This document shows positions 1-64,000 of a stretch of DNA of 64,000 bases, piece by piece; within the stretch, counting starts at the first letter, position 1; each line of letters opens with the position of its first letter. The position numbers and the translations under genes are program-made. The stretch comes from Ginglymostoma cirratum (Eukaryota), in the NCBI GenBank assembly GCA_024137785.1, contig JAHRHZ010000085.1, positions 3,451,770-3,515,769 on the forward strand, given 5' to 3'. The notes beneath the pieces were generated by a model, which saw nothing but the letters and a program-made list of their open reading frames with translations, did no database searches and was not told where the DNA came from.

Positions 1-178
1 GTTTGTCCGGAGGGAGGTGGATAACTTCTTCAAGGTAGGCATCCTGAGAAGAGGCTTCACAGTGGGGTTAAAATTGTATCAGAGATAAAAGGTACTGCAG
101 ATGCTGGAGAATACGAGATAACAAGGTGTGGGGCTTGATGAACATAGCAGGCCAAGCAGCATCATAGGAGCAGGAAGG
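1..178 (-). mobile_element. 5' end and terminal repeat of a Penelope-like element abutting a CR1 LINE
   Basis: 1-62 is the reverse complement of the start of the PLE at 37381 (gtgaagcctcttct...gatgcctaccttga). 79-178 matches the PLE terminal repeat at 61255-61350. Confidence 0.7.
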
Positions 179-1390
179 TCACTATTTCCAAAGTAGTCCC
201 CTACTGCAATTTCAACCACCTGGCCGGGCTCATTCCCCAACACCAAGTCCAGTATGGCCCTTCCCGAGTTGGAATACGTACATATTGCTCCAGAAAACAC
301 TCCTGGATGCTCCTTACGAATTCTGCTCCATCCTGGCCCCTAACACTAAGTGAATCCCAGTCAATGTTGGGAAAATTAAAATCTCCCATCACCACCACCC
401 TGTTGCTCCTACACCTTTCCGTAATCTGTTTAAATATTTGTACCTCTATCTCACGCTCGCTGTTGGGAGGCCTGTAGTACAGCCCCAACATTGTTACTGC
501 ACCCTTCCTATTTCTGAGTTCTACCCATATTGCCTCATTGCTCGAGTCCTCCATAGTGCCCTCCTTCAGTACAACTGTGGTATCGTCTTTGACCAGTAAT
601 GCAACTCCTCCACCCCTTTTACCCCGCTCTCTGTCTCGCCTGAAGCATCGATATCCTGAGACATCTAGTTGCCAATCATGCCCTTCTTGCAACCAAGTCT
701 CAGTAATCGCAATAACATCACACTCCCAGGTACCGATCCAAGCATTAAGTTCATCTGCCTTATCTACTACATTTCTCGCATTAAAACAAATGCACCTCAG
801 ACCACCTGTCCCTTCGTGTTCATCATCTGCTCCCTGCCTACTCTTCCCTTTAGTCTCGCTGACTCCATTATCTAGTTCCCTACAGGCTTTAGTTACTACC
901 TCCTTTCTGTCCAATAACGTGTCCAATATTTGGTTCCCATCCCACTGCCACATTAGTTTAAGCCCTCCCCCACAGCGTTAGCAAAAGCACCCCCAAGGAC
1001 TTTTATTCCAGTCTGGCCAAGGTATAGACCGTCCAATTTGTAATAGTCCCACCTTCCCCAGAACCGTTCCCAATGTCCCAAAAATCTGAACACCTCCCTC
1101 CTGCACCATGCCTCAAGCCACGCATTCATCCTGACTATTCTTTCATTTCTGCTCTGACTAGCACGTGGCACTGGTAGAAATCCTGAGATTACTACCTTTG
1201 AGGTCCTACTTTTTAACTTGGCTCCTACCTCCCTAAATTCTGCTTGTAGGACCTCATCCCGTTTTCTACCTATATCATTGGTGCCTATATGCACTACGAC
1301 AACTGACTATTCGCCCTCCCCCTTCAGAATGTTCTGCAGCCGGTCTGAGACATCCCTGACCCGTGCACCTGGGAGGCAACATGGGATTCA
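179..1390 (-). mobile_element. CR1-clade LINE: ORF1 SGNH esterase 3' part plus ORF2 apurinic endonuclease
   Basis: ORF 953-1294 has HIGTNDIG and DGLYL (SGNH-like). ORF 201-953 has IAITETW, RGGGVALLV, YRPP and MGDFNFP, followed by a frameshift. Confidence 0.93.
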
Positions 1391-1879
1391 AATCCTGGTC
1401 CCCAGAAACAATTGGCTTTCTGGTATCTAAGAAATATTTCTCACACCATGTTCACCTTTGGTGAATGTCCAGCTTGAGGAGTGGTAAAATGTGTACAATA
1501 ATAAAATGTACAGGAAAAAAATGTCATATTAACAAGTATAAGTTGGGTTTATTCGACCGGCTTACTTTCATTTCTCATCATTACAGTTTTGATCACATTC
1601 TTAAATAAATTACACACAGCATCAAAAAATCTGACACCTCATCACAGAGCCATAGCTGGTGGAGGTCGGAGTGTTCACTTGAGTGTGATGTTTGTTGATG
1701 AAACTGCCCTTGAATGGTAACATGAGCCATGATGTGTTGATCTCCCGGTCGAAGTGAACAGAACAATCCCAAACCTAAACAATAAACAAGCTGATGTGAG
1801 ATTCAGAGTCACGATTTTTTTATAACTGCGAGGAAAGCTGCCTTTTGGCCAATGTGTCCGTGCTGGTCATAGAGCATTG

Positions 1880-2935
1880 ACTTACTGAAATCACATTTCT
1901 CAGCACTTGGCCTGTATCCTTGTATGCTACATGGTTTCAAGTACTCACCTAAATTTTTCTGAAATGTCTTGAGATTTCCCATGTCTGTTGATCTTTTAGA
2001 CCGTTAGCTCAAGATACTCACAACTTATTGTGTGAAATGAAATTCCTCAAACCCCTCTAAATCATGTGCTCCTCATCATTAATTGAAGCACCTTGCCATT
2101 GATGCATCTCGTAAGGGAAAGGTGTATCCCGATATGCCTTATTTATGCTCCTAATAACTTTCCACACTGCTGCAACGGACTTTTAATGACAGGAGGTTCC
2201 AAACATATCAACAACTTGGGAAAATGGCAACATACTGCATACATGTCATCAATTACATTTTTAAATGCAAGTGAAGTACGGGACTGATGCTAAGTTTGAG
2301 TCAACATTTACCTTGTTTTCAGCCCTGTGATTTTTACGATGCGATATAAATTCAAATTGTTATCCTTCAAACTCGGAATAGCATCAGTCATCTGACATTT
2401 TTCAGATTTTCTTCTCTTCTTTGATATTAATCCCCTGCAAGACTTCCACTAGTATTGTATAAAACCTGATATAGAGTCATGGACTTGTAAAGCACGCAAA
2501 CAGACCCTTCGGTGCAACTCATTCATGTTGACCAGATGTCATTAAATTAATCTTGTCCCATTTGTCAGTACTTGACCCACATTCCACTAAACCCTTCCTA
2601 TTCATGTACCCATCGAGGTGCCTTTCAAATGTTGGAATTGTACCAGCCTCCACCACTTTGTCTGGCAGTTCAGTCCATACATGCACCACCCTCTGTGGGA
2701 AAATGTTGTCCCTGAAGTCACTTTTAAAGGTTTTCCTCTCATCTTAAACACATGTCCTCAAGTTTTCAACACCCCTACCCTGGGGAAAGGACCGTGGCAG
2801 TTCACCGTACCCATGCCCCTCATGATTTTATAAACCTCTATAATGTCACTCCTCAGCCTCTGACACCACAGGAAAAATGACCCCTATCTATTCAGCCTCT
2901 CCCAACAGCTCAAACACTCCAACCCTAGCAACATC
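1880..2935 (-). mobile_element. Two decayed CR1 LINE 3' end fragments (about 1880-2160 and 2470-2935)
   Basis: Similar to the CR1 3' ends at 14000-14545 and 56275-57530 (gcctccaccact...ggcag, cagcctctcc...agct). Confidence 0.65.
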
Positions 2936-3574
2936 ATCGAACGAAATAGATGGAGTCTGTGATACCTAAAAGGTATTGTTGATGGAGACTAAACATTTTG
3001 ACTGAGAAAATGTAATGTCAGCTCATTCAATAATGGATATCAATCTGAGGTTGTTAGGGCAGTGCAGTGCAGTGGGGTTGAATGAGGTGATTATGACCTT
3101 ATGCCTCGTGTCCTGAAATGTACACTTGGGAATGGATACGATGTTTCTTTATGTTGACCTTCAGAAACAACATGATTATGAGAAATAGCAGAAAGCGGAA
3201 AGATTCCTTGATAGTTCCAAACATAACGGAGTGGAAATGGACAGCATTCCACAGCAAATAATTCAGCTCTGAAGGTAAGAAACAATAGGGAACTGGGAAT
3301 CAAACAAATGCCTGGGGATTGAACATCTGGAGTTTTGTTCTGTTGCCATTCATCTTAAAATCTGGAAATAGGTCAGGAAGAATCAAGGGGGGGCATATTC
3401 AGGTGGGAACACAGTCTGGGTCTGTTAGAGGAAAGTCAGAGTTGAGGTGGCCTGGAGAATTTTCGATTGTTTTTGTGGTGATTGGAACCAGGTGAATCTT
3501 ATTGACTATGAGATCCTTGACTGAGGTTGTTAACGTGGGCTAATCAGGGAGCCCTGGCTGATCAATATAAACGG

Positions 3575-4385
3575 AGCAAACCCTGTACAGACTGCTGCTG
3601 TACACCATCCACCTCTTCTCCTTCACCCACCGCCCGGGCACATCTTGCCATGCCCATTTACCACCTGGCGGTGGGGATCTCCAGTGGAGGGCTCTCTACG
3701 CGGGAGCCCTCCCCTTTTCCCTCGGTGATCTTGGAGGGAGGGTGTTGTACACAGCAGTCCCATCTGACTGCAGACTGAAGTGGTTCAGGGACTCCCAGAC
3801 CAACTGTCTGTTTTGTGGTGCTGTGGAGTCCGTGGACCATGTGGATATTGGATGTGGGCGTTTGCACTCCCTTTTCAGTTATCTGAAAGCCCTCCTTTTG
3901 TGTTTCTGGCTGCAGTTCAGCTCCATGCTCCTGATCTTTGGACACCCGGTGCAGAGGGGTGCAGGTGGGTCACAGGATTCCCTCATGGGTCTGCTCCTGG
4001 GCTTGGCCAAGCTGGTCATTAACAGGTCCAGGCAGCGGGCCGTGGAGGAGGGTCATTTACATTGACTGTCTGACCCTCTTCCCTGTCTATGTTCGAGCTC
4101 GGGTGTCCCTGGCAAAAAAGCAATCGGTGTGCGCCGACACTCTCGATGTCTTTCGGGAGCAGTGGGCACCGCGGGGTGGGGCGGGGGGGCTTCATCCCCC
4201 CCTTCCAATTCTGTTTGGATTTGATCCCTACCCTCCCTTTCACTTTTTTTTTTCACAATGAGCATTGCCGTAGCGGGGTCTTTGCTTGTCACTGATTCCC
4301 TGGCCACATGCGAGTTTTTCCTGGTGGTGGTATATTAATAAATTTATTTGCACAAATAGTGTTTTTACTGTGTCTTGCACCTGCA
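3575..4385 (+). mobile_element. Tx1/L1-clade non-LTR retrotransposon, ORF2 C-terminus and 3' UTR
   Basis: ORF 3742-4065 has a CLFCGAVESVDHVDIGC zinc knuckle and LLLGLAKLVINRSR. A T-rich 3' UTR with AATAAA follows. Confidence 0.8.
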
Positions 4386-5289
4386 CGCACAGAACACGGA
4401 CGCTGGTGGAAAATAAGCACTACTTATGTAAAAATGGGGTTATGAACAAAAGCAAACAAAAAAACATAAACAGGGCATTTAGAATCTCCACCCTTCAGGC
4501 TGACTCCGAGCTGGCTGGCCACAGCCAGTGTACTGTGCACATGGAAATAAACGGGGACTTGGTGATGGGATACCAGCCTCTGTGCAGTTATTTCAGTTTT
4601 TCTTGAGAAAATGAGAAATACAACAGACTTAGCAGATGGACTGAATGTGTCGAAGGACAGTTAGCCATTAGTAATGTCAGAAACATGTGTAGTCTCCTAT
4701 TGGTCTCTCATGCACACATTTCCCTTTTCTGTTTAATATAAAAGATGGGACTGAATTGTAAATGAGGGCTGCACTTCAAAAAAGTGAAATGATGGCGAAA
4801 ATGAAGGAACTTTTGCATCTCTACAGGATTGTGACGAAGCACTGAAGGCTTATCAACAGGTATTAATCTGAGTACACATTTGCAATCGGATATCACATGA
4901 TGCCACTTAGATAACGTTCACACAGAATCCCGCCTAAATTCCAGTTCATTCAGAAAACCGAAGAGGAAGTCAATCCAGTACTGAACTTCAGTACAAACAT
5001 CGAAAATGCGTTACTCTCCCCATTTCAGTTTGATCACCGTTCTTCCCCTTCTCTCCCCCACTCGACACCCATCTGCTGCAGTTTTACCTACAAGTAGCTG
5101 TTCTCAGTCTATTTTGGGCAGATCCTGCCTCTTTTTGATAACAATTGCAAAAAAAAACTTGTTTGCAGACCTTTTCTTTCCTTCTCTGCGACAAACATTG
5201 GATCATTCTGTATCACTACAATGGTTTCCCATTACCTCCTCAAACACCAGACGGATTTTCTCCCCAGAATTAAATCCAGCACCGCCCTG

Positions 5290-6350
5290 ACGCTTGTCAG
5301 ACATTATGTATGTTGTCAAAAAAAATTGTCCTGAATAGATTTCCAACGTCTGTTCCCTTTCAGCTGTTTACAACATGATTATCCCAATTAATGTTGGGGA
5401 AGATGAAATCGTCTAACATTCTTAAATTATGAATACTGTCATTATGATTACATATCTCAGTTAAATGTGTACATACCTGCTTCTCTATTACGCACTGACT
5501 GAGGGCTACAATACACTCAGAGCAATGTGGCTGCTCTTCTTACCACTGTCGCTACCTCCTGGCCTCATTTGAAGACCATTTCAGGATATCATCACTCCTT
5601 ATTGCAGTAACTGACTCCTTTATGTGATAACAACTCATCTTTTCTTATTTGAACACCCCCATCACTCTCTATACTTCTGAAGGATGCAGAATTACTTGCA
5701 AGCAGCTGTTCCCAGTCACTCTTTGCCAGATCCTCTCTACTGATTTTGAATTTGCTCTTCACACAATTTAGACATTTCTGCATGATGCTTTTCCCTTCCC
5801 ACAATGACTTTGAAACTTAGAGAGTTATAGTCACTATTCCCAAAACATATGCCCAATTACAGTTCATTTGCCTGGTTTCATTCCCCAGGATTAGATCTAA
5901 CACTGCCCTATCTGGAATTGGACTATCGATGTAATGGCACAAAAAGCTCTCCTGGATGCACTTTAAAAATTTCAACCCATACAATCCGTTCACACTCAGG
6001 CCATCCCAGTTAATGTTAGAAACTTTGTACCCGCTATGATTGTCTAAACCCATTCCTCTCGTACCACTCTCTGATTTGTGTCCGGACCTATTCCTTCATC
6101 TCTCTCTGTCGTTTAATCCCAGCAAAGGGATCGGCCTTTTTTAATTTCTAAGCTCCAACCAGAATGGCTTCATTTGAAGAGCCTTCTGAGGAATTGTCCC
6201 TCATTACCGCAGTGATCTTCTCCTTTACCATTAATGCACTAACCTCATTTACATCGCCGTCTATCATGCCTGAAACTTCTCTACCCTGTAATGTTGAGCT
6301 GCCAATCCTGCCCTTCCTTTACCGATGTCTCAGTGACTGCAAATGTTCGG
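5290..6350 (-). mobile_element. Decayed CR1 endonuclease fragments
   Basis: ORF 5817-6053 (NINWDGLSV...FLKCIQESFL...AVLDLILGNE) matches the element at 179-953. Confidence 0.75.
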
Positions 6351-6554
6351 GATACTCACGGTTGAAGGTAGTTCTCAGTTGACATCAAATGGCTTTGGAA
6401 GATTTCTGGCTGAAACAGTCTGCTGTTTGAAGGCAAACTTTAAGCCAGAGCAGTTAGGTGCCTTCGTGGATGGAATATATCCAAGGGAGCAAGATTACGG
6501 TTATGGAAGGTCAGAGTGGAAGCAGGCCATTTGGCTGCATATCCTCTGGACGCC

Positions 6555-6735
6555 ATGAGCAACGTAAAATGTCCAATCCACCTACCCTGCACATCTTCGA
6601 ACTGTGAGAGGAAACCAGAGCACCCGGAGGAAACCCAAACAGACACGGGGAGAATGTGCAGATGTCACAGATTGGGGAATCAAACCAGGATCCCTGGCAC
6701 TGCGAGGCAGCAGCACTAACCACTGTGCTGCTCCA
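6555..6735 (-). mobile_element. tRNA-derived V-SINE (HE1-like)
   Basis: Pol III A/B-box-like head (GTGGTTAGTGCTGC, GGTTTGATTCCC) and V-domain (TTCTCCCCGTGTCTG...GGGTTTCCTCCGGGTGCTC). Confidence 0.85.
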
Positions 6736-7369
6736 TTAAGATGAAGATAAAATACAAAAAAAACTTTCGAAATGCGTATAATTGGATTCTCCCTTTCCTA
6801 ACCCAACTTCAGGATAAAGAGTAATCTTTTTCCGGCCGACAATCTGTTCTGAATAATGGCCACTGGAACCAAACTGGTCACTCTGCTTTCTCTACACTGA
6901 TGCTGCCAGACCTTTTGAGCTCTTCCAGCAAATTCTGTTTTTGTATCTGATTTCGAGCATCAGCAGTTCTTTACTTTCTTACTCAATATGTCGTCTGGAA
7001 TATTCTGTCCCTCATTGTGATTACTGTTCGTTATCTTTTAGACCAATCCCACCGGTGATTCTTTTTGCTACTGTTCCTCTTTCCTACCCAAACTGATTAT
7101 TCATCGTGGTTTTTTGACCATGGTCATTTTTAACCATTCATAACTTAAACAACGGGACGCTATCCTCCATCATCTGGTGTCCTGTTCTTATTGACTGTTA
7201 TATACTCCTAAATAATCAGTACACAATATTTGTCATCTTACTTTCATGTCTCCATAATGATTATTAATTATGCTTATTTACATCAATGTGTGTTGTGGTC
7301 TCAGTTTGTTTAATTTCTTCAGAATGCTCACATTTTCAAATCTAGAGTCTTTTTTCTTGTCCATTTTTG

Positions 7370-7630
7370 TGAACACACACACCAACAGGTTCAAGAACAG
7401 TCTCTTCCCTGTTGTTACTTGACTGCTGAACATACCTGTCTAACTTCAAATAATGATCCTGCTAATGTTGATCTTGCTTTATGCATCTCCTGGGCAGCGG
7501 TAACCTGGATGGATCACTCTGTCTAAGCACCTGTATGCGCTTGTTTGTTATCTGCCTGTACTGCTCACAAACCTAAACTTCTCACTGTACTTAGGGACAT
7601 GTGACCACAATAAATCAATTTAAATCAAAT
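7370..7630 (+). mobile_element. Rex1/Babar- or L2-like LINE 3' end
   Basis: Encodes TNRFKNSLFP. Ends in AATAAA followed by short aaatc repeats. Confidence 0.55.
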
Positions 7631-8871
7631 CATACTCCCAGTCTTGTTTGTTACTTTAATCCGAATTCTTAATTAATTAAACTCTGTCCATCTTGCCATT
7701 TACTGACCCACAATTCCCTGATTCCTCTTTTCTTCTTCTCAAATGACTGGAACTATTTCAGCTTCCACTCTGTAGTAAGATGATTATATTTATCAAGATG
7801 AGTATTATCTATCAGTGGTTTTACCGAAATAAAAGCTATCATGTCTGTGATACAAACATTTGTGTATTTATTTCAGTAACATTCAATGACGGACATGTCA
7901 CAACAACTTGAATGACTGACATGAATTCACCAAACAAGAGCTGTTTTGTTTATTCTGGTAACAGAGAGACACAATTGGTCGGGTTACCATTTGTGTCCTG
8001 GAAATTTAATAAGATATCTGTCAGTGTATTTGAAAGATTGTGTTATAAGCAAGTGCAGACACTTTAAAATGCCAAAGTTTTCATTATGCATTTGATCGAC
8101 AATAAGAACATGATCATCATTCATTTCAATCAAAAGTAAAGCGTATTTTCAATCTATTTTTACACGAAGGAAGATGATTCATACACTCAGTAATTTCACA
8201 AAACAATCAACAACCAAACAGTAGTTCAATTGTCAACTTGCCTGGAATTAGTTAAAATCATAAAAAGAAATAGTGTATGTTCCGTAAAACACAAGTTCCT
8301 TTTACGACCTTCCCGCATTGATATGTTTTATTTGCCTTTAATTTCACATCGTGCTATGAAGATATTTCTTCAGATGTCAGTATCGGCAACATACCTTAGG
8401 AATTTGTGCTCGACTCCCACTGTCAGTATTCTACCCAAACAACAAATACACTTTGGGAATAGGCTGATACGCAAGAAAACGGAATGTTTACTTTTTTTGA
8501 TGTTGAGTTCTTTTGGAAACGGATGGTGAGCCATCTTCTTGAATGGATGCAGGCAATATGGTTCATGTCTATCCAATGTGCTGCGAGGAAGGGGTAATGT
8601 AACTGGAATTCAGGACCAAGTCAGAGGGTCTGTCTTCTGAGATGGGTGATCCATATTATGATTCGGGAATGTCTACCTTCTAGCCAAGGAGTGCACTTAC
8701 AAAGTATTCTGGAACACTTCCACTTCCCATTACTGAGATGACAGCAGCAATAACAAATTCAGGAGAATGTCACCTCACAAGAAAAAGCAACACCTTTGAT
8801 CGGCAACCACATTTTCTGAAAAGTTAATTTCGTCACATGGATAATAACAAGTCAGAAGGAAACAAACTGAT

Positions 8872-9178
8872 TAGAATTAGAATCCCTGCAGTGTGGAAAT
8901 AAGCCCTTCGGCCCAACAAGTCCACACCAATCCTTGGACCATCCCACCCAGACCCATCCCCCTAGAACCCACAAGCTATGGGCAATTTAGCATGGCCAAT
9001 CCAGCTAGCCTGCACATCTTTGGAGTGTGGGAGGAAACCGGAGCACGCGGAAGGAACTCACGCAGACACAGGGAGAATGTGCAAACTCCACACAGACAGT
9101 CACCTGAGGGTGGAATCGAACCTGGATCCCTGGCGCTGTGAGGCTGCAGTGCTAACCATTGAGAATCCGTGCCACCCT
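8872..9178 (-). mobile_element. V-SINE (HE1-like), near full length
   Basis: tRNA-like head (GGTTAGCACTGC, GGTTCGATTCC), V-domain and CR1-like tail with (ttaga) repeats. Confidence 0.9.
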
Positions 9179-9881
9179 TGATCTTGACAGCTAGTAGCAG
9201 GTATTCACAAAGACAGTTAACGTTGAGAGTCTATATGACGATTCATAAGCTCTGAGCAGATAGACTGTCATCGCCACATGAAACATTAGCTTGCTTTCTC
9301 TCCGTGGATGCTGCCTGACCCATTGTGATCTCCAGCATTTTTTGTTGACATAAATGGTGGTGCCTGGTTACCATCTTTGACATCAATTATTGGCTTGGTA
9401 CAAAGATAAAGAGAGTCAAATTTGTACCAACTGATAATTAACTTCATTAGATTAGTCAAACAGACATCATGTCTTCAATGAGAGTTATTGGCAAAAAGGG
9501 CCACCCAGAAGAATCACAGAGAATGACTTGTACATACAATATCTGAGAGTCAAAGACATGATGTTGAAAAGTAATGAGGAAGGGGATTTCAGACAAGTTA
9601 ATTCGACACTCTTGCTTAGTCCCTTCAGTCCTATCGGAGTCAGAGGGGATTAATTGTGCCACACTTTCTTCTTTTTAATGCGGCTGTAGCTGTAGTTTCA
9701 CCCGAAATCCCCACGTCCTTCAAATTATTGTAACAACAGTCATCTGATTGTTCAAAAAAATAGAAAATGTTCACAACCCAGAGAAGCAAGGTTTCTGTGC
9801 TGGTGAAAAAAGGAGCAGCCAAACCCAATCTCACTTCCAAGTATTTAATGTTTAATCTCAACGAGTATCTTAGGGTCATAG

Positions 9882-10188
9882 TTGCTTTGGGCATTTCAGC
9901 CAAGGTAAAACTGGATCATAAATGAATAACCGCGCAGAGAGGTTCATCAGTTGTCCTGCCTCTGTCGTTTCTCCTTCAAAATCAACCATTCAAATATTGT
10001 CGCTGACAGTTGGAGAGAAGGTAATAATACCTTTCTGCTGGAGGATAGCAGAAAGTTATTCACTGGAGGTGGAGAAGCAGCCTAACGTAATCTTTTGAAT
10101 GTGACTGTCCGGGAAAAATATTACTGTGTAGTCAAGTATCAACATTGAACGGTTGGGAAAGAAACTGCTGTGCAACTTATGGCATGTG
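9882..10188 (+). pseudogene. Copy A: IgV exon of a SIRP-like V-C1 receptor, disrupted
   Basis: Flanked by catag| and |gtatgt. Reads VALGISAKVKLDHK*ITAQRGSSVVL (frameshift) CRFSF..SWREGNNTFL..LLNVTVREKYYCVVKYQH*TVGKETAVQL. Aligns with 59652-59960. Confidence 0.88.
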
Positions 10189-10899
10189 GTATGTTTCGCC
10201 GCAGACAAACATGGTGTCTCAGCTGCTACGAAAAACGACGATGGTTAAAATTCATTTTCCGAAATATATGTATTTCACATGAATATTCAACTTCTTTGGA
10301 ATGAAATTGTCAACAATCTGAGAAACTTTTATGAACTGTCACAGTGTGAAGATTACCATTTGCACATCATTTGAAAATTGTATTGAATGTATCTATTGCA
10401 GAGTAAGTTACTACCAAACGTCAAAGCTACCCGTTTTCCTTTTCTAATCTCAGCATCGGGAAACAATTTGAAGAGATACAAATATTATCTGCGGGATTGT
10501 AGATTTTGAATATCCCGGTATCTCATTGAAAACATAATTCCTGTCACCATCATTTGGACTGCAGCTGTCGCAGCTTCTACAAACTAGAATCCAGTTCCAA
10601 ACTGGCTGTCATGAGAAGGATGCAAAATGACATCCCAAATATTTTTGTAATAATTAAGATGTATTTAATTTAAAAACCAACTTTGCTGAACTCGGAAATG
10701 GTGCATCAATTGCTTTGGGCGGAGGACGTGAAGTGCGGGTCACTGCATGATAAACGTAACATTTACTCCAAGCAAATAATGACGACTCATGCAAAAACCG
10801 TGCCCTGAAACTGCAGATGGTTTGTTCATTGAACCGTTGAAGCTTTGGAGCAGGATTGCAATGTTCCGATTTATCTGAATTCTATTATTTACAATTCAG

Positions 10900-11185
10900 C
10901 TTCACCAGCTCCCCTGAAAATTGTGACCAGTACCATTGGAAGATGCATCTTTCATTCTGTCGTGCAGGAATTCTGCCTTTTACCCAAAAGACTTTAATTT
11001 TACTTGGCACAAAAACAATACAAAAGTCTTGACATAATGAACAACAAATAAACACCATCAGACTTTGAGGTTGTCAGCACCTTAGAAGTGGCAGAGGCAG
11101 GTGAATGTGACACAGTTTACACTTGTCAAGTGCATCATTTTTCAAACCCATTTCCAGCAAAAGTCAGATACACTATTGCGAAAGA
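10900..11185 (+). pseudogene. Copy A: IgC1 exon, frameshifted, donor site apparently lost
   Basis: Begins ttcag|CT TCA CCA GCT CCC CTG AAA. Contains LSCRNSAFYPKDFNFTWHKN and EVVSTLEV..VYTCQVHH, interrupted by frameshifts and stops. Confidence 0.88.
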
Positions 11186-11329
11186 ATGCAGCCGGAATAT
11201 CTATTTGCTGCTGCGGTGTACCCTTATTTCGTTATTTATGTTCAGAATGTTAATGATGTTGAGAAAGTCAACATTTACATTCGTATGCATCTTTGATGCA
11301 GTTGTTTTCTTGCGAACAGTTCAATTGAG

Positions 11330-11615
11330 TTTTGGCTCTGAAGAAGGGTTACTGGATCTAAAACGTTAACTCTACTTTCTCTCAATGTGGAGATGCCAGA
11401 GCTGTACTAGGGTAGACAAAGTCAGAAGTCACACAACACCAGGTTATAGTCCAACAGGTCTATTTAAAATCACAAGTTTTCAGTTGACCAAGGAGCTGCG
11501 CTTTGAAAGCTGATATTTGAAATAAACCTGTTGGGCGAAAACCTGGTTTTGTGTGATTTCTGACAACTTTCACTCCACAAGCTTGCAGACTTGCTGAATT
11601 TTTCCAACAATATTT
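11330..11615. repeat. PLE terminal repeat interrupted by a fold-back element (about 11388-11568)
   Basis: Inverted arms gtcagaagtcacacaacaccagg...ccaacagg and cctgttgg...cctggttttgtgtgatttctgac. Confidence 0.65.
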
Positions 11616-12585
11616 TTATTCATTTGTGGGATGTGGGCATCGCTGGCTGGCCAGCACTTCTTGTGCTTCCCTAGTTGCCCTTGACAAGGTGGTGGTGAGC
11701 TGCCATCTTGAACTGCTGCAGTCCACCTGCTGTGGGTTTATCCACAATGCCTTTAGGGAGGGAATTCCAGGATTTTGAATGAGCATCAGTGAAGGAATGG
11801 TGATACATTTCCAAGTCAGGATGGTGATTGGCTTGGAGGGGAACTTGAAGGTGAAGGTGTTCCCATCAATCTGCTTCCCTTGTTCTTCTGGCTGGAAGTG
11901 GTCATGGGTTTGGGATGTGCCATCTGAGGATCTTTGGTGAATTTCTGCAGAGTATCTTGGAGCTCGTACACACTGCTTCTGCTGAGCGTCGGTGGTAGAG
12001 GAAGTGGGTGCTTGTGGATGTGGTGCCAATCAAGCGGGCTGCTTTGTCCTGGATGGTGACAAGCTTCTTGAGTGTTGTTGTGGCTGCACTCATCCAGGCA
12101 AGTGTGGAGTATTCCATCACACACCTACCTTGTGCCTTGTAGACTGTGGACAGGTTTTGAGGAGCCAGGAGCTGAGTTACTCACCACAGTATTCCGAGAT
12201 TCTGACTTGCTCTTGTAGCCAATGTATTTATGTGATGAGTCGAGTTGACTTTCTGGTCAATGGTAACCCCAGGGTGTTGATCGTTGGGGATTCAGTGATG
12301 GTAACACAGTTGAAATCCAAGGGGCGGTGGTTAGATTGTCTCTTATTTGTGATGGTCATTGCATGGTATTTGCGTTGCATGAATTTTACTTGCCACTCAG
12401 CCCAAGCCTCGATAATGTCCAGAACTTGCTGCGTTTGAACATGGACTACTTCAGTATCTGATGGGTTATGAATGGTGCTGTGCATTGTGCACTCATTGGC
12501 GAACATCCCCACTTCTGACTTTATGATGGAGGGAAGGGCTATGACGAATCAGCTGAAGATGGTTGGACCGAAGACACTACCGGGT
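11616..12585 (-). mobile_element. CR1-group LINE: RT C-terminus and 3' UTR
   Basis: Encodes FANECT (YADD-like), AWAEWQVKF..KYHAM and MEYSTLAW..IQDKAARLI. Same family as 36085, 41990 and 58655. Confidence 0.85.
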
Positions 12586-13999
12586 TAGATTGATTCAAAA
12601 AGTTAATTGTTGCATGGTTAATAAAAGAAAAACGAAGAGAAGTGTTTTTGAAACAATCTGGAGAATCTGCCAAAGTGGCAATGAAGGTGAGAAAAATGAA
12701 ACAAACTTGGTTATGAGCTGATAGATTCTTTAATGTGATTGTATGACCATAGTTATGTCTATTTTAGAGAAACTCAGGTGAGGCACAGGCAGCGATGTAG
12801 AGCAATGTTCCTCTGAAATTACAAAGTGAAACTTACAGCCATCATTATGATGCCTTTCAACTACTTGTTGTGAAATTCTCCAAAAGTCATCACCTAGATT
12901 CCCAAACTACATACCGATTTGTCTGTGGCAGCTAGGACAGCAAGCATGTCAAATGGTAAATGTAGTAAGTGATAGAATTGGTTAGTCAATTTCACAGCGA
13001 CCAGGCCAGGTATGTAATTTTACGTACTGCCACATCCAGTTGTGAGAGGTGTTAAACAATGAAACAACTTACTGGAGTAGGTGGCTCCACAAATATTCTC
13101 ACTCTTATTGATATAGGAATCCAACACATTTTCTGCAAAAGATAACGCTGAATCATTTCCAACAAAATTCAGCCAGAAGTGCAGAGTGGATGGGCTTACT
13201 GACCTCTTCAAAATGTCTAAAGCATCACTAATGCTAGTCGTCAGCTAATTCAATTCACTCTACATGATATGACTAAATGATGCAAAAGTTATTGGCCCTG
13301 ACATCAGTCCAGAAATAGTACTGAAGACATATACTCCAGATATGTCGGGGTCCCTTGACAAGCTGTTCAAGCACAGCAGCATTTTTAGATTCTACCAGGC
13401 AATGTCGAAAATTGAAACAAATGAAAACAGAAATTGCAAGAGAAACTCAGCAGGTCTGGCAGTTCTGTGGATAGAAAAACAGAGTTAACATTTCAAGTCT
13501 GATATGACTGATCTCGCAAGGAATCAAGGGCTATGGGGAGAGTGCGGGTATGTGGAGTTGAAATGCCCATCAGCCATGATTAAATGGCGGAGAGGACTCG
13601 GTGGGCCGAATGGCCTTACTTCCACTCCTATGTCTAATGGTCTTGTGGTCTCATGGACTGAAGAAGTCATACCAGATTCAAGCATTCTATCTGTTTCTCC
13701 CTCCAGTGTTCTCTGTGCTTTTTCCCTGCCATGAGGGAAGGTGAGTCCAGATGCAGAGGACGCTGTTTTAAAATTAGTGGTTGCATTTTTGGACAGAGAC
13801 GACGATTTTTATTTCCTCTGAGGAAAGGTCACAGGATAAATCCAACCCACCCCATTACTTCCCTATCAAGATCGTCTTATGCATCTGTAAAAAGTTGGAT
13901 GAAATCCATAGCGCTAACACTGGTCCTTCTATAACGAACTCAATGATACTCAGTTCAATTTCCACTCAGCTATTGACTTCATTAATGACTTGGATCATT

Positions 14000-14545
14000 T
14001 TGTACAGGACTTTGGTGAGGCCACTTTGGGATTACTGTGCACAATTCAGGAAGAATATTATTAAATTGGAGAAGGTGCAGAACAGATTTAAAAGGATGTT
14101 ACTGGGACTGGAGCAGTTGAGTTATGAGGAGAGACTGGATAGGCTGGGACTTTTTCACTGGAGCATGGGAGGCTGAGGGGTGATGTTATAAATGATTATG
14201 AAATCATGTTTCGATGAGGTGAATAGCAAAGGACTTTTCCCTCGGGTAGGGGAATTCAAACCTTGGAATCAGATTTTAAGGTGAGAGCAGAAAGATTTTA
14301 GAGGGACCTGGGAGACATCATTTTTCACACAGAGTGGGGTTCATTATCGAATAAACTGCCAGACGAAGTGATAGATGCAGATTGAGTTGCACAATTTAAT
14401 GGATATTTGGACAGCTACATGAATAGGAATGGTTTTATGGAATATGGGCCGAGTGCAGGCAAATGGGACTAGTTTGGTTTGGAAAACTTGATCAGAATGG
14501 ACATGTTGGACCAAACGGTTTGTTTCCGTCCTCCATGACTCGATG
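14000..14545 (+). mobile_element. CR1 LINE 3' end
   Basis: LYRTLVRPLWDYCAQF..LEKVQNRFKRML..YEERLDRLGLF followed by a CR1 3' UTR. Confidence 0.88.
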
Positions 14546-14559
14546 GAAAAAATAATCAA

Positions 14560-15100
14560 CTAAAGATGAGGGAACAGTGACAGGTCTTGATATCAAGGCT
14601 GCATTTGACTGGGTTTGGCATCAATGATCCCACACAAAACTGAAGGAAATGAGAATTGAGGGAAATCCCCATTGGTTAGAGTCATAAGTAGCATGCAGGA
14701 AGATGGGCCAGATTGTTGGAATTCAGTCATCTCAAATCTAGGATGTCTCTGATGGTGGCCCTTGGGTTAGATTCCTTGGCCCAAACATCTTCACGTCCTT
14801 CATCAAAGACCTTCCCTCCACTATTACACCAGTGTTAGGGACATTCACTGATAACTGCACAATAATCAGCAGCATTTACATGGCTTCAGTTACTGGAAGA
14901 GTCCAAGTGCAAATGTGGTAAAACCTGAACAATGTCCAGGTTTGCGCTGACAAATCCATGAATCTTTGAAGATCACCTTCCAAATCCATACCCACTGCTG
15001 TCCAAAATAACAGGACAGCAGATACATGGGAACACAAACACCTGTATATTGCCCTCTATCTGATTTGGAAAGTTTTCATGGGTCCTTCAGTGTTGCTGTG
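14560..15100 (+). mobile_element. CR1-group LINE RT fragment
   Basis: LDIKAAFDWVWH and FTDNCT motifs, decayed. Confidence 0.7.
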
Positions 15101-15279
15101 GTAATGGGAGATGAGACAGTGGCTCAGTGACGAGCACAGTGCCAGGACCCGGTTTCGAAACATCAGATTTCCTGCTCCTCTGATGCTGCTTGGTCTGCTG
15201 TGTTCATTCAGCTCTACACCTTGTTATCTCAAATAATTCTATCAGTTTATTTATCGATGTCATCACGAGGTTCCAATTG

Positions 15280-15565
15280 TGTGGCATGGTGGCACAGTCA
15301 TTAGCCTCACAGCGCCTGCGACTGGGGTTCGATTCCAGCTTCGGACGACTGTCTGTGTGGAGTTTGCATATACTCCCCATGTCTGTGTGAGTTTCCTGCC
15401 ACAGCCCAAAGATGTGCGGGTTAGGTGGATTGGCCTGGTGTCTGTAGGAGAGGTGGGTGAGCCATGGCAAATGTGGGGTTACGGGGACTGGGTGGGACGC
15501 TCTTTGCAGCATCTGTGTAGACTCGATGGGCGAAAGGGCCTCACACCACACTGGAGGGATTACAT
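15280..15565 (+). mobile_element. V-SINE (HE1-like)
   Basis: Head ggcatggtggcacagt...GGTTCGATTCC and V-domain. Confidence 0.85.
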
Positions 15566-16744
15566 GATTTAAAGACAGGAACAATTTATTTAATGTCTGG
15601 ACAACACCAGGGCTTATTAAATAATTGAAGTAAATAATATATTTAATGAATATTCAGTCTGGCCATGGGGTGGGATGTTCATCTCAATGCCAGTGTACCG
15701 TCGATGGGCCGAATGGGGTCTTTCTGCACTATAGCGATTCTAAGCTGATGTCTTGTCGAAAAACATAATTTATTAACGTTCGGCGATAGATTATCCGTGA
15801 AAGAATAAACAAAGTTGACGCATGTTCCTAACGTGCTATAATTCCTAAAATTTTGAGGTCGACTTATTCAGAAAGCCTTGCGCTGGATACTCCCATTATT
15901 ATCTAACATGAGAGCATGTCGTGAGAAACACGGGATAATATTTTGAAGGCCAGGCAGCATCAGAGGGGCAGGAAAGCTGACGTTCGAGTCGGGACCCTGC
16001 TGCTCTGATACTGCCTGGCCTGCCGTGTTCGTCCAGGTCCACACTCCATTATCTGGCTGCATTCTGAATCCGCCGTGGACAACATGGCGCAGATAAATCG
16101 AGTGGGCAGTTGGGGAGGGAATACAGGAGGGTTTCAGAAACAGGGCAGGGGGTCGCTCTTTGTTGATCCATATCGTTGCTTGGAAGTGCATTACTTCCCT
16201 GGAAACAGTAGAATTCAGGAGTTTGCCAAAATCTCGCGACTTGCCTGAATGGCTACAGCTCCCACAGAACTGAGAAGGACGGCATCAGGATAATGTAATG
16301 AAACTGACAGACAAGACATTCATTGTCTTATAGCTTCAAGAAAGAAACACTGTCTCTGAGATTAATTGTCAGGGATTCCCCAAAGCAGTGAATAAACAAA
16401 ATGTTATTCACTATTATGTATTTGCCCTGGACATGTTAATTGAACTCATCTCAGTTTACGTCTAAATGCGCTTCGTAACGAAAGAGCTGAAGCAGACTGA
16501 AGCAATGACTGATCTACAACTTTACATGCGTTCCAACACCATGGTCAGCCTTGGATTCGATGGATGTCTGAGCTAAATGTTCAGTGCAGCGTTTTTGTAA
16601 ACCTCAGTGGGTGTCTCCGCCAGAGAAATTGGAAACTTTTTCCCACGACTGCTCGAAACATCAACAAAATTATGCAAATCCACATCACTCAACAAGCAGC
16701 GTGCAAGCAACTTCACTTAATGAGACAAACGGCAACCTGCAAGA

Positions 16745-16940
16745 AATGTCAAAAGTCAGACGACAGCAGGTCATTGTCTAACAGATTTATTTGAAATCAC
16801 AAGCTTTCGTTTCGCTGCTGCTTCCTCAGGTGATGGGCAACGCTCTGAAAGCTTGTCAAATACACCTGTTGGACGATAACCTGATGTCTTGCGACTTCTG
16901 ACTTTGTCCACCTGAATCTATCACGGGTACCTCCACCGCA
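16745..16940. repeat. Fold-back element made of two inverted PLE terminal repeats
   Basis: Arms aaagtcaga..cagg..aacagatttatttga..caagctttc and gaaagcttgtcaaatacacctgtt..cctg..tctgacttt. Confidence 0.7.
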
Positions 16941-17084
16941 AGAAATAAAAATATAGCTTTTTTACACAATTAAGTCTTTGGTAGAAGAGCCAGGTGAAAT
17001 ATTCAGTTGAATGAATGACTTACATCAGTTACTTACCAACTCCTGGTATCTTTCAAACTCTAATTAAATTACAAATGGCTTTGA

Positions 17085-17358
17085 ATCATAGAATCCCTAT
17101 AGTGTAGTGCATCGACCCTCTGAAGAGCATCGCGCCCTATTGCCGTTACCCCACCACATCTCCACCCCACATTCCCACGGCTAACCCACCTTTACCCGCA
17201 TATGCCCGGACACTGCGGACAATGACCAACCCACCGAACCTGCGCATCCTTGGGCTGCGGGAGGAAACGGCAAAAACCCACACAGACAGTCACCATCTCG
17301 AAAACGGGTCCCTGGCACTGGGAGGTAACAGTGCTAACAACTGAGCCACCGTGCCACC
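17085..17358 (-). mobile_element. V-SINE (HE1-like), internally deleted
   Basis: Head tggcacggtggctcagttgttagcactg on the minus strand, with a CR1-like tail. Confidence 0.8.
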
Positions 17359-17681
17359 AAAACATGTGTTTTCTTTGAAAGGGCCTGAGTTGTATCCTGC
17401 GGCTGAATTGAAATTCGGAGAAAAATGTTCTCAAAGAAACGATATTATCATTACGTGGACGCGGGTAAAAAATTAAAGGATCGAGTTTTGGATTGGTCCG
17501 GCCGATATTGCACCCAAGTCTGGTGGGTCATGTGAGTGGAGACGGACTCTGACAGTAGTTTCACCATCTCGGGTTAGATTTTGCTATAACTGCTGTTGTC
17601 AGTATTTGTTATCATTTCCGCTCACTGCTACTACAACAAGATCTCATATGAAAACACATGCATGTTGTGCACTCGGCAAGG

Positions 17682-17706
17682 AATTAGTCACGTGCGTATT
17701 GACGTC
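17682..17706 (+). promoter_or_regulatory. Conserved proximal promoter block of copy B (AP-1-like TTAGTCA overlapping E-box CACGTG, plus CRE-like TGACGTC)
   Basis: About 80-100 nt upstream of the leader ATG. A homologous block lies at the same position in copy C (60428-60450). Confidence 0.5.
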
Positions 17707-17786
17707 GTGCAGACGCAAGTGATTAAAATCGATGCATAACTGATGTTCCAACAAACTTTCATCAGTTCACTTTTTATATTCATTGT

Positions 17787-17868
17787 ATGATCTGCCAGAT
17801 TTTCTTTGTCGCTATGTTTGTGAGTGAATCATTGTGGAACTCATGTTTGTTGTACATTTCATATCCAG
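17787..17868 (+). CDS. Copy B: leader exon
   Basis: MICQIFFVAMFVSESLWNSCLLYISYP G|gtacag, phase 1, about 300 nt before the V exon. Homologous to 60264-60347. Confidence 0.65.
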
Positions 17869-18171
17869 GTACAGGTTTCTTCTGGCAGTGTTTGAAATGT
17901 TCTTTATCAAGACAGAAGAACAATTGAACTGACATTTGACGGACAATCGGAGACTTTTACCACATGTCTTTCACATCAGTTTTGCTTGTCCTACGAATCC
18001 TCTTGATAAGTGAAAACAGTACAGTTAGGGCATAAATTCAGATAGTGGAGCAGAGTTTAAAAAGCAAGACATGCCAAATTGCTCCTGTCTGAGTGTATTT
18101 GATTAATTATGTTATTTCATGGTGCAGTCCATCTTCCCTATTTAATCAGGGTATATTTCTTTTGTTAACAG

Positions 18172-18474
18172 TTGTGTGTGCACTTTGATCAATGCTCCTC
18201 TGGATATTATGCAAACAAAGGCCCTGATAAATACAACAGCGATGCAACTTCTCCTTCGAACTCAACCTTTCAAACATAACGGTTTTCTGGTGGCGGGAAG
18301 GTCATAAGATGCTTCTGAAGGAAGACAGCAAAAAGCCCCTCAAAGTCATGAAACGAAGAGCCTACCTTCATCTCTTCAATGTGACTGTCCTGGATGCTGG
18401 AATATATTACTGTATAGCCACAAATCAGCACAGAACGGTCGATGACAAACACGCTGCGCAACTTGTTGTCTACG
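18172..18474 (+). pseudogene. Copy B: IgV exon, 5' part out of frame
   Basis: Flanked by aacag| and |gttagt. Open from 18243: CNFSFELNLSNITVFWWREG..AYLHLFNVTVLDAGIYYCIATNQHRTVDDKHAAQLVVY. The first 70 nt contain in-frame stops, explained by two compensating frameshifts. Confidence 0.9.
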
Positions 18475-19151
18475 GTTAGTGTTACCATGGTAAACGTTCG
18501 GCCTTAGTTCCAATGGACAGTGAACGTGAGTTAGTAATTACATTTTCTTAAATATAAGTGAATATAAATCATTCACTTCTTTGGAACAACATGTTCAATA
18601 ATATGGAAACAAAAACAGAGGATCATCAGCGACACTGCACAGTTTAGCAATTGCACTCTGTCAGCACATGATCTTGGAATTTGTGTTGCATTGAAAGCTA
18701 ATGTAAGAATTCCAGGAGAAGCACTTTTTACGATTTAATCATGGAGTAACAGAATGAATTCCCTGGAGGTTATCAGCAATATTAAGCACTTTAAATGTCA
18801 TTTTATTTTCAACTTTGAAAAGCCAAATTCCTGTTCCCCTCATTTTCTGTGATTCCGTTGCCAAGCCGCTGATTGCAAGGAGGGTACAGTATGAAAACTC
18901 AAAGATATTTGTATTAATTAATATAGACACAACGTAGTATCCAATTTTGCTGAACATAAAGGTGATGTATCAATTGCATTAGAAGGTCGCTACATGATAA
19001 TAGTCATAGCAACCCCTACCAATGTAAATAATGACGATCAATGCAGCTGCTATACCGATAAGTAGGAGTTGGTTAGTTCAATAAACAGTTTAAGTTTTGG
19101 AGTAGAAGTGTAATGTCCGCATTTATTTATATGTTGTTATTTACTATGCAG

Positions 19152-19457
19152 CTTCACCAGCTCCTCGAAAACTTGTATCAATACGTTCTGAAGACACTTC
19201 ATCTGTTTCTTTCAAGCTGCAATGCAGGACATCTTGCTTTTATCCAGAAGACTATAACCTTACTTGGCACAGAAACGGTACACAAATCACCACTGGATTT
19301 AGAAATGTAAAACAGGCAAAAGGTGACGGACTTTATGAAGTGGTCAGCTCCGTGGATGTGCCAAATACACCCGAAAGTGACACAGTCTACATGTGTCAAC
19401 TGCATCACGTTTCGATCACATTTCCAGTTAATGCCAGCTACTCTGTTACAAAAGAAG
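19152..19457 (+). CDS. Copy B: IgC1 exon, intact
   Basis: Flanked by tgcag| and |gtaaga, 306 nt, phase 1/1. SPAPRKLV..LQCRTSCFYPEDYNLTWHRNG..DGLYEVVSSV..YMCQLHH..VTKE. Not shown in the ORF track. Confidence 0.92.
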
Positions 19458-19949
19458 GTAAGATTGTATGACACGGTGTACATTAATCTTTCAGATCTTG
19501 TTTTAAAAGGTTGACAAAGAAGAAAGTGAGTCCTACAGTCAACTGCCTTTAATTGTGTCAATCCATAAATTTGGCATTATCTGGTTAAAGGTTTACTTTC
19601 TTCAGCTTATTCCGAACATGTGCAGTTTCTTGTCGCATTGCAGACAGCCAATAATGGATATTCGTCATGGAGATGTCCAATAATTTAGACTAAATACACA
19701 ATGTTGCAATTCATTTCCGAAGATAAGTTCAGTGTTAAATTCAAAAACTGGAAATGTTATAAAGGGGCAATGTGAATAGCGAGGAAGATCAACAAATGTG
19801 GAGCGGCAAACGCTCGAAAGGTTTCGGCTGGAAACGATGACTTTCCTGCTTCTCGCGTGCTGTCTGACCTGCTGTGTTTTTCCAGCTCCACATTTATTGA
19901 TTGCAGCTTCCAGCATCTCCAGTCCTTACCGTCTGTGAGAGGGATATCA

Positions 19950-20440
19950 TCAGGTTACACAGCACAGAAAAAGCCCTTTGGACCATAGCGTGCATCCCAC
20001 CTATTTACACTAATCACACTTTCCAGCACTTTGCTCACAGACTTGAATGGAATGACATTTGACGTGCTCGTCCATGTACATTTTTTAAAGCTTTCCAACC
20101 TGCACTATCCTCCCAGGCAGTGCATTCCTTTTACTCAACACCCTTGTGGTGAAAAATCAATCTTCAATTTCGCTCAAAGCCTCTTGCCTTTCCCTGCACA
20201 AATTATGCACTCTCTTATTCACACTTAAACGAAAGAGAACAGTTGCTTTTAATCCACCCTGTCCATGCCTTCATAATCGTATACACCTCAATCAGGGCTC
20301 CCCACAACCTTTTCTTCTCCAAAGAAAACAGTCCGTGCTCCTCCAGAAACATCACAGCTAACATGTTCCAAACCAGACAGCATCCTTGTGAATCTCTTCT
20401 CTACCCTCCCCAGTGCAATCAAATCTTTCCGTATTGTTGG
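19950..20440 (-). mobile_element. Decayed CR1 3' fragment
   Basis: Similar to the other CR1 3' ends in the window. Confidence 0.6.
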
Positions 20441-20461
20441 ACCGAAAGAATCTAACAGATT

Positions 20462-21035
20462 ACTTTAAGGTCTGATTGAAATGATTACAAGAAGACATGC
20501 GCACTCATTGTATAGCTAATTTATTTGGTTCATACTTCGTATTTATATGAATTAAAAGTTGACCTTTTAAATTGTGGATATATATTAAAGTGAAATGGTT
20601 AGGTTAAACTACACAGATATATGATAAACATATGATTCTCATACTGCCTTTCGGACTCGGCCGGGACTTTGGCGATGACAGCAATTGGAACTCTATCTCA
20701 GATTCAACGGTGCTCATCTCACGAACTCCAGCCCAACGGGGAAGTCCAATGACTGGGACAAAGTCCCCAGTGTTTATACTGTTACGAATCAACTGTTACA
20801 TTGTATAGCGCCATTTCATAGTACTTACAGTATTTTTCCTGGTATTACACTGTACAGAAAACAAGCTGGAAAGAAATCCTCCAGATGGCTCCTTTTTAAC
20901 TGCACATTATTCTGTTTCCCACCCAGCCAAGGTCATGCAGTTACCTCCCAGCCAAAGAAGGCAGATTTTACTCGAAACCTGTCATTTTCCACTTGTCTTC
21001 AATTGCTGATTTTCATGCCCAATTAACCCTGAATG
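20462..21035 (-). repeat. 3' LTR of an endogenous retrovirus
   Basis: Diverged direct repeat of 25748-26272 (actgcctttc..actttggcgatg..aagtccaatga..caaagtcccc..ccaattaacc). Confidence 0.75.
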
Positions 21036-24000
21036 ATTAACACTGAATGGTTTGATTTGGTGACGTCATTTTTAAGCTCACACGACACAACATCCATTGA
21101 TGTTTTCAAACTAGATTATCAAAACATTACACAAGCATGTACATGCTGCTCAGTATCTACAATTTGGTTAGACACACAACGTCGTTTTCAGACCATTACA
21201 CAGGTATATAAAAACAAGAAACGAGCAATTAAAAATAATATAAACAATTGGATACTGTAACAGGTAGCGTACTGCTGAAGCTTTTGGTGTCCACCTGTCA
21301 AATACGACCCACTAATGATGCATGGTAAGGGTTCCTAAATTGCCTGCTTTGCGAATCAATTGATCATGGCTGTAAGTCATGGCAGTTTCTTGACGTAAGA
21401 AGCCCTGGTGTATTGTTGCCAAGTGAAAAATAATCTGTTGATGATTGGCAAGAAGAGCTTGCAATTTCTTAAATATCACATGCGGAGATACCCTACTCGA
21501 TACACAGTTATCGAATCTCATTCGTTGATTATATGGTGTTTATATCTCATTTCCTCACAGATAATACGTGTTTTGTCCCGAAGTAGGTTGGCAGATTGTT
21601 CCTCTCTCTTCTCATTGAGGTCGACAATATGAGGGCTGGAAACAAATTTGTGGTTCAGGCCAATTTCTTCGATGATTGTATCATGTTTCAAAGGTAGGGA
21701 AATATAAGGGGCACACCAAGCCTCCTGGCTATTGTTCCCGGTGGGTCTACTTGTTGTTGTCCAGCCGTTTCTCAGAAAACACAGGTGTCCGTGACATATC
21801 CAAGACAGATGAGGTAGGGTGATAGACTGATACCATATTTGCTGCTACGTTTTTTTTTTAAAGATAGCATGACATGCTGTGACAGCGTAATGACCAATTA
21901 ACATATCAGGCATAAATCTTAAGTTGGTAATGGTGACGTGAAATATTTGTTTCCAAGACAACAGGTGTCCGGATGGCAATGCATTGGTTACTTTGACATC
22001 AATGTGCTAAAATATACAGCTCGAGCAGATTACAATGTATTCAGTTAGCTTCAGCACTGAGATTTATCTGGGTGTAATACATTTCCGAAATGGTGCTATT
22101 AGCAAACTTCCACACTTTATCAGTCAAAAACCTATTTGCCAAATCTCGATGGGTAAATGGTTTGGCACACACAACAAATAGTTTAATAGTTTTCTTAGTT
22201 ACTTGCCCAGCTTTAGCAATTCTATTTTATATAGTCTCAATGCCCATGGAAGTTCACACAACTTTTCCCGCCTCTGCTCTACCGAGAATAGTGACGAGTA
22301 CATTTCTCCTGCATCGCCTCTGTAATGTTTATCGTGGGTATACCGAGAGGCAATGGGAAGGTTATTTATTTCAATTAGTTATCTCCACTGTCGCAGTTAA
22401 AACAATATTCGGTTTGGGGTGCAGGTGTCATACAAGTACTGAAGTTGGAGAAACTGTATAGAATTTAATGGAGCTGAATTCATGGCTCACCATAATAATC
22501 CCCAAGGCGGTTTGACACAGCAGCTGATCACCCAGCATATGAGCCACCGCCAGGCAACCTCTCTCTCAGGAGCTGTACCTCAAAGTCAGAGTAAGAAATC
22601 ACTTCAATGGTGAGGTTTAATTAGATTAAGTGAGGGACATGCCTTCTTCAATAACCTCACATCGCTATAACTCTTTGGGCCATTTCTTTTGCGGTCCGGG
22701 CTTGCAACTCACTGATTTTATTTCTCACATTGTCAGGAATCACACCCTCTCCCCGACCCATTTTATTCTCAGCAAAATAACACACCGGCTTGGTCCCTGG
22801 ATTTCTTTAGAATTGATTTCCCAGCCTTTATTCCGTAGGTCCTGAGTCAAAGTAACTATGTCTTCGGCTATTGCTTCCTCTGAAGGGCCATGTAGCAATA
22901 TATCATCAATATAAGGGGATGTTATATCGCTGGAGAGAGAGGACATCTCCAAATCCTGGCTATTAAACCATGGCAGAGAATGGGAATGTGCAAGTAGCCC
23001 CGCACAACCTGCAAATTGTCTGCTTTCTGCCCTCCTGTGTGAAAGCAAAGTGATTCTGTGAATTCCCATCAAGGAAATGAAAGTATTAGGGAGGTAGATT
23101 CTGGCAAACCATTCATCAGTTCCCAATGACAGTTGCTCCGGTAATGTTACAATCTCTGGGAGAGCCAATGCCAAAGATGGGGTCTGTTGGCTTAACCGTC
23201 AGTCATCTACCGTCATTCTCCAGTTACCACCTGGTTTCTGTACTGACCACACAAGGCAGATATACAGGAAGACGGCAGGTCATGCAACCTTTGCTGTCAC
23301 TGACCCTTCAATTGTGTCTGTGATCTCCTTGTGCCCTCAATACTGCTTACCGTTAACAATTCGTGAAGGAATGGAATGTATTGGAGTCGCAATTAGCTTT
23401 CTCAACTATTGCATTCATCCTTCATTCACCAAAACAAGACTTTCCAATTGGGGTACATATTTCTATCCCTTAACAACATCCATCCCGACAATATTTTTGT
23501 TTATACTGCATATTAACACAGATACCATCCGCGGTGGTCTATTCCCCTTTGCCAATCACACCAGTGCCCAAAGCGCCCATGGTTCTGTTCTCTCAAATCT
23601 ATTCATAATCATTTCAGTTCGCAGATTTCTGGACGGTATTGAGCAAGAGCACAACGTGCTGTTTGTTTCCATTTCTCCAATGAATTCTGCTAGAGATGTA
23701 TTGCCTCTGGACCCCTGAGTCGATTCCCACTATTGGTCACATCTCAGTGTGCCGGCAACCTTCCCAGTCCAGGGAATTACTCACTCTCCACATCTCCTCC
23801 AGCTCCTCTCATGTAGGGTACAGAAGGAACTCTGACATATCCGCCTTTTTTTCTGAGAAAGAGCATCTAAATCAGAATTGGGGTCTCACATCATGGGAGG
23901 GGTCGATGAGTTTTCAACCCCGGTTCTAAGGGGCAGTTCTGAGGAAGGGTCACTGGACCTGAAACGTTAACAAAAACAAAGTTGCTGGAAAAACTCAGCA

Positions 24001-25745
24001 GGTCTGGCAGCATCTGTGGAGGAGAAAACAGAGTTAACATTTCGGGTCCAGTGACCCTTCCTCAGAACTGGTGGTGTCTGGGAAACGTCAGTTTATATGG
24101 AGAAAATAGGGAGGTGTGTGGTGCAGGGAGTAAACGATAGGATAGAGCCCAAAGCTAGAGAAAGACAGTTGGACAGACAAAAGAGTTGCAAACGATCCGA
24201 CTGGGAGGGTGAATAGTTGTTAATGGGGACTGTTAGTGACTAACAACAGCGGGTGTGTAATGGCAGGCTATGTGGTAACAAGGCCTGGTGTGTGGGTTTG
24301 GGGGTCTGCAACATGGGAGAGTTAGGCCCTAAAAATTATTGAACTCAATATTGAGTCCAGAGGGCTGTATGGTCCCCAAGCGGAAAATGAGGCGTTGTTC
24401 CTCCAGCTTGCCGTGGGCTTCACTGTGTCAGTGTAGCAAGCCGGAGACAGAGATGTTGGCCAGGGAGCAAGATGGTTCATTGAAGTGGCAAGGAACAGGT
24501 AGTTCAGGGTCCTTTTTGCGAGCAGAACGTAATAGTTCCGCGAAGCAGACGCCAAGTCTCTGCTTCATTTCCCCAATGTAGAGGAGACTACATTGTGAGC
24601 AGCGAATGCTGGAGATTAGATTCTTGAAAGTGCAGGTGAAGTGTTGCTTCACCTGGTAGGTATGTTTGGGCCCTTGGATACTGTGGAGGGATGAGGTAAA
24701 AGCGCAGGTGTTGTACCTTCGCCAGTTCCAGGAGAAGGTGCCATAGGGCAGTGGGGAGGTTTTGGGGGTGAAGGAAGTGTGGACCAGGGTGTCCCAGAGG
24801 GAACGGTCCCTGCGGAAGGCGGACAAGGGAGGGGAAGGGAATATATGTCTGGTGGTGACATCTTGCTGTAGGTGCCGGAAATGGTGTCTGATGATCTTTT
24901 GGATGTGGATGCTAGTGGGATGGGAGGTGAGGATAAGGGGAACCCTATCGCTGTTGCAGGAGGGAAGATAAGGGGTGAGGGCAGAAGTGTAGGAGATGGG
25001 TTGGACTCGATTGGGGGTACAGTCGACAACGGGCCAAAATGTGAACTCTGTTTCCTCCTTCACAGACGATGCCAGGCCTGCTGAGCTTTTCCAGCAACTT
25101 TGTTTTTGTTGCAGGTTTTACAGTTTGACTGTCTGTTCTTACCAGCTGGGCAGTTAGACACACCAATGTTCTGCCCTTCTCACATTCCGACCACTTAATC
25201 TGCTCTGTCAACACCCTTTCTCCCCAAGCACTTCCCCCCCACCCCCACACCCACCCACCATTGTATAAATGCTGTCCCCTCTCGGCTTCACCAGCTCTGA
25301 TGAATGGTTGTCTTGACCCGAAACGTTAGCTTGCTCTCTCTCCATGGATGCTGCCAGACCTGCTGTGATTTCCATTACTTTTTGTTTTTGTTGCGGGCTG
25401 TACTAGTCTGCTTCTACTCGGCTTTATATGTTCTTTCCTGAGTGGTCGAAGCCGCCGTCGCCAGCCCAGCGGTCAATGTCCTGGTCACCTCCTTTAAATA
25501 TCGCACCTCCTGGGGCAGCAGACGGGAGGCTGCTCAGCAGGATCCACCCCATGTGGTTGACGCCCTTGGTTTGGAAGGGTCTAGGCCCGAAACGTCACCG
25601 TTCTTCTCCTCTGATGCTGCTTGGCCTGCTATGTTCATCCAGCTCTCCACCTTGTTATCTCAGATTCTTCAGCATCTGCAGTTCCTACTATCTCTATTAC
25701 AGGACCATCCCGGGACACAGAATGCTTCAACAGACAAAGTAACTG
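21035..25745 (-). mobile_element. ERV-L/class III-like endogenous retrovirus internal region (decayed gag-pro-pol) with nested PLEs
   Basis: ORF 22740-23174 has YIDDILL..LRNKGWEINSKEIQGPSRCVILLRIKW (ERV-L-type RT). A GWILLSSLRLL gag-like start lies near 25500-25550. Flanked by the LTR pair. Confidence 0.78.
23935..25390 (-). mobile_element. Penelope-like element 3' part (GIY-YIG endonuclease) with terminal repeats, nested in the ERV
   Basis: ORF 24428-25063 has RVPLILTSHP..CSQCSLLYIGEMKQRL. Same family as 40740-41930. Confidence 0.9.
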
Positions 25746-25747
25746 CC

Positions 25748-26272
25748 TCTTTAAATTCTGGTAAAAATGAGTACTAATGTACTTCAATATATATAATTTA
25801 TTGTGTTATAATACTTTACATATCTGAATTACAGCTGTTCGTTTACACTACAAATATATATATTAAAGCTAATTTGTGACGTTAACCTACTGAGATATAT
25901 ATTCAACATGTGAGCTTCACACTGCCTTTCCTCTCCCCGGGAACTTTGGCGATGGCGGTGCTTGAAGCTCTATTTCCGGTTCCACGGCACCTGTCTCACG
26001 CCCAACAGTGAAAGTCCAATGAGTGGGGCAAAGTCCCCGATATTACGCCTGCTCTGAATCTAATGTTACACGCTGATTCACTCTTTTGTCGTATTTTCAG
26101 CTCGTTCCCACGCAGCCCACTGGACAAAAACAGGCTGAGAACACTTTCAAAGAGGTTCCTTTTTAAGTCCACAATATTATGTGTCGCTCCAAGCCAAAAG
26201 AGGCTGTTTTGCAGAAATCTTGTACTTTTGCACTTGTCCTCAACTGCACATTGTCATGTCCAATTAACCTTA
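25748..26272 (-). repeat. 5' LTR of the endogenous retrovirus
   Basis: Direct repeat of 20462-21035, upstream of the gag-like sequence on the minus strand. Confidence 0.75.
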
Positions 26273-26329
26273 CGAACCACTCTAATGGTCTATTTCGGAG
26301 ATATCTTTAAGCCCAACTCCACACCTTGC

Positions 26330-27500
26330 TCTCCTGTGGCGACTAGAACTGGACACAATACTCCTACTGTGAGCTAAGTAAAGTCCTGTAAAACTCCAGT
26401 GTAACCTCTCTCCTCTTATAATCAACACCAGTCCAGATAAAAACATGTGCTCTGTATGTTTCTTAACCATCCTATTGACCTGTCCTGCCACCTTCAGTGA
26501 TCTGTGAACGAAAGGTCCAAGACCTTCCTTTCCTCTGAGCTTCCTGGTGTCTTGCTATTCATTGAGCAGTCCCTTGTGTCGCTATTTCTTTTAAAGTCGA
26601 TTGCATTTCTTCACATACATTGAGAAAGCAATGCAGAGCACGGTGAATTTCCCTCATGTTCATCATATTGTTAAACATAGTTTGGCCATTCTTTTTGAAT
26701 TCATTGAATGTGTTATTTACTGGGGAACATTTATTGTCGATATGTAATTGCCTAGATAGCAGTTAAAACCATCCAATGTGCAGTGAGTCACATGAAGGGC
26801 AATTAATGCTGGCAGAATGACTTCCAAAAGGACATTGAGGAGACGATCTGGTCTGAGAGTCATAGAGATGGTCATTACACCAGTGTCATTACACCAGATA
26901 TCCTAAATTAATCTAGTCACATTTGCTAACATTTGGTACATATCCCTCCAAACACTTTATATTAATACACCCTTCCAGATGCCTTTTGAATGTTGTAATT
27001 GTATCAGCCTCTACCACTTCTCTGGCCGTTCATTCCAAACATGTACAACCTTCTGCGTGAAAAAGTTGCACCTTGCAACTTTTTAAATCTTTCCACTCTC
27101 ACCTTAAACCTATGTCCTCCAGTTTTGATTTCCCTACCCTGGTAAAAAAGGCATTGACTATTCACCCTATCCATGGTCCTGTGACTATTAAAGCATCTAT
27201 AAATTCACCCCTCAACCTCCGACTCTCCAGAGAAAAAAGGACCAGCCGACTCAGCCTTTCTCCCTTTCGCTCAAACCCTTCAACCCTGGCAACATCTTTG
27301 TAAATCTTCGCTGAACCCTTTCAAGTTTAACAACACCTTTCCTGTAGCAAGGAGACCAATCTTTTTAACATGAACACCATTCCAGGTTTTTAATGAATTC
27401 AAGTGTCACCTTCTGCACTGGTGGCATAAAAATCCAAGAGCCAAGATCTTAGAGCTCTGTATTGTTCGCCAGGTATACTGTAACTATGTAATTGTCTCCC
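26330..27500 (-). mobile_element. CR1 RT and 3' fragments with interleaved SINE remnants
   Basis: ORF 26282-26491 (GQVNRMVKK..) is CR1 RT C-terminal sequence. 26860-27360 resembles 2470-2935. Confidence 0.65.
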
Positions 27501-27923
27501 CTCAACAGTTAGATTGGTTGCACGTGGAGAAAAATGTTGTTTAAAATGGTGTCAATGAATTTATGCTCCAAAGTGAGTCTCGAAGAATGTTGTCCGACGA
27601 TAACTTATCTCTGATCTGTACTCTTTACAATCGAATATTGCTGGTGTTGGATCCATAAATTGTGTTTATTTAGATTAATTAAAAGATGATCATTCAAATT
27701 TCTTCATCATTGCTGTTATTTCCCCAAATCCTTATGATTTTCCTTCGTTATATCCGATTTCATACAGGAAAACTGACTGGAGAAATTGATATGTGAGATT
27801 TCATGAACAGTATTAGAATACCAGCAAGGTGATTTCATGGGAAATGAAGCATGTCATGTTTAAATTTATATGTCTCTGCTTTCCAATACAATTTCTAATT
27901 TTAGTTTTATGTCCATCTAATAG

Positions 27924-28037
27924 ATTTTGCCTCAAAAAGCATTGTTGCTGTTGTTGCTGGATCTGGCATTGGAGCACTTGTAATTCTATTATGCGCAGTG
28001 ATGATTGTGAAGTGTCTTCTCTTAATAATAACTAAAG
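27924..28037 (+). CDS. Copy B: transmembrane exon, intact
   Basis: Flanked by aatag| and |gtacga, 114 nt, phase 1/1. DFASKSIVAVVAGSGIGALVILLCAVMIVKCLLLIITK. Homologue of identical length at 55602-55715. Confidence 0.88.
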
Positions 28038-28251
28038 GTACGAATAGGAATATATATATACTAAATGAAATAACTTCCATTCAAGTATTGATTAAACAAC
28101 CTGAATTTCACATAATTGGCTAATGAAATCTGACTCATCCAGTTAAAATAAATATATGATGTGAAACTACTTGCAGGCAGTTGTTTCACTTCAACAGGTG
28201 CATGACATGTTCACATTCATCGCTTTATAATGCAAAATCCTATCTTTCCAG

Positions 28252-28519
28252 ATCTGAAGGCAGTCCGGTGAATTTCACTGACGAAGTAATATTTCCACAG
28301 CTTCAAGGTATAACTAAATATGTGCATTTGTGTTGAATATTTTGAGATACATTCTGAATCCAATTTGCCTGTTATACTGTGTGGCTATTTGAATTACATG
28401 GTATTTTGTTGTTTTACAGAAGAATGCAAACATCACATCTCTTTTGACAATTAATGCTGAATTTATTGTCACCAGTTTCAAAGGAAAAAGTAAGAAATCC
28501 TACTTAACACACAGAGGAG
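28252..28519 (+). pseudogene. Copy B: two candidate juxtamembrane exons (28252-28307 and 28420-28519), each with an in-frame stop
   Basis: Good AG/GT sites. Similar sequence occurs in copy C at about 55130-55410 (EECKH vs EEYKY). Confidence 0.5.
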
Positions 28520-28629
28520 GTAAGGCTTTTTGTCATCAACTTTGCTTTGAAATTCATCTGAATGAATCAGACATTACAATCAAAATAATATGCTTTAATC
28601 TTCCTGTATGAAGTCAAAAAGTTTTCCTG

Positions 28630-30360
28630 TCTTGACCTACCTCGACTCCATTTACTCCCCTTTGGTCCAGGCACTCCCCAACTACATCTGGGACACAAAC
28701 CATGCTCTTTGGAAACTTTCAGTTCCCTGGCCCCGAGTGCTTCATCTTTATCATGGATGTGCAATCCCCATACACATCTATTCCCTCCAAGTACGTCCGA
28801 GAGGCCCTCAGTCTTTTCCTCTCTAACAGACCCCTTCAGTTCCCTTCCAGCAACACCCTCCTCCGTCTCGCTGAACTGGTCCTCACTCTCACTAATTTTT
28901 CCTTCAATTCTTCCCGTTTTCTCCAAATCAGGGGGTTGCCATGTGCACTCGCGTGGGCTACAACTATGCCTGCCTATTTGTCAAATCGTCCCTCTTCAGT
29001 ACGTACACCGGTCCCGTTTCCCAAATCTTCTGCTGTTACATCGATGACAGCATCGGGGCTGCATCCTGCACCCAGGCTTAACTGGAGCAGTTCATTGACT
29101 TCACTAACAACTTCCACCCCACCCTCACATTCCCTTGGTGTATCTCAGACACCTCCCTTCCCTTTCTTGATCTCTCCGTTTCCATTTCAGGCAACAGTTT
29201 ATGGACCAACATTTACGCTCAACCCACAGACTCTCATTGCTACCTGTACTACACATCCTCCCACCCTGTATTCTGCAAAAACACCATCCCGTTTTCATAA
29301 TTCCTTCATGTTCGTCACATCTGGTCTCACAAGGTCTACTCTCAAGCATCCCGGATGTCCGCCTTTTTCAATAAGTGCTCTTTCCCCGCCTCTGACATCC
29401 AGATGGCCCTCCAACACGCCTCCTCCATTCTGCACTCGACAGCTCTGAACCACTGCCGCACCCCAAACATAATAAAGAGAGGGTCCCCCTTGTCCTCACT
29501 TCCCACCCCACCAGCCTCTGCATCCAATGTATCATCCTCAAACACTTCCACCAACTGCAAGTAGCCCACACCACCCAGAACATCTTACACTCCCCACCCC
29601 CTCTTCCTTCCGCAAGGACCATTCCCTTTGCCACTCCTTAGTTTGCACCACACTCCCGACCAACCACTCCATTACCTTGTCCTATAACCATAAAAGACAC
29701 AATGCCTGCCCACACACCACCTCTCTCACTTCTATCCTGGGCTGTAAACAGTCCTTCCAGGAGAGACAGAGCTTTCGCTGCATCTCCGCCAACCTGGTCT
29801 ATTGCATCTGGTGCACCTGATGTGGTCTTCTCTACATCAGTGTGACGAAACATAGACCAGGTGATCTTTTCGCCTGGCCTGTAATGGCGAGCCTAATCTC
29901 CTGGTCGCTGTCCATTTCTACTCGCTGGCCCCCCAAACCCCTCAGACATGCCCGTTCTTGGCCTCTTCCAGTGTCGCAGTAACTCAAAGCATCAACACCT
30001 TATCTTCCGCCTGGGCACCCTACAGCCTGGAGGGCTCAACATTGAGTTCTCCAATTTCAAATAACCTTCCCACCCATCTGCCACCTCCCCTTCCAGCCCC
30101 ACCTCCTCTGTTTCATTCCACCTTCTGACCCTCCCTTCCAGCCACCAAGCGGATTCATCTCTCCCATTGACCAATCAAGTCAAAAAATCCATCTATCACC
30201 ACCATTCTTCTTCCCTCCCATCTCCCCTCCAATTTTTTTTTCTGCAGCTCCCCCAACCAGCATATCAGTCCTGCAGAAGGGTAATACCCGAAACGTTGAC
30301 TTCTCCTTTCTTCCAGGTGCTGCCTGGCTTGCTGGGTTCATCCAGCCTTCTGTTTTCCTT
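28630..30360 (+). mobile_element. Penelope-like element: RT, GIY-YIG and 3' terminal repeat, decayed
   Basis: FIMDVQSPYTSIP, LRLAELVLTLTNFSFN, YIDD and NLVYCIWCT motifs with many frameshifts. Confidence 0.92.
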
Positions 30361-32169
30361 CCTTGACAGAAGTACGACTTAGCCAGTAATATAAAAAGAA
30401 CATATCGAAATACATGATTTATTGTATTACAAATGCAACTGTGATACTTTTCATGGATAATTCTATCATTGTACGGTCACTCATGTTTCAAGATTCTCAC
30501 ACAGCAATATTGTTAAATACCTACTTTTCGTGACACGTAATGAGGTGGTCATATTTCCCTAATCTGTCTCTCAACATACTGCTCCAGAAAACTATCCCGA
30601 ACACACTCAAAAACTCATCCTTCACAGCTTTTGTGCTCATTAGTTTGTTGAGCCTTTATCTAGATTGAATCCAGTCATGATTGTTGCAAAAACACGTCAC
30701 GAATCGTTTTACTTATCTATGTTTCACCTTACTATTACTGTTTGTGGCTTGTGTGCAACTGCTAATATTTCCTGCTGCTTGCTGTTCCTTAGCTCCACCA
30801 CAGAAGATTCTTCATTTTGTTATTCCAATCTGAGATCCTTAATCACTGATTCCACCCATTACTACGAGCATTATACTAAAATATCTTCTTTTCCTTTGTC
30901 CATCCTAAATGTCATTGAATATTATTGAAAAATCAGTTCTCCCGATTATCCTGCAGTGATGTGTTTGTAATGTCAATTACACAACAGCCATTAATCCCTG
31001 TTTATTTGTTTTTAATCATTTACTTGTTGCAAGTAATACATGCATCGAGTGGACTGCCCTTGAATTTGTCATCGTCGGCATGATTCTAAGCTTTGCTAAT
31101 GCTTACCTTCATTTCCCCTGGTCTTGTCAGGTTGTGAAATCCTGTGTTTCACTGACTCAGGTGCTGAGGTGCAGATCAGAAGGGAATGAAAAGTTCCCAA
31201 TGATAAAGCCCATTGCATAAAAAGTCTGAGAGCATATATGTAAATCAAAATTGACTTCTCTTATTTTGTTCTTTGATTGAAAGGAACACCATTATTTATC
31301 CGTTAAATTGTCTCATTGTTCTCTGTATGACCATACTCTCCATTAATCTGTTGCCTCATGTTTCTATCTGAACAAAAATTTTCAGATAGAATAGAACAAT
31401 TTTCTGGAAATTCTTGTATGGCATCTTAAGTACCTTAAAGATTCTGTGCAATTGTATTGCAAGTTCGTCTTCACTAAAATAAACCTTCACGGTCCCATTT
31501 GTCATTATTCAAACGGTGCTATTGAAATAACGATGGCGATCTCATTATTTCATCACTATTCAACTCATTAATAAACGATTGCTTGGATGAGTATAATTAA
31601 CTCATTAGTTTAAGCATTAAGCAAAAATAAATGAGGGAATGCCAGTTTTAAAGCAACTAATGCATCAATCAAAAGTTTAGTTATTAAACACAGTTTGAAT
31701 TTTTACTTTTATTTCCAAATGAAGAAACATGCATTTAAGTAAGTTTATTTATCTGTGTAAAGGAAATTCAGACCAATTCCCTTCAGAAGGTACACAACAT
31801 CTTCAACTTGTTGTCGGATGTAATGTTGAATGGATTCCATATGAATGTTGAAATTGATAGGATTGAATTAATCCAATTGATTTTTTTTGCTCAGGAAACT
31901 GAATTTAGCAGGATTCCTCTTCCAAGTTTTAACACACTCAAACATGAAGTTTCATTGTTTGCCAGCAGGGTCATATCAGCAAATGAGGAAGCTTTCATTT
32001 ATGTCGATTGGAGAGAAGGGGATTGAATAGAGAAGCTTTAAGCTATTAAGAATGTAACAAAGAGATAGCAAACTCACAGAGACAGAGTAATTGCCATTGA
32101 TGACTGTGGAAAACTGATTCTTGGCTCCAGAAAATAGAAATTAATGAATGTTAAACCTCAACTTTCCAG

Positions 32170-32280
32170 AGAAAACAAGAAAGAGCTGAAGACAGATTAA
32201 CGTATGCTAATCTTGAACTGGTCCATTCAAAGGATGCTAAAAATCCTAAGCCACAGGATGAAAGAACAGTGTGTGCAGAG
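32170..32280 (+). CDS. Copy B: cytoplasmic ITIM exon
   Basis: Flanked by tccag| and |gtatct, 111 nt, phase 0. RKQERAEDRLTYANLELVHSKDAKNPKPQDERTVCAE. Confidence 0.88.
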
Positions 32281-32419
32281 GTATCTCTCTGTTCATATGT
32301 ATGAATAAAGTAACCATTTTCTTAATTACAATCATTTGGTTTTGATCAAACATTGAAGTATTCTTAACTTTTCATGAAATTTGAAACAATAATGAACTAC
32401 TTTCACTGTTGTTTTACAG

Positions 32420-32548
32420 ACCAAACATAGCATGAACAAATGCCAGCTGACTTATGTTGCTCTGAATGTGAATGGTCCTAGGTTAACAAAGAAACCAGAA
32501 AACACAGCTGCAACTCCATTGTGTGCAGCGGTGAAAGCCAGCAGCTAA
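32420..32548 (+). CDS. Copy B: terminal ITIM exon
   Basis: tacag|TKHSMNKCQLTYVALNVNGPRLTKKPENTAATPLCAAVKASS*. Confidence 0.88.
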   Translation, partial: TKHSMNKCQLTYVALNVNGPRLTKKPENTAATPLCAAVKASS

Positions 32549-33174
32549 ATTTAATGATACTGAGACAAAAATCAAGTGATATTGGTATCATGGGTGTTTT
32601 TTATCCTTTTCTGTCTGGTGCAGTGCTTTTCGTGGTCTTTAATTGGTTTCAAAAAATAGTCGTTGACGTTTTTCTTCCTTTAATGTTTCATGAATCAACT
32701 CTGTTTTGCATACAACCTTGCTGTACCGATTGAGATAGCAACTGGCTTCATTCGAACTGTTAAACTCATCATTCTCTTGAACTCACCACTATGTTGTGCA
32801 TAATAAGTATCATCGTTTTCTCATAGCTTTCTGAAAACTCTTATACCACTTTTTTCCCACCTTTTCACTGTTAGTTACATTATGAAAATATTGATATTTT
32901 GATTTCTATTTATTTTTTTCAGTGTAGGATGGTTCTAACTGTGCCAAATTATATCAGTTTTTCATTGCTTTATTCTGTTTAATTTGTTCATGTTTTATTG
33001 CATTTTTTGATTTAAATGGTTGTTCAATCCACGATAATTCAAACAATAGTTCTGATTTTATTAGTTCTGTGTCATTCCACTTTAACCATGTTCTGTAAAA
33101 GTATTGATGTATTTTGTTTATCTTCTGTGAAGCTAAATAGGCCCAAGTGATAATTGGCTATAATACTTTGTTTT

Positions 33175-33550
33175 AATTTGTTCATTGGATGCAGGTTCAT
33201 TGGCTGGGCCAGCATTAATTGTCCCTTCCTCATTTCACTTTAACTGAGTGGTTCACGAGGACAGTTCAGAGAGCCGTTAAGAGTCAACCACATGACTTTG
33301 GGTCTTGAGTTACATTTAGGTCAGACCTGGTAAGGAGAGCACATTTCCTTTTGTAATGGGCGTTAATAATCCCATTTTTAAACAAAAGTTATAAGTGATA
33401 CTTGGTCACTATTAGACTAAATCTCAATTCCAAATTGTCAAATTACAATCAGCTTTTCCCTTCTGCAATGGAGGAATTTTAACCCATGTTCTCAGAAAAT
33501 TCCTCTGGGTCACTGAATTACCACGCCATTGACATGACCTCGATGCTAAA
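33175..33550 (-). mobile_element. DeuSINE/SacSINE1-like SINE
   Basis: Reverse-complement similarity to 43350-43690 (tgtggttgactcttaac, aatgctggcccagcc). Confidence 0.7.
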
Positions 33551-34080
33551 GCCTGCTTGATTTCATTAATTGTCAATATTTTCTGCTCAAGCATGACTTT
33601 TAAAGTGCAGGTAGCAAATAGATGTGGCCGATCCATCCAATGATTACTCCAATGTTTCAATCTTGAGAACCCACCTTTTCAACAAAATACATTCCTGCAA
33701 AACTTCTTGAAGCATCTCAGAAATATGCACCTTGACAAGTCAAGAACATTTAATGTTTATAATCTTCATTTTCATTTTGTATTTCTGGAGTCCAGCAGTT
33801 ATTCCGGTTTCATACTATAATCAGATCTAATTTGAAAATGATCTGTTGATTGTTTCACTGCAAACAAAGCTAATATCAAGCTTTCTGTTATTTGGATAAA
33901 TTGGCCTGGTATTTGTTTCCACTCAAGTTATTCTTTATTCAGTGCTCCGCTTTTCCTGTTGGATTTACATGGATAATATTGAGTGTGAGCTTGAGTTACT
34001 GGTTTTGTTTTCCTAATTAGCTTCTCCCACCTACCCGACAACCGCTGTGCCTGATGTTAATAATTAACTTGGAAATATTT

Positions 34081-34909
34081 TGTTACCAGGCAATTGCTTT
34101 TCGAAAACAATTTACAAAGCACGGCTCTGCAGGGCTTGAATTCTGTGACTCGTGGACTTTTGCTTGTCAAAGATTTCTTGCAAACTACGAAGGTTAATAA
34201 TGGAGTATCAAATGTTTGTTAGAGAGTAGTAGAAGTTGGTTTGCTTAACACTCATGGAAATGTAACATTACTGAGAGAGCCTTGAGCAGTGAAGTCCTGA
34301 GAAGTTCTTGGAAAAGGATGGACGTATTGTGAAATGGTCATAAGCAGGGACTGATAGATGAAGTGAATGAGATTACCTTAAAGTGTAGAGTTCTTGTTAG
34401 TCCAGAAACAGAACTGTTGGGACAACCAAAAAATCCGACTTGCATTAGTTCAGAGAAGCTCAGGTATGTTTTAAGTCCAGGAAGAAGCAATCATTGTTCC
34501 AGTCGAAAATTTGTTGTGTCAATTAGCTTAAACCTACCATCATAATATTATTTGAAAGATGTGTCGAGAGCTTCACTGGCATTATGTTTTGGATACTACT
34601 TAAAAGCTAATTTTGTTGTTATCAATTTCTAAAGGGGTGTTTTGTGGTCAATGGATAATACATTTTACTGTGTGCTTACAGTCTTTGAATTTGTACGGAA
34701 GTTTATAGTTTTGTTTATTGTATTTTATCTTTGCTCTTTTGGAATGCATTTGCTTTGTTGATAAAGCAAAACCTGCAGTACAGTGTGCTTTTGTTTTCAT
34801 AAGATAACACTGTTTAAACTAAACAAATACAACTATGATCTATCAACCGGACTCCTAACTGGTTTCTGATTTATCTGGTTATAAAACAACATCAGCTGGG
34901 ATCGTCACA
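34081..34909 (+). repeat. Possible solo LTR
   Basis: Ends gggatcGTCACA. Candidate starts are TGTTAC (34081) or TGTGAC (34144). No clear target-site duplication. Confidence 0.35.
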
Positions 34910-36084
34910 ACTATTGTCGCAACTTGCTAATCTCGTGCACCCTTAATCTACACCAGTTATCACATCTCACAGTTTGGTATTGATGAGGGTGTCCATTGTC
35001 ATATGTGCTTCCAATCTCAATAATATCAAGTACTTCAGTATACTGGCCTCTGTACTCTTAACTAACTCGTAGAACTTTCCTGACTATTTAGTTATTTATC
35101 TTTGCAGATATAATTTCACCAATTCAGTTTCTAATAACCCATTGTTTTACTTTTAAAACATCAGAATTATTTTACCTGTGCTCTGTGTTAAGATTTACAG
35201 GCCCAAGTAATCTGTTGCTTTTACTTTAAAAAAAAACTCTTGATGTCTCTGTATAAGAAAAATATAATGCAGTAATGATAGAAGTGAAATAAGAGAAACA
35301 AGTGGATTTACTTTGGAAGCAACCATTAAAGTATATGTCTAAATAAGTCTTAAAACATAAGATAATTCTTTTCAAAAGTGATGTATGATTAATGTGGCTT
35401 CCCCATGAAGTGATACTTTAAGGGTAACATCTCAGTCAGAATTTCATGAAACATTTTTTATTCTGGGCCATATTACAAAGCATATTGCACCAATCTCATC
35501 TATCATTATTTTCTTGTGAGGTATTTCACTTATAAATAAATACATGTTATGATCTTAGAACAGGTATGCTCAAATGGACACAGACAGTCAGCTGTAATAT
35601 TAATACGTAAGTGAACATAGGAAAATGAGTAAGCTGTTCAGCCTTTCGAGGCTGCTCAATTATTCACTCAGACCATCCAAGCTGGTGCCCTGTTCCCGCT
35701 TTCTCCTGGTACCCTTTGGCTCCTTTAGCACAAAAACTATATCGAACTACTTCTTGAAAACATTAAATGCTTTAGCCTCAACCACTTTCTGTGGCAGAGA
35801 ATTCCACAAGCTCACAACTTCCTGTGTGAAGAAATTTTTCCTCATTGCAGGGATGTGTAATAGGACATTTGAAAAATCATATTTTTTAACACAGTTACAC
35901 AGTTTCTGGAAGTGAATGGATAAATAGAAAGGCAGTATTGTACCCTTTATTAAAGGTGTTTTTGATAAGATCTCAGTTGCAAAACTGCATGTGGTTTTGA
36001 TTTCACTGTCTAATGTAGGATATATCTTTGTTAGCGAAGATGCAATTACATGATGTCTGTGAAGAGAAGACCATGTAATGGGTA

Positions 36085-36735
36085 CAACCAATCAAAAATG
36101 GATCATGTGCTGGAAAATGATCATAGCCTTGGTTCAAACATGGGCCGGAGAGCTGCATCCCAGAGGTGAGATGGGAGTGACAGCACATGACACCAAGTCT
36201 GTCCACCATGTACAAGGCACAAATCAGAGTTTGATGGAAATCTCCCCTGTTGTATGGAAAGGTGTAGCTCCAGAAACACCCAAGAAACTTTAAACAATCC
36301 AAGACAAAGCAGTCCACTTGATTGGCGCCACATCAACAAGTATTCATTCTCTCTACCACAGGCACTCAGTCGCAGCATTATGTATTATTGACAACACACA
36401 ATGCAGAAATTCACAAAATATCCTCAGACAGTACCTTCCAAACCCAAGACCACTTCCAACTTGAAGGACAATGGCAGCAGATATATGGGGACACCACCAC
36501 CTGCAAGTTCCCCTCCAAGCCACTCACCATCCTGACTGGGAAACAAATCACCATTCCTTCACTGTCGTTGGATCAAAATCCTTGATTTCTCTCACTGACG
36601 GCATTGTGGGTCAACCTACAGCACAGGGACTGCAGTGGTTTAAGAAGGCAGCTCACCAACTCAAATTGAGGGCAATGATGGAAGAGCAATAAATGCTGGC
36701 CAACCAGCAATGCCCACATCCCATGAGTGAATAGC
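36085..36735 (+). mobile_element. CR1-group LINE 3' end, internally deleted
   Basis: Same family as 11616-12585, ending gcaataaatgctggcc. Confidence 0.8.
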
Positions 36736-37380
36736 CAAAAATGTTATTGGAACAGTTAGGTGGTTGTTTTTGACCAGTGCAGATGTGATGGGCTCAAGGG
36801 TCTCTCTTTGTGCTTTTCATCTCAATGACTCTATGAAGCTATGACTCTAAAAGGGCAAACTAAGTTGAAAACCCTGGATAATGTAAGCCCATGAAGACTG
36901 AGAACAAGTAGCATTATAATGTTCCAAAAAAGTGTTAGTTCAGACCTTAGTTTAAGGGATTCAAGTTCAACATTCCAGACCCTAAATCTTTGGTTAGAAT
37001 CTTGAACATGATACTTGAAGCTGAGAATATCTAAGTATATTTCTGTGAATAATAAAGAGAGAGGCTCTCACACTGTCATGAGCAGGTAATGAAATAAACA
37101 GTTAAATCAAAACTGTAGGTGTTCGAGGGAGGAAAGTTCTTTCTTGTTTTGCAGCATCGTAAAATGATGGGATGATATTCATAACTTGCGTTTCTAAACT
37201 GTTTAAAATACGATACATGTGAACAGCTTGGATCATTCTATTTTCTCTTCACACAGAATAGATGTATCATAGAATCCCTGCAGTGTGGGAGCAGGCCATA
37301 TGGCCCATTGAGTCCACAGCGAGCCTCTGAAGAGCATCCCATCCAGACTCACCTCCTCACCCTAGCCCTGTAACCCCACT

Positions 37381-40300
37381 GTGAAGCCTCTTCTAAGGAT
37401 GCCTACCTTGATGATGTTACCCTCCTCCCTCCGGAAAGACGTCAGTGGATCTCTCTCCCACTGCAACTCTCTCGTAATCTCTTTGGCTCCGAAACTGCTC
37501 GACCACGTCCTGAAGCAAACCAGGTACTACAGCCACATTACCTTTCTTAATACCTGGCTATGGAACCGAATCATCCCCAATAGACGACAATCAACATTTA
37601 GGCCTTCCCAATTTGGCCCGAACTGCGACAACCGCTATATTCAGAACATTGAGATCCTTCAAAAATGTTTCTCCCTGCGACTCCTGAAACATCCACTCAC
37701 AGCAATTTGCCGGCATCTCCTGGTACTACAATGAAGCCTACCCCAGCTCAGAGCCTCCCTCTCCTGGACCTGCAAACGGCCTCTCCTGTTTTTTATTCTT
37801 TGCAGTGTCCACAACCTGAGCTTGGAATTCCACTCGGCTTTGGCCGACACTAAAAACCGTTAAGTACTGTAAACTTACTGGTGCCGGTCACCCAACACAG
37901 GCCTCCTCCAACTCCCAAATCCCCAACCCTGACCAGGGCCTCCCGACAATATGTCCACCGCCATTGGCCATTTGCCCACTGTCGGAGCGACCACGGATGA
38001 CTTCACATCCGCCATCGCTACGTACGTCACTTCCGGGACAGCGAACGCCATAAACGCCTCCGCCTCCGTTTCCGAGGCCAACACTACAGACATCAAAGAC
38101 ACACCTGCTGACACTGCTGCTGCCGCCGCAGCCAACATCCAGGTCTTGCTGGCCGACTCCGCTCATCCCAATACATACCCCGCACCGCCCACCACTGAAG
38201 CCGCCATCGCTCCGCCCACCACCGATGTTGCACGGCGCACCGCCGACGCCGCACGGACCACTGCCGATAAACGCTCCGCCCACTGCCGACGTCGTTCCGC
38301 CCACCGCCTCCACAGCCAGCAGCTCCAGAGGAGACAGTAGCATCCAGTCCTGCCGAGTCTTCATCATCCCCCCAGACCTCCCCCTTACTGAGGACGAACG
38401 GTCAGTCCTCAGTAAAGGGCTCACCTTTGTACCCCTCCACCCACACATCAACGAATACCGCTCACGCTTGGACGTTGAACATTTTTTCCACCGCCTCCAC
38501 CTGCACGCTTACTTCTTTAACCGTTAGCCTAACCCTGCATCTACTGACCCCTTCTCCAGCCTCTAACACACCCCCTCCTCCTGGACACCACCCCAAGGCC
38601 TCCTACCCTCCCTCGACCTCTTCATCTCCAACTGCTGTTGTGACATCAATTGCCTCAACCGCTCCACTCCTCGCTCCCACTCCAACCTCTCCACCGCAGA
38701 ACGTGCAGCCCTCCGCTCCCTCCTCTCCAACCCCAACCTTACCATAAAACCCGCAGACAAGCGAAGCACAGTTGTTGTATGGCGCACTGACCTCTACATC
38801 ACCGAGGCCAGATGCCAGCTCTCCGACACCTCCTCCTACCGCCCTCTTGATCATGACCCCACCCGCGACCACCAAACCATCATCTCCCAAACCATCCACA
38901 ACCTCGTCACATCAGGTGACCTCCCACCCACAACCTCCAATCTCATTCTTCTCCAATCCCGCACTGCCTATTTCTATGTCCTCCCCAAAATCCACAAACC
39001 TGACTGCCCTGGTTGACCCATTGTCTCCGCCTGCTCCTGCCCCACCAAACGTATCTCTACTTATCTCGACTCCATTTTCTCGTCCTTGGTCCGGCAACTC
39101 CCCACGTATGCCCGTGACACAACCCACACCTTCCACCTCCTCCAAAACTTCCGATTCCCTGGTCCCCAAACATCTTCTCTACCATGGACGTCCAGTCCCT
39201 ATACACCTGCAATCCCCATGCAGGTGGCCGAATGGCCCTCCGCTTCTTCCTGTCCCGCAGGCCCGACCAGTCCCCCTCCACTGACAACGGCATCTGCTGA
39301 GCTGAACTTGTCCTCACCCGTAACAACTTCTCTTTCTTTTCGTCCCAATTCCTACAGACAAAGCGGGTGGCCATGGGTACCCACATGGGCCCAAGCTATT
39401 CCTGCCTCTTTGTCGGTTATTTGGAAAAATCCCTCTTCCATAGCAACACTGGCCCTAAACTCCACCTCTCCCTCCGTTACATCGATGACTGTATCGACGC
39501 TGCCTCTTGCTCCCACAAGGAGCTCAAACAGTTTATCCACTTCACCAACACCTTCTACCCCAATCTGAAGTTCACCTGGACCATCTCTGATACCTCTCTC
39601 TCCTTTCTGGACCTCTCTGTTTCCATCTCTAGCCACCACCTGGAAACTGATTTAATTTCAAGCCTACCGACTCCCACAGCTACCTAGAGTACACCTCCTC
39701 CCACCCACCTTCCTGCAAAAATGCCATCCCCTATTCCTAATTCCTTCGCCTCCGCCGCATCTGCTCCCAGGATGAGGCATTCCACTCTCGAACATGTCAG
39801 ATGTCCTCATTTTCCAAGGACCTCAACTTTCCCCCCGCAGTGGTCGAGAACGCCCTTGACCGTGCCTCCCCCATTCCGGCAACTCATCCCTTACACCCTC
39901 TACCCGCAATCACAACCAAAACAGAATCCCCCTTGTCCTCGTGTACCACCCCACCAACCTCCGGATCCAACACATCATCCTCTGACACTTCCACCGTCTG
40001 CAATCTGAGCCCACCACCAAAGACATTTTTCCTTCCCCACCCTTATCTGCTTTCCGGAGGTACCACTCTCTCCGTGACTTCCTTGTCCTCTGCACACTCC
40101 CCTCCAGCACCACCACACCCGGAACTTTTCCCTGCAACCACAGGAAGTGCGACACCTGCCACTACACGTCACCCCCATCCCAGGCCCCAAGAAGACCTTC
40201 CACATCAAGCAGATGCTGACCTACACATCTGCTTCTGTGGTATACTGCATCCGCTGTACCCATTGTGGCCTCCCCTACATCGGGGAAACCAAGCGGAGGA

Positions 40301-40655
40301 TTGTGGACCACTTTGCAGAACACCTCAGCTCGGTTCGCAACAAACGACTGTACCTCCCAGTTGCGAATCATTTCAACTCCCCCTCCCATTCCTGAGACAA
40401 CATGTCCATCCTGGGCCTCCTGCAGTGTCACACGAAGGTTGCAGGAACAGCACCTCATATTTCGATTGGAACCCTGCAGCCCAATGTTATCAATGTGGAC
40501 TTCACAAACTTCAAAATCTCCTCTCCCCCTACCGCATCCCAAACCCAGCCGAGCTTGTCCCTGCCTCCCTGACATGTCATTCTTCCAACCTGTCCCCTCG
40601 TCCCACCTCAAGCCCCAGCCCCATTGCCTACCTACTAGTCTCATCCCACCCCTGG
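37381..40655 (+). mobile_element. Near full-length Penelope-like element inserted next to a V-SINE tail
   Basis: N-terminal domain, Ala/Thr/Pro-rich spacer, SVLSKGLTF, IKPADK, AMGTHMGP, RYIDDC and YCIRCTHCGLPYIGETKR (GIY-YIG). Interrupted by stops and frameshifts. Confidence 0.93.
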
Positions 40656-40803
40656 ATATGTTCAGATGAGGCCAACTTCGACAAGGGAACCTACGAAAAC
40701 TCCATCGCATATGTTCAGATGAGGCCAACTTTGACAAGGGAGCCTCCGAAAACTCCGTTGCATATTTTCAGATGAGGCCAAATTTGACAACGGAGCCTCC
40801 GAA
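40656..40803 (+). repeat. 53-bp tandem repeat, about 2.8 copies
   Basis: Units start at 40656, 40709 and 40762 (atatgttcagatgaggccaa...). Confidence 0.9.
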
Positions 40804-41945
40804 GTGTCCACGTTCTTCCTCAACCAAGGATTCCCCAGCTCTGTTGTCGACAGGGCTCTCAATCGGGTCCGACACATCTCCTGCTCTTCTGTCCTCACCC
40901 CTTCTCTTCCTTCCCGCAACAGCGATAGGGTACCCCTTATCCTCACCTACCATCCCACCAGCATCCACATCCAGAAGATCATCAGACTCCATTTCCGCCA
41001 CCTCCAGCAAGATGCCACCACCAGACACATATTCCACCCAACCAGCTTCACTTGTCTGCCTTCTGCAGGGACCCTTCCTTCCAGGACACCCTGGTCCATA
41101 CTTCCTTCACCCCCAACTCCTCCCCACAGCCCTACGGTACCATCCCTTGTAACCTGCGAAGATGCAACAGCTGCGATTTTACCTCCTCCCTCTACAGTAT
41201 CCAAGGGCCCAAACGTACCTTCCAGGTGGAGCAGCACTTCACCTGCATTTCCAAGAATCCAGTCTACTGCATGCGCTGCTCACAATGTGATCTCCTCTAC
41301 ATTGGGGAAACGAAGTATCGACTTGGCGACCGCTTCGCAGAACATCTATGTTCTGATCGCAAAAAAGACACTGAACTACCTGTTGCCTGCCACTTCAATG
41401 CACCACCTTGCTCCCTGGTCAACATCTCTGTCTCCGGCTTCCTACAGTGTTCCAGTGAAGCCCAGCGCAAGCTGGAGGAACAACACCTCATTTTCCGCTT
41501 GTGGAACCTACAGCACTCCGGACTCAATATTGAGTTCAATAATTTTAGGGCCTAAACTCTCCCATGTCCCAGCCCCCAACCCCGCACACCAGGCCTTGTT
41601 ACCACACAGCCTGCCAATACACACCCCCTGTTGTTAGTCACGAACAGTCCTCATTAACATCTGTTCACCCTCCCAGTCTGATCGTTAGCAACTCCTTTGT
41701 CTGTCAAACTGTCTTTCTCTCTCTTTGGCTCCATCCTATTATTTACTCCCTACCCCACCCACCTCCCTATTTTCTGCATATAAACTGTCGTTTTCCCAGC
41801 CAACATCAGTTCTGAGGATGGGTCACTGGACCCGAAACTTTAACTCTGTTTTATCTTCCACAGATTCTGCCAGTCCTGCTGAGATTTTCCAGCAACTTTG
41901 TTTTTGTTCCCGATTTACAACATCCACAGTTCTTTTGGTTTTTAT
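40740..41945 (+). mobile_element. 5'-truncated Penelope-like element (GIY-YIG and 3' terminal repeat)
   Basis: ORF 41052-41555 has VYCMRCSQCDLLYIGETKYRLGDRFAEH..GLNIEF. Confidence 0.92.
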
Positions 41946-41989
41946 TTGTGAAATCTGAGTAATTTTACTGTATTTGTGTAGTGCATCTT

Positions 41990-44760
41990 GTGAATTAAAC
42001 ACACTGACGTTACTGAGCATCAGTACTGGAGGGAGCATATATTTGTGGGTTGGCAAACAAGTGGGTTGCTTTGTTCTGGGGAAGGATGTGGTTCTGCACT
42101 CATCCAGGCAAGTGGGGGGGCATTCCATCACACTCTTCAATTGGACCTTGTAGATGGCGAATGGTCTTTGTAGAGTCAAGCGATGAATTACTCACTGCAG
42201 ATTCCTGTTGTATTTAAACGGCTCGTCCGGTTCAGTTTCTGGACAATGCTCTCTCCCAGGGTGTTGCTAGTGAAGGATTCAGTGATGGAAATGACATTGA
42301 ATATCGTGGGACAATATTTCAATTGTTTCATTTTGGAGATGGCCATTGCCTGACATTTGTCTGGTGCAAATGTTTCTTCGTATTTATTCACTCAAAGTGG
42401 ATACTGTACAGATCTTGCTGAATTCACATGTAGACTGTTTCACTATCTGAGAAATGAATGGTCCTAAATTTTTTGAGTTCATGAATGAATGTCCAAAGTT
42501 CTCATTTTATGATGGAGGACAGATCATTGATGAAACAGGTGTAGAAGATGGCCCTCGGACACTACCCTGAGGATCTCCTGCAGAAATTCCTGGATGGGGA
42601 GTGACTGACGTTCGACCACCACAAACATCTTGCTTTGTGCCATGTGTGTCTCCAATCAATGAAGATTTATCCCCGAATTCCCATTGATTCCATGTTTGCT
42701 ATGGGCCCTTGATGCAACTCTCGGCCAAATGTAGCCTGGATGTCAAGTGCTGTCACTCTGACCTCAGCTCTGCAATTCAGCTCATTTGTCCATGTTTGAA
42801 CCAAGGCTGTCATAAATTGGGGATCTGAGTGCTTCTCGGCAACCTAAGTATCACTGAGCAGGTCATTGCTCAGCAGGTGCTACCTGAGAACACTGTTGTT
42901 GATACCTTCCATCACTTCACTGCTGATCGACTGGATGCATCGCACAATAATTGATCGGGTTGGATTTGCCCTGCTTTTGGTGCATGAAACTACCTGGACA
43001 ATTTTCCATGTTATTAGGTATTTGTAGCTATTCTGGAACAGCTTGGCTAGGGGTGTGTCAATTTTTGTAACACCTGTCATTCGTAATACTGTTGGAATGT
43101 TATTAGGGCCAATATCCTTGTTTCCTGATATCACATGTAGGTTAAGTCTGGCATCTGTGATGGTGGGGACCTCTACAGGAGGCCGAGAAGGATCACCCAC
43201 GAGGCACTTCCGATGAATGCTGCAGCATATCCTTCAGCCTTATCATTTACACTGATGCACCAGGCTCTTTCATCATTGACGATGAAGATACCTGTGAGGC
43301 CTCCTTCTCCTGTGAGTGAGTTGTTTAATTGTCCATATGGATCTCAGCAGAGGCAATGGCCAAGTGGTATAATCGCTGGCGTGTTAATCCCGAAACCAAG
43401 GGAAAGTTTTGGGGGCAGGGGTTCGAATCCTGCCGTGGCAGATTAAACTCCATAAATATCTGGAATTTAGAATCTAATGAAGTTTGTGAATCCATTGCCA
43501 ATGGTAAGAAAACCCCTTTGCTTCACTAATACCCTTTAAGGAAGGAAACTGCCATCCTTATTTTGTCTGGCATACATCTAACTCCAGACCCGCTACAATG
43601 TGGTTGACTCTCAACTGCCCTCTGGGTAATTAGGGATGAGCAATAAATGCTGGCCGAGCCAGCAACTCGCTCGTCCTGTGAATGAATGAATAAATAAGAA
43701 ATAAAGAAACACTATGATGACTGGATGAGGCAGGACTGAAGAGCTGAGATCTGATCCAATGGCTGTGAGATTGCTTCACTCTGTCTACCACTTGTTGCTT
43801 ATCGTGTTTCGCACACAAGTAGTCCTGTTTTGTCGCCTCAGCAACTTGATGCCTCATTTTTATCTATGCCTGATGCTGCTCCCAGCATGCCCTCCTGCAC
43901 TCTCCATTGAACCAGTGTTGATTCCCTGGCTTGATAGCACTGGTTAAGTGAGGCTATGCCAGGCCATGAGGTTGTAGATTGTGTTGAAGTACAATTCTGC
44001 TGCTGCTGATGGCCCACTGTGTCTTGTGGATACCCAATGTTGAGGGTTGGATCCGTTCCGATGTCCCTATCACACGGTGATAGTAACACACAACACAATG
44101 AAGGCTATTCTCAATGTGAAGGCAGGACTTTGTCTCCACAAGGACTGTGCAGTAATCATTCGACTGAGAATGTCATGAAAAGATGAATCTGTGATGGACA
44201 GATTGGGAAGGATGAGATCAATAATGCTTTTTCCTCTTGTTGTTTTTGTCATAACCTGCAGTCGACCCAGTCTAACAGCAATGTCCTTTTGGTATTGAAC
44301 AGCTCAATCCGTCATGCTGCTGTGACTGCTCTTTGTGGTGGATGTTGAAATCCCTCACCCACAGTACATTCTGCACCCAAGGGCTCATCACGAGTCTGGC
44401 CATAATGGAACACTGTTTCAACGTCCGAGGGAGATTTCCTTGCTCAAGTTTGACCTGATACGTTGACACATCACGGTATCTGGAGTCAATGTTAAGGACT
44501 CCCTGCCACTGTACACCACTGTGCTTCCACCTCGGTTGTACCTGTCTTGCCTGTGAGATTGTGATGGTGGTATCTGGGGCATTGTCTGTAAGGTATGATT
44601 CCCTGAGTATAACTGTGTCAGGCTGTTGCTTGACTCATTAATGACACAGTTTCCTTAATATTTTTCGCCGATCGCCAACATTTTGCAAGGAGGAGATTAC
44701 AGGACTAACAGAGCAGTTTTTGCGGTTGTCATTCCCAGTACCTAGATCAATGCCAGGTGA
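41990..44760 (-). mobile_element. Decayed CR1-group LINE (endonuclease and RT remnants) with a SINE insertion
   Basis: LWVRDFNIHH, SIIDLILPN, GPNNIPTVL..PLAKLFQ and FAPDKCQAM motifs. Confidence 0.8.
43350..43690 (+). mobile_element. DeuSINE/SacSINE1-like tRNA-derived SINE
   Basis: A-box-like TGGCCAAGTGG and B-box GGTTCGAATCC. The 3' tail gcaataaatgctggcc is shared with the CR1-group LINE. Confidence 0.75.
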
Positions 44761-45591
44761 TCTCTCTGGTTTTATTTCTATTTGTGATCTTTTCATCATT
44801 ATTACAATTGAGTGGTTCTGAGGTCACTACAGATTCAAACACGTTTCTGTGGGCCTCAGGTAACATAACCACAACAGCTTCGTGCCCTAAAAAGCATCAG
44901 AAGGAACTTTCCTGGAAATTGCCAATTGTTTTGTACGAATCACTTGAGGAACAATAGATTTGCATTGAATTCAAATTCTATCATCTACCATGGCAGGATT
45001 CAAAGTGAGGTGGACAGAATATTATCTGGATCTTAAGATTACTAGTCCAGATAACACCACAAGGCCATCATCTCTCCTATCATTGATGTGATCAATCAAG
45101 CCAGTTTCAGCCTGTGGCCAGATAGGTTCACGAATAACATCACTGGGGTCATAATAAGTGATGGCAATCATGGGATTAAATTCCATGGATTTTAAAGTGA
45201 ACAGTGCCTTTTATAAGTAATTGGTATGTGATTGTTCTGATCGGTAAACCTCACCACAGGAAAACAATTTTGTGAACTTTGAAGATGACTTTGAATGCTG
45301 CTAAGAGTTTTGTGGAAATGGAATATTTCACAGTAGATAACTGAAAACTTGGCTAATGCTAAACTGAGAAAGATCATCAATATATTGCAGGTGGAAGCCC
45401 AAGGAAGATCATGAAATGATGCAGAATTTCAAATTATTTATCAACGTTTCCAACTGAAGCCGAAAGGCAGCGGAAGATGAATTATTAAACAAGAATTTGA
45501 TCTCGATAGGAGGAGAAACTATCAGAGAGAGGAGGAGAAGGCATGGTGGCTCAGACATTAGCACTGCTCCTCACAGCGCCAGGGACCCAGC

Positions 45592-48500
45592 TGTAAAAAC
45601 CGAACTGACTTGAAATAGCAACTGAACTAATTAACTGTTCCAACATAGTCACTTCCCAGAAACACACCCCCTGGCAAAAAGGTAAATTCAAATCCAGATT
45701 CTTACAGACAGGCCGGAACAACATCCAGAGAGAGATTTCAGAGAAAGTCAGAAGAATCCTTGACTGAAGCCTGCAACACTTCTGGTACTCAGAACATCTT
45801 GTGACTGCTACGGCCAAAAAAAAAGAGAAAAAACCTGAACTGGGAGAACTGTTAGGTATCATTGTTAAACTGTTACTCCTTAGACTATTTTTCACCTCCA
45901 TCTTTGCAAACTCTTTTCCAAAAAACCAAAGACAAAATAACCTTTTCAAAGTGACAGCATTGTCACACCTCACCCTTAAAAATTATGAATAATCAATATA
46001 CAACGATGGTTTCAACTCAAGTTCCTTAGTCTTACTCTATTAGTACACTACAATATCCGTACATTACATTGAATCTAAGCAAGCAAACATTCACTCTCAC
46101 ATTTTATTTCAGTCTGTTCACTCCTGCCACCAAATGCCTCCGCCTTTCTTCATCCAAGATGTGATAACATGTCAGCAATTACGATTTCTCCTCCATCCAT
46201 GTGTGTAATTTTCAAATTGAATGGCTGAAATAATAAACTCCATCTAAACAGTCTGGAATTCTTGTCCTTAAATTGCTCCAAAAACTTTAATGGGTTCTGA
46301 TCAGTGTAGACAATTGTCTCAGACACATTACTGAAAATAGGAATGTTGAAATACCGTAACGCCAACAACAAGCTCAAGGTCTCTGTCTCAATCATGGAAT
46401 ATATATGTTGAAGAATATTCAGTTTCCTGGAGAAATACCTGATAGGTTATTCTATCTTATCATTATCTTCTTGGAGGAGTACAGTTTTGACACCCACATC
46501 ATTCACATCGACAGCCACCTTGAAAGGTGGCTAACAGTGGGGCAGTGGTTAACACAGCTTTCAGGCTATCAACGCCTTCTGACAGTCTGCCATCCCTGAA
46601 ATTTTCTGCACTTCCCCAATAAGTCAGCCAGTGAAGCAACCATACTGCTAAAATTTGAACTTCAAATAAAACCCATTCAATCCCAGGAATTGTAGTGCTG
46701 CTGTCTTCTACGATGTTATGGGAATCTCCTCAATAAACTTTATTTTCACATTCTGTGGGGCCATCTGTCCAAGTCCGATAACATCCCAGGAATGTGACTT
46801 GGGCTTTGGAAAATTCACTCTTAGCCGGATTTATCACCAAGCCTGCCTCCCAAAGTTGATCGAATAATCCTGATAAACGCTGTAAATATTCCTTCCACGT
46901 GTGACTAAGTATCACCAGGTCGTTGATGTTTCCTACACTACTGCATAATCCAGAAATGACTTTACTGGTTGGTCTTTGATATGTAGCTGGTGCATTTTTA
47001 ATACTAAATGTCATGACTTTAAATTGGTATAACACATTTGGTGGGATGAAAGCTGAAATCGTCTTCACTGTTTTGGATGAAGGTACCCTCCAGTATCCTC
47101 TGAGTAAGTCCAACATGGAAATATAAGTTGCTTGGCCCACCTTCTCTATACCGTCTTCCAAACTTGGAATCGGACATGAATCAGACTTTGTTATTGCATT
47201 GACTTTGCAATAGCCTACAGTGAGTCATTGGGCACTATCTGCTTTTGGCACCATTACTATGGGTGAGCTCCAGTCACTGCAACTCGCTTTGATTATGTTG
47301 TCTTGGAGCATGTGTTCATTTCTCTTTTTGAACCTCTGACAACTTTAGAGGGATATGTCTCTGAGAATGCTGCTTAATTGGAACAGCATTTCTTATATCT
47401 ACATAATGCATAATCAAATTAGTACTTCTCATCTTATTCCCACCTATCTCCACATGCAATAGTATTAATTCTGTCAGGTCATTTTGATTTCCCTCTGGAA
47501 AGTAACACAGTAATTTATCCCAGTTTCTGAGAACTTCCTCATTATTCAATTTAATTAGAGGAATGTCCAATTCAGAATTCTCTTAACTGGGTTCTTCATT
47601 TTGTGTTGTAACCAGTAAAACATGCTCCTTTTGCTTACATTCCCTACCAAAATACCCTTTTAGTATATTCACATGACATACTCTGAGATTTCTTTCTATC
47701 TGAAATTCTTATCAAATAATTCACTTCACTCAATCTCCCTTCGATTTGATAATGTCTGCTAAACCTTTCCTTTAAAGGTTCACCTGTCACTGGAAGGAGC
47801 ACTAACTCTTTATCTCTGTCAGCAAAGTTGTAAAATTTTGATTTTTTTTGTCTACTTTCTGCTTAATCATATGCTGTGCTACTTTTAAATGTTGTCTGGC
47901 CAACTCCCCTGCTCTATTTAATTATTCCCTAAATTTTTACACACAGTCCAAATATGTGATCTCTGAATTTTAACTCACCAATTTCTCCTGAGTAAATTTC
48001 CGTGATCCTCTCACCTCATGCCCAAAAACTAATTCCAATGGACTGAATTTGGTCGATTTGTTTGGTACATCCCTCTTTGCAAAAAGTACAAACAAAATTC
48101 TTTTTCTTTATCATTTGAGTAGTCTTGACTATAAGCTCTTAACATGACCTGTAAAGTTTTTTTTTTTGCCCAGCTATCTAATGCTCCCTGTGATTCATAA
48201 TAGTACGCAGTGGATTTGAAATGTTTTATTCCTAAGATATCCATAATTTCACTGAATAATGTTGATGTAAAATTTGACCCTTGATCTGATCATATCTCTG
48301 TGGGTAACACTTCAATAATCCCTTTAGCTGTGATATTGCGTAATGGAATGGCCTGTGGAAATCTGTGCACACATCCATTGTTGTTGACAAAATCTCATTC
48401 TTACTTTTTGTTTTAGATAGGGATCCTACTCCATCAATTAAGACTCCTGCGAAAGCTTCCGCAAATGCATGAATGGATATGAAAGGTGTTGGCTTTATTC

Positions 48501-48950
48501 CTGCCTGAGGTTCTCCAATTACCTGACATGTATAACATGCTTGGCAAAACTCAACAACAGCCAGGTATGTAAAAATGGCTTTGAATTTTGGCTTGAGCTT
48601 TTCTTACCCCTTAATGACCTCCGACTGGTAATTCATGTGCTACCCGCAACACCTCCATTCTATAAACCAGTGATAATACAACCTAATGAAGTTATGCTCA
48701 TTTCTCATCTGCCCAATTATGTGAAAGTCTCTCTTTGCTAAGTAAGACATCATTTTTAAGATAGTGACATTTGGGAATACACTCAAATTCTTCTTCTATG
48801 TACGCTTTTTGATACAATTGGTTCAGTTTATCATCTTCAGTTAACACTTTGTGGTCTGGCTTCAATGTACATTTGTTCATTGGTCGTTAAATGTTGTCTT
48901 GTGCAATATTTGTGTTTTCATTGCCTGGAGTTTGAGATTCAGGATTGCTT
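45592..48950 (-). mobile_element. Ty3/gypsy LTR retrotransposon remnant, Gmr1-like (IN-RT-RH), with PPT and partial 3' LTR
   Basis: Integrase about 48600-47650, RT 47570-46600 (LDLLRGYW, INDL) and RNase H 46395-46150 (VYTDQNPL, IADMLS). PPT aagggtgagg at 45968-45977 precedes TGTGACA at 45967. Confidence 0.88.
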
Positions 48951-48959
48951 TGAATTTAG

Positions 48960-49655
48960 GGATAACACAGTGTGGAACTGGTGGAACACAGTGGGCCAGG
49001 CAGCATCAGAGGAGCAGGACTGTTGACGTTTTGGGTCAGGACATCTTTTCAGAAATAGGGGAGGGGGGAAGAGAACTCTGAAAGAACTGGAGAGGGGAGG
49101 GGTGGGGCTGATGAAGGTAGGTGGGATGGTGATAGATGAGTGAGGCAGTGGTGGGAATTTGGCAGTGAGGTGGGAGGAGCGGATAGTTGGGAGAGATGAC
49201 GGAAAGGTTGTGTCAGGTCAAGGAGGCAGGGATGAGATGGAGGGTTGGTCATGGGATGAGGCTGGAGGTGGGGAGATTTTGAAACTGGTAAAGTCCTCAT
49301 TGAGACCATTGGGTTGCAGGCTACCAAGGCGGAACATGAGGTGCTGCTCCTGCGGTTTCCAGGTGGTGTCATTGTGACACTAGAGGAGGCCGAAGATGGA
49401 CATGTCACCCAGGGAGTGGGAGGGGTAGTTGAAATGGTTTGCAACTGGATGGTGTTGTTGTTTGTTGTGAACGGAACGCAGGTGCTCTATAAAGCGATCT
49501 CCGAGCCTCAGCTTGGTCTCACCGACGTAGAGGAGGCCACAGCGGGAGCAGCAGACCCTGAGGAAGGGTCACCAGACACGAAACGTTAACTCTGTTTTCT
49601 CCTTCACAGATGCTGCCAGATCTGCTGAGCTTTTTCAGCAACTTTGTTTTTGATC
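48960..49655 (-). mobile_element. Penelope 3' fragment plus an inverted terminal repeat at 49556-49655
   Basis: Encodes LYVGETK..EQHLMFRLGSLQPNGLN on the minus strand. Confidence 0.85.
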
Positions 49656-49949
49656 TTGTTAGCTAGTTGTTTTACAATTCGGTATCTCAGTCTTCCAAAG
49701 GTATAAAAGTAATTTACTAAATTTCTTTAGCCACTTCACTTTTCAGGAAAGTGCAAGTTCATAACAACATATTCCCTTCGGAACTTGTCACCTTCCCATA
49801 ATTCCTAATGTGTTTATTCATTCTTGATTTTGACTGAACATTTAACGCTGGATGAACTGTGACCGACGCAATGCCTTTACCCCACACTTATTTTGTCAAC
49901 TATCTTTTGTCAACTCTTGGATGCAACTATTTGGCAAAACTCTTCTAAA

Positions 49950-50560
49950 GGAGCCCTAGATGGAACCCAAAAGAGGCGAAGCCATACTTGATCAAACCCT
50001 TCCAACCTGCCAGCTGTATATGTATCTGTCCATAGCAAAATCAGTAAAAGTGACAAACACACAATCCTTGCGGAGACATAGTCATGCCATCACATTGAGA
50101 ATACCGTCCATGATGTTGTGTGGCACTATTGCCATGATAAATGAGATGCACTTATTTAATGTGCCCAGTATCACAATTGACTTCAATATCAGCTTGAAAG
50201 CATCTTATTCCTTCTTAAAAGTTGAAGTGTCATTGTAATTGCAAAATTACCTACTTTCCCTTCATCAATGCAGAAAACCAATTTTAATCTCTCATCCGCC
50301 TCACTTAAACTTTTACATTTTAATTAACAGATTTTATACTGACAGGAGACTTGTGAATTTTAAGTTAACTGTGATTCTATCTGAATCTGAATTTATATTT
50401 TTATACATTATTTTTATATGTTTCAACCAATCAACCTGTCCCTCTTTGCTGCTCTCCAATCTTTTCCCACAAGACAAACTGAATTTGTCAGAATCTGTGT
50501 TGCCTCTCCCTATCCAATTCATAACTTTCCGAGCAGTCTTTCAAAAGTCTTCAGATTAAT
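49950..50560 (-). mobile_element. Decayed CR1 ORF2 fragment
   Basis: ORF 50334-50522 resembles CR1 linker sequence. AILDQ near 49985 resembles the AILDL motif. Confidence 0.45.
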
Positions 50561-50974
50561 CATTGATTTTAATCATTGTGTACTCGTCGGTCGCAGAAGG
50601 CATTCATGTCAGTAGCAAATTCATAATGAAATAATTTTGTTAGATTGGTTTGCCATATTTTCCGAACCAAATGAGTCTAGATGAGTTTTCAAAATGTAAT
50701 CGGTGAAGCATTGTACTTTATGTGGAAGCTATATTAGTTTTTTTGCTATTGTTGAGAAAACAATAAACAAAATATTTAAATAACTGCTGAGGCATATATC
50801 AACATGATTAGTTCAAATGGAAATTGATCTCTTTCTCTAATTTCATTGTCACTTCAATAAAGAATAACTTTGCATTTTCATCGCTCAGAACCATTCGCCT
50901 GTCTCTGTGGCGCACTGGATTATGGCTTTTGGCTGTTAAGCAGAAAATTGGAGTTTCAAAACCGCCCAGAGACA

Positions 50975-51255
50975 AAGGGCTGCCTCAGTTTGGGGACCGG
51001 GTTCAATTCCACCTTCACGTGACTATCGGTGTGGTGTTTGCACATTCTCCCCATGTCTGCGTGATTTTCCTTTGGGTGCTCCGGTTTCCTCCTACAGTCT
51101 AAAGATGTGCACGGTCGGTGGATTGGTCATGCTACATTGCCCATACGTTTCAGGGATCTTTCGATTAGGGAGATGGGTCTGGGTATGATGCTCTGAGGGT
51201 CAGTGTGGTCTTGTTGGGACCGAAGGCCCTTTTCCACACTGTAGTGATTCTCAGA
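50975..51255 (+). mobile_element. V-SINE (HE1-like)
   Basis: GGTTCAATTCC B-box and V-domain. Confidence 0.85.
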
Positions 51256-51988
51256 TTCCATTCATGAGTCATTCCATCTCTTCCTACTATATCATATTAC
51301 AATGAGAGTGCAATGCTTAACAACGGGGGATCGAGGATCGTCTGCTCTGTCTGGGCGCAGTGCCACTCGACATTGAAATAAAATTTGAAAAAGAAACTGC
51401 CAATTATTAATTTAAACAAATTAACTGAGCATAATGAACCATCAAAATATCAGGCAGATTAGCAATTGGATCTCTTCAGCCTTCTGGATATTTAAGAATC
51501 AACATAGCCATTGTCATAATAACAGCAAGAGGACAAACCGCATGAAATGTACTCCCACAATGGAAGCAGAATGAACTATCAATTCATGCCAGAAAAGACA
51601 GTGAAACATAAACAAATTAAAGACAATTAACCAACAGAAACCTTGTGAACATTTGTCACGGTAAAGCCCATCATTTCAAGGTCAAAATGCAGTGACTGCA
51701 GAAAGGGAATGAAAATATCATACTACCAATCCAAGAGGAAATATAAATATCTGATGATATACAACCACAACAGAAAAATACTTGGTAATAATTTTAATGA
51801 TGAATAGGTCGAACTTCGTGCAGGTTTAAAGAGAGTATGGAGAACCTTACCAGTTGAAAATAACTGAATTGAGATTGTTAGTTGTAACGGTTGCATGAAT
51901 TTTCAACGTGAAATGAAATGGATCCAGGTGACATGACATGAAGCAAAGAAATTAACCTACAATTTTGCAAAATTACGACAGACTTACA

Positions 51989-52213
51989 TCAGGAAAACAA
52001 CAGCTTAAAATTGACAAGAAACATAAACATCTGTGTGATGCAATCTCGGCTTCTATCTTTTAAGCATATTTTCATTTGCCCAATTTTGCAGCTGCTTTTC
52101 ACTTCTGCATAGACTGGACTTTTTTCTTGGTGTCTGGGTTTGGATAATTTACTGCAACCATTGAATTTCAGAGCAAGGTAAGTCAGCCTGCTATCTGTCA
52201 TACTCTGTTTTGT
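51989..52213 (-). pseudogene. Copy C: terminal ITIM exon
   Basis: ttcag|TKQSMTDSRLTYLALKFNGCSKLSKPRHQEKSPVYAEVKSS... Homologue of 32420-32548 that reads further before stopping. Confidence 0.87.
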
Positions 52214-52356
52214 CTGAAAAATAACATTGAGACTGAATGACCATTCATTTAAACCATTCGAGATGAAAATAACACAAAGCAATTGTCAACATCGTCTCCA
52301 AATCAACTCATTATGGTGGATGAACTGATACTTTACACATATGATCTGCAATGTAC

Positions 52357-52467
52357 CCCTGCGTACCCTGTGATTTCTTACCGTTTTTTAGGCATTATGC
52401 CACCCTCAGAACCAACTGGATTCAGAGCAGCGTATGTCAGCTTATTCTCAGGCATCTCTTGTTTTCT
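52357..52467 (-). pseudogene. Copy C: ITIM exon with internal stop
   Basis: tctag|RKQEMPENKLTYAALNPVGSEGGIMPKKR*EITGYAG|gtaca, 111 nt as in copy B. TAA at 52378-52380. Confidence 0.87.
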
Positions 52468-53574
52468 CTAGAAAGTCAAGATTTAGCATTTATTAGTTTG
52501 TTTTGTTTTAGAGTCAAGCGACAAACGTATGTTCTTAACGTGAACAGTTAGTTTGATGTACTGACTGTACTAGCACTTCATTACAATCATAACACTTCAC
52601 AGTTTCTCACTTTGAACTGTTTCTTGCCAGGAACATCACACTTAATCAAAACAAGCAAACATTGTTTCAATATTATTGATATTATTGTAGTTTTAATTTA
52701 AAGTAACCAGGCAAATGCTGCAATTATGCAGAAGAAAAGTTGTACACGTGAGTTTAATTTAATTAGGTTTTCAAATTCTGATAGGTGACATTCTGTTTTA
52801 TTGCATTCTGCTACAAATTGAGAACGCAGTACAGTTTATGAAGTGAAACAAAAATAAACATGTCTGCATTTGTTTAATGACAATAAACAGTCACAGGTCA
52901 CATTGTTTCAAAGTAAAATTATAAGTGGCAATTACTTGAAATAAATTAGTAACACCTTTCATTCATATAAACCTGTACGATGTGGGTTTTGACTTAGTAT
53001 TCCCTCACGTTAAATTAGGTATATTCGTAAGTCATTTAGAGATGGGAAAGAACTGGCCTTATCACTGCTATTGGAAAATTACTTCTGGAATCACCCTGTT
53101 CCCTTATGAATAAAGGAAGGTAATTATTTCAATAGGCCGTCTAAATACTGCCATTGAAGTCTGAAGTGAAGGCCAAGGTGCAGCGCATTTTCAAAGAATT
53201 TTCAGGGTATTCTTGATGCCTGACAGCATTTTTAAAGCAAATTACTGATGTTTTAAGTTAGAAAACATGTCAACTATTTAGGGAGGAACAAGTTCAGGTT
53301 AGTAACAATAAAACAATGGAACAAATACAGTGCGCTTTGGTCTGAAAAGTAAACCATGATATTTCGTTGCTCTAACGTCCACTCTTTGGTCTTCTGTGAG
53401 GTATTTCTCAATCATACATAGTTTTACCTTCTCTTTTGATGTGATCCACTGTTCATGAAACAATAAAACACAGGCTAAGTGTTGCATCTGGACATCGGTG
53501 GATTTATCCTGTTATGTACAACAGTGCAGCTGCAATACTTCACAGAAAGACATGTAGGCATGCAGTAAGGACTG

Positions 53575-53700
53575 AGATAGTGGGAACTGCTGATGCTGGA
53601 GTTTGAGATAACACAGTGTGGGGCTGGAGGAACACAGCAGGCCAGGCAGCATCAGAAGAGCAGGAAAGCTGACGTTTCGGGTTGGGACACTTCTTCAGAA
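53575..53700 (-). ncRNA. PLE terminal repeat with minimal hammerhead-like motif (53671-53698)
   Basis: CTGAAGA agtgtcccaaccc GAAACGTC on the minus strand. Confidence 0.5.
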
Positions 53701-55601
53701 AGTCTTTGTCCTGATTTTCTCAGGACACCCAAGAATGAAATGGACCTTTTTTTGCACCTCCAGGACAGAAGTGAGTCTTTTTTGCGCCACAAACTATTTT
53801 AAATGGCTTGACAGCCTTGGTGACAGGACCAGCATTTGGTGCCAACAACTGCTTACTATTAATGCCCCAGTAGTGAACCAGCTTTCTTGACATTGGCAGT
53901 CCAGATAATTTAGTTACATTGTAGTCAGAGAGGGAGGTTGGGTAAAATTCTTTTTCGAGAACAAATTCAGATCCATGAGTGAAACTGAGACAAGAATGCT
54001 GTTGAATTGATTTAAAGATTTGAACTGTTTTAAAAATGCATTTAAAGGTATTTAATCTGCTGGTCTGCATTGTATTCAATCGCAGTCAATACCCACATGT
54101 GCAATTCAATTGCACGCTCTGAAATCGGCAATAAAGATTTACTTTTTTACACGTTTTAACAAACTGTTCTCAGCTATTCATGAATAAGTCCTACTTGCTC
54201 CTTTTCATGTGCCACAGATAGGGAGCTTCCTCTCACATTGAACTGATATTCACTTTTTGAAAATTATAAACGAGAGAAATTTTCCTCACAATAGCTCATC
54301 GATTTCCGTTTCAAGGTAGCGTAACGCTGTTGCATGTTGCACGAGCAGAGTGGCATCCAACAGTAAAAGTTGTCTCAGGAAGCCAACATGCGCAAGCTCA
54401 GAGAAAGCAAGAACTGCAGATGCTGGAGTCAGAGACAACACGGTGCCGGGTGGAAAGAACATAGCAGGCAACCAGCATCAGAGGAGCAGGAAAGTTGACC
54501 TGAAACATCAACTTTCCTGCTCCTCTATTGCTGCCGGCCGACTGTGTTCCTCCAACTTGTGCAAGCTGTCTACACAATATATTCTGTTCTTTAGTACAGG
54601 TGCTCAGGAGAAGTCACTCATAATCACTGAAGTCAGACTGATGGATGAGGTAAGTTTGAACAGCTGAAAAAGGAAGGAGAGAACACAAACCTCTCCTTGC
54701 AACTCGAAATCTACCATCCAAAATAGTCATCATCCCAACGTAATCAAAATTGATTATAATATCTGTAATCAATATGGCAAAATTATTCAGCACACTGCCA
54801 CTTGTTAATAACCAAAGAAAAGAAAAATCAAAACTTTTTGTCAGCTTCGAACCTATGATTGACATTTGAAAGTAGCAGCGTAAGTTAACTGACGTCGCTT
54901 ACATATTTAAACACATCTTTGCCTGTTTAAAATAGTTGCAACTGTTTGTGAAACTTCCTACAACTTTCTTTTTCCTTTATTTTGGTTTTATTCAGCTGAA
55001 ATTGTGCTTCTGAGAGCTGACGAAATCTTCAAGACTTATCTTGACATGTTGGGAATATACATTTCTGTTCCTAGTTTGAATTGTTCAACGAGACTTCAAA
55101 ATAAAAATAGATAGAATATAGGAAATTTGCCTCACAACATTTTCACGTTGAGTTGGATTTATTGATTTAATTCTTTCCCCATCCTGAGAAATAAAAATGA
55201 CAGATTTCGCAAAAAAAATCAGTCGATACTTGTATTCCTCAGCAAACCAAAGAAACCAAAAGCAAGTCAACTAGTATTTGGCAATTACAAACAGGGTACA
55301 GTAGGACCAATAGTTTTGCAATGTAGCTCTAAATGTTACACACAGTTACATTGAATTTATGTTTTGAAGGTTGAAGCTATGGAAACTTCTATCAGCAATG
55401 AATTTCACCATCACAATTTTGATCGACACCGATACAACTTTGCAAACTGAAAACTTCAAATCTTCTTATTTGATAATTTAATGAGAAGCAAGGCATCTTT
55501 TTGAAAGAGCTTTCTCTTAAAATAGTTGCTTAAATTATACAGTTCAGAGTTCAGTTCCCAATTATGTTAATTTCAGTGAGAGATTTCATTCCTGTTCATA
55601 C

Positions 55602-55715
55602 CTTTGATGATAAAGAATACAAGACCCTTTGCGATTATCACGGCCAACATTAGAATTGCAAGAACACCAGCAGCACAACCAGCAGGCAAGGTAACACTGA
55701 TTTTAGAGGCAAAAT
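55602..55715 (-). pseudogene. Copy C: transmembrane exon with mutated acceptor (AG to AA)
   Basis: ttacaa|FASKISVTLPAGCAAGVLAILMLAVIIAKGLVFFIIK|gtatga. Confidence 0.85.
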
Positions 55716-56274
55716 TTGTAATGTTAATGTACATTCAAATTTAGGAGTTTCAATATAAACTGAAGATACACAGGTTAAAATGTCAGGTGCACCATTCTCA
55801 ATTGCACTGCCTTACACATATGATAAACGTAGTACATAAAGCCTCAGCATTTCAATTTTGCTGTATCTTTGTTCAACTGATCTGTACACAATCAGAAACA
55901 AAATGTCTGGAATTTAGAGAAATAGGTAAACGATAAAAGTAACTCAATTAATGACAAAATTAAAATTAGTGAAAATAGAACTAATTGCAATCAGTGTTCA
56001 GTTCGAAAAGCTCTGACACAAAACATAAAATTATTTGGTGGGAGTTTAATTGGATTGCATAGTGATCAAAGTCAGAATAAAATACATAATGGAACCTGTT
56101 TTCAGATTTTCTTGAGTTACTTGTGGAGATAAACTTCAGTTTAAATAATTTTAATCTCTCTGCAACTACGGACAATTCAGCTCTGAATCAATGTTTAGCA
56201 TCAAAGCGAGTATGTGTCATTCTGATGAATGGGGAAAATCGGCTGAACCGTCTGGATGAGTGGAGCCATTTCAC

Positions 56275-57530
56275 ACAGTCATAGAGATTTCAACATGAAA
56301 ACAGGTCCTTCTGCCCAACTTGTCCATGCTGCCCGGTTGTCACAATTAAGCGAGTCCCACAAGCCTGTATTTCGTACATATCGCTCCATACCCATTCCAT
56401 CCACATACCTGTCCAAATGTTTCTTAAATGACAAAATTGTACTCGCCTCCATCATTAAATCTGACGGCTCATTCAAGATACCACCCTCATTGCTGTGTTA
56501 AATCAATTGCTCCTCTGGACTCTTTTGCATGTCTTCTGTCTCATCTTAATCCTATGCTCTCTAGTTTTAGACACCTAGACCATAGAACATAGAACAGAGA
56601 ACATAGAACATGACAGCGCAGTACAGGCCCTTCGGCCCTCGATGTTGCACCGACCTGGGAAATCAATCTGAAGCCCATCTAACCTACACTATTCCATTAT
56701 CATCCATATGTTTATCCAATGACTATTTGAATGCGCTCAAAGTTTGCGAGTCTACTACTGTTGCAGGCAGGACATTCCACGCCTTTAGCACTCTCTGAGT
56801 AAAGAACCTATCTCTGACATCTGTCCGATATCTATCACCCCTCAATTTAAAGCTATGTTCCCTCGTGCTAGCCATCATCATACGAGGAAAAAACTCTCAC
56901 TTCCACTCTATCTAATCCTCTGATCATTTTGTATGTCTCTATTAAGTCACCTCTTAACTTTCTTCTCTCTAACAAAAACAGCCTCAAGTCCCTCAGCCTT
57001 TCCTCATAAGACCTTCCCTCCATACCAGGCAACATCCTGGTAAGTCTCCTCTGCAGACTTTCCAATGCTTCCACATCCTTCCTAGAATGCGGCGACCAGA
57101 ACTGCACGTAATACTCCACGTGCGGCCTCACCAGAGTATTGTACAGCTGCAACATGACCTCTTGGCTCCGAAATTCAATCCCTCTACCAATAAAACCTAA
57201 CACATCGTACGCCTTCCTAACAACCCTATCAACCTGCCTGGAAACTTTCAGGGACCTATGCACATGGACACTGATCCATGGGGGAAAGCTGTTGGCTGTC
57301 TACTTATCTCTGCTTCTCATGAGCTTATAGACCCCTCTAAGGTCACCCAGAGCCCCTGTGCTCCAGTGAGCAAAAAGTCCCAGCCTATCAAACCTCTCCT
57401 TACTCCTCAAACATTGCAGTCCATGTCGCATCGTAGGAAATCCTTTTTGCACTTTTTCTAGTTAATAATATATTTCCTATAGTAGAATGACCAGAACTGC
57501 ATGAAATACTCCAATGCGGCCTGACCTTTC
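56275..57530 (-). mobile_element. Younger CR1 3' end (56576-57270) nested in an older CR1 3' end
   Basis: ORF 56868-57263 has LYNTLVRPHVEYYVQFWSP..RGDLIETYK. An (agaacat)n tail lies at 56580-56611. The host element resumes at 57271. Confidence 0.88.
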
Positions 57531-57845
57531 TCAAGAATGAACATTGACCACACAGCCCTTTGACAGTCGTCAGTGTATGAGCAAAATAATTGTATGACCT
57601 ATGTTGAAGACTGTAATCCAGTTGTGGTAAAGTTATTTGTGATAACTGCGTATCAGCTCCAAACAGCAGGAAGAAAGTAAACTTTAATCCGTACAATAGG
57701 GCCTAATTTTAACTTTGACACAATCACATGCAAATAATTGTCTTTTCATATAATCACTTGCAAACTGTCATAACCACTTTCTACATATTTGCCATAACCT
57801 GTTGATACGTGTGCATTTAATGTACCACATGTTATGAAATGTTAC

Positions 57846-58157
57846 TTTTATTCGTAACAGTAACAGTATAACTGACATTTGCTGGAAATGAGCTTGAAAC
57901 GTGATATACGTGACAGGTGTAAACTGTCCCGCTCTCAACTGCGTCTCGCAACTCCAAGGTGCTGATGACTTCATAAAGATTCTCAGTTTTTGCCTGTTGT
58001 TCATTCCCAATTCCTGTCAATATGTTTGCACCATTTTTGTGCCAAGTAAGGTTGAAGGCTTTTGGGTAAAAGTCAAACGTCCTGCATTGGAGTCGGAGAG
58101 AAGCAGAAAACAGTTCTTCAGATGGCACAGAGACAATTTTCAGAGGAGATGGTGGAG
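57846..58157 (-). CDS. Copy C: IgC1 exon, intact
   Basis: Flanked by ttcag| and |gtaaca, 312 nt, phase 1/1. PPSPLKIVSV..LQCRTFDFYPKAFNLTWHKNG..LYEVISTL..YTCHVYH. Confidence 0.92.
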
Positions 58158-58654
58158 CTGAATGGTAAATAACAGAGGAGATAAATCGACTTTACATCTA
58201 CTGCAAAAATATGTTTTTTAGGTGAACAAAACAATTCATTTCAGCACGACAGTCACATTAATTGTTGCTGTGAACAGCACATGAAACAGGTACGACGTTA
58301 TAACATTAAAAAAATCCCCTCAAATCCTTTCAATATACCACCTACATTTTCGAAAAAAGAGTTTCAAGAATTTGTTTCCACTTAATAATAGAAACATGAT
58401 TGAATTGTCATACTGCACCTGTCTTTTGCCAAAAGGATGAGGAATTGGACCTGGATCCGAGGAATTTAACAAAATCAATCGAAGTGATGGGACTGAGACT
58501 TTGCTTTTTCTCGTGATGAATTAAACACTTCAAAATGCAGAATGTTACACATAATTTCAAGTATATTCATCCTGTCACTCCATATTCAACGACAAAAAAA
58601 AAAAAATTCGAAGTATTGCTGTCAATTTCCCTCCAAAAGCCAAATGTATAAAAC

Positions 58655-59460
58655 TGAAGCATCCTCCGACCAAGTACAGCAAGAACTGGACAACATCCGG
58701 GTTTGGGCTGAAAAATTGACAGGAACATGTAGGCCACATAAATGCCAGGCAAACACCATCTCCGATCAGAAACAATCTTAACATCCACCCCTTAATATTC
58801 AGTGGCATCACCGTCAGTGAATTCCCCACTACCTACATTTGGGGGGTTACCATTGATAAGAAACAGAACTGGGCGAGCCAGATAAATAGAACCGTAGGTC
58901 AGAGGCTGGGAATACTGCAGAGAATAACTCGACTGCTGACTCCCCAAAGTCTGTTCACCACCTACAAGGCACAAGTCAGGAGTGTGTTGGAATGCTCTCC
59001 ATTTGCCTGCACGCCTGCAGGTCCAAAAGCATTCAAGAAGTTTGACACCATCCAGTAAAAAGCTGCTCACTCGATTGGCAACACATTCAGTCACTCCATC
59101 ACAGACACTCAGCAGCGATATTGTGTAACTTTAAGATGCATTACAGAAATTCACCAAAAGCCCCGAGACAACACCAGCCTAACCTGCAAACACTAACATC
59201 TAAAAGGGAAAGGGCAGCAAGTATATGGGAACACCACTCAGTGCAAGTTTCTCCCAAGCTGACTTGGAAACATATCACTTTTCCTTCATTGTCACTGGGA
59301 CAAAATCCTGTCATTTCCTCCTAATGGCATTGTGAATCTATTTACAGCCCATGGACTGCCGCGGTTCAAGAAGGCAGCTCACCGCCCACCTTGGCAAGGG
59401 TCACTAGGCAGAGGCAATAAATGCTGGCCAGCATGTGATGCCCAAATCCCACAAGTGATT
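58655..59460 (+). mobile_element. CR1-group LINE 3' end in the V-C1 intron of copy C
   Basis: QQELDNIRVWA..PHKCQA motif and gcaataaatgctggcc tail. Confidence 0.85.
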
Positions 59461-59651
59461 CATTTTTAATACAGTGTAGATCTCAAACTTTGAGGTGTTA
59501 CTGATTCATCCATATTCTTGAACACTTTTCATTTTAAGAAAAAGTGCAAATAATTTACACGAAATGTCTGGATCTGATAAATTGATTTGTTTACTGTTGT
59601 TGATTGTTCTTAAGCAGCTCGGACTCCGTGTTTATCTGCGGTGACACTGAC

Positions 59652-59960
59652 CATATACAGTAAGTTGCACAGCAGCTTTCACAACTGTTCAATGCTGATA
59701 TTTGACTGCATAGTGATATGTTCCAGCGTCGTGGACAGTCACATTTAGAATTTTAAGGTTGGCTTCTCCTCTAATTACACGGAAGAACTTTTTGTTATTC
59801 TCCCGCAGAAAGGTATTATTACCTTCTCTCCACCAGTGAGCAACAACATTTGAATAGTCGAACTCGAAGGAAAAAGGACATTGCATGAGAACTGATGAAC
59901 CTCTCTGCACGGTTTTTCGTGTCAGGTCCAGATTCACTTTGGCCGAAATGCTAACAGCAA
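59652..59960 (-). pseudogene. Copy C: IgV exon with second Cys lost and internal TGA
   Basis: gacag|VAVSISAKV..GSSVLMQCPF..HWWREG..LKILNVTVHDAGTYHYAVKYQH*TVVKAAVQLTVY|gtcagt. Confidence 0.9.
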
Positions 59961-60263
59961 CTGTCAACCAAGGAAACACACTGAGATTAAACAAGAAGGA
60001 CGGGCTTCAGCACACAAATTACACCATTATTCCAGGCTATTGATGCAACAGCAATTTACCACATTTTACTCTTCAACTAATTCTTCCATTTTTAAACTAT
60101 TGTACTAATTGTATGTTTTTTTTTTCTGACAGACCCAGTGGCACCTGAGTTTTGGGAATAACTGACTTGAAAAAAAAGTAACCATTAATTTATCAAATCT
60201 AGCTGTAAGTTCACATTGTGTCTTGCCTATTAACAGTGAATGCATAGCAAAATAAATGTGTAC

Positions 60264-60347
60264 TTGCACACGAGATGCACGGCAGACAGACAGACAGCCC
60301 GCAGTGAATGATGCACAGACATATCAGCGGGTAAAGTTTGAGATCAT
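60264..60347 (-). pseudogene. Copy C: leader exon, frameshifted
   Basis: Aligns with 17787-17868. One nt shorter between the two ATGs and 4 nt longer within a (gtct)n run. Confidence 0.6.
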
Positions 60348-61254
60348 CAGTTGTGACTGAGAACAGGACAGACAAATGCTTCTTAAAAGCTTATCTCTTT
60401 TCCAATTCAATCAGATACGTATTTGTGCGTTAATGAGCACATGACTAATTTCTGAGTGAAAAAAAATCATTCCTTTTCAAATAAGATCTGCTGGTTTTGT
60501 AACTGGAAACTGCCACAAAAATGATGACTTTAAAGAAGGTACACAATGTATTTTGGAGGTTAGTTTTGGGACTTGATTGAATGGGGTGACGATTTTTCCA
60601 TTGAAACAAGACGAGTGAGAGAGAGAATTTAGTTGGGATGCATAAAACTCAGATGGGCCGAGGCATAGCAGATGGGGAAAAGGTCAGTAACCTGCATATT
60701 GAGTTCAGTGATGTGGGGATATAGATTTAAAAGCATTGATAGAAAAGCTTAATGGGGAGATGATGAAACAGTTTATCCCAGAGTGTGGTAACCATCTGGA
60801 ACTCGTTTCCTGAACTGATATCAGAGACAGACAACTTTGACCCTTTCACAACTTGTTTTTGCTTAGATGTGCACTTGAAGTGCTGTAATCGACAAGGCTT
60901 CACACTAAATCCTCGATAGTGTGATTTGATTTGTTGGCTCCTTTTTTTGGCAGGCAGAGCCAAGTGCTTTTGGTCTTAAGTGCTGCTAACTCCTTAAAAT
61001 GAAATGTTGTGAAGAAGCCGGCAACTGTTATTTGAAGGACATGGAGATGAACTGCTACTACATCCTGGAATACATGCAGGATAGTGGAGCACAGTTATAA
61101 ACCTCACACTCCTATACCCTAAAGAACTGAGCAGCAATGTCAGATTAACCTATCGAAATCCCTTTACTTATTACTTTTTAAAGCTTCCACATAACAGCAT
61201 CATGTCTTTGACAGCATTTCATTCAGACAATCGAGGCAAATTGTTCTCAAGGAT

Positions 61255-61630
61255 AAGAGATAAAAAGGTACTGCAGATGCTGGAGAATCCGAGATAACAA
61301 GCATGGGGCTGGATGAACACAGCAGGTCAAGCAGCATCATAGGAGCAGGAAAACTTGACGTTTCGGGCCTAAACCCTTCATCAGAAATGGGGGAGGGGAA
61401 GAGGGTTCTGAAATAAATAGGGAGAGAGGGGGAGGCGGATAGAGGATGGATAGAGGAGAGGATAGGTGGAGAGGAGGCAGACAAGTCGAAGAGGCGGGGA
61501 TGGAGCCAGTAAAGGTGAGTGTAGGTAGGGGGGTAGGGAGGAGATAGGTCAGTCCAGGGAGGACGGACAGGTCAAGGGGGCGGGATGATGTTAGTAGATA
61601 GGAGATGGGGGTGTGGCTTGAGGTGAGAGG
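61255..61630 (-). mobile_element. PLE terminal repeat / 3' UTR with a well-preserved minimal hammerhead motif (61353-61388)
   Basis: Minus strand reads attt CTGATGA a gggt ttag gccc GAAACGTC aagt. Confidence 0.8.
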
Positions 61631-61989
61631 AAAATTGTTCTCAATGACTGTTTACTATGTAACCTCTTTCACCAGTGAGTGCAGTGAAGGCATTCGCAGT
61701 TTATTGAGAGCCAGGAAGACAAACGATTGGTGCAAGGAACATTATAGGTCTTATCAAATAACGTATATTAAAAACAAATTTAAAATTGAGAGGAATTGAT
61801 CTTCATGTTGGGTTAGTTATTTTGTTGTGTTTAAGTATATTTCTAATTCTGGTAATTGGTGACATTGTTTCTTTAAAATGGCGTATTTTACAGACATACA
61901 TACATACTGGTTATTGAATAATTTGTTTATCTCATTATTCTGGTGCTTCAGCAAACTTCTTTTCCAATGTTCCACCTTAGGTCTGTCGA

Positions 61990-63140
61990 GACATGCTCTC
62001 ATCATGAGGAAACTGCATCGAGAATTTTCTGTCTCGGGAATCCATTGGCTCTATGGGATTACAAGGGTCTTGTAACATATATATTGCTGTAAATCAGTGA
62101 TTATTTCAATCTGTTGTGATCCTTTTCTCACAGAGATGTTCAGATATAAAGTTATTCCTGTTCGCTGTGGGTATGGGATCCTTTGTTTTTGTCAGTAGTT
62201 GTCGTAGTATAGCTCTGGGTTTGTGTGTTACCGCAATTCCTGGTGGTTGGAGTAATCTGGTGGTCATCTCCGATACGTTCCTGATGTGTGGCAGGGTGAC
62301 TAGCGTATCAGGGCATGCTGTGTCTTCCTGTTGTTGCCTGTTGTGAAAGGACCGGCAGGCAGAAAGTGCTTTTTGGGTCGCTGTTGTTCGCTACGGACAC
62401 TGTGGAGGTGTTCTTCTTCGGCTTTGCACAGTTCTGGGTGCTGCAGTGTGTTGTGGCTCTTTTCAACAAAGTGTTGGTGCAGCTTTATTTGTGGGTGTTG
62501 GGGTTAATCATTTGGACCGTATGGGTATTTTTCTGTATTCACTGTTCTGGAGCTCACCGATGGCCCTTCGTTCGACCATTACGTCCAGGGATGGGACGCG
62601 GTTGTTCTTTTTCTCTTCCCCAGTGAATTTATGCCGGTGAGGATGTTATTGATGAGTTGATGGGTTTGCTCCAATTTTGTGCGTTTGATAAAGACAAGTC
62701 TGACATCCACAGAGTGGACCCATAATTTTGGATGGACAATGGGAAGAGCTGTCCGTTCTCGTCTTTGCATTCCTGCTTCAGCTGTAAGTCCCGATATTCG
62801 TGATATCATGGGTTTTCTGTTGATTTTTTTGTATACCTGGCCATTGAAGGCAAAGTGGGTCGTGAGGCATAAATCTAGCAGTTTGAGGGTGCTGTCCTTG
62901 CTGATGGTATTGGAGTTGTAGGGGGTCGGCATTACTGGGTCATGCAGTAACGAGGCTATTGTTTCCTTAACTAAGGGGATATCTATGGAAATAAACAGTG
63001 CTGTCACATCAATGCTTTATTGGAAGCGCACTGGTGTTACCTAGTATGATGATGAAACGTCTGCAAACCAACCTTCCAGCTCGGTGACCAAACCAACAAC
63101 CTCATCCACAATGTGAGCTATCAGTCTTCTCAAAACTTTT
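61990..63140 (-). mobile_element. Penelope-like element of a second family (RT and C-terminal remnants)
   Basis: DVTALFISI, LLDLCLTTHFAFNGQVY and PKLWVHSVD motifs. Confidence 0.85.
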
Positions 63141-63544
63141 ACTCTCAATTATACTGGAAATCTATGCAGTACCTGTATTCCAGTCTGTGGCCTGTGTCAG
63201 AAACATTTAATTTGCACAACTGGAGGAACCAATTTATTTGTTCAAAGCCCAGAAAATTCCCAATTTACCTCGTTGTGGTGGATGTTGATGTCACATCAGT
63301 CTGTCAGTCTTCTTGGTGAAAAGAATCACCAATTACTTATTTCTTGTTCAACCAGGAACAATTGGTGAAATCAATATTGTTCTAATTCTGGCCGAACAAT
63401 TGAACACCCCAAATCACCACAGACATTCCACTTTCCTGACCCAAAGAACCCGTGAGAGAGAGACTGATGCAGACAGCCTGAGGAGGTCTATTCACTTTGT
63501 TCCACATTTCCACAGCATCTGTGTCAAACTGCATAAAAACTGAA

Positions 63545-63761
63545 AGAACTGCTGATGCTGTAACTCAGAAACAAAAACAGAAGTTGCTGGAAAAGCTCAG
63601 CAGGACTGGCAGCATCTGTGAAGAGAAATCAGAGATAACGCTTCAGGTCCAGTAACTGTCCTGAGGAAGGATCACCAGAACCAAAACGTTATCTCTGATT
63701 TCTCTTCGCAGATGCTGCCAGATCTGCTAAGAGTTTCCAGCAACCTCTATTGTTGTTTCTG
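63545..63761. repeat. Fold-back element made of two inverted PLE terminal repeats
   Basis: 63566-63655 is nearly the reverse complement of 63670-63761. Confidence 0.85.
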
Positions 63762-64000
63762 TGTGAAACTGCAGACAGGTCATTCATAAGGCTCTTATTG
63801 TGCTGAGCTGTCCTGATCCCACAACAAATGGTGCCAGATTGTCCATACTCAATGTATCCAAAAGGTAACATTGTTTCATATGCATCAGTTCAGTTCACTT
63901 AGACTTTTCTTTCAGCTGCAAACAACGCCTTGCCTTCCACGTTGTTTCCCCTAAAACAGTGTCCATTTATCTCATTATCAGTGCACAGCCTCCAAAATGA

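What the first reader, a model, noticed from the sequence alone, without database searches (positions are those of the whole stretch)
9882..60347. Cluster of three non-rearranging V-C1 IgSF receptor genes with SIRPalpha-like four-tyrosine tails
Seen: the exons reconstruct as leader, IgV, a single IgC1, TM and two cytoplasmic exons. These carry LTYA(N/A)L..TxYAx and LTY(V/L)AL..PVYAEV, and the TM and first ITIM exons have identical lengths (114 and 111 nt) in copies B and C. Known: SIRPalpha has the same alternating ITIM/ITSM-like four-tyrosine layout but V-C1-C1. C1 domains are largely confined to antigen receptors, MHC, tapasin, SIRP and B7-type proteins. Inference: this is an expanded family of inhibitory V-C1 receptors in a cartilaginous fish, relevant to antigen-receptor and NK-receptor origins. 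Most of it is invisible in the ORF track.
Basis: partly seen in the sequence, partly recalled or inferred. Interest (0 to 1): 0.8.

Follow-up and report, generated by a model that had tools for sequence, protein, structure and literature searches.

The report
Three dead shark SIRP-like receptor genes
These are three broken copies of a shark immune 'brake' receptor gene; they make no working protein here, but they belong to a large, little-studied family of cartilaginous-fish receptors that may be early relatives of the mammalian 'don't eat me' receptor SIRP-alpha.

Summary
The exons are real, but all three copies are pseudogenes. A is a V+C1 fragment with frameshifts and stops, and no TM or tail exon was found. 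B stops after 23 codons (V-exon frameshift), has a second stop in the linker, and Cys replaces 2 of its 4 tail tyrosines. C has a frameshifted leader, a V stop, a lost V cysteine, a dead TM acceptor, a +1 linker frameshift and a tail stop. A whale-shark gene model ends in the same shifted linker frame, which argues against sequencing error.

Uninterrupted four-tyrosine orthologue models exist in zebra shark (66% and 71% identity). They belong to a large V-C1 family. 20 of 21 named hits are chondrichthyan (11 genera), auto-named SIRPα-, SIRPβ1- or B7-H6-like; the other hit is rodent SIRPα. The family has ITIM-tailed and short-tailed TM-Arg forms, as paired receptors do. Tail spacing and exon plan resemble SIRPα; the ectodomain does not resolve SIRP from B7-H6 or IgL. 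Ten literature searches found no description of the family.

The parts
9882..10188 (+). Copy A V exon (307 nt); frameshift near 9962, stops at 9923, 10083 and 10146, and a 6-nt deletion removing the D-x-G motif
10900..11187 (+). Copy A C1 exon (288 nt against 306 in B); frameshifts, stop at 11049, donor GT lost; no downstream TM or tail exon found
17814..17868 (+). Copy B leader exon (55 nt, intact, phase 1)
   Evidence: (matches P0003 leader)
18172..18474 (+). Copy B V exon (303 nt); -1 and -8 deletions relative to C, with stops between them (first at 18186)
19152..19457 (+). Copy B C1 exon (306 nt, open)
27924..28037 (+). Copy B TM exon (114 nt, open, AG/GT)
28476..28519 (+).
32170..32280 (+). 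Copy B tyrosine exon 1 (111 nt); ITIM LTYANL kept, second Tyr is Cys (32272)
32420..32548 (+). Copy B tyrosine exon 2 to stop; ITIM LTYVAL kept, fourth Tyr is Cys (32522)
60264..60322 (-). Copy C leader exon (59 nt against 55 in B); frameshift, spliced product ends after 22 aa
59652..59960 (-). Copy C V exon (309 nt); F-strand Cys is Tyr, TGA at 59691 (same codon as A's 10146)
57846..58157 (-). Copy C C1 exon (312 nt, open)
55602..55715 (-). Copy C TM exon (114 nt); splice acceptor reads AA, not AG
55136..55183 (-). Copy C linker exon (48 nt; frame needs 3n+2): +1 frameshift, same frame as the end of whale-shark model P0008
52357..52467 (-). Copy C tyrosine exon 1 (111 nt); LTYAAL, in-frame TAA at 52380, then TGYAG
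51989..52213 (-). Copy C tyrosine exon 2; LTYLAL and PVYAEV; reads about 30 codons past where P0002 ends

Best explanation
Three pseudogenes left by birth-and-death evolution of a carpet-shark (orectolobiform) branch of a cartilaginous-fish V-C1 receptor family that works like SIRPα. SHOWN: exon anatomy, the lesions, orthology of B and C to uninterrupted zebra-shark models, breadth of the family, and the presence of both ITIM-tailed and short-tailed TM-Arg forms. INFERRED from mammalian SIRPα and PD-1: an intact member is a type I membrane receptor. Its single V domain binds a cell-surface ligand (unknown) and the C1 domain acts as a stalk. Kinases phosphorylate two ITIM + TxYxx/PxYxx pairs (Tyr spacing 23/14/23), which dock tandem-SH2 phosphatases (SHP-1/SHP-2) and dampen leukocyte activation. 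TM-Arg relatives probably signal the opposite way through an ITAM adaptor. In this genome the three loci make no receptor: as spliced, B gives a 23-aa peptide and C a 22-aa peptide, and A lacks leader, TM and tail.
For: LESIONS. B as spliced stops at 18186 (32 aa from ATG 17787, so 23 aa from the homologous ATG 17814), with a second stop at 28505 and two Tyr>Cys changes. C has a +4 leader, a Cys>Tyr change, TGA 59691, an AA acceptor, a +1 linker and TAA 52380. A has four stops, frameshifts and a lost donor. Most are substitutions or non-homopolymer indels. Whale-shark model P0008 (119/137 = 87% to C) skips the second half of V and ends in the same shifted linker frame. ORTHOLOGY. B/P0001 217/330 and C/P0002 238/335 identical; B+P0001 100/99 and C+P0002 100/99 in a 53-row tree. 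A, B and C sit in an 8-row clade with only Stegostoma, Rhincodon and Hemiscyllium rows (98/96). End branches in V+C1: B 0.36 against P0001 0.15, A 0.56. PAST FUNCTION. B-vs-C dN/dS is 0.52 over four exons. FAMILY. 20 of 21 named profile hits are chondrichthyan. Of 52 aligned members, 20 have ITIM tails and 9 have short tails with a TM Arg; the two types are interleaved in the tree. Zebra-shark P0157 has the same V as P0002 and a frame-shifted last exon, so turnover is ongoing. SIGNALLING ANALOGY. SIRPα ITIMs recruit SHP-1/2 (PMC12324903, PMC2785349, passages). SHP-1/2 SH2 binding sites are conserved in sharks (PMC12151841, passages).
Against: Relative-rate tests show no clear speed-up in the window copies: 10 of 11 gave p>0.05, and the one significant test (p=0.016) pointed the other way. 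Decay is therefore recent, or both lineages evolve fast. The zebra-shark 'intact' proteins are gene models. P0001 and P0002 lack a proper signal peptide (P0002's N-terminus matches window repeat DNA), and P0001's third motif (PNYAAL) is not a consensus ITIM. The P0008 evidence comes from a protein model, not DNA. No reads or transcripts were seen. Ligand, cell type and phosphatase binding are untested.
Confidence: 0.8

Rival explanations
1. The genes are intact in the animal and the lesions are assembly errors.
For: Exon lengths and most splice sites are preserved; protein rates are not significantly raised.
Against: B and C each carry several independent lesions, mostly substitutions (nonsense, splice AG, Cys, Tyr). 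B's 8-nt deletion is not a homopolymer slip. C's linker frameshift recurs in a whale-shark model.
Confidence: 0.04
2. B is only partly dead: skipping the V exon (leader and C1 are both phase 1) gives a C1-TM stub ending at the linker stop, with no ITIM, acting as a decoy.
For: B's leader, C1 and TM exons are open with normal splice sites.
Against: The ligand-binding V would be missing. The stop lies two junctions upstream of the last exon, which usually triggers nonsense-mediated decay (general knowledge). B's V+C1 branch is long. No transcript data.
Confidence: 0.08
3. On family affinity (not pseudogene status): the family is related to B7-H6/NCR3LG1, and its SIRPα-like tail is convergent.
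For: B7-H6 is the top two-domain structural match to the P0004 model (Z 14.5, rmsd 3.2, 184 aligned, 27% id) against SIRPγ (Z 12.7, rmsd 5.5, 191). For P0001, B7-H6 scored 43.8 bits and SIRPα 39.2. Same V-C1 count. Some members are auto-named NCR3LG1-like.
Against: Several rows tie with B7-H6 within 1 Z. B7-H6 is not among the 60 listed PDB hits of the family profile, where scores sum over domains. The only non-shark hit of the profile was SIRPα, and it aligns through all four tyrosines.
Confidence: 0.2
4. On family affinity: an independent chondrichthyan V(J)-C1 lineage, no closer to SIRP than to IgL/TCR, which gained a SIRP-like tail by convergence on SHP binding.
For: Family profile V+C1 stretch scores: Ig light-chain-type stretches 71.9 and 71.3, SIRPα 66.8, UrIg2 57.9 bits. 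SIRPα's V scores only 15 bits on the family V profile. V Cys-Cys spacing is 54-60 (46 of 49 rows) against 66 in SIRPα. The V-only fold search is uninformative, with all top 50 within 1 Z. About two thirds of the tail score comes from the motifs in place.
Against: Tail spacing matches SIRPα beyond motif content: 0 of 1000 random-spacing controls and 15 of 1000 linker shuffles reach 32.4 bits. Exon plan equals mouse SIRPα minus one C1 exon. One member (P0023) is V-C1-C1.
Confidence: 0.3

Closest known systems
SIRPα / SIRP family (SHPS-1)
   Same: V-set plus true C1-set ectodomain; non-rearranging; four tail tyrosines in two pairs (intact orthologues 23/14/23 against rodent SIRPα 24/17/24). HH alignment of the family to rodent SIRPα runs through TM and all four Tyr (prob. 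99.35). Top Atlas feature hits are SIRPα-like clusters (0.95). Clustered genes with inhibitory and probable activating forms.
   Different: One C1, not two; shorter V (Cys-Cys 56 against 66); J-like GxG lost in this branch. Putative activating forms carry Arg near the start of the TM, whereas SIRPβ1 uses Lys/DAP12 (recalled). CD47 binding unknown. The window copies are pseudogenes.
B7-H6 / NCR3LG1
   Same: V-C1 two-domain rod; best structural match; automatic names of some members.
   Different: B7-H6 is a ligand for NKp30 (PDB titles). The family carries a repeated ITIM/TxYxx receptor tail. About 25-27% identity only.
UrIg / UrIg2 (shark non-rearranging VJ-C1 genes; PMC12227049, PMC10751288)
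   Same: Elasmobranch, non-rearranging V with C1; 57.9-bit V-C1 stretch.
   Different: UrIg2 has several C domains and forms antibody-like homodimers linked to the antigen-receptor complex; this family has one C1, a TM and signalling tails.
PRARP, NITR, NKp30 (non-rearranging joined-VJ receptors)
   Same: Listed with SIRP as joined-VJ IgSF genes (PMC11599192 passage); distant family members keep GxGT.
   Different: Not compared by sequence here. From recall, NKp30 is V-only and NITRs are V or V-I, without C1.

Membership tests
Functional receptor gene (window copies A, B, C) | Open spliced frame from leader to tail | tested here: not met
   B stops at 18186, C after 22 aa, A lacks leader/TM/tail
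C1-set domain | (F/Y)(F/Y/H)P in BC loop, 13 residues from B-Cys to C-Trp, xVxH after F-Cys (criteria in PMC2785349) | tested here: met
   A, B and C show FYP and 13 residues; xVxH in A and C, xLxH in B; 60 of 60 parsed family rows (64 given) have 13; Pfam C1-set
SIRP family | V domain followed by two C1 domains | tested here: not met
   One C1 exon per copy; only P0023 among the 23 proteins inspected is V-C1-C1 with family-level scores
SIRP family | Four-tyrosine inhibitory tail (SIRPα type) | tested here: met
   Met by orthologues P0001/P0002 and other members; not by the window copies (B two Tyr, C behind stops, A none)
SIRP family | J-like GxG motif in V strand G | tested here: not met
   Absent in A, B, C, P0001, P0002, P0157; by eye present in 4 of 14 near relatives; 36 of 43 parsed distant members
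SIRP family | Exon plan leader/V/C1/C1/TM/three tail exons | tested here: inconclusive
   B and C have 7 exons, one C1 fewer than the 8 of mouse SIRPα (PMC12324903: exons 3-4 encode C1). Assigning exon 5 to TM and 6-8 to the tail is my inference; intron positions were not compared
SIRP family | Ectodomain groups with SIRPs rather than Ig/TCR/B7 | tested here: inconclusive
   only one SIRP and no B7-H6, Ig or tapasin reference was available for trees (long outgroup branch)
SIRP family | Synteny with tetrapod SIRP clusters | not testable with these tools
   117 of 117 ORFs of at least 90 aa scanned: only Ig exons and retroelement domains hit Pfam; no eukaryotic genome collection available
SIRP family | CD47 binding | not testable with these tools
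B7-H6 / NCR3LG1 | V-C1 ectodomain | tested here: met
B7-H6 / NCR3LG1 | Orthology and NKp30 binding | not testable with these tools
   No reference sequence or synteny available
Rearranging Ig/TCR loci | V split from J, with RSS | tested here: not met
   V exons are complete to a GT donor; no good heptamer/nonamer
Paired receptor family | Related ectodomains with ITIM-tailed and charged-TM forms | tested here: met
   Sequence level only: 20 ITIM, 9 TM-Arg, 11 short/other, 10 no TM called, 2 unparsed, of 52; interleaved in tree; adaptor binding untested

The most novel reading that the evidence does not exclude
These pseudogenes mark the cartilaginous-fish SIRP family: a large V-C1 paired-receptor system, from chimaera to rays, with four-tyrosine inhibitory and TM-Arg activating members. 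This would place the SIRP lineage in the last common ancestor of jawed vertebrates, with a one-C1 form and a short V, beside UrIg as a living non-rearranging V(J)-C1 relic.
Probability: 0.45. Interest if true: 0.7.

Novelty: new variant of a known kind. Interest (0 to 1): 0.42.

Why it matters
The three loci matter little in themselves: dead copies are expected in fast-turnover receptor clusters. The family behind them matters more. [quoted passage not shown] A structural paper argues that a primitive antigen receptor had V and C1 domains on myeloid cells (PMC2785349, passage). A chondrichthyan-wide V-C1 ITIM/TM-Arg family makes that question testable by synteny, trees and CD47 binding, and offers candidates for shark myeloid or NK inhibitory receptors. 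The intact orthologues named here (zebra shark, horn shark, sevengill, elephant shark) are the ones to study, not these copies.

Tried and rejected
1. TM-like text right after A's C1 exon aligned with P0003's TM. Rejected: the DNA there continues along the alignment with B past B's donor, so it is read-through intron.
2. A's leader, TM, linker and tail exons: 9 local DNA searches, none above the shuffled maximum.
3. A DNA search for C's linker with B's exon failed (43.5 against shuffled maximum 61). The exon was found by protein similarity and splice sites instead.
4. LTYAAT at 54888 matched no tail profile and was treated as chance.
5. Relative-rate tests for relaxed selection were mostly non-significant.
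6. V-only fold searches gave no discrimination, and SIRP or NKp30 V domains were not among the rows listed. This is not evidence against kinship.
7. Single-sequence PDB searches were dominated by antibodies and titin.
8. Rfam: 0 matches.
9. Synteny: no marker gene in the window.
10. Cluster membership of P0001 could not be looked up.
11. Literature: ten searches listed no paper describing this family. The elephant-shark genome supplement (1 file) had 0 hits for SIRP, ITIM or B7H6 terms. Flajnik 2012 and Ohta 2019 were not held. These, and Dornburg & Yoder 2022 and van Beek 2005 (seen only as reference-list entries), may already mention the family.
12. No complex prediction was run, as no ligand sequence was available.
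Full report
OBSERVATION. Self-comparison and exon searches show three paralogous V exons and three C1 exons: A (+, 9.9-11.2 kb), B (+, 17.8-32.5 kb) and C (-, 60.3-52.0 kb); B and C face tail to tail. A six-frame scan with family profiles found no further copy. The C1 exons are true C1-set by Pfam and by the motif and spacing criteria of PMC2785349 (passages). TM (114 nt) and first tyrosine exons (111 nt) are equal in B and C, as stated. The TM exon ends in phase 1 and the tyrosine exon starts in phase 0, so another exon is needed. It lies at 28476-28519 in B and 55183-55136 in C. The plan is leader, V, C1, TM, linker, Tyr exon 1, Tyr exon 2.

ALL THREE COPIES ARE BROKEN. A: stops at 9923, 10083, 10146 and 11049, frameshifts in both exons, lost C1 donor, and no leader, TM or tail above shuffled controls in 9 searches. 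B: -1 and -8 deletions in V, with stops between them. Spliced as it stands it ends at 18186, 23 residues from the homologous ATG. A second stop sits in the linker (28505), and tail tyrosines 2 and 4 are Cys. C: leader +4 nt (22-aa product), second V Cys lost, TGA at 59691, TM acceptor AA, linker +1, TAA at 52380. Against assembly error, most lesions are substitutions, and whale-shark model P0008 (87% to C over 137 columns; named) skips half of V and ends in C's shifted linker frame. That is inferred from a protein model. Against long decay, 10 of 11 relative-rate tests were non-significant and the other pointed the opposite way. B's V+C1 branch is nevertheless 0.36 against 0.15 for its orthologue. 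B-vs-C dN/dS of 0.52 records earlier constraint.

RELATIVES. B's C1 exon found one protein among 105 candidates: zebra-shark LOC125459911 (P0001, 75%). P0001 found P0002 (zebra shark, SIRPα-like by automatic name) and P0003 (Heptranchias, NCR3LG1-like). B is 66% identical to P0001 and C 71% to P0002; both pairs have 100/99 support. Both models are uninterrupted V-C1-TM with four tyrosines, but neither has a proper leader, so they are not proven functional. A representative search gave 1194 hits at E<=0.001, many of them multi-Ig repeat proteins. 73 of the 153 stored proteins were 530 aa or shorter, and I aligned 52 (A1). The A1 profile returned 21 proteins at E<=1e-20 among 8000 scored candidates: 20 chondrichthyan (11 genera, Callorhinchus to Mobula) and one rodent SIRPα. 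That search is word-seeded and capped, so it does not prove absence from bony vertebrates. In a 30-row tree, A, B and C fall in a clade with only carpet-shark rows (98/96), sister to two Heterodontus genes. The source is therefore probably a carpet shark (inference). Of the 52 A1 rows, 20 have ITIM tails, 9 short tails with a TM Arg (one call, P0101, is doubtful), 11 short or other, 10 no TM called and 2 unparsed. The types interleave in the tree. Named TM-Arg forms are seen by eye in Heptranchias, Scyliorhinus, Pristis, Hemitrygon and Mobula. Turnover is visible elsewhere: P0157 duplicates P0002's V with a shifted last exon, and P0155 doubles the tail to eight motif tyrosines.

HOW IT WORKS. 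For intact members the likeliest mechanism is that of SIRPα: ligand binding by the V domain, phosphorylation of two tyrosine pairs, recruitment of SHP-1/SHP-2 and inhibition (PMC12324903 and PMC2785349, passages, for SIRPα; PMC12151841, passages, for conserved SHP sites in sharks). TM-Arg forms would pair with an ITAM adaptor (recalled from NKp30/LILRA-type receptors). All of this is inferred; nothing was shown for ligand, cell type or signalling. For the window loci the mechanism is loss: duplication, then accumulation of stops, frameshifts and splice mutations, amid retroelement insertions.

COMPARISON. For SIRP: the only non-shark profile hit; HH alignment through TM and all four tyrosines; spacing 23/14/23 against 24/17/24; tail score 32.4 bits, reached by 0 of 1000 full shuffles, 0 of 1000 random-spacing controls and 15 of 1000 linker shuffles; top Atlas feature hits; seven exons against eight in mouse SIRPα. 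Against or neutral: one C1; SIRPα's V scores 15 bits on the family V profile and its C1s 36 and 50, like unrelated C1s; Ig light-chain-type stretches outscore SIRPα (71.9, 71.3 against 66.8); the AlphaFold model of P0004 (mean pLDDT 76) matches B7-H6 best (Z 14.5, rmsd 3.2, 184 aligned; SIRPγ Z 12.7, rmsd 5.5, 191); the Atlas search with tail-less P0003 ties tapasin-like, NCR3LG1 and IgL clusters; the V is short (Cys-Cys 54-60) and its fold search does not discriminate. So it works like SIRPα, while membership of SIRP is unresolved, with one defining feature (two C1) not met. It is not a rearranging locus. This branch has lost the J-like GxGT, which weakens it as an antigen-receptor precursor compared with UrIg/UrIg2 (PMC12227049, PMC10751288, passages).

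LITERATURE SEEN. Passages only: PMC10751288, PMC12227049, PMC11599192, PMC7916673, PMC12324903, PMC3716694, PMC2785349, PMC12151841, PMC9652883, bioRxiv 10.1101/2021.09.28.462165 (79). Supplement term search only: PMC3964593. Other papers were seen as search listings. Ten searches found no description of the family, but subscription papers on shark B7-H6, VJ-C1 genes and SIRP evolution were not available, so 'undescribed' is provisional.

VERDICT. Observation partly confirmed; the loci are pseudogenes (0.8). The family is real, broad and only auto-annotated as far as I could see: a new variant of a known kind. Interest 0.42, rising to 0.7 if synteny shows it is the chondrichthyan SIRP family (probability 0.45).

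Noticed in passing
window 10146 (+) and 59691 (-): A and C carry TGA at the same V codon (Arg in P0007 and B). Either shared descent, gene conversion or independent CpG decay; A's V is closer to C's (76% nt) than to B's (69%).
   Followed up: partly
window 20578-20930 and 25856-26197 (+): A 350-nt direct repeat (68%) inside B's C1-TM intron, with no Pfam or Rfam match; nature unknown.
   Followed up: partly
window 1564-1775 and 3565-3657 (-): The first ~108 residues of NCBI model P0002 match these stretches, far from any Ig exon, so its N-terminus is probably repeat-derived mis-annotation.
   Followed up: partly
window 201-1306 (-), 40929-41555 (+), 46150-47224 (-): Retroelement remnants: LINE endonuclease with a GDSL-type ORF1, a GIY-YIG domain (Penelope-like by my recall), and RT/RNase H of an LTR element.
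   Followed up: no
window 23969-25030 and 40843-41908: 1.07-kb inverted repeat at 87%, probably two copies of one retroelement; a 53-nt tandem repeat (2.8 copies) lies at 40656-40803.
   Followed up: no
family V domains (alignment A2): Short V: Cys-Cys 54-60 residues in 46 of 49 rows, and no C'' strand in the models, which recalls VNAR.
   Followed up: partly
P0023, P0155, P0154: P0023 is V-C1-C1 with a tyrosine tail (SIRP-like count; could be a model artefact). P0155 (Heterodontus) has a doubled eight-motif tail. P0154 (Hemiscyllium) fuses two family genes from different subfamilies, suggesting they are neighbours.
   Followed up: partly

Follow-up and report, generated by a model that had tools for sequence, protein, structure and literature searches.

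Penelope-like elements carry minimal type I hammerhead ribozymes in their terminal repeats; this motif class is established, and its extra nucleotide, GUU triplets and covariation have all been published (Cervera and De la Pena 2014, PMC4209133). The role of these Penelope hammerheads has been stated to be unclear (PMC8557442). For the Poseidon element of Anolis carolinensis (PAc), the element reverse transcriptase (RT) was shown to start within the tail, and hammerhead mutants leave in vitro insertion unchanged (Frangieh et al. 2024, PMC11167929). Cleavage by dimers has been described (Lunse et al. 2017, as cited in the available text of PMC6765202). In Drosophila virilis, Penelope has a TATA-less promoter and a start that precedes an intron reaching as far as helix I.

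Here, we consider a window of 64,000 nucleotides from the nurse shark Ginglymostoma cirratum (Table 1), in which a first-pass annotation had listed ten such motifs. All ten are present at the positions and on the strands given there. Strict motifs number 5, versus a mean of 0 in 60 dinucleotide shuffles, and one-mismatch motifs number 11, versus a mean of 0.63 and a maximum of 4. The CUGAnGA and GAAACGU-Y blocks are intact in 5 of the 10 (23939, 25297, 49558, 53698, and 61384), and the others carry core lesions, namely, G12>A in 11338 and 63661, a broken ACGU in 24065 and 41812, and A6>C in 30271; only 61384 keeps core, stem I, and stem II jointly intact. The motifs in the window are mostly decayed copies, and the 20 tail-bearing copies that we mapped exceed the first-pass list. 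The reported flank pairs agtt/aact, agct/agct, agtc/gact, and attt/aagt were read correctly, the last including a G-U pair. Upstream element DNA of their own is retained by 24065, 41812, 25297, 30271, and 61384. Since 23939, 49558, 53698, and 63661 start at the motif edge and 11338 has no recognizable element DNA upstream, the 5' flanks of these five are partly host DNA.

Table 1. Features of the Penelope-like copies in the window (F1a to F4, subfamilies)
Feature	Position	Strand	Remark
Minimal hammerhead, F1a, fully intact	61353..61388	-	GUC triplet; stem I ATTT/AAGT; cleavage predicted after 61357
TATA-like box TATTTAT	61413..61419	-	First base 31 nt upstream of stem I adenine 61388
Tail 3' of F1a hammerhead	61257..61352	-	
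Minimal hammerhead, F2, AGTT/AACT, GUU-type	41808..41845	+	ACGU palindrome broken; 3' repeat of endonuclease-bearing fragment
TATA box TATAAA	41779..41784	+	29 nt upstream of stem I adenine 41808
Minimal hammerhead, F2	24032..24069	-	Long copy that keeps its upstream DNA; ACGU lost through CpG decay
F2 hammerhead piece	23935..23968	+	Runs from stem I adenine roughly as far as the cut site; tail-to-tail with 24065 copy
Minimal hammerhead, F3, AGCT/AGCT	25293..25331	+	Intact core; first pair of stem II broken; runs on into element body
TATAAA of the 25293..25331 F3 copy	25264		
Minimal hammerhead, F4, AGTC/GACT	30267..30301	+	Core A6>C
F1c mini-copy	53594..53701	-	Starts 3 nt before CUGA, ends in tail
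F2 mini-copy	49558..49658	+	Starts at CUGA
Head-to-head decayed F2 mini-copies	63537..63761	63537-63656 minus, 63658-63761 plus	Joined at hammerhead edge
Decayed F2-type hammerhead	11334..11371	+	G12>A, short tail
Decayed F1c hammerhead within long copy	49021..49056	-	Absent from first-pass list
Fragment of F2 element with CX4CxxC linker plus GIY-YIG endonuclease	40735..41555	+	Pfam PF01541, E=1e-4, above cut-off; from translation
Near-full-length F1-type Penelope-like body	37372..40530	+	Frameshifted, without 5' repeat
F1 body landmarks	AUG 37399, DKR 38756, YIDD 39478, CX4CxxC linker 40133, YIGET 40276	+	

The host elements have the layout of endonuclease-bearing (EN+) Penelope-like elements: an RT, then a GIY-YIG endonuclease at the C terminus, and a same-strand hammerhead in the downstream repeat. 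The endonuclease was recognized by its Pfam match and the RT by its motifs alone, with no Pfam RT match for the element fragments of the window and no match in a PDB search with the endonuclease fragment. Two further traits of this group, an optional tail of 30 to 40 bp and an adjacent, inverted 5'-truncated copy, are seen here as two peaks of 3' ends and as inverted partners. Together, the GIY-YIG match and the RT and endonuclease motifs bear out the first-pass assignment of the motifs to the minimal type I hammerheads that Penelope-like elements carry in their terminal repeats. Both the F1 and F2 bodies carry a CX4CxxC linker between RT and endonuclease, within the CX2-5CxxC pattern of the Neptune/Nematis type, a placement by linker that covers Neptune and Nematis jointly. 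A Poseidon label was dropped because the linker zinc finger, absent from the Penelope/Poseidon clade, is present.

The motif is abundant, with 91,664 exact genome matches to one tight pattern (0 for a reversed-pattern control). All 7 subfamily consensuses (F1d was built from 7 copies, F3 from 5, and F4 from 4) have the CUGAnGA and GAAA core with an N-U-H cut site and a palindromic ACGU (15.2-16.2) that leaves the monomer without helix III. Among 112 copies, a set that includes loci chosen for intact cores, the extra nucleotide between 9 and 10.1 is A in 110, the G10.1-C11.1 pair is present, and helix II pairs are 89 to 96% paired. The extra nucleotide and GUU triplets had been presented as variants; they are present, but they belong to the published consensus. 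In the same set, stem I pairs 1 to 4 are paired in 92, 96, 80, and 71% of copies and pairs 5 and 6 in only 7 and 11%. Helix I is 4 bp in F1a, F1d, F2, F3, and F4 and weak in F1b and F1c (2 bp beside the core plus a mismatch). The canonical type I hammerheads of the Rfam families have a 6-bp helix I and loop contacts, whereas pairing here ends after 4 bp, and an Rfam scan gave no hammerhead match at E values up to 10. In predicted folds of the monomer, the core is buried, and their stability does not exceed that of shuffles (z of -1.0 to +0.1); dimer geometry is predicted to be possible in all subfamilies.

Do the compensatory changes speak for a selected RNA structure, as the first-pass annotation held? 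The covariation is real, with two helix I pairs changing on both sides while Watson-Crick pairing is kept, but the claim was overstated, given that there are about three subfamily-level changes (permutation P of about 0.04). Within the window's 11 copies, the covariation is not above the control (90 to 185 of 500 shuffles scored as high). Selection on the source elements is supported by core differences at 6 of 497 sites versus 260 of 3,892 in the flanks, counted in contiguous stretches without the loci chosen for intact cores, a conservation that base composition confounds.

The result that we consider most informative concerns where copies begin. We scored 5' ends on 183 tail-anchored copies in contiguous stretches (of 221, 18 were dropped because of N or an edge and another 20 because their identity was below 85%; 38% of contiguous bases are N and not scorable). 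Counting from CUGA, 59 of the 183 copies begin 1 to 8 nt before it (-8 to -1) and only 3 in the 41 nt further upstream (-49 to -9); 65 begin at scattered positions from +1 to +50, and 54 begin further upstream. The pile-up at the motif edge is seen in all five copy-holding stretches, and stem I pairing ends at this same boundary. Simulated uniform truncation gave 3.4 to 7.8 ends per base and no comparable step; an alignment artefact was rejected as the cause, the simulation being nearly flat with a bias of 1.4-fold at most. Genome-wide exact matches to F1 fall from 83,353 to 67,019 between +7 and +1 (80% kept), from 67,019 to 34,667 between +1 and -6 (52% kept), and from 42,461 to 35,627 between -6 and -12 (84% kept), from which we infer some 24,000 to 26,000 F1 mini-copies in the genome. 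The 161 copies that start at -8 to +1 comprise 79 with unique flanks, 74 with an inverted partner, 7 with a direct tail, and 1 with element DNA upstream. Duplications of the target site (7 to 15 bp) flank 28 of the 79 unique-flank copies, against a control mean of 1.2. That single case of upstream element DNA and the duplications around mini-copies led us to reject an unseen subfamily upstream as the source of the step. The first-pass annotation had missed this sharp boundary below the TATA-like box.

In 6 of 7 subfamily consensuses, TATAWAW (one mismatch allowed) has its sole match within about 200 nt at -29 to -32, F4 being the exception; the 5' strand of stem I also reads as a YYANWYY initiator in 6 of 7, with F3 one base off. 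To these counts, the four F1 consensuses do not contribute independently. Because of the 5' ends, the limit of stem I, the TATA-like box, and the initiator, the hammerhead likely opens a capped transcript. We therefore consider it probable that these Penelope hammerheads open the element RNA and that the stem I adenine is the RNA polymerase II start under the TATA-like box.

Some other sharp event at stem I could produce such a boundary, namely, an endonuclease nick, an RT stall, or a 3' splice site of the kind in D. virilis, and in keeping with an event other than a start, the 5' ends peak at -3 (22 copies) and not at the adenine, -4 (8 copies); an extra G, the signature of a cap, is also not enriched at copy starts (13/81 and 12/59). 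We regard this group of explanations as unlikely. The Anolis endonuclease favors ATT, and F1 has ATTT at the boundary, yet F2, with AGTT, shows an equal pile-up (24 of 49 copies), and the AT-rich TATA region upstream gathers no ends. A splice site would suit the pyrimidine run and AG at the boundary in F2, F3, F4, and F1d, as well as the D. virilis intron ending at helix I, but F1a to F1c lack the AG, F2 starts mostly retain it (A in 35/59, G in 46/59), and no common exon appears in the unique flanks (9 similar pairs among 79). As for an RT stall at the motif, it would be expected to fall on the motif's 3' side.

The other end of the copies bears on the template. In all, 194 of 410 3' ends lie near a short site and 158 of 410 at or beyond a long site; F1a copies end near +93 to +95 or at +128, and these ends are likely reverse-transcription starts. 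The tail is reached by 275 of 296 core-anchored copies, and none ends exactly at the cut. Because copies carry the whole motif without stops at the cut site, the template appears to be uncut, and uncut RNA is its likely form. A published model would have hammerheads cut at both repeats and the unit circularized as template (PMC4209133). The conserved core and the possible dimer geometry would suit it, and a circle could yield long copies without ends necessarily falling at the cut site. Still, RT on a cut-to-cut circle would not stop at stem I, where a third of copies do; 5' ends show no excess at the cut site (8 versus 7.8 expected among the 183 copies), and cores seldom stand in tandem (2 of 55 same-strand neighbor distances under 500 bp). 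A cleavage footprint at 3' ends was also rejected, since the 4 of 296 within 3 nt of the cut, lying 2 to 3 nt past it and including two near-identical copies, are too few to count. We find a circular template improbable.

Taken with what is known of Anolis, the boundary at stem I suggests how such copies could arise. The RT would start within the tail, some 95 or 128 nt downstream of CUGA. If it did so on the 5' repeat, it would run off at the capped end and leave a mini-copy of 100 to 135 bp; from the 3' repeat, it would leave long 5'-truncated copies; and head-to-head pairs would result where a single site received two of these products. F1 mini-copies would then be a record of template ends. 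Cutting may require two motifs paired via ACGU and probably an element protein too, as the literature suggests, and would remove a capped leader of 31 to 35 nt ahead of the reading frame. If the motif opens a capped RNA, the cut removes the cap rather than releasing one unit out of a longer RNA; since it strips the capped leader, it is likely a late off-switch or processing step and not a template-making step. We speculate, more tentatively, that the stem I strand is itself the polymerase II initiator and thereby fixes the 4-bp helix I, the "minimal" shape; that cutting acts as a self-decapping switch, gated by protein and by dimer formation, that ends translation; and that the tens of thousands of cap-to-tail mini-copies are seeded by uncut RNA.

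Might the motif no longer cut here and be retained for protein binding or as part of the promoter? ACGT is found around +28 to +33, the usual place of downstream promoter elements, a downstream element RGACGTGY has been reported for Penelope, stem I is weak in F1b and F1c, and the published activity of such motifs is low. Against this stand the compensatory changes in stems I and II, an ACGT distance that differs by 4 nt between subfamilies, and the Anolis motif, which cuts with protein and shows C3/G8 rescue, so that loss of cutting seems to us rather doubtful. RNA reads show that copies are transcribed, probably within host RNAs, and are uninformative on the start or the cut. Poly(A) reads from an unstranded library have a depth step at the 5' boundary without a pile of free ends, and the F2 step is no larger than copy number accounts for; the reads show no RNA ends at the cut site either; run X21 (40,445 and 7,413 reads) lists no free ends, run X22 holds 16 and 2 reads, and X15 consists of contigs.

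If true, the transcript-start reading narrows the options for the hammerhead's role, and internal priming on the 5' repeat would be a single route to explain why helix I is short, why motifs occur solo, and why 5' repeats are inverted. The layout of TATA box, initiator, and hammerhead is not universal, given the arrangement in D. virilis Penelope. The metazoan motifs of Cervera and De la Pena (PMC4209133) share CUGAnGA, the extra nucleotide, G10.1-C11.1, an ACGU palindrome without helix III, GUC or GUU, a short helix I, many solo and opposite-strand copies, and several covarying families per genome. There are at least 91,664 copies here versus about 9,000 in Xenopus by their descriptor, although the searches differ; no cartilaginous fish is among the species consulted in their table S1 and figure S3, and the available text does not link helix I to transcription start. 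PAc likewise has a hammerhead in the repeat, an uncut RNA template, two genomic 3' ends about 30 to 40 nt apart (the tail), and no RNA ends at the cut site (PMC11167929). It differs in belonging to Penelope/Poseidon, whereas the Ginglymostoma elements have the Neptune/Nematis-type linker, and in a reading frame that starts in stem II, whereas the F1 start codon is probably some 140 nt downstream of the cut; the parts of that paper available to us report no 5' pile-up or TATA box. The Pen2a repeat of Adineta vaga, as described in the available text (Arkhipova et al. 2013, PMC3846280), has a putative TATA box and initiator, inverted 5' repeats, and target-site duplications of 8 to 10 bp; there, the TATA-initiator gap is 20 bp, and the pair is not tied to copy ends or to a hammerhead, which was found a year later. 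Non-LTR retrozymes, in the accessible portions of PMC7229834 and bioRxiv 10.64898/2026.07.22.740005, are non-coding type I hammerhead repeats from Penelope-like terminal repeats. They form tandem arrays, whereas the mini-copies here are solo or head-to-head without a promoter of their own; tandem hammerhead units were not the pattern at the sampled loci, where 7 of 161 copies have a direct tail upstream, and the mini-copies look like dead-end products. In sum, the motif class was known, and what is added to it is the 5' boundary at stem I with its TATA-like box and initiator match.

The ten minimal type I hammerheads listed by the first-pass annotation all lie at the claimed places, with an intact core in five and a single core change in the other five; by our own search the window holds 5 strict and 11 one-mismatch motifs versus means of 0 and 0.63 in 60 shuffles. 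An Rfam scan of the window returned no hammerhead match, presumably because these forms lack helix III. We regard it as nearly certain that the motifs are minimal hammerheads of Penelope-like elements. They are also abundant: in the 4.36-Gb genome, a single tight pattern matches 91,664 times (0 for the reversed control), and other, overlapping patterns have 12,094, 1,063, and 735 matches. The repeats look possibly akin to shark repeats. Within the 2.02 Mb analyzed, window included (contiguous part, 1.464 Mb, 38% of it read as N), we derived consensuses for seven element subfamilies (F1a to F1d, F2, F3, and F4) from 52, 14, 6, 7, 17, 5, and 4 copies. Their stem I types are ATTT/AAGT, ATTT/AGCC, ATTT/AGCT, AGTC/GACT (two subfamilies), AGTT/AACT, and AGCT/AGCT.

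What precedes stem I suggests a promoter. In six of the seven consensuses, the sole match within ~200 nt to TATAWAW, the TATA-box consensus, lies 29 to 32 nt upstream of the first base of stem I, an adenine; the box is common to all four F1 consensuses, so that these amount to two or three independent cases. The adenine itself lies within YYANWYY, the initiator consensus, in six of seven, and stem I pairing stops at this candidate start. Judged from sequence, transcription probably starts at the stem I adenine. RNA read depth steps at the stem I edge from ~3,000 to 9,400 (F1) and from 450 to 1,700 (F2); the step comes without free read ends there, in an unstranded library, and so falls short of marking an RNA start. 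Short stretches upstream could pair with the core, namely TTTCAGAA in F1 (window 61405-61412) and TTCAYCAG in F3; they could bury the motif of the 3' repeat in long transcripts and would be mostly missing from RNA begun at stem I. Separately, in run X21, one of the RNA read sets compared with the elements, window 61230-61530 has T>C differences at 28 places versus 9 for A>G, an excess opposite to the strand bias of genomic F1a copies; RNA editing may be involved.

Do copies begin where the RNA would begin? Anchoring on the tail (the part 3' of the hammerhead), we scored 221 contiguous copies and retained 183 after dropping 18 (N or edge) and 20 (identity below 85%). Counted relative to the CUGA of the core, 59 start at -8 to -1, 3 at -49 to -9, 65 at +1 to +50, and 54 further upstream; the fine peak is at -3, with shoulders from -5 to +1. 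Simulated uniform truncations (n = 577) gave no comparable step, and in the 183 copies the cut site showed no excess of 5' ends (8 versus 7.8 expected). When the F1 pattern was lengthened genome-wide in three consecutive steps of 6 nt (+7 to +1, +1 to -6, and -6 to -12), 80%, 52%, and 84% of the matches remained at the respective step. Among all 161 copies starting at -8 to +1, unique flanks surround 79, and 28 of these carry 7- to 15-bp duplications (1.2 in the control); another 74 lie next to an inverted partner, which in every case but one belongs to the copy's own group. The 3' ends cluster at two sites ~33 nt apart and fall within 3 nt past the cut in only 4 of 296 copies. In the simplest reading, reverse transcriptase primed on the tail of the 5' repeat would run off the capped RNA end. 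Two junctions stand apart: a piece at window 23935-23968 (+), which begins at the stem I adenine and stops near the cut site, resembles a copied 5' cleavage product and abuts another copy tail to tail, and a fold-back of two tail pieces at 54478-54529, with a weak mir-761 score in Rfam, was rejected as a microRNA, being an inversion junction of element copies.

The suggestion that compensatory changes reflect selected RNA structure finds support for the source elements, with few independent events. Stem I pairs 1 to 4 are paired in 92, 96, 80, and 71%, and pairs 5 and 6 in 7 and 11%, of 112 copies in which the element's own upstream sequence is retained, part of them from loci chosen for intact cores. 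Two-sided changes occur at stem I pairs 1 and 2 (U-A to C-G) and in stem II (G-C to A-U); pair 3 alternates between G-C and U-G among subfamilies and is mismatched in F1b and F1c. For the 11 window copies alone, the covariation score was not above the shuffle control (90 to 185 of 500 shuffles), and pairing and score both exceeded every slid register. At the subfamily level, p = 0.043 for seven types and 1/24 for the four types first noted. Core differences number 6/497 non-CpG sites versus 260/3892 in flanks for contiguous, tail-anchored copies (6/357 versus 226/2796 leaving out the density-chosen stretch), counts confounded by base composition. Among five consensuses, the core boxes reach identities of 0.89 and 1.0, compared with 0.65 for stem I and 0.42 to 0.44 outside. 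In sum, these comparisons support selection acting on the source elements. The extra nucleotide and GUU variants, also pointed out earlier, exist, but the published description, as far as its accessible text goes, already has them: it gives the extra nucleotide, H = U, and the palindrome, and calls the families "full of covariations" (PMC4209133).

The host element is visible as well. A frame upstream of the 41812 motif matches GIY-YIG over the Pfam cutoff, and a frameshifted body at 37372-40530 carries DKR, YIDD, and YIGET in that order; in both, CX4CxxC lies ahead of the endonuclease. In the available text of PMC8557442, such a linker marks Neptune and Nematis and is missing from Penelope/Poseidon, and this motif suggests a Neptune/Nematis-type placement. 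In F1 the tail continues into the body, where the first long open stretch from an AUG, a candidate start with further AUGs upstream of it, begins ~140 nt below the cut site. At window 40656-40814, 53-nt units stand three in tandem where the F1 body meets an F2 fragment; at 25293-25700, an F3 repeat runs into its own body, split by an F1b mini-copy (hammerhead 5' edge to tail), and four F3 copies nearby have 140 to 500 nt of downstream body in common.

Other mobile remnants in the window
Feature	Window position	Strand	Basis
AP-endonuclease frame	201-977	-	domain match
RVT_1 frame	46730-47224	-	domain match
tRNA-like head	50901-50974	+	below threshold

What, then, might the hammerhead do? Since copies hold the whole motif and no ends pile up at the cut, the templates would have been uncut. 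In predicted monomer folds of F1 and F3, the core base-pairs with the sequence around the cut; such motifs are described, in the portions available, as cutting weakly, as dimers (PMC4209133; PMC6765202) or with protein present (PMC11167929). A cut would free 31 to 35 capped nt, which favors a gated off-switch or a late processing step, a role that we put forward tentatively as one possibility. Loop II of F1a, F1b, F2, and F3 is often self-complementary (CUAG, CCGG, or UCUAGA), and predicted F1 dimers join via stem II, not ACGU; this pairing may serve as an additional contact or be a decoy.

The motif class is already known; these copies are further members, with a testable clue to the role of Penelope hammerheads. 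In the literature searched, mostly outside subscription papers, no study connected these hammerheads with the start site or with the 5' ends of copies; a "shark" match (PMC6155905) was a simile. A 2026 preprint, in the part available, covers one cartilaginous fish in its account of tandem retrozymes (bioRxiv 10.64898/2026.07.22.740005). As far as the accessible texts go, a rotifer element is described as having a putative TATA box and initiator (PMC3846280); Drosophila virilis Penelope is TATA-less, with an intron terminating at helix I (PMC2377424). The Poseidon element of Anolis carolinensis, in the available text of PMC11167929, agrees with our copies in its uncut template, and our two 3'-end sites resemble its tail, which is linked to two internal reverse-transcription starts.
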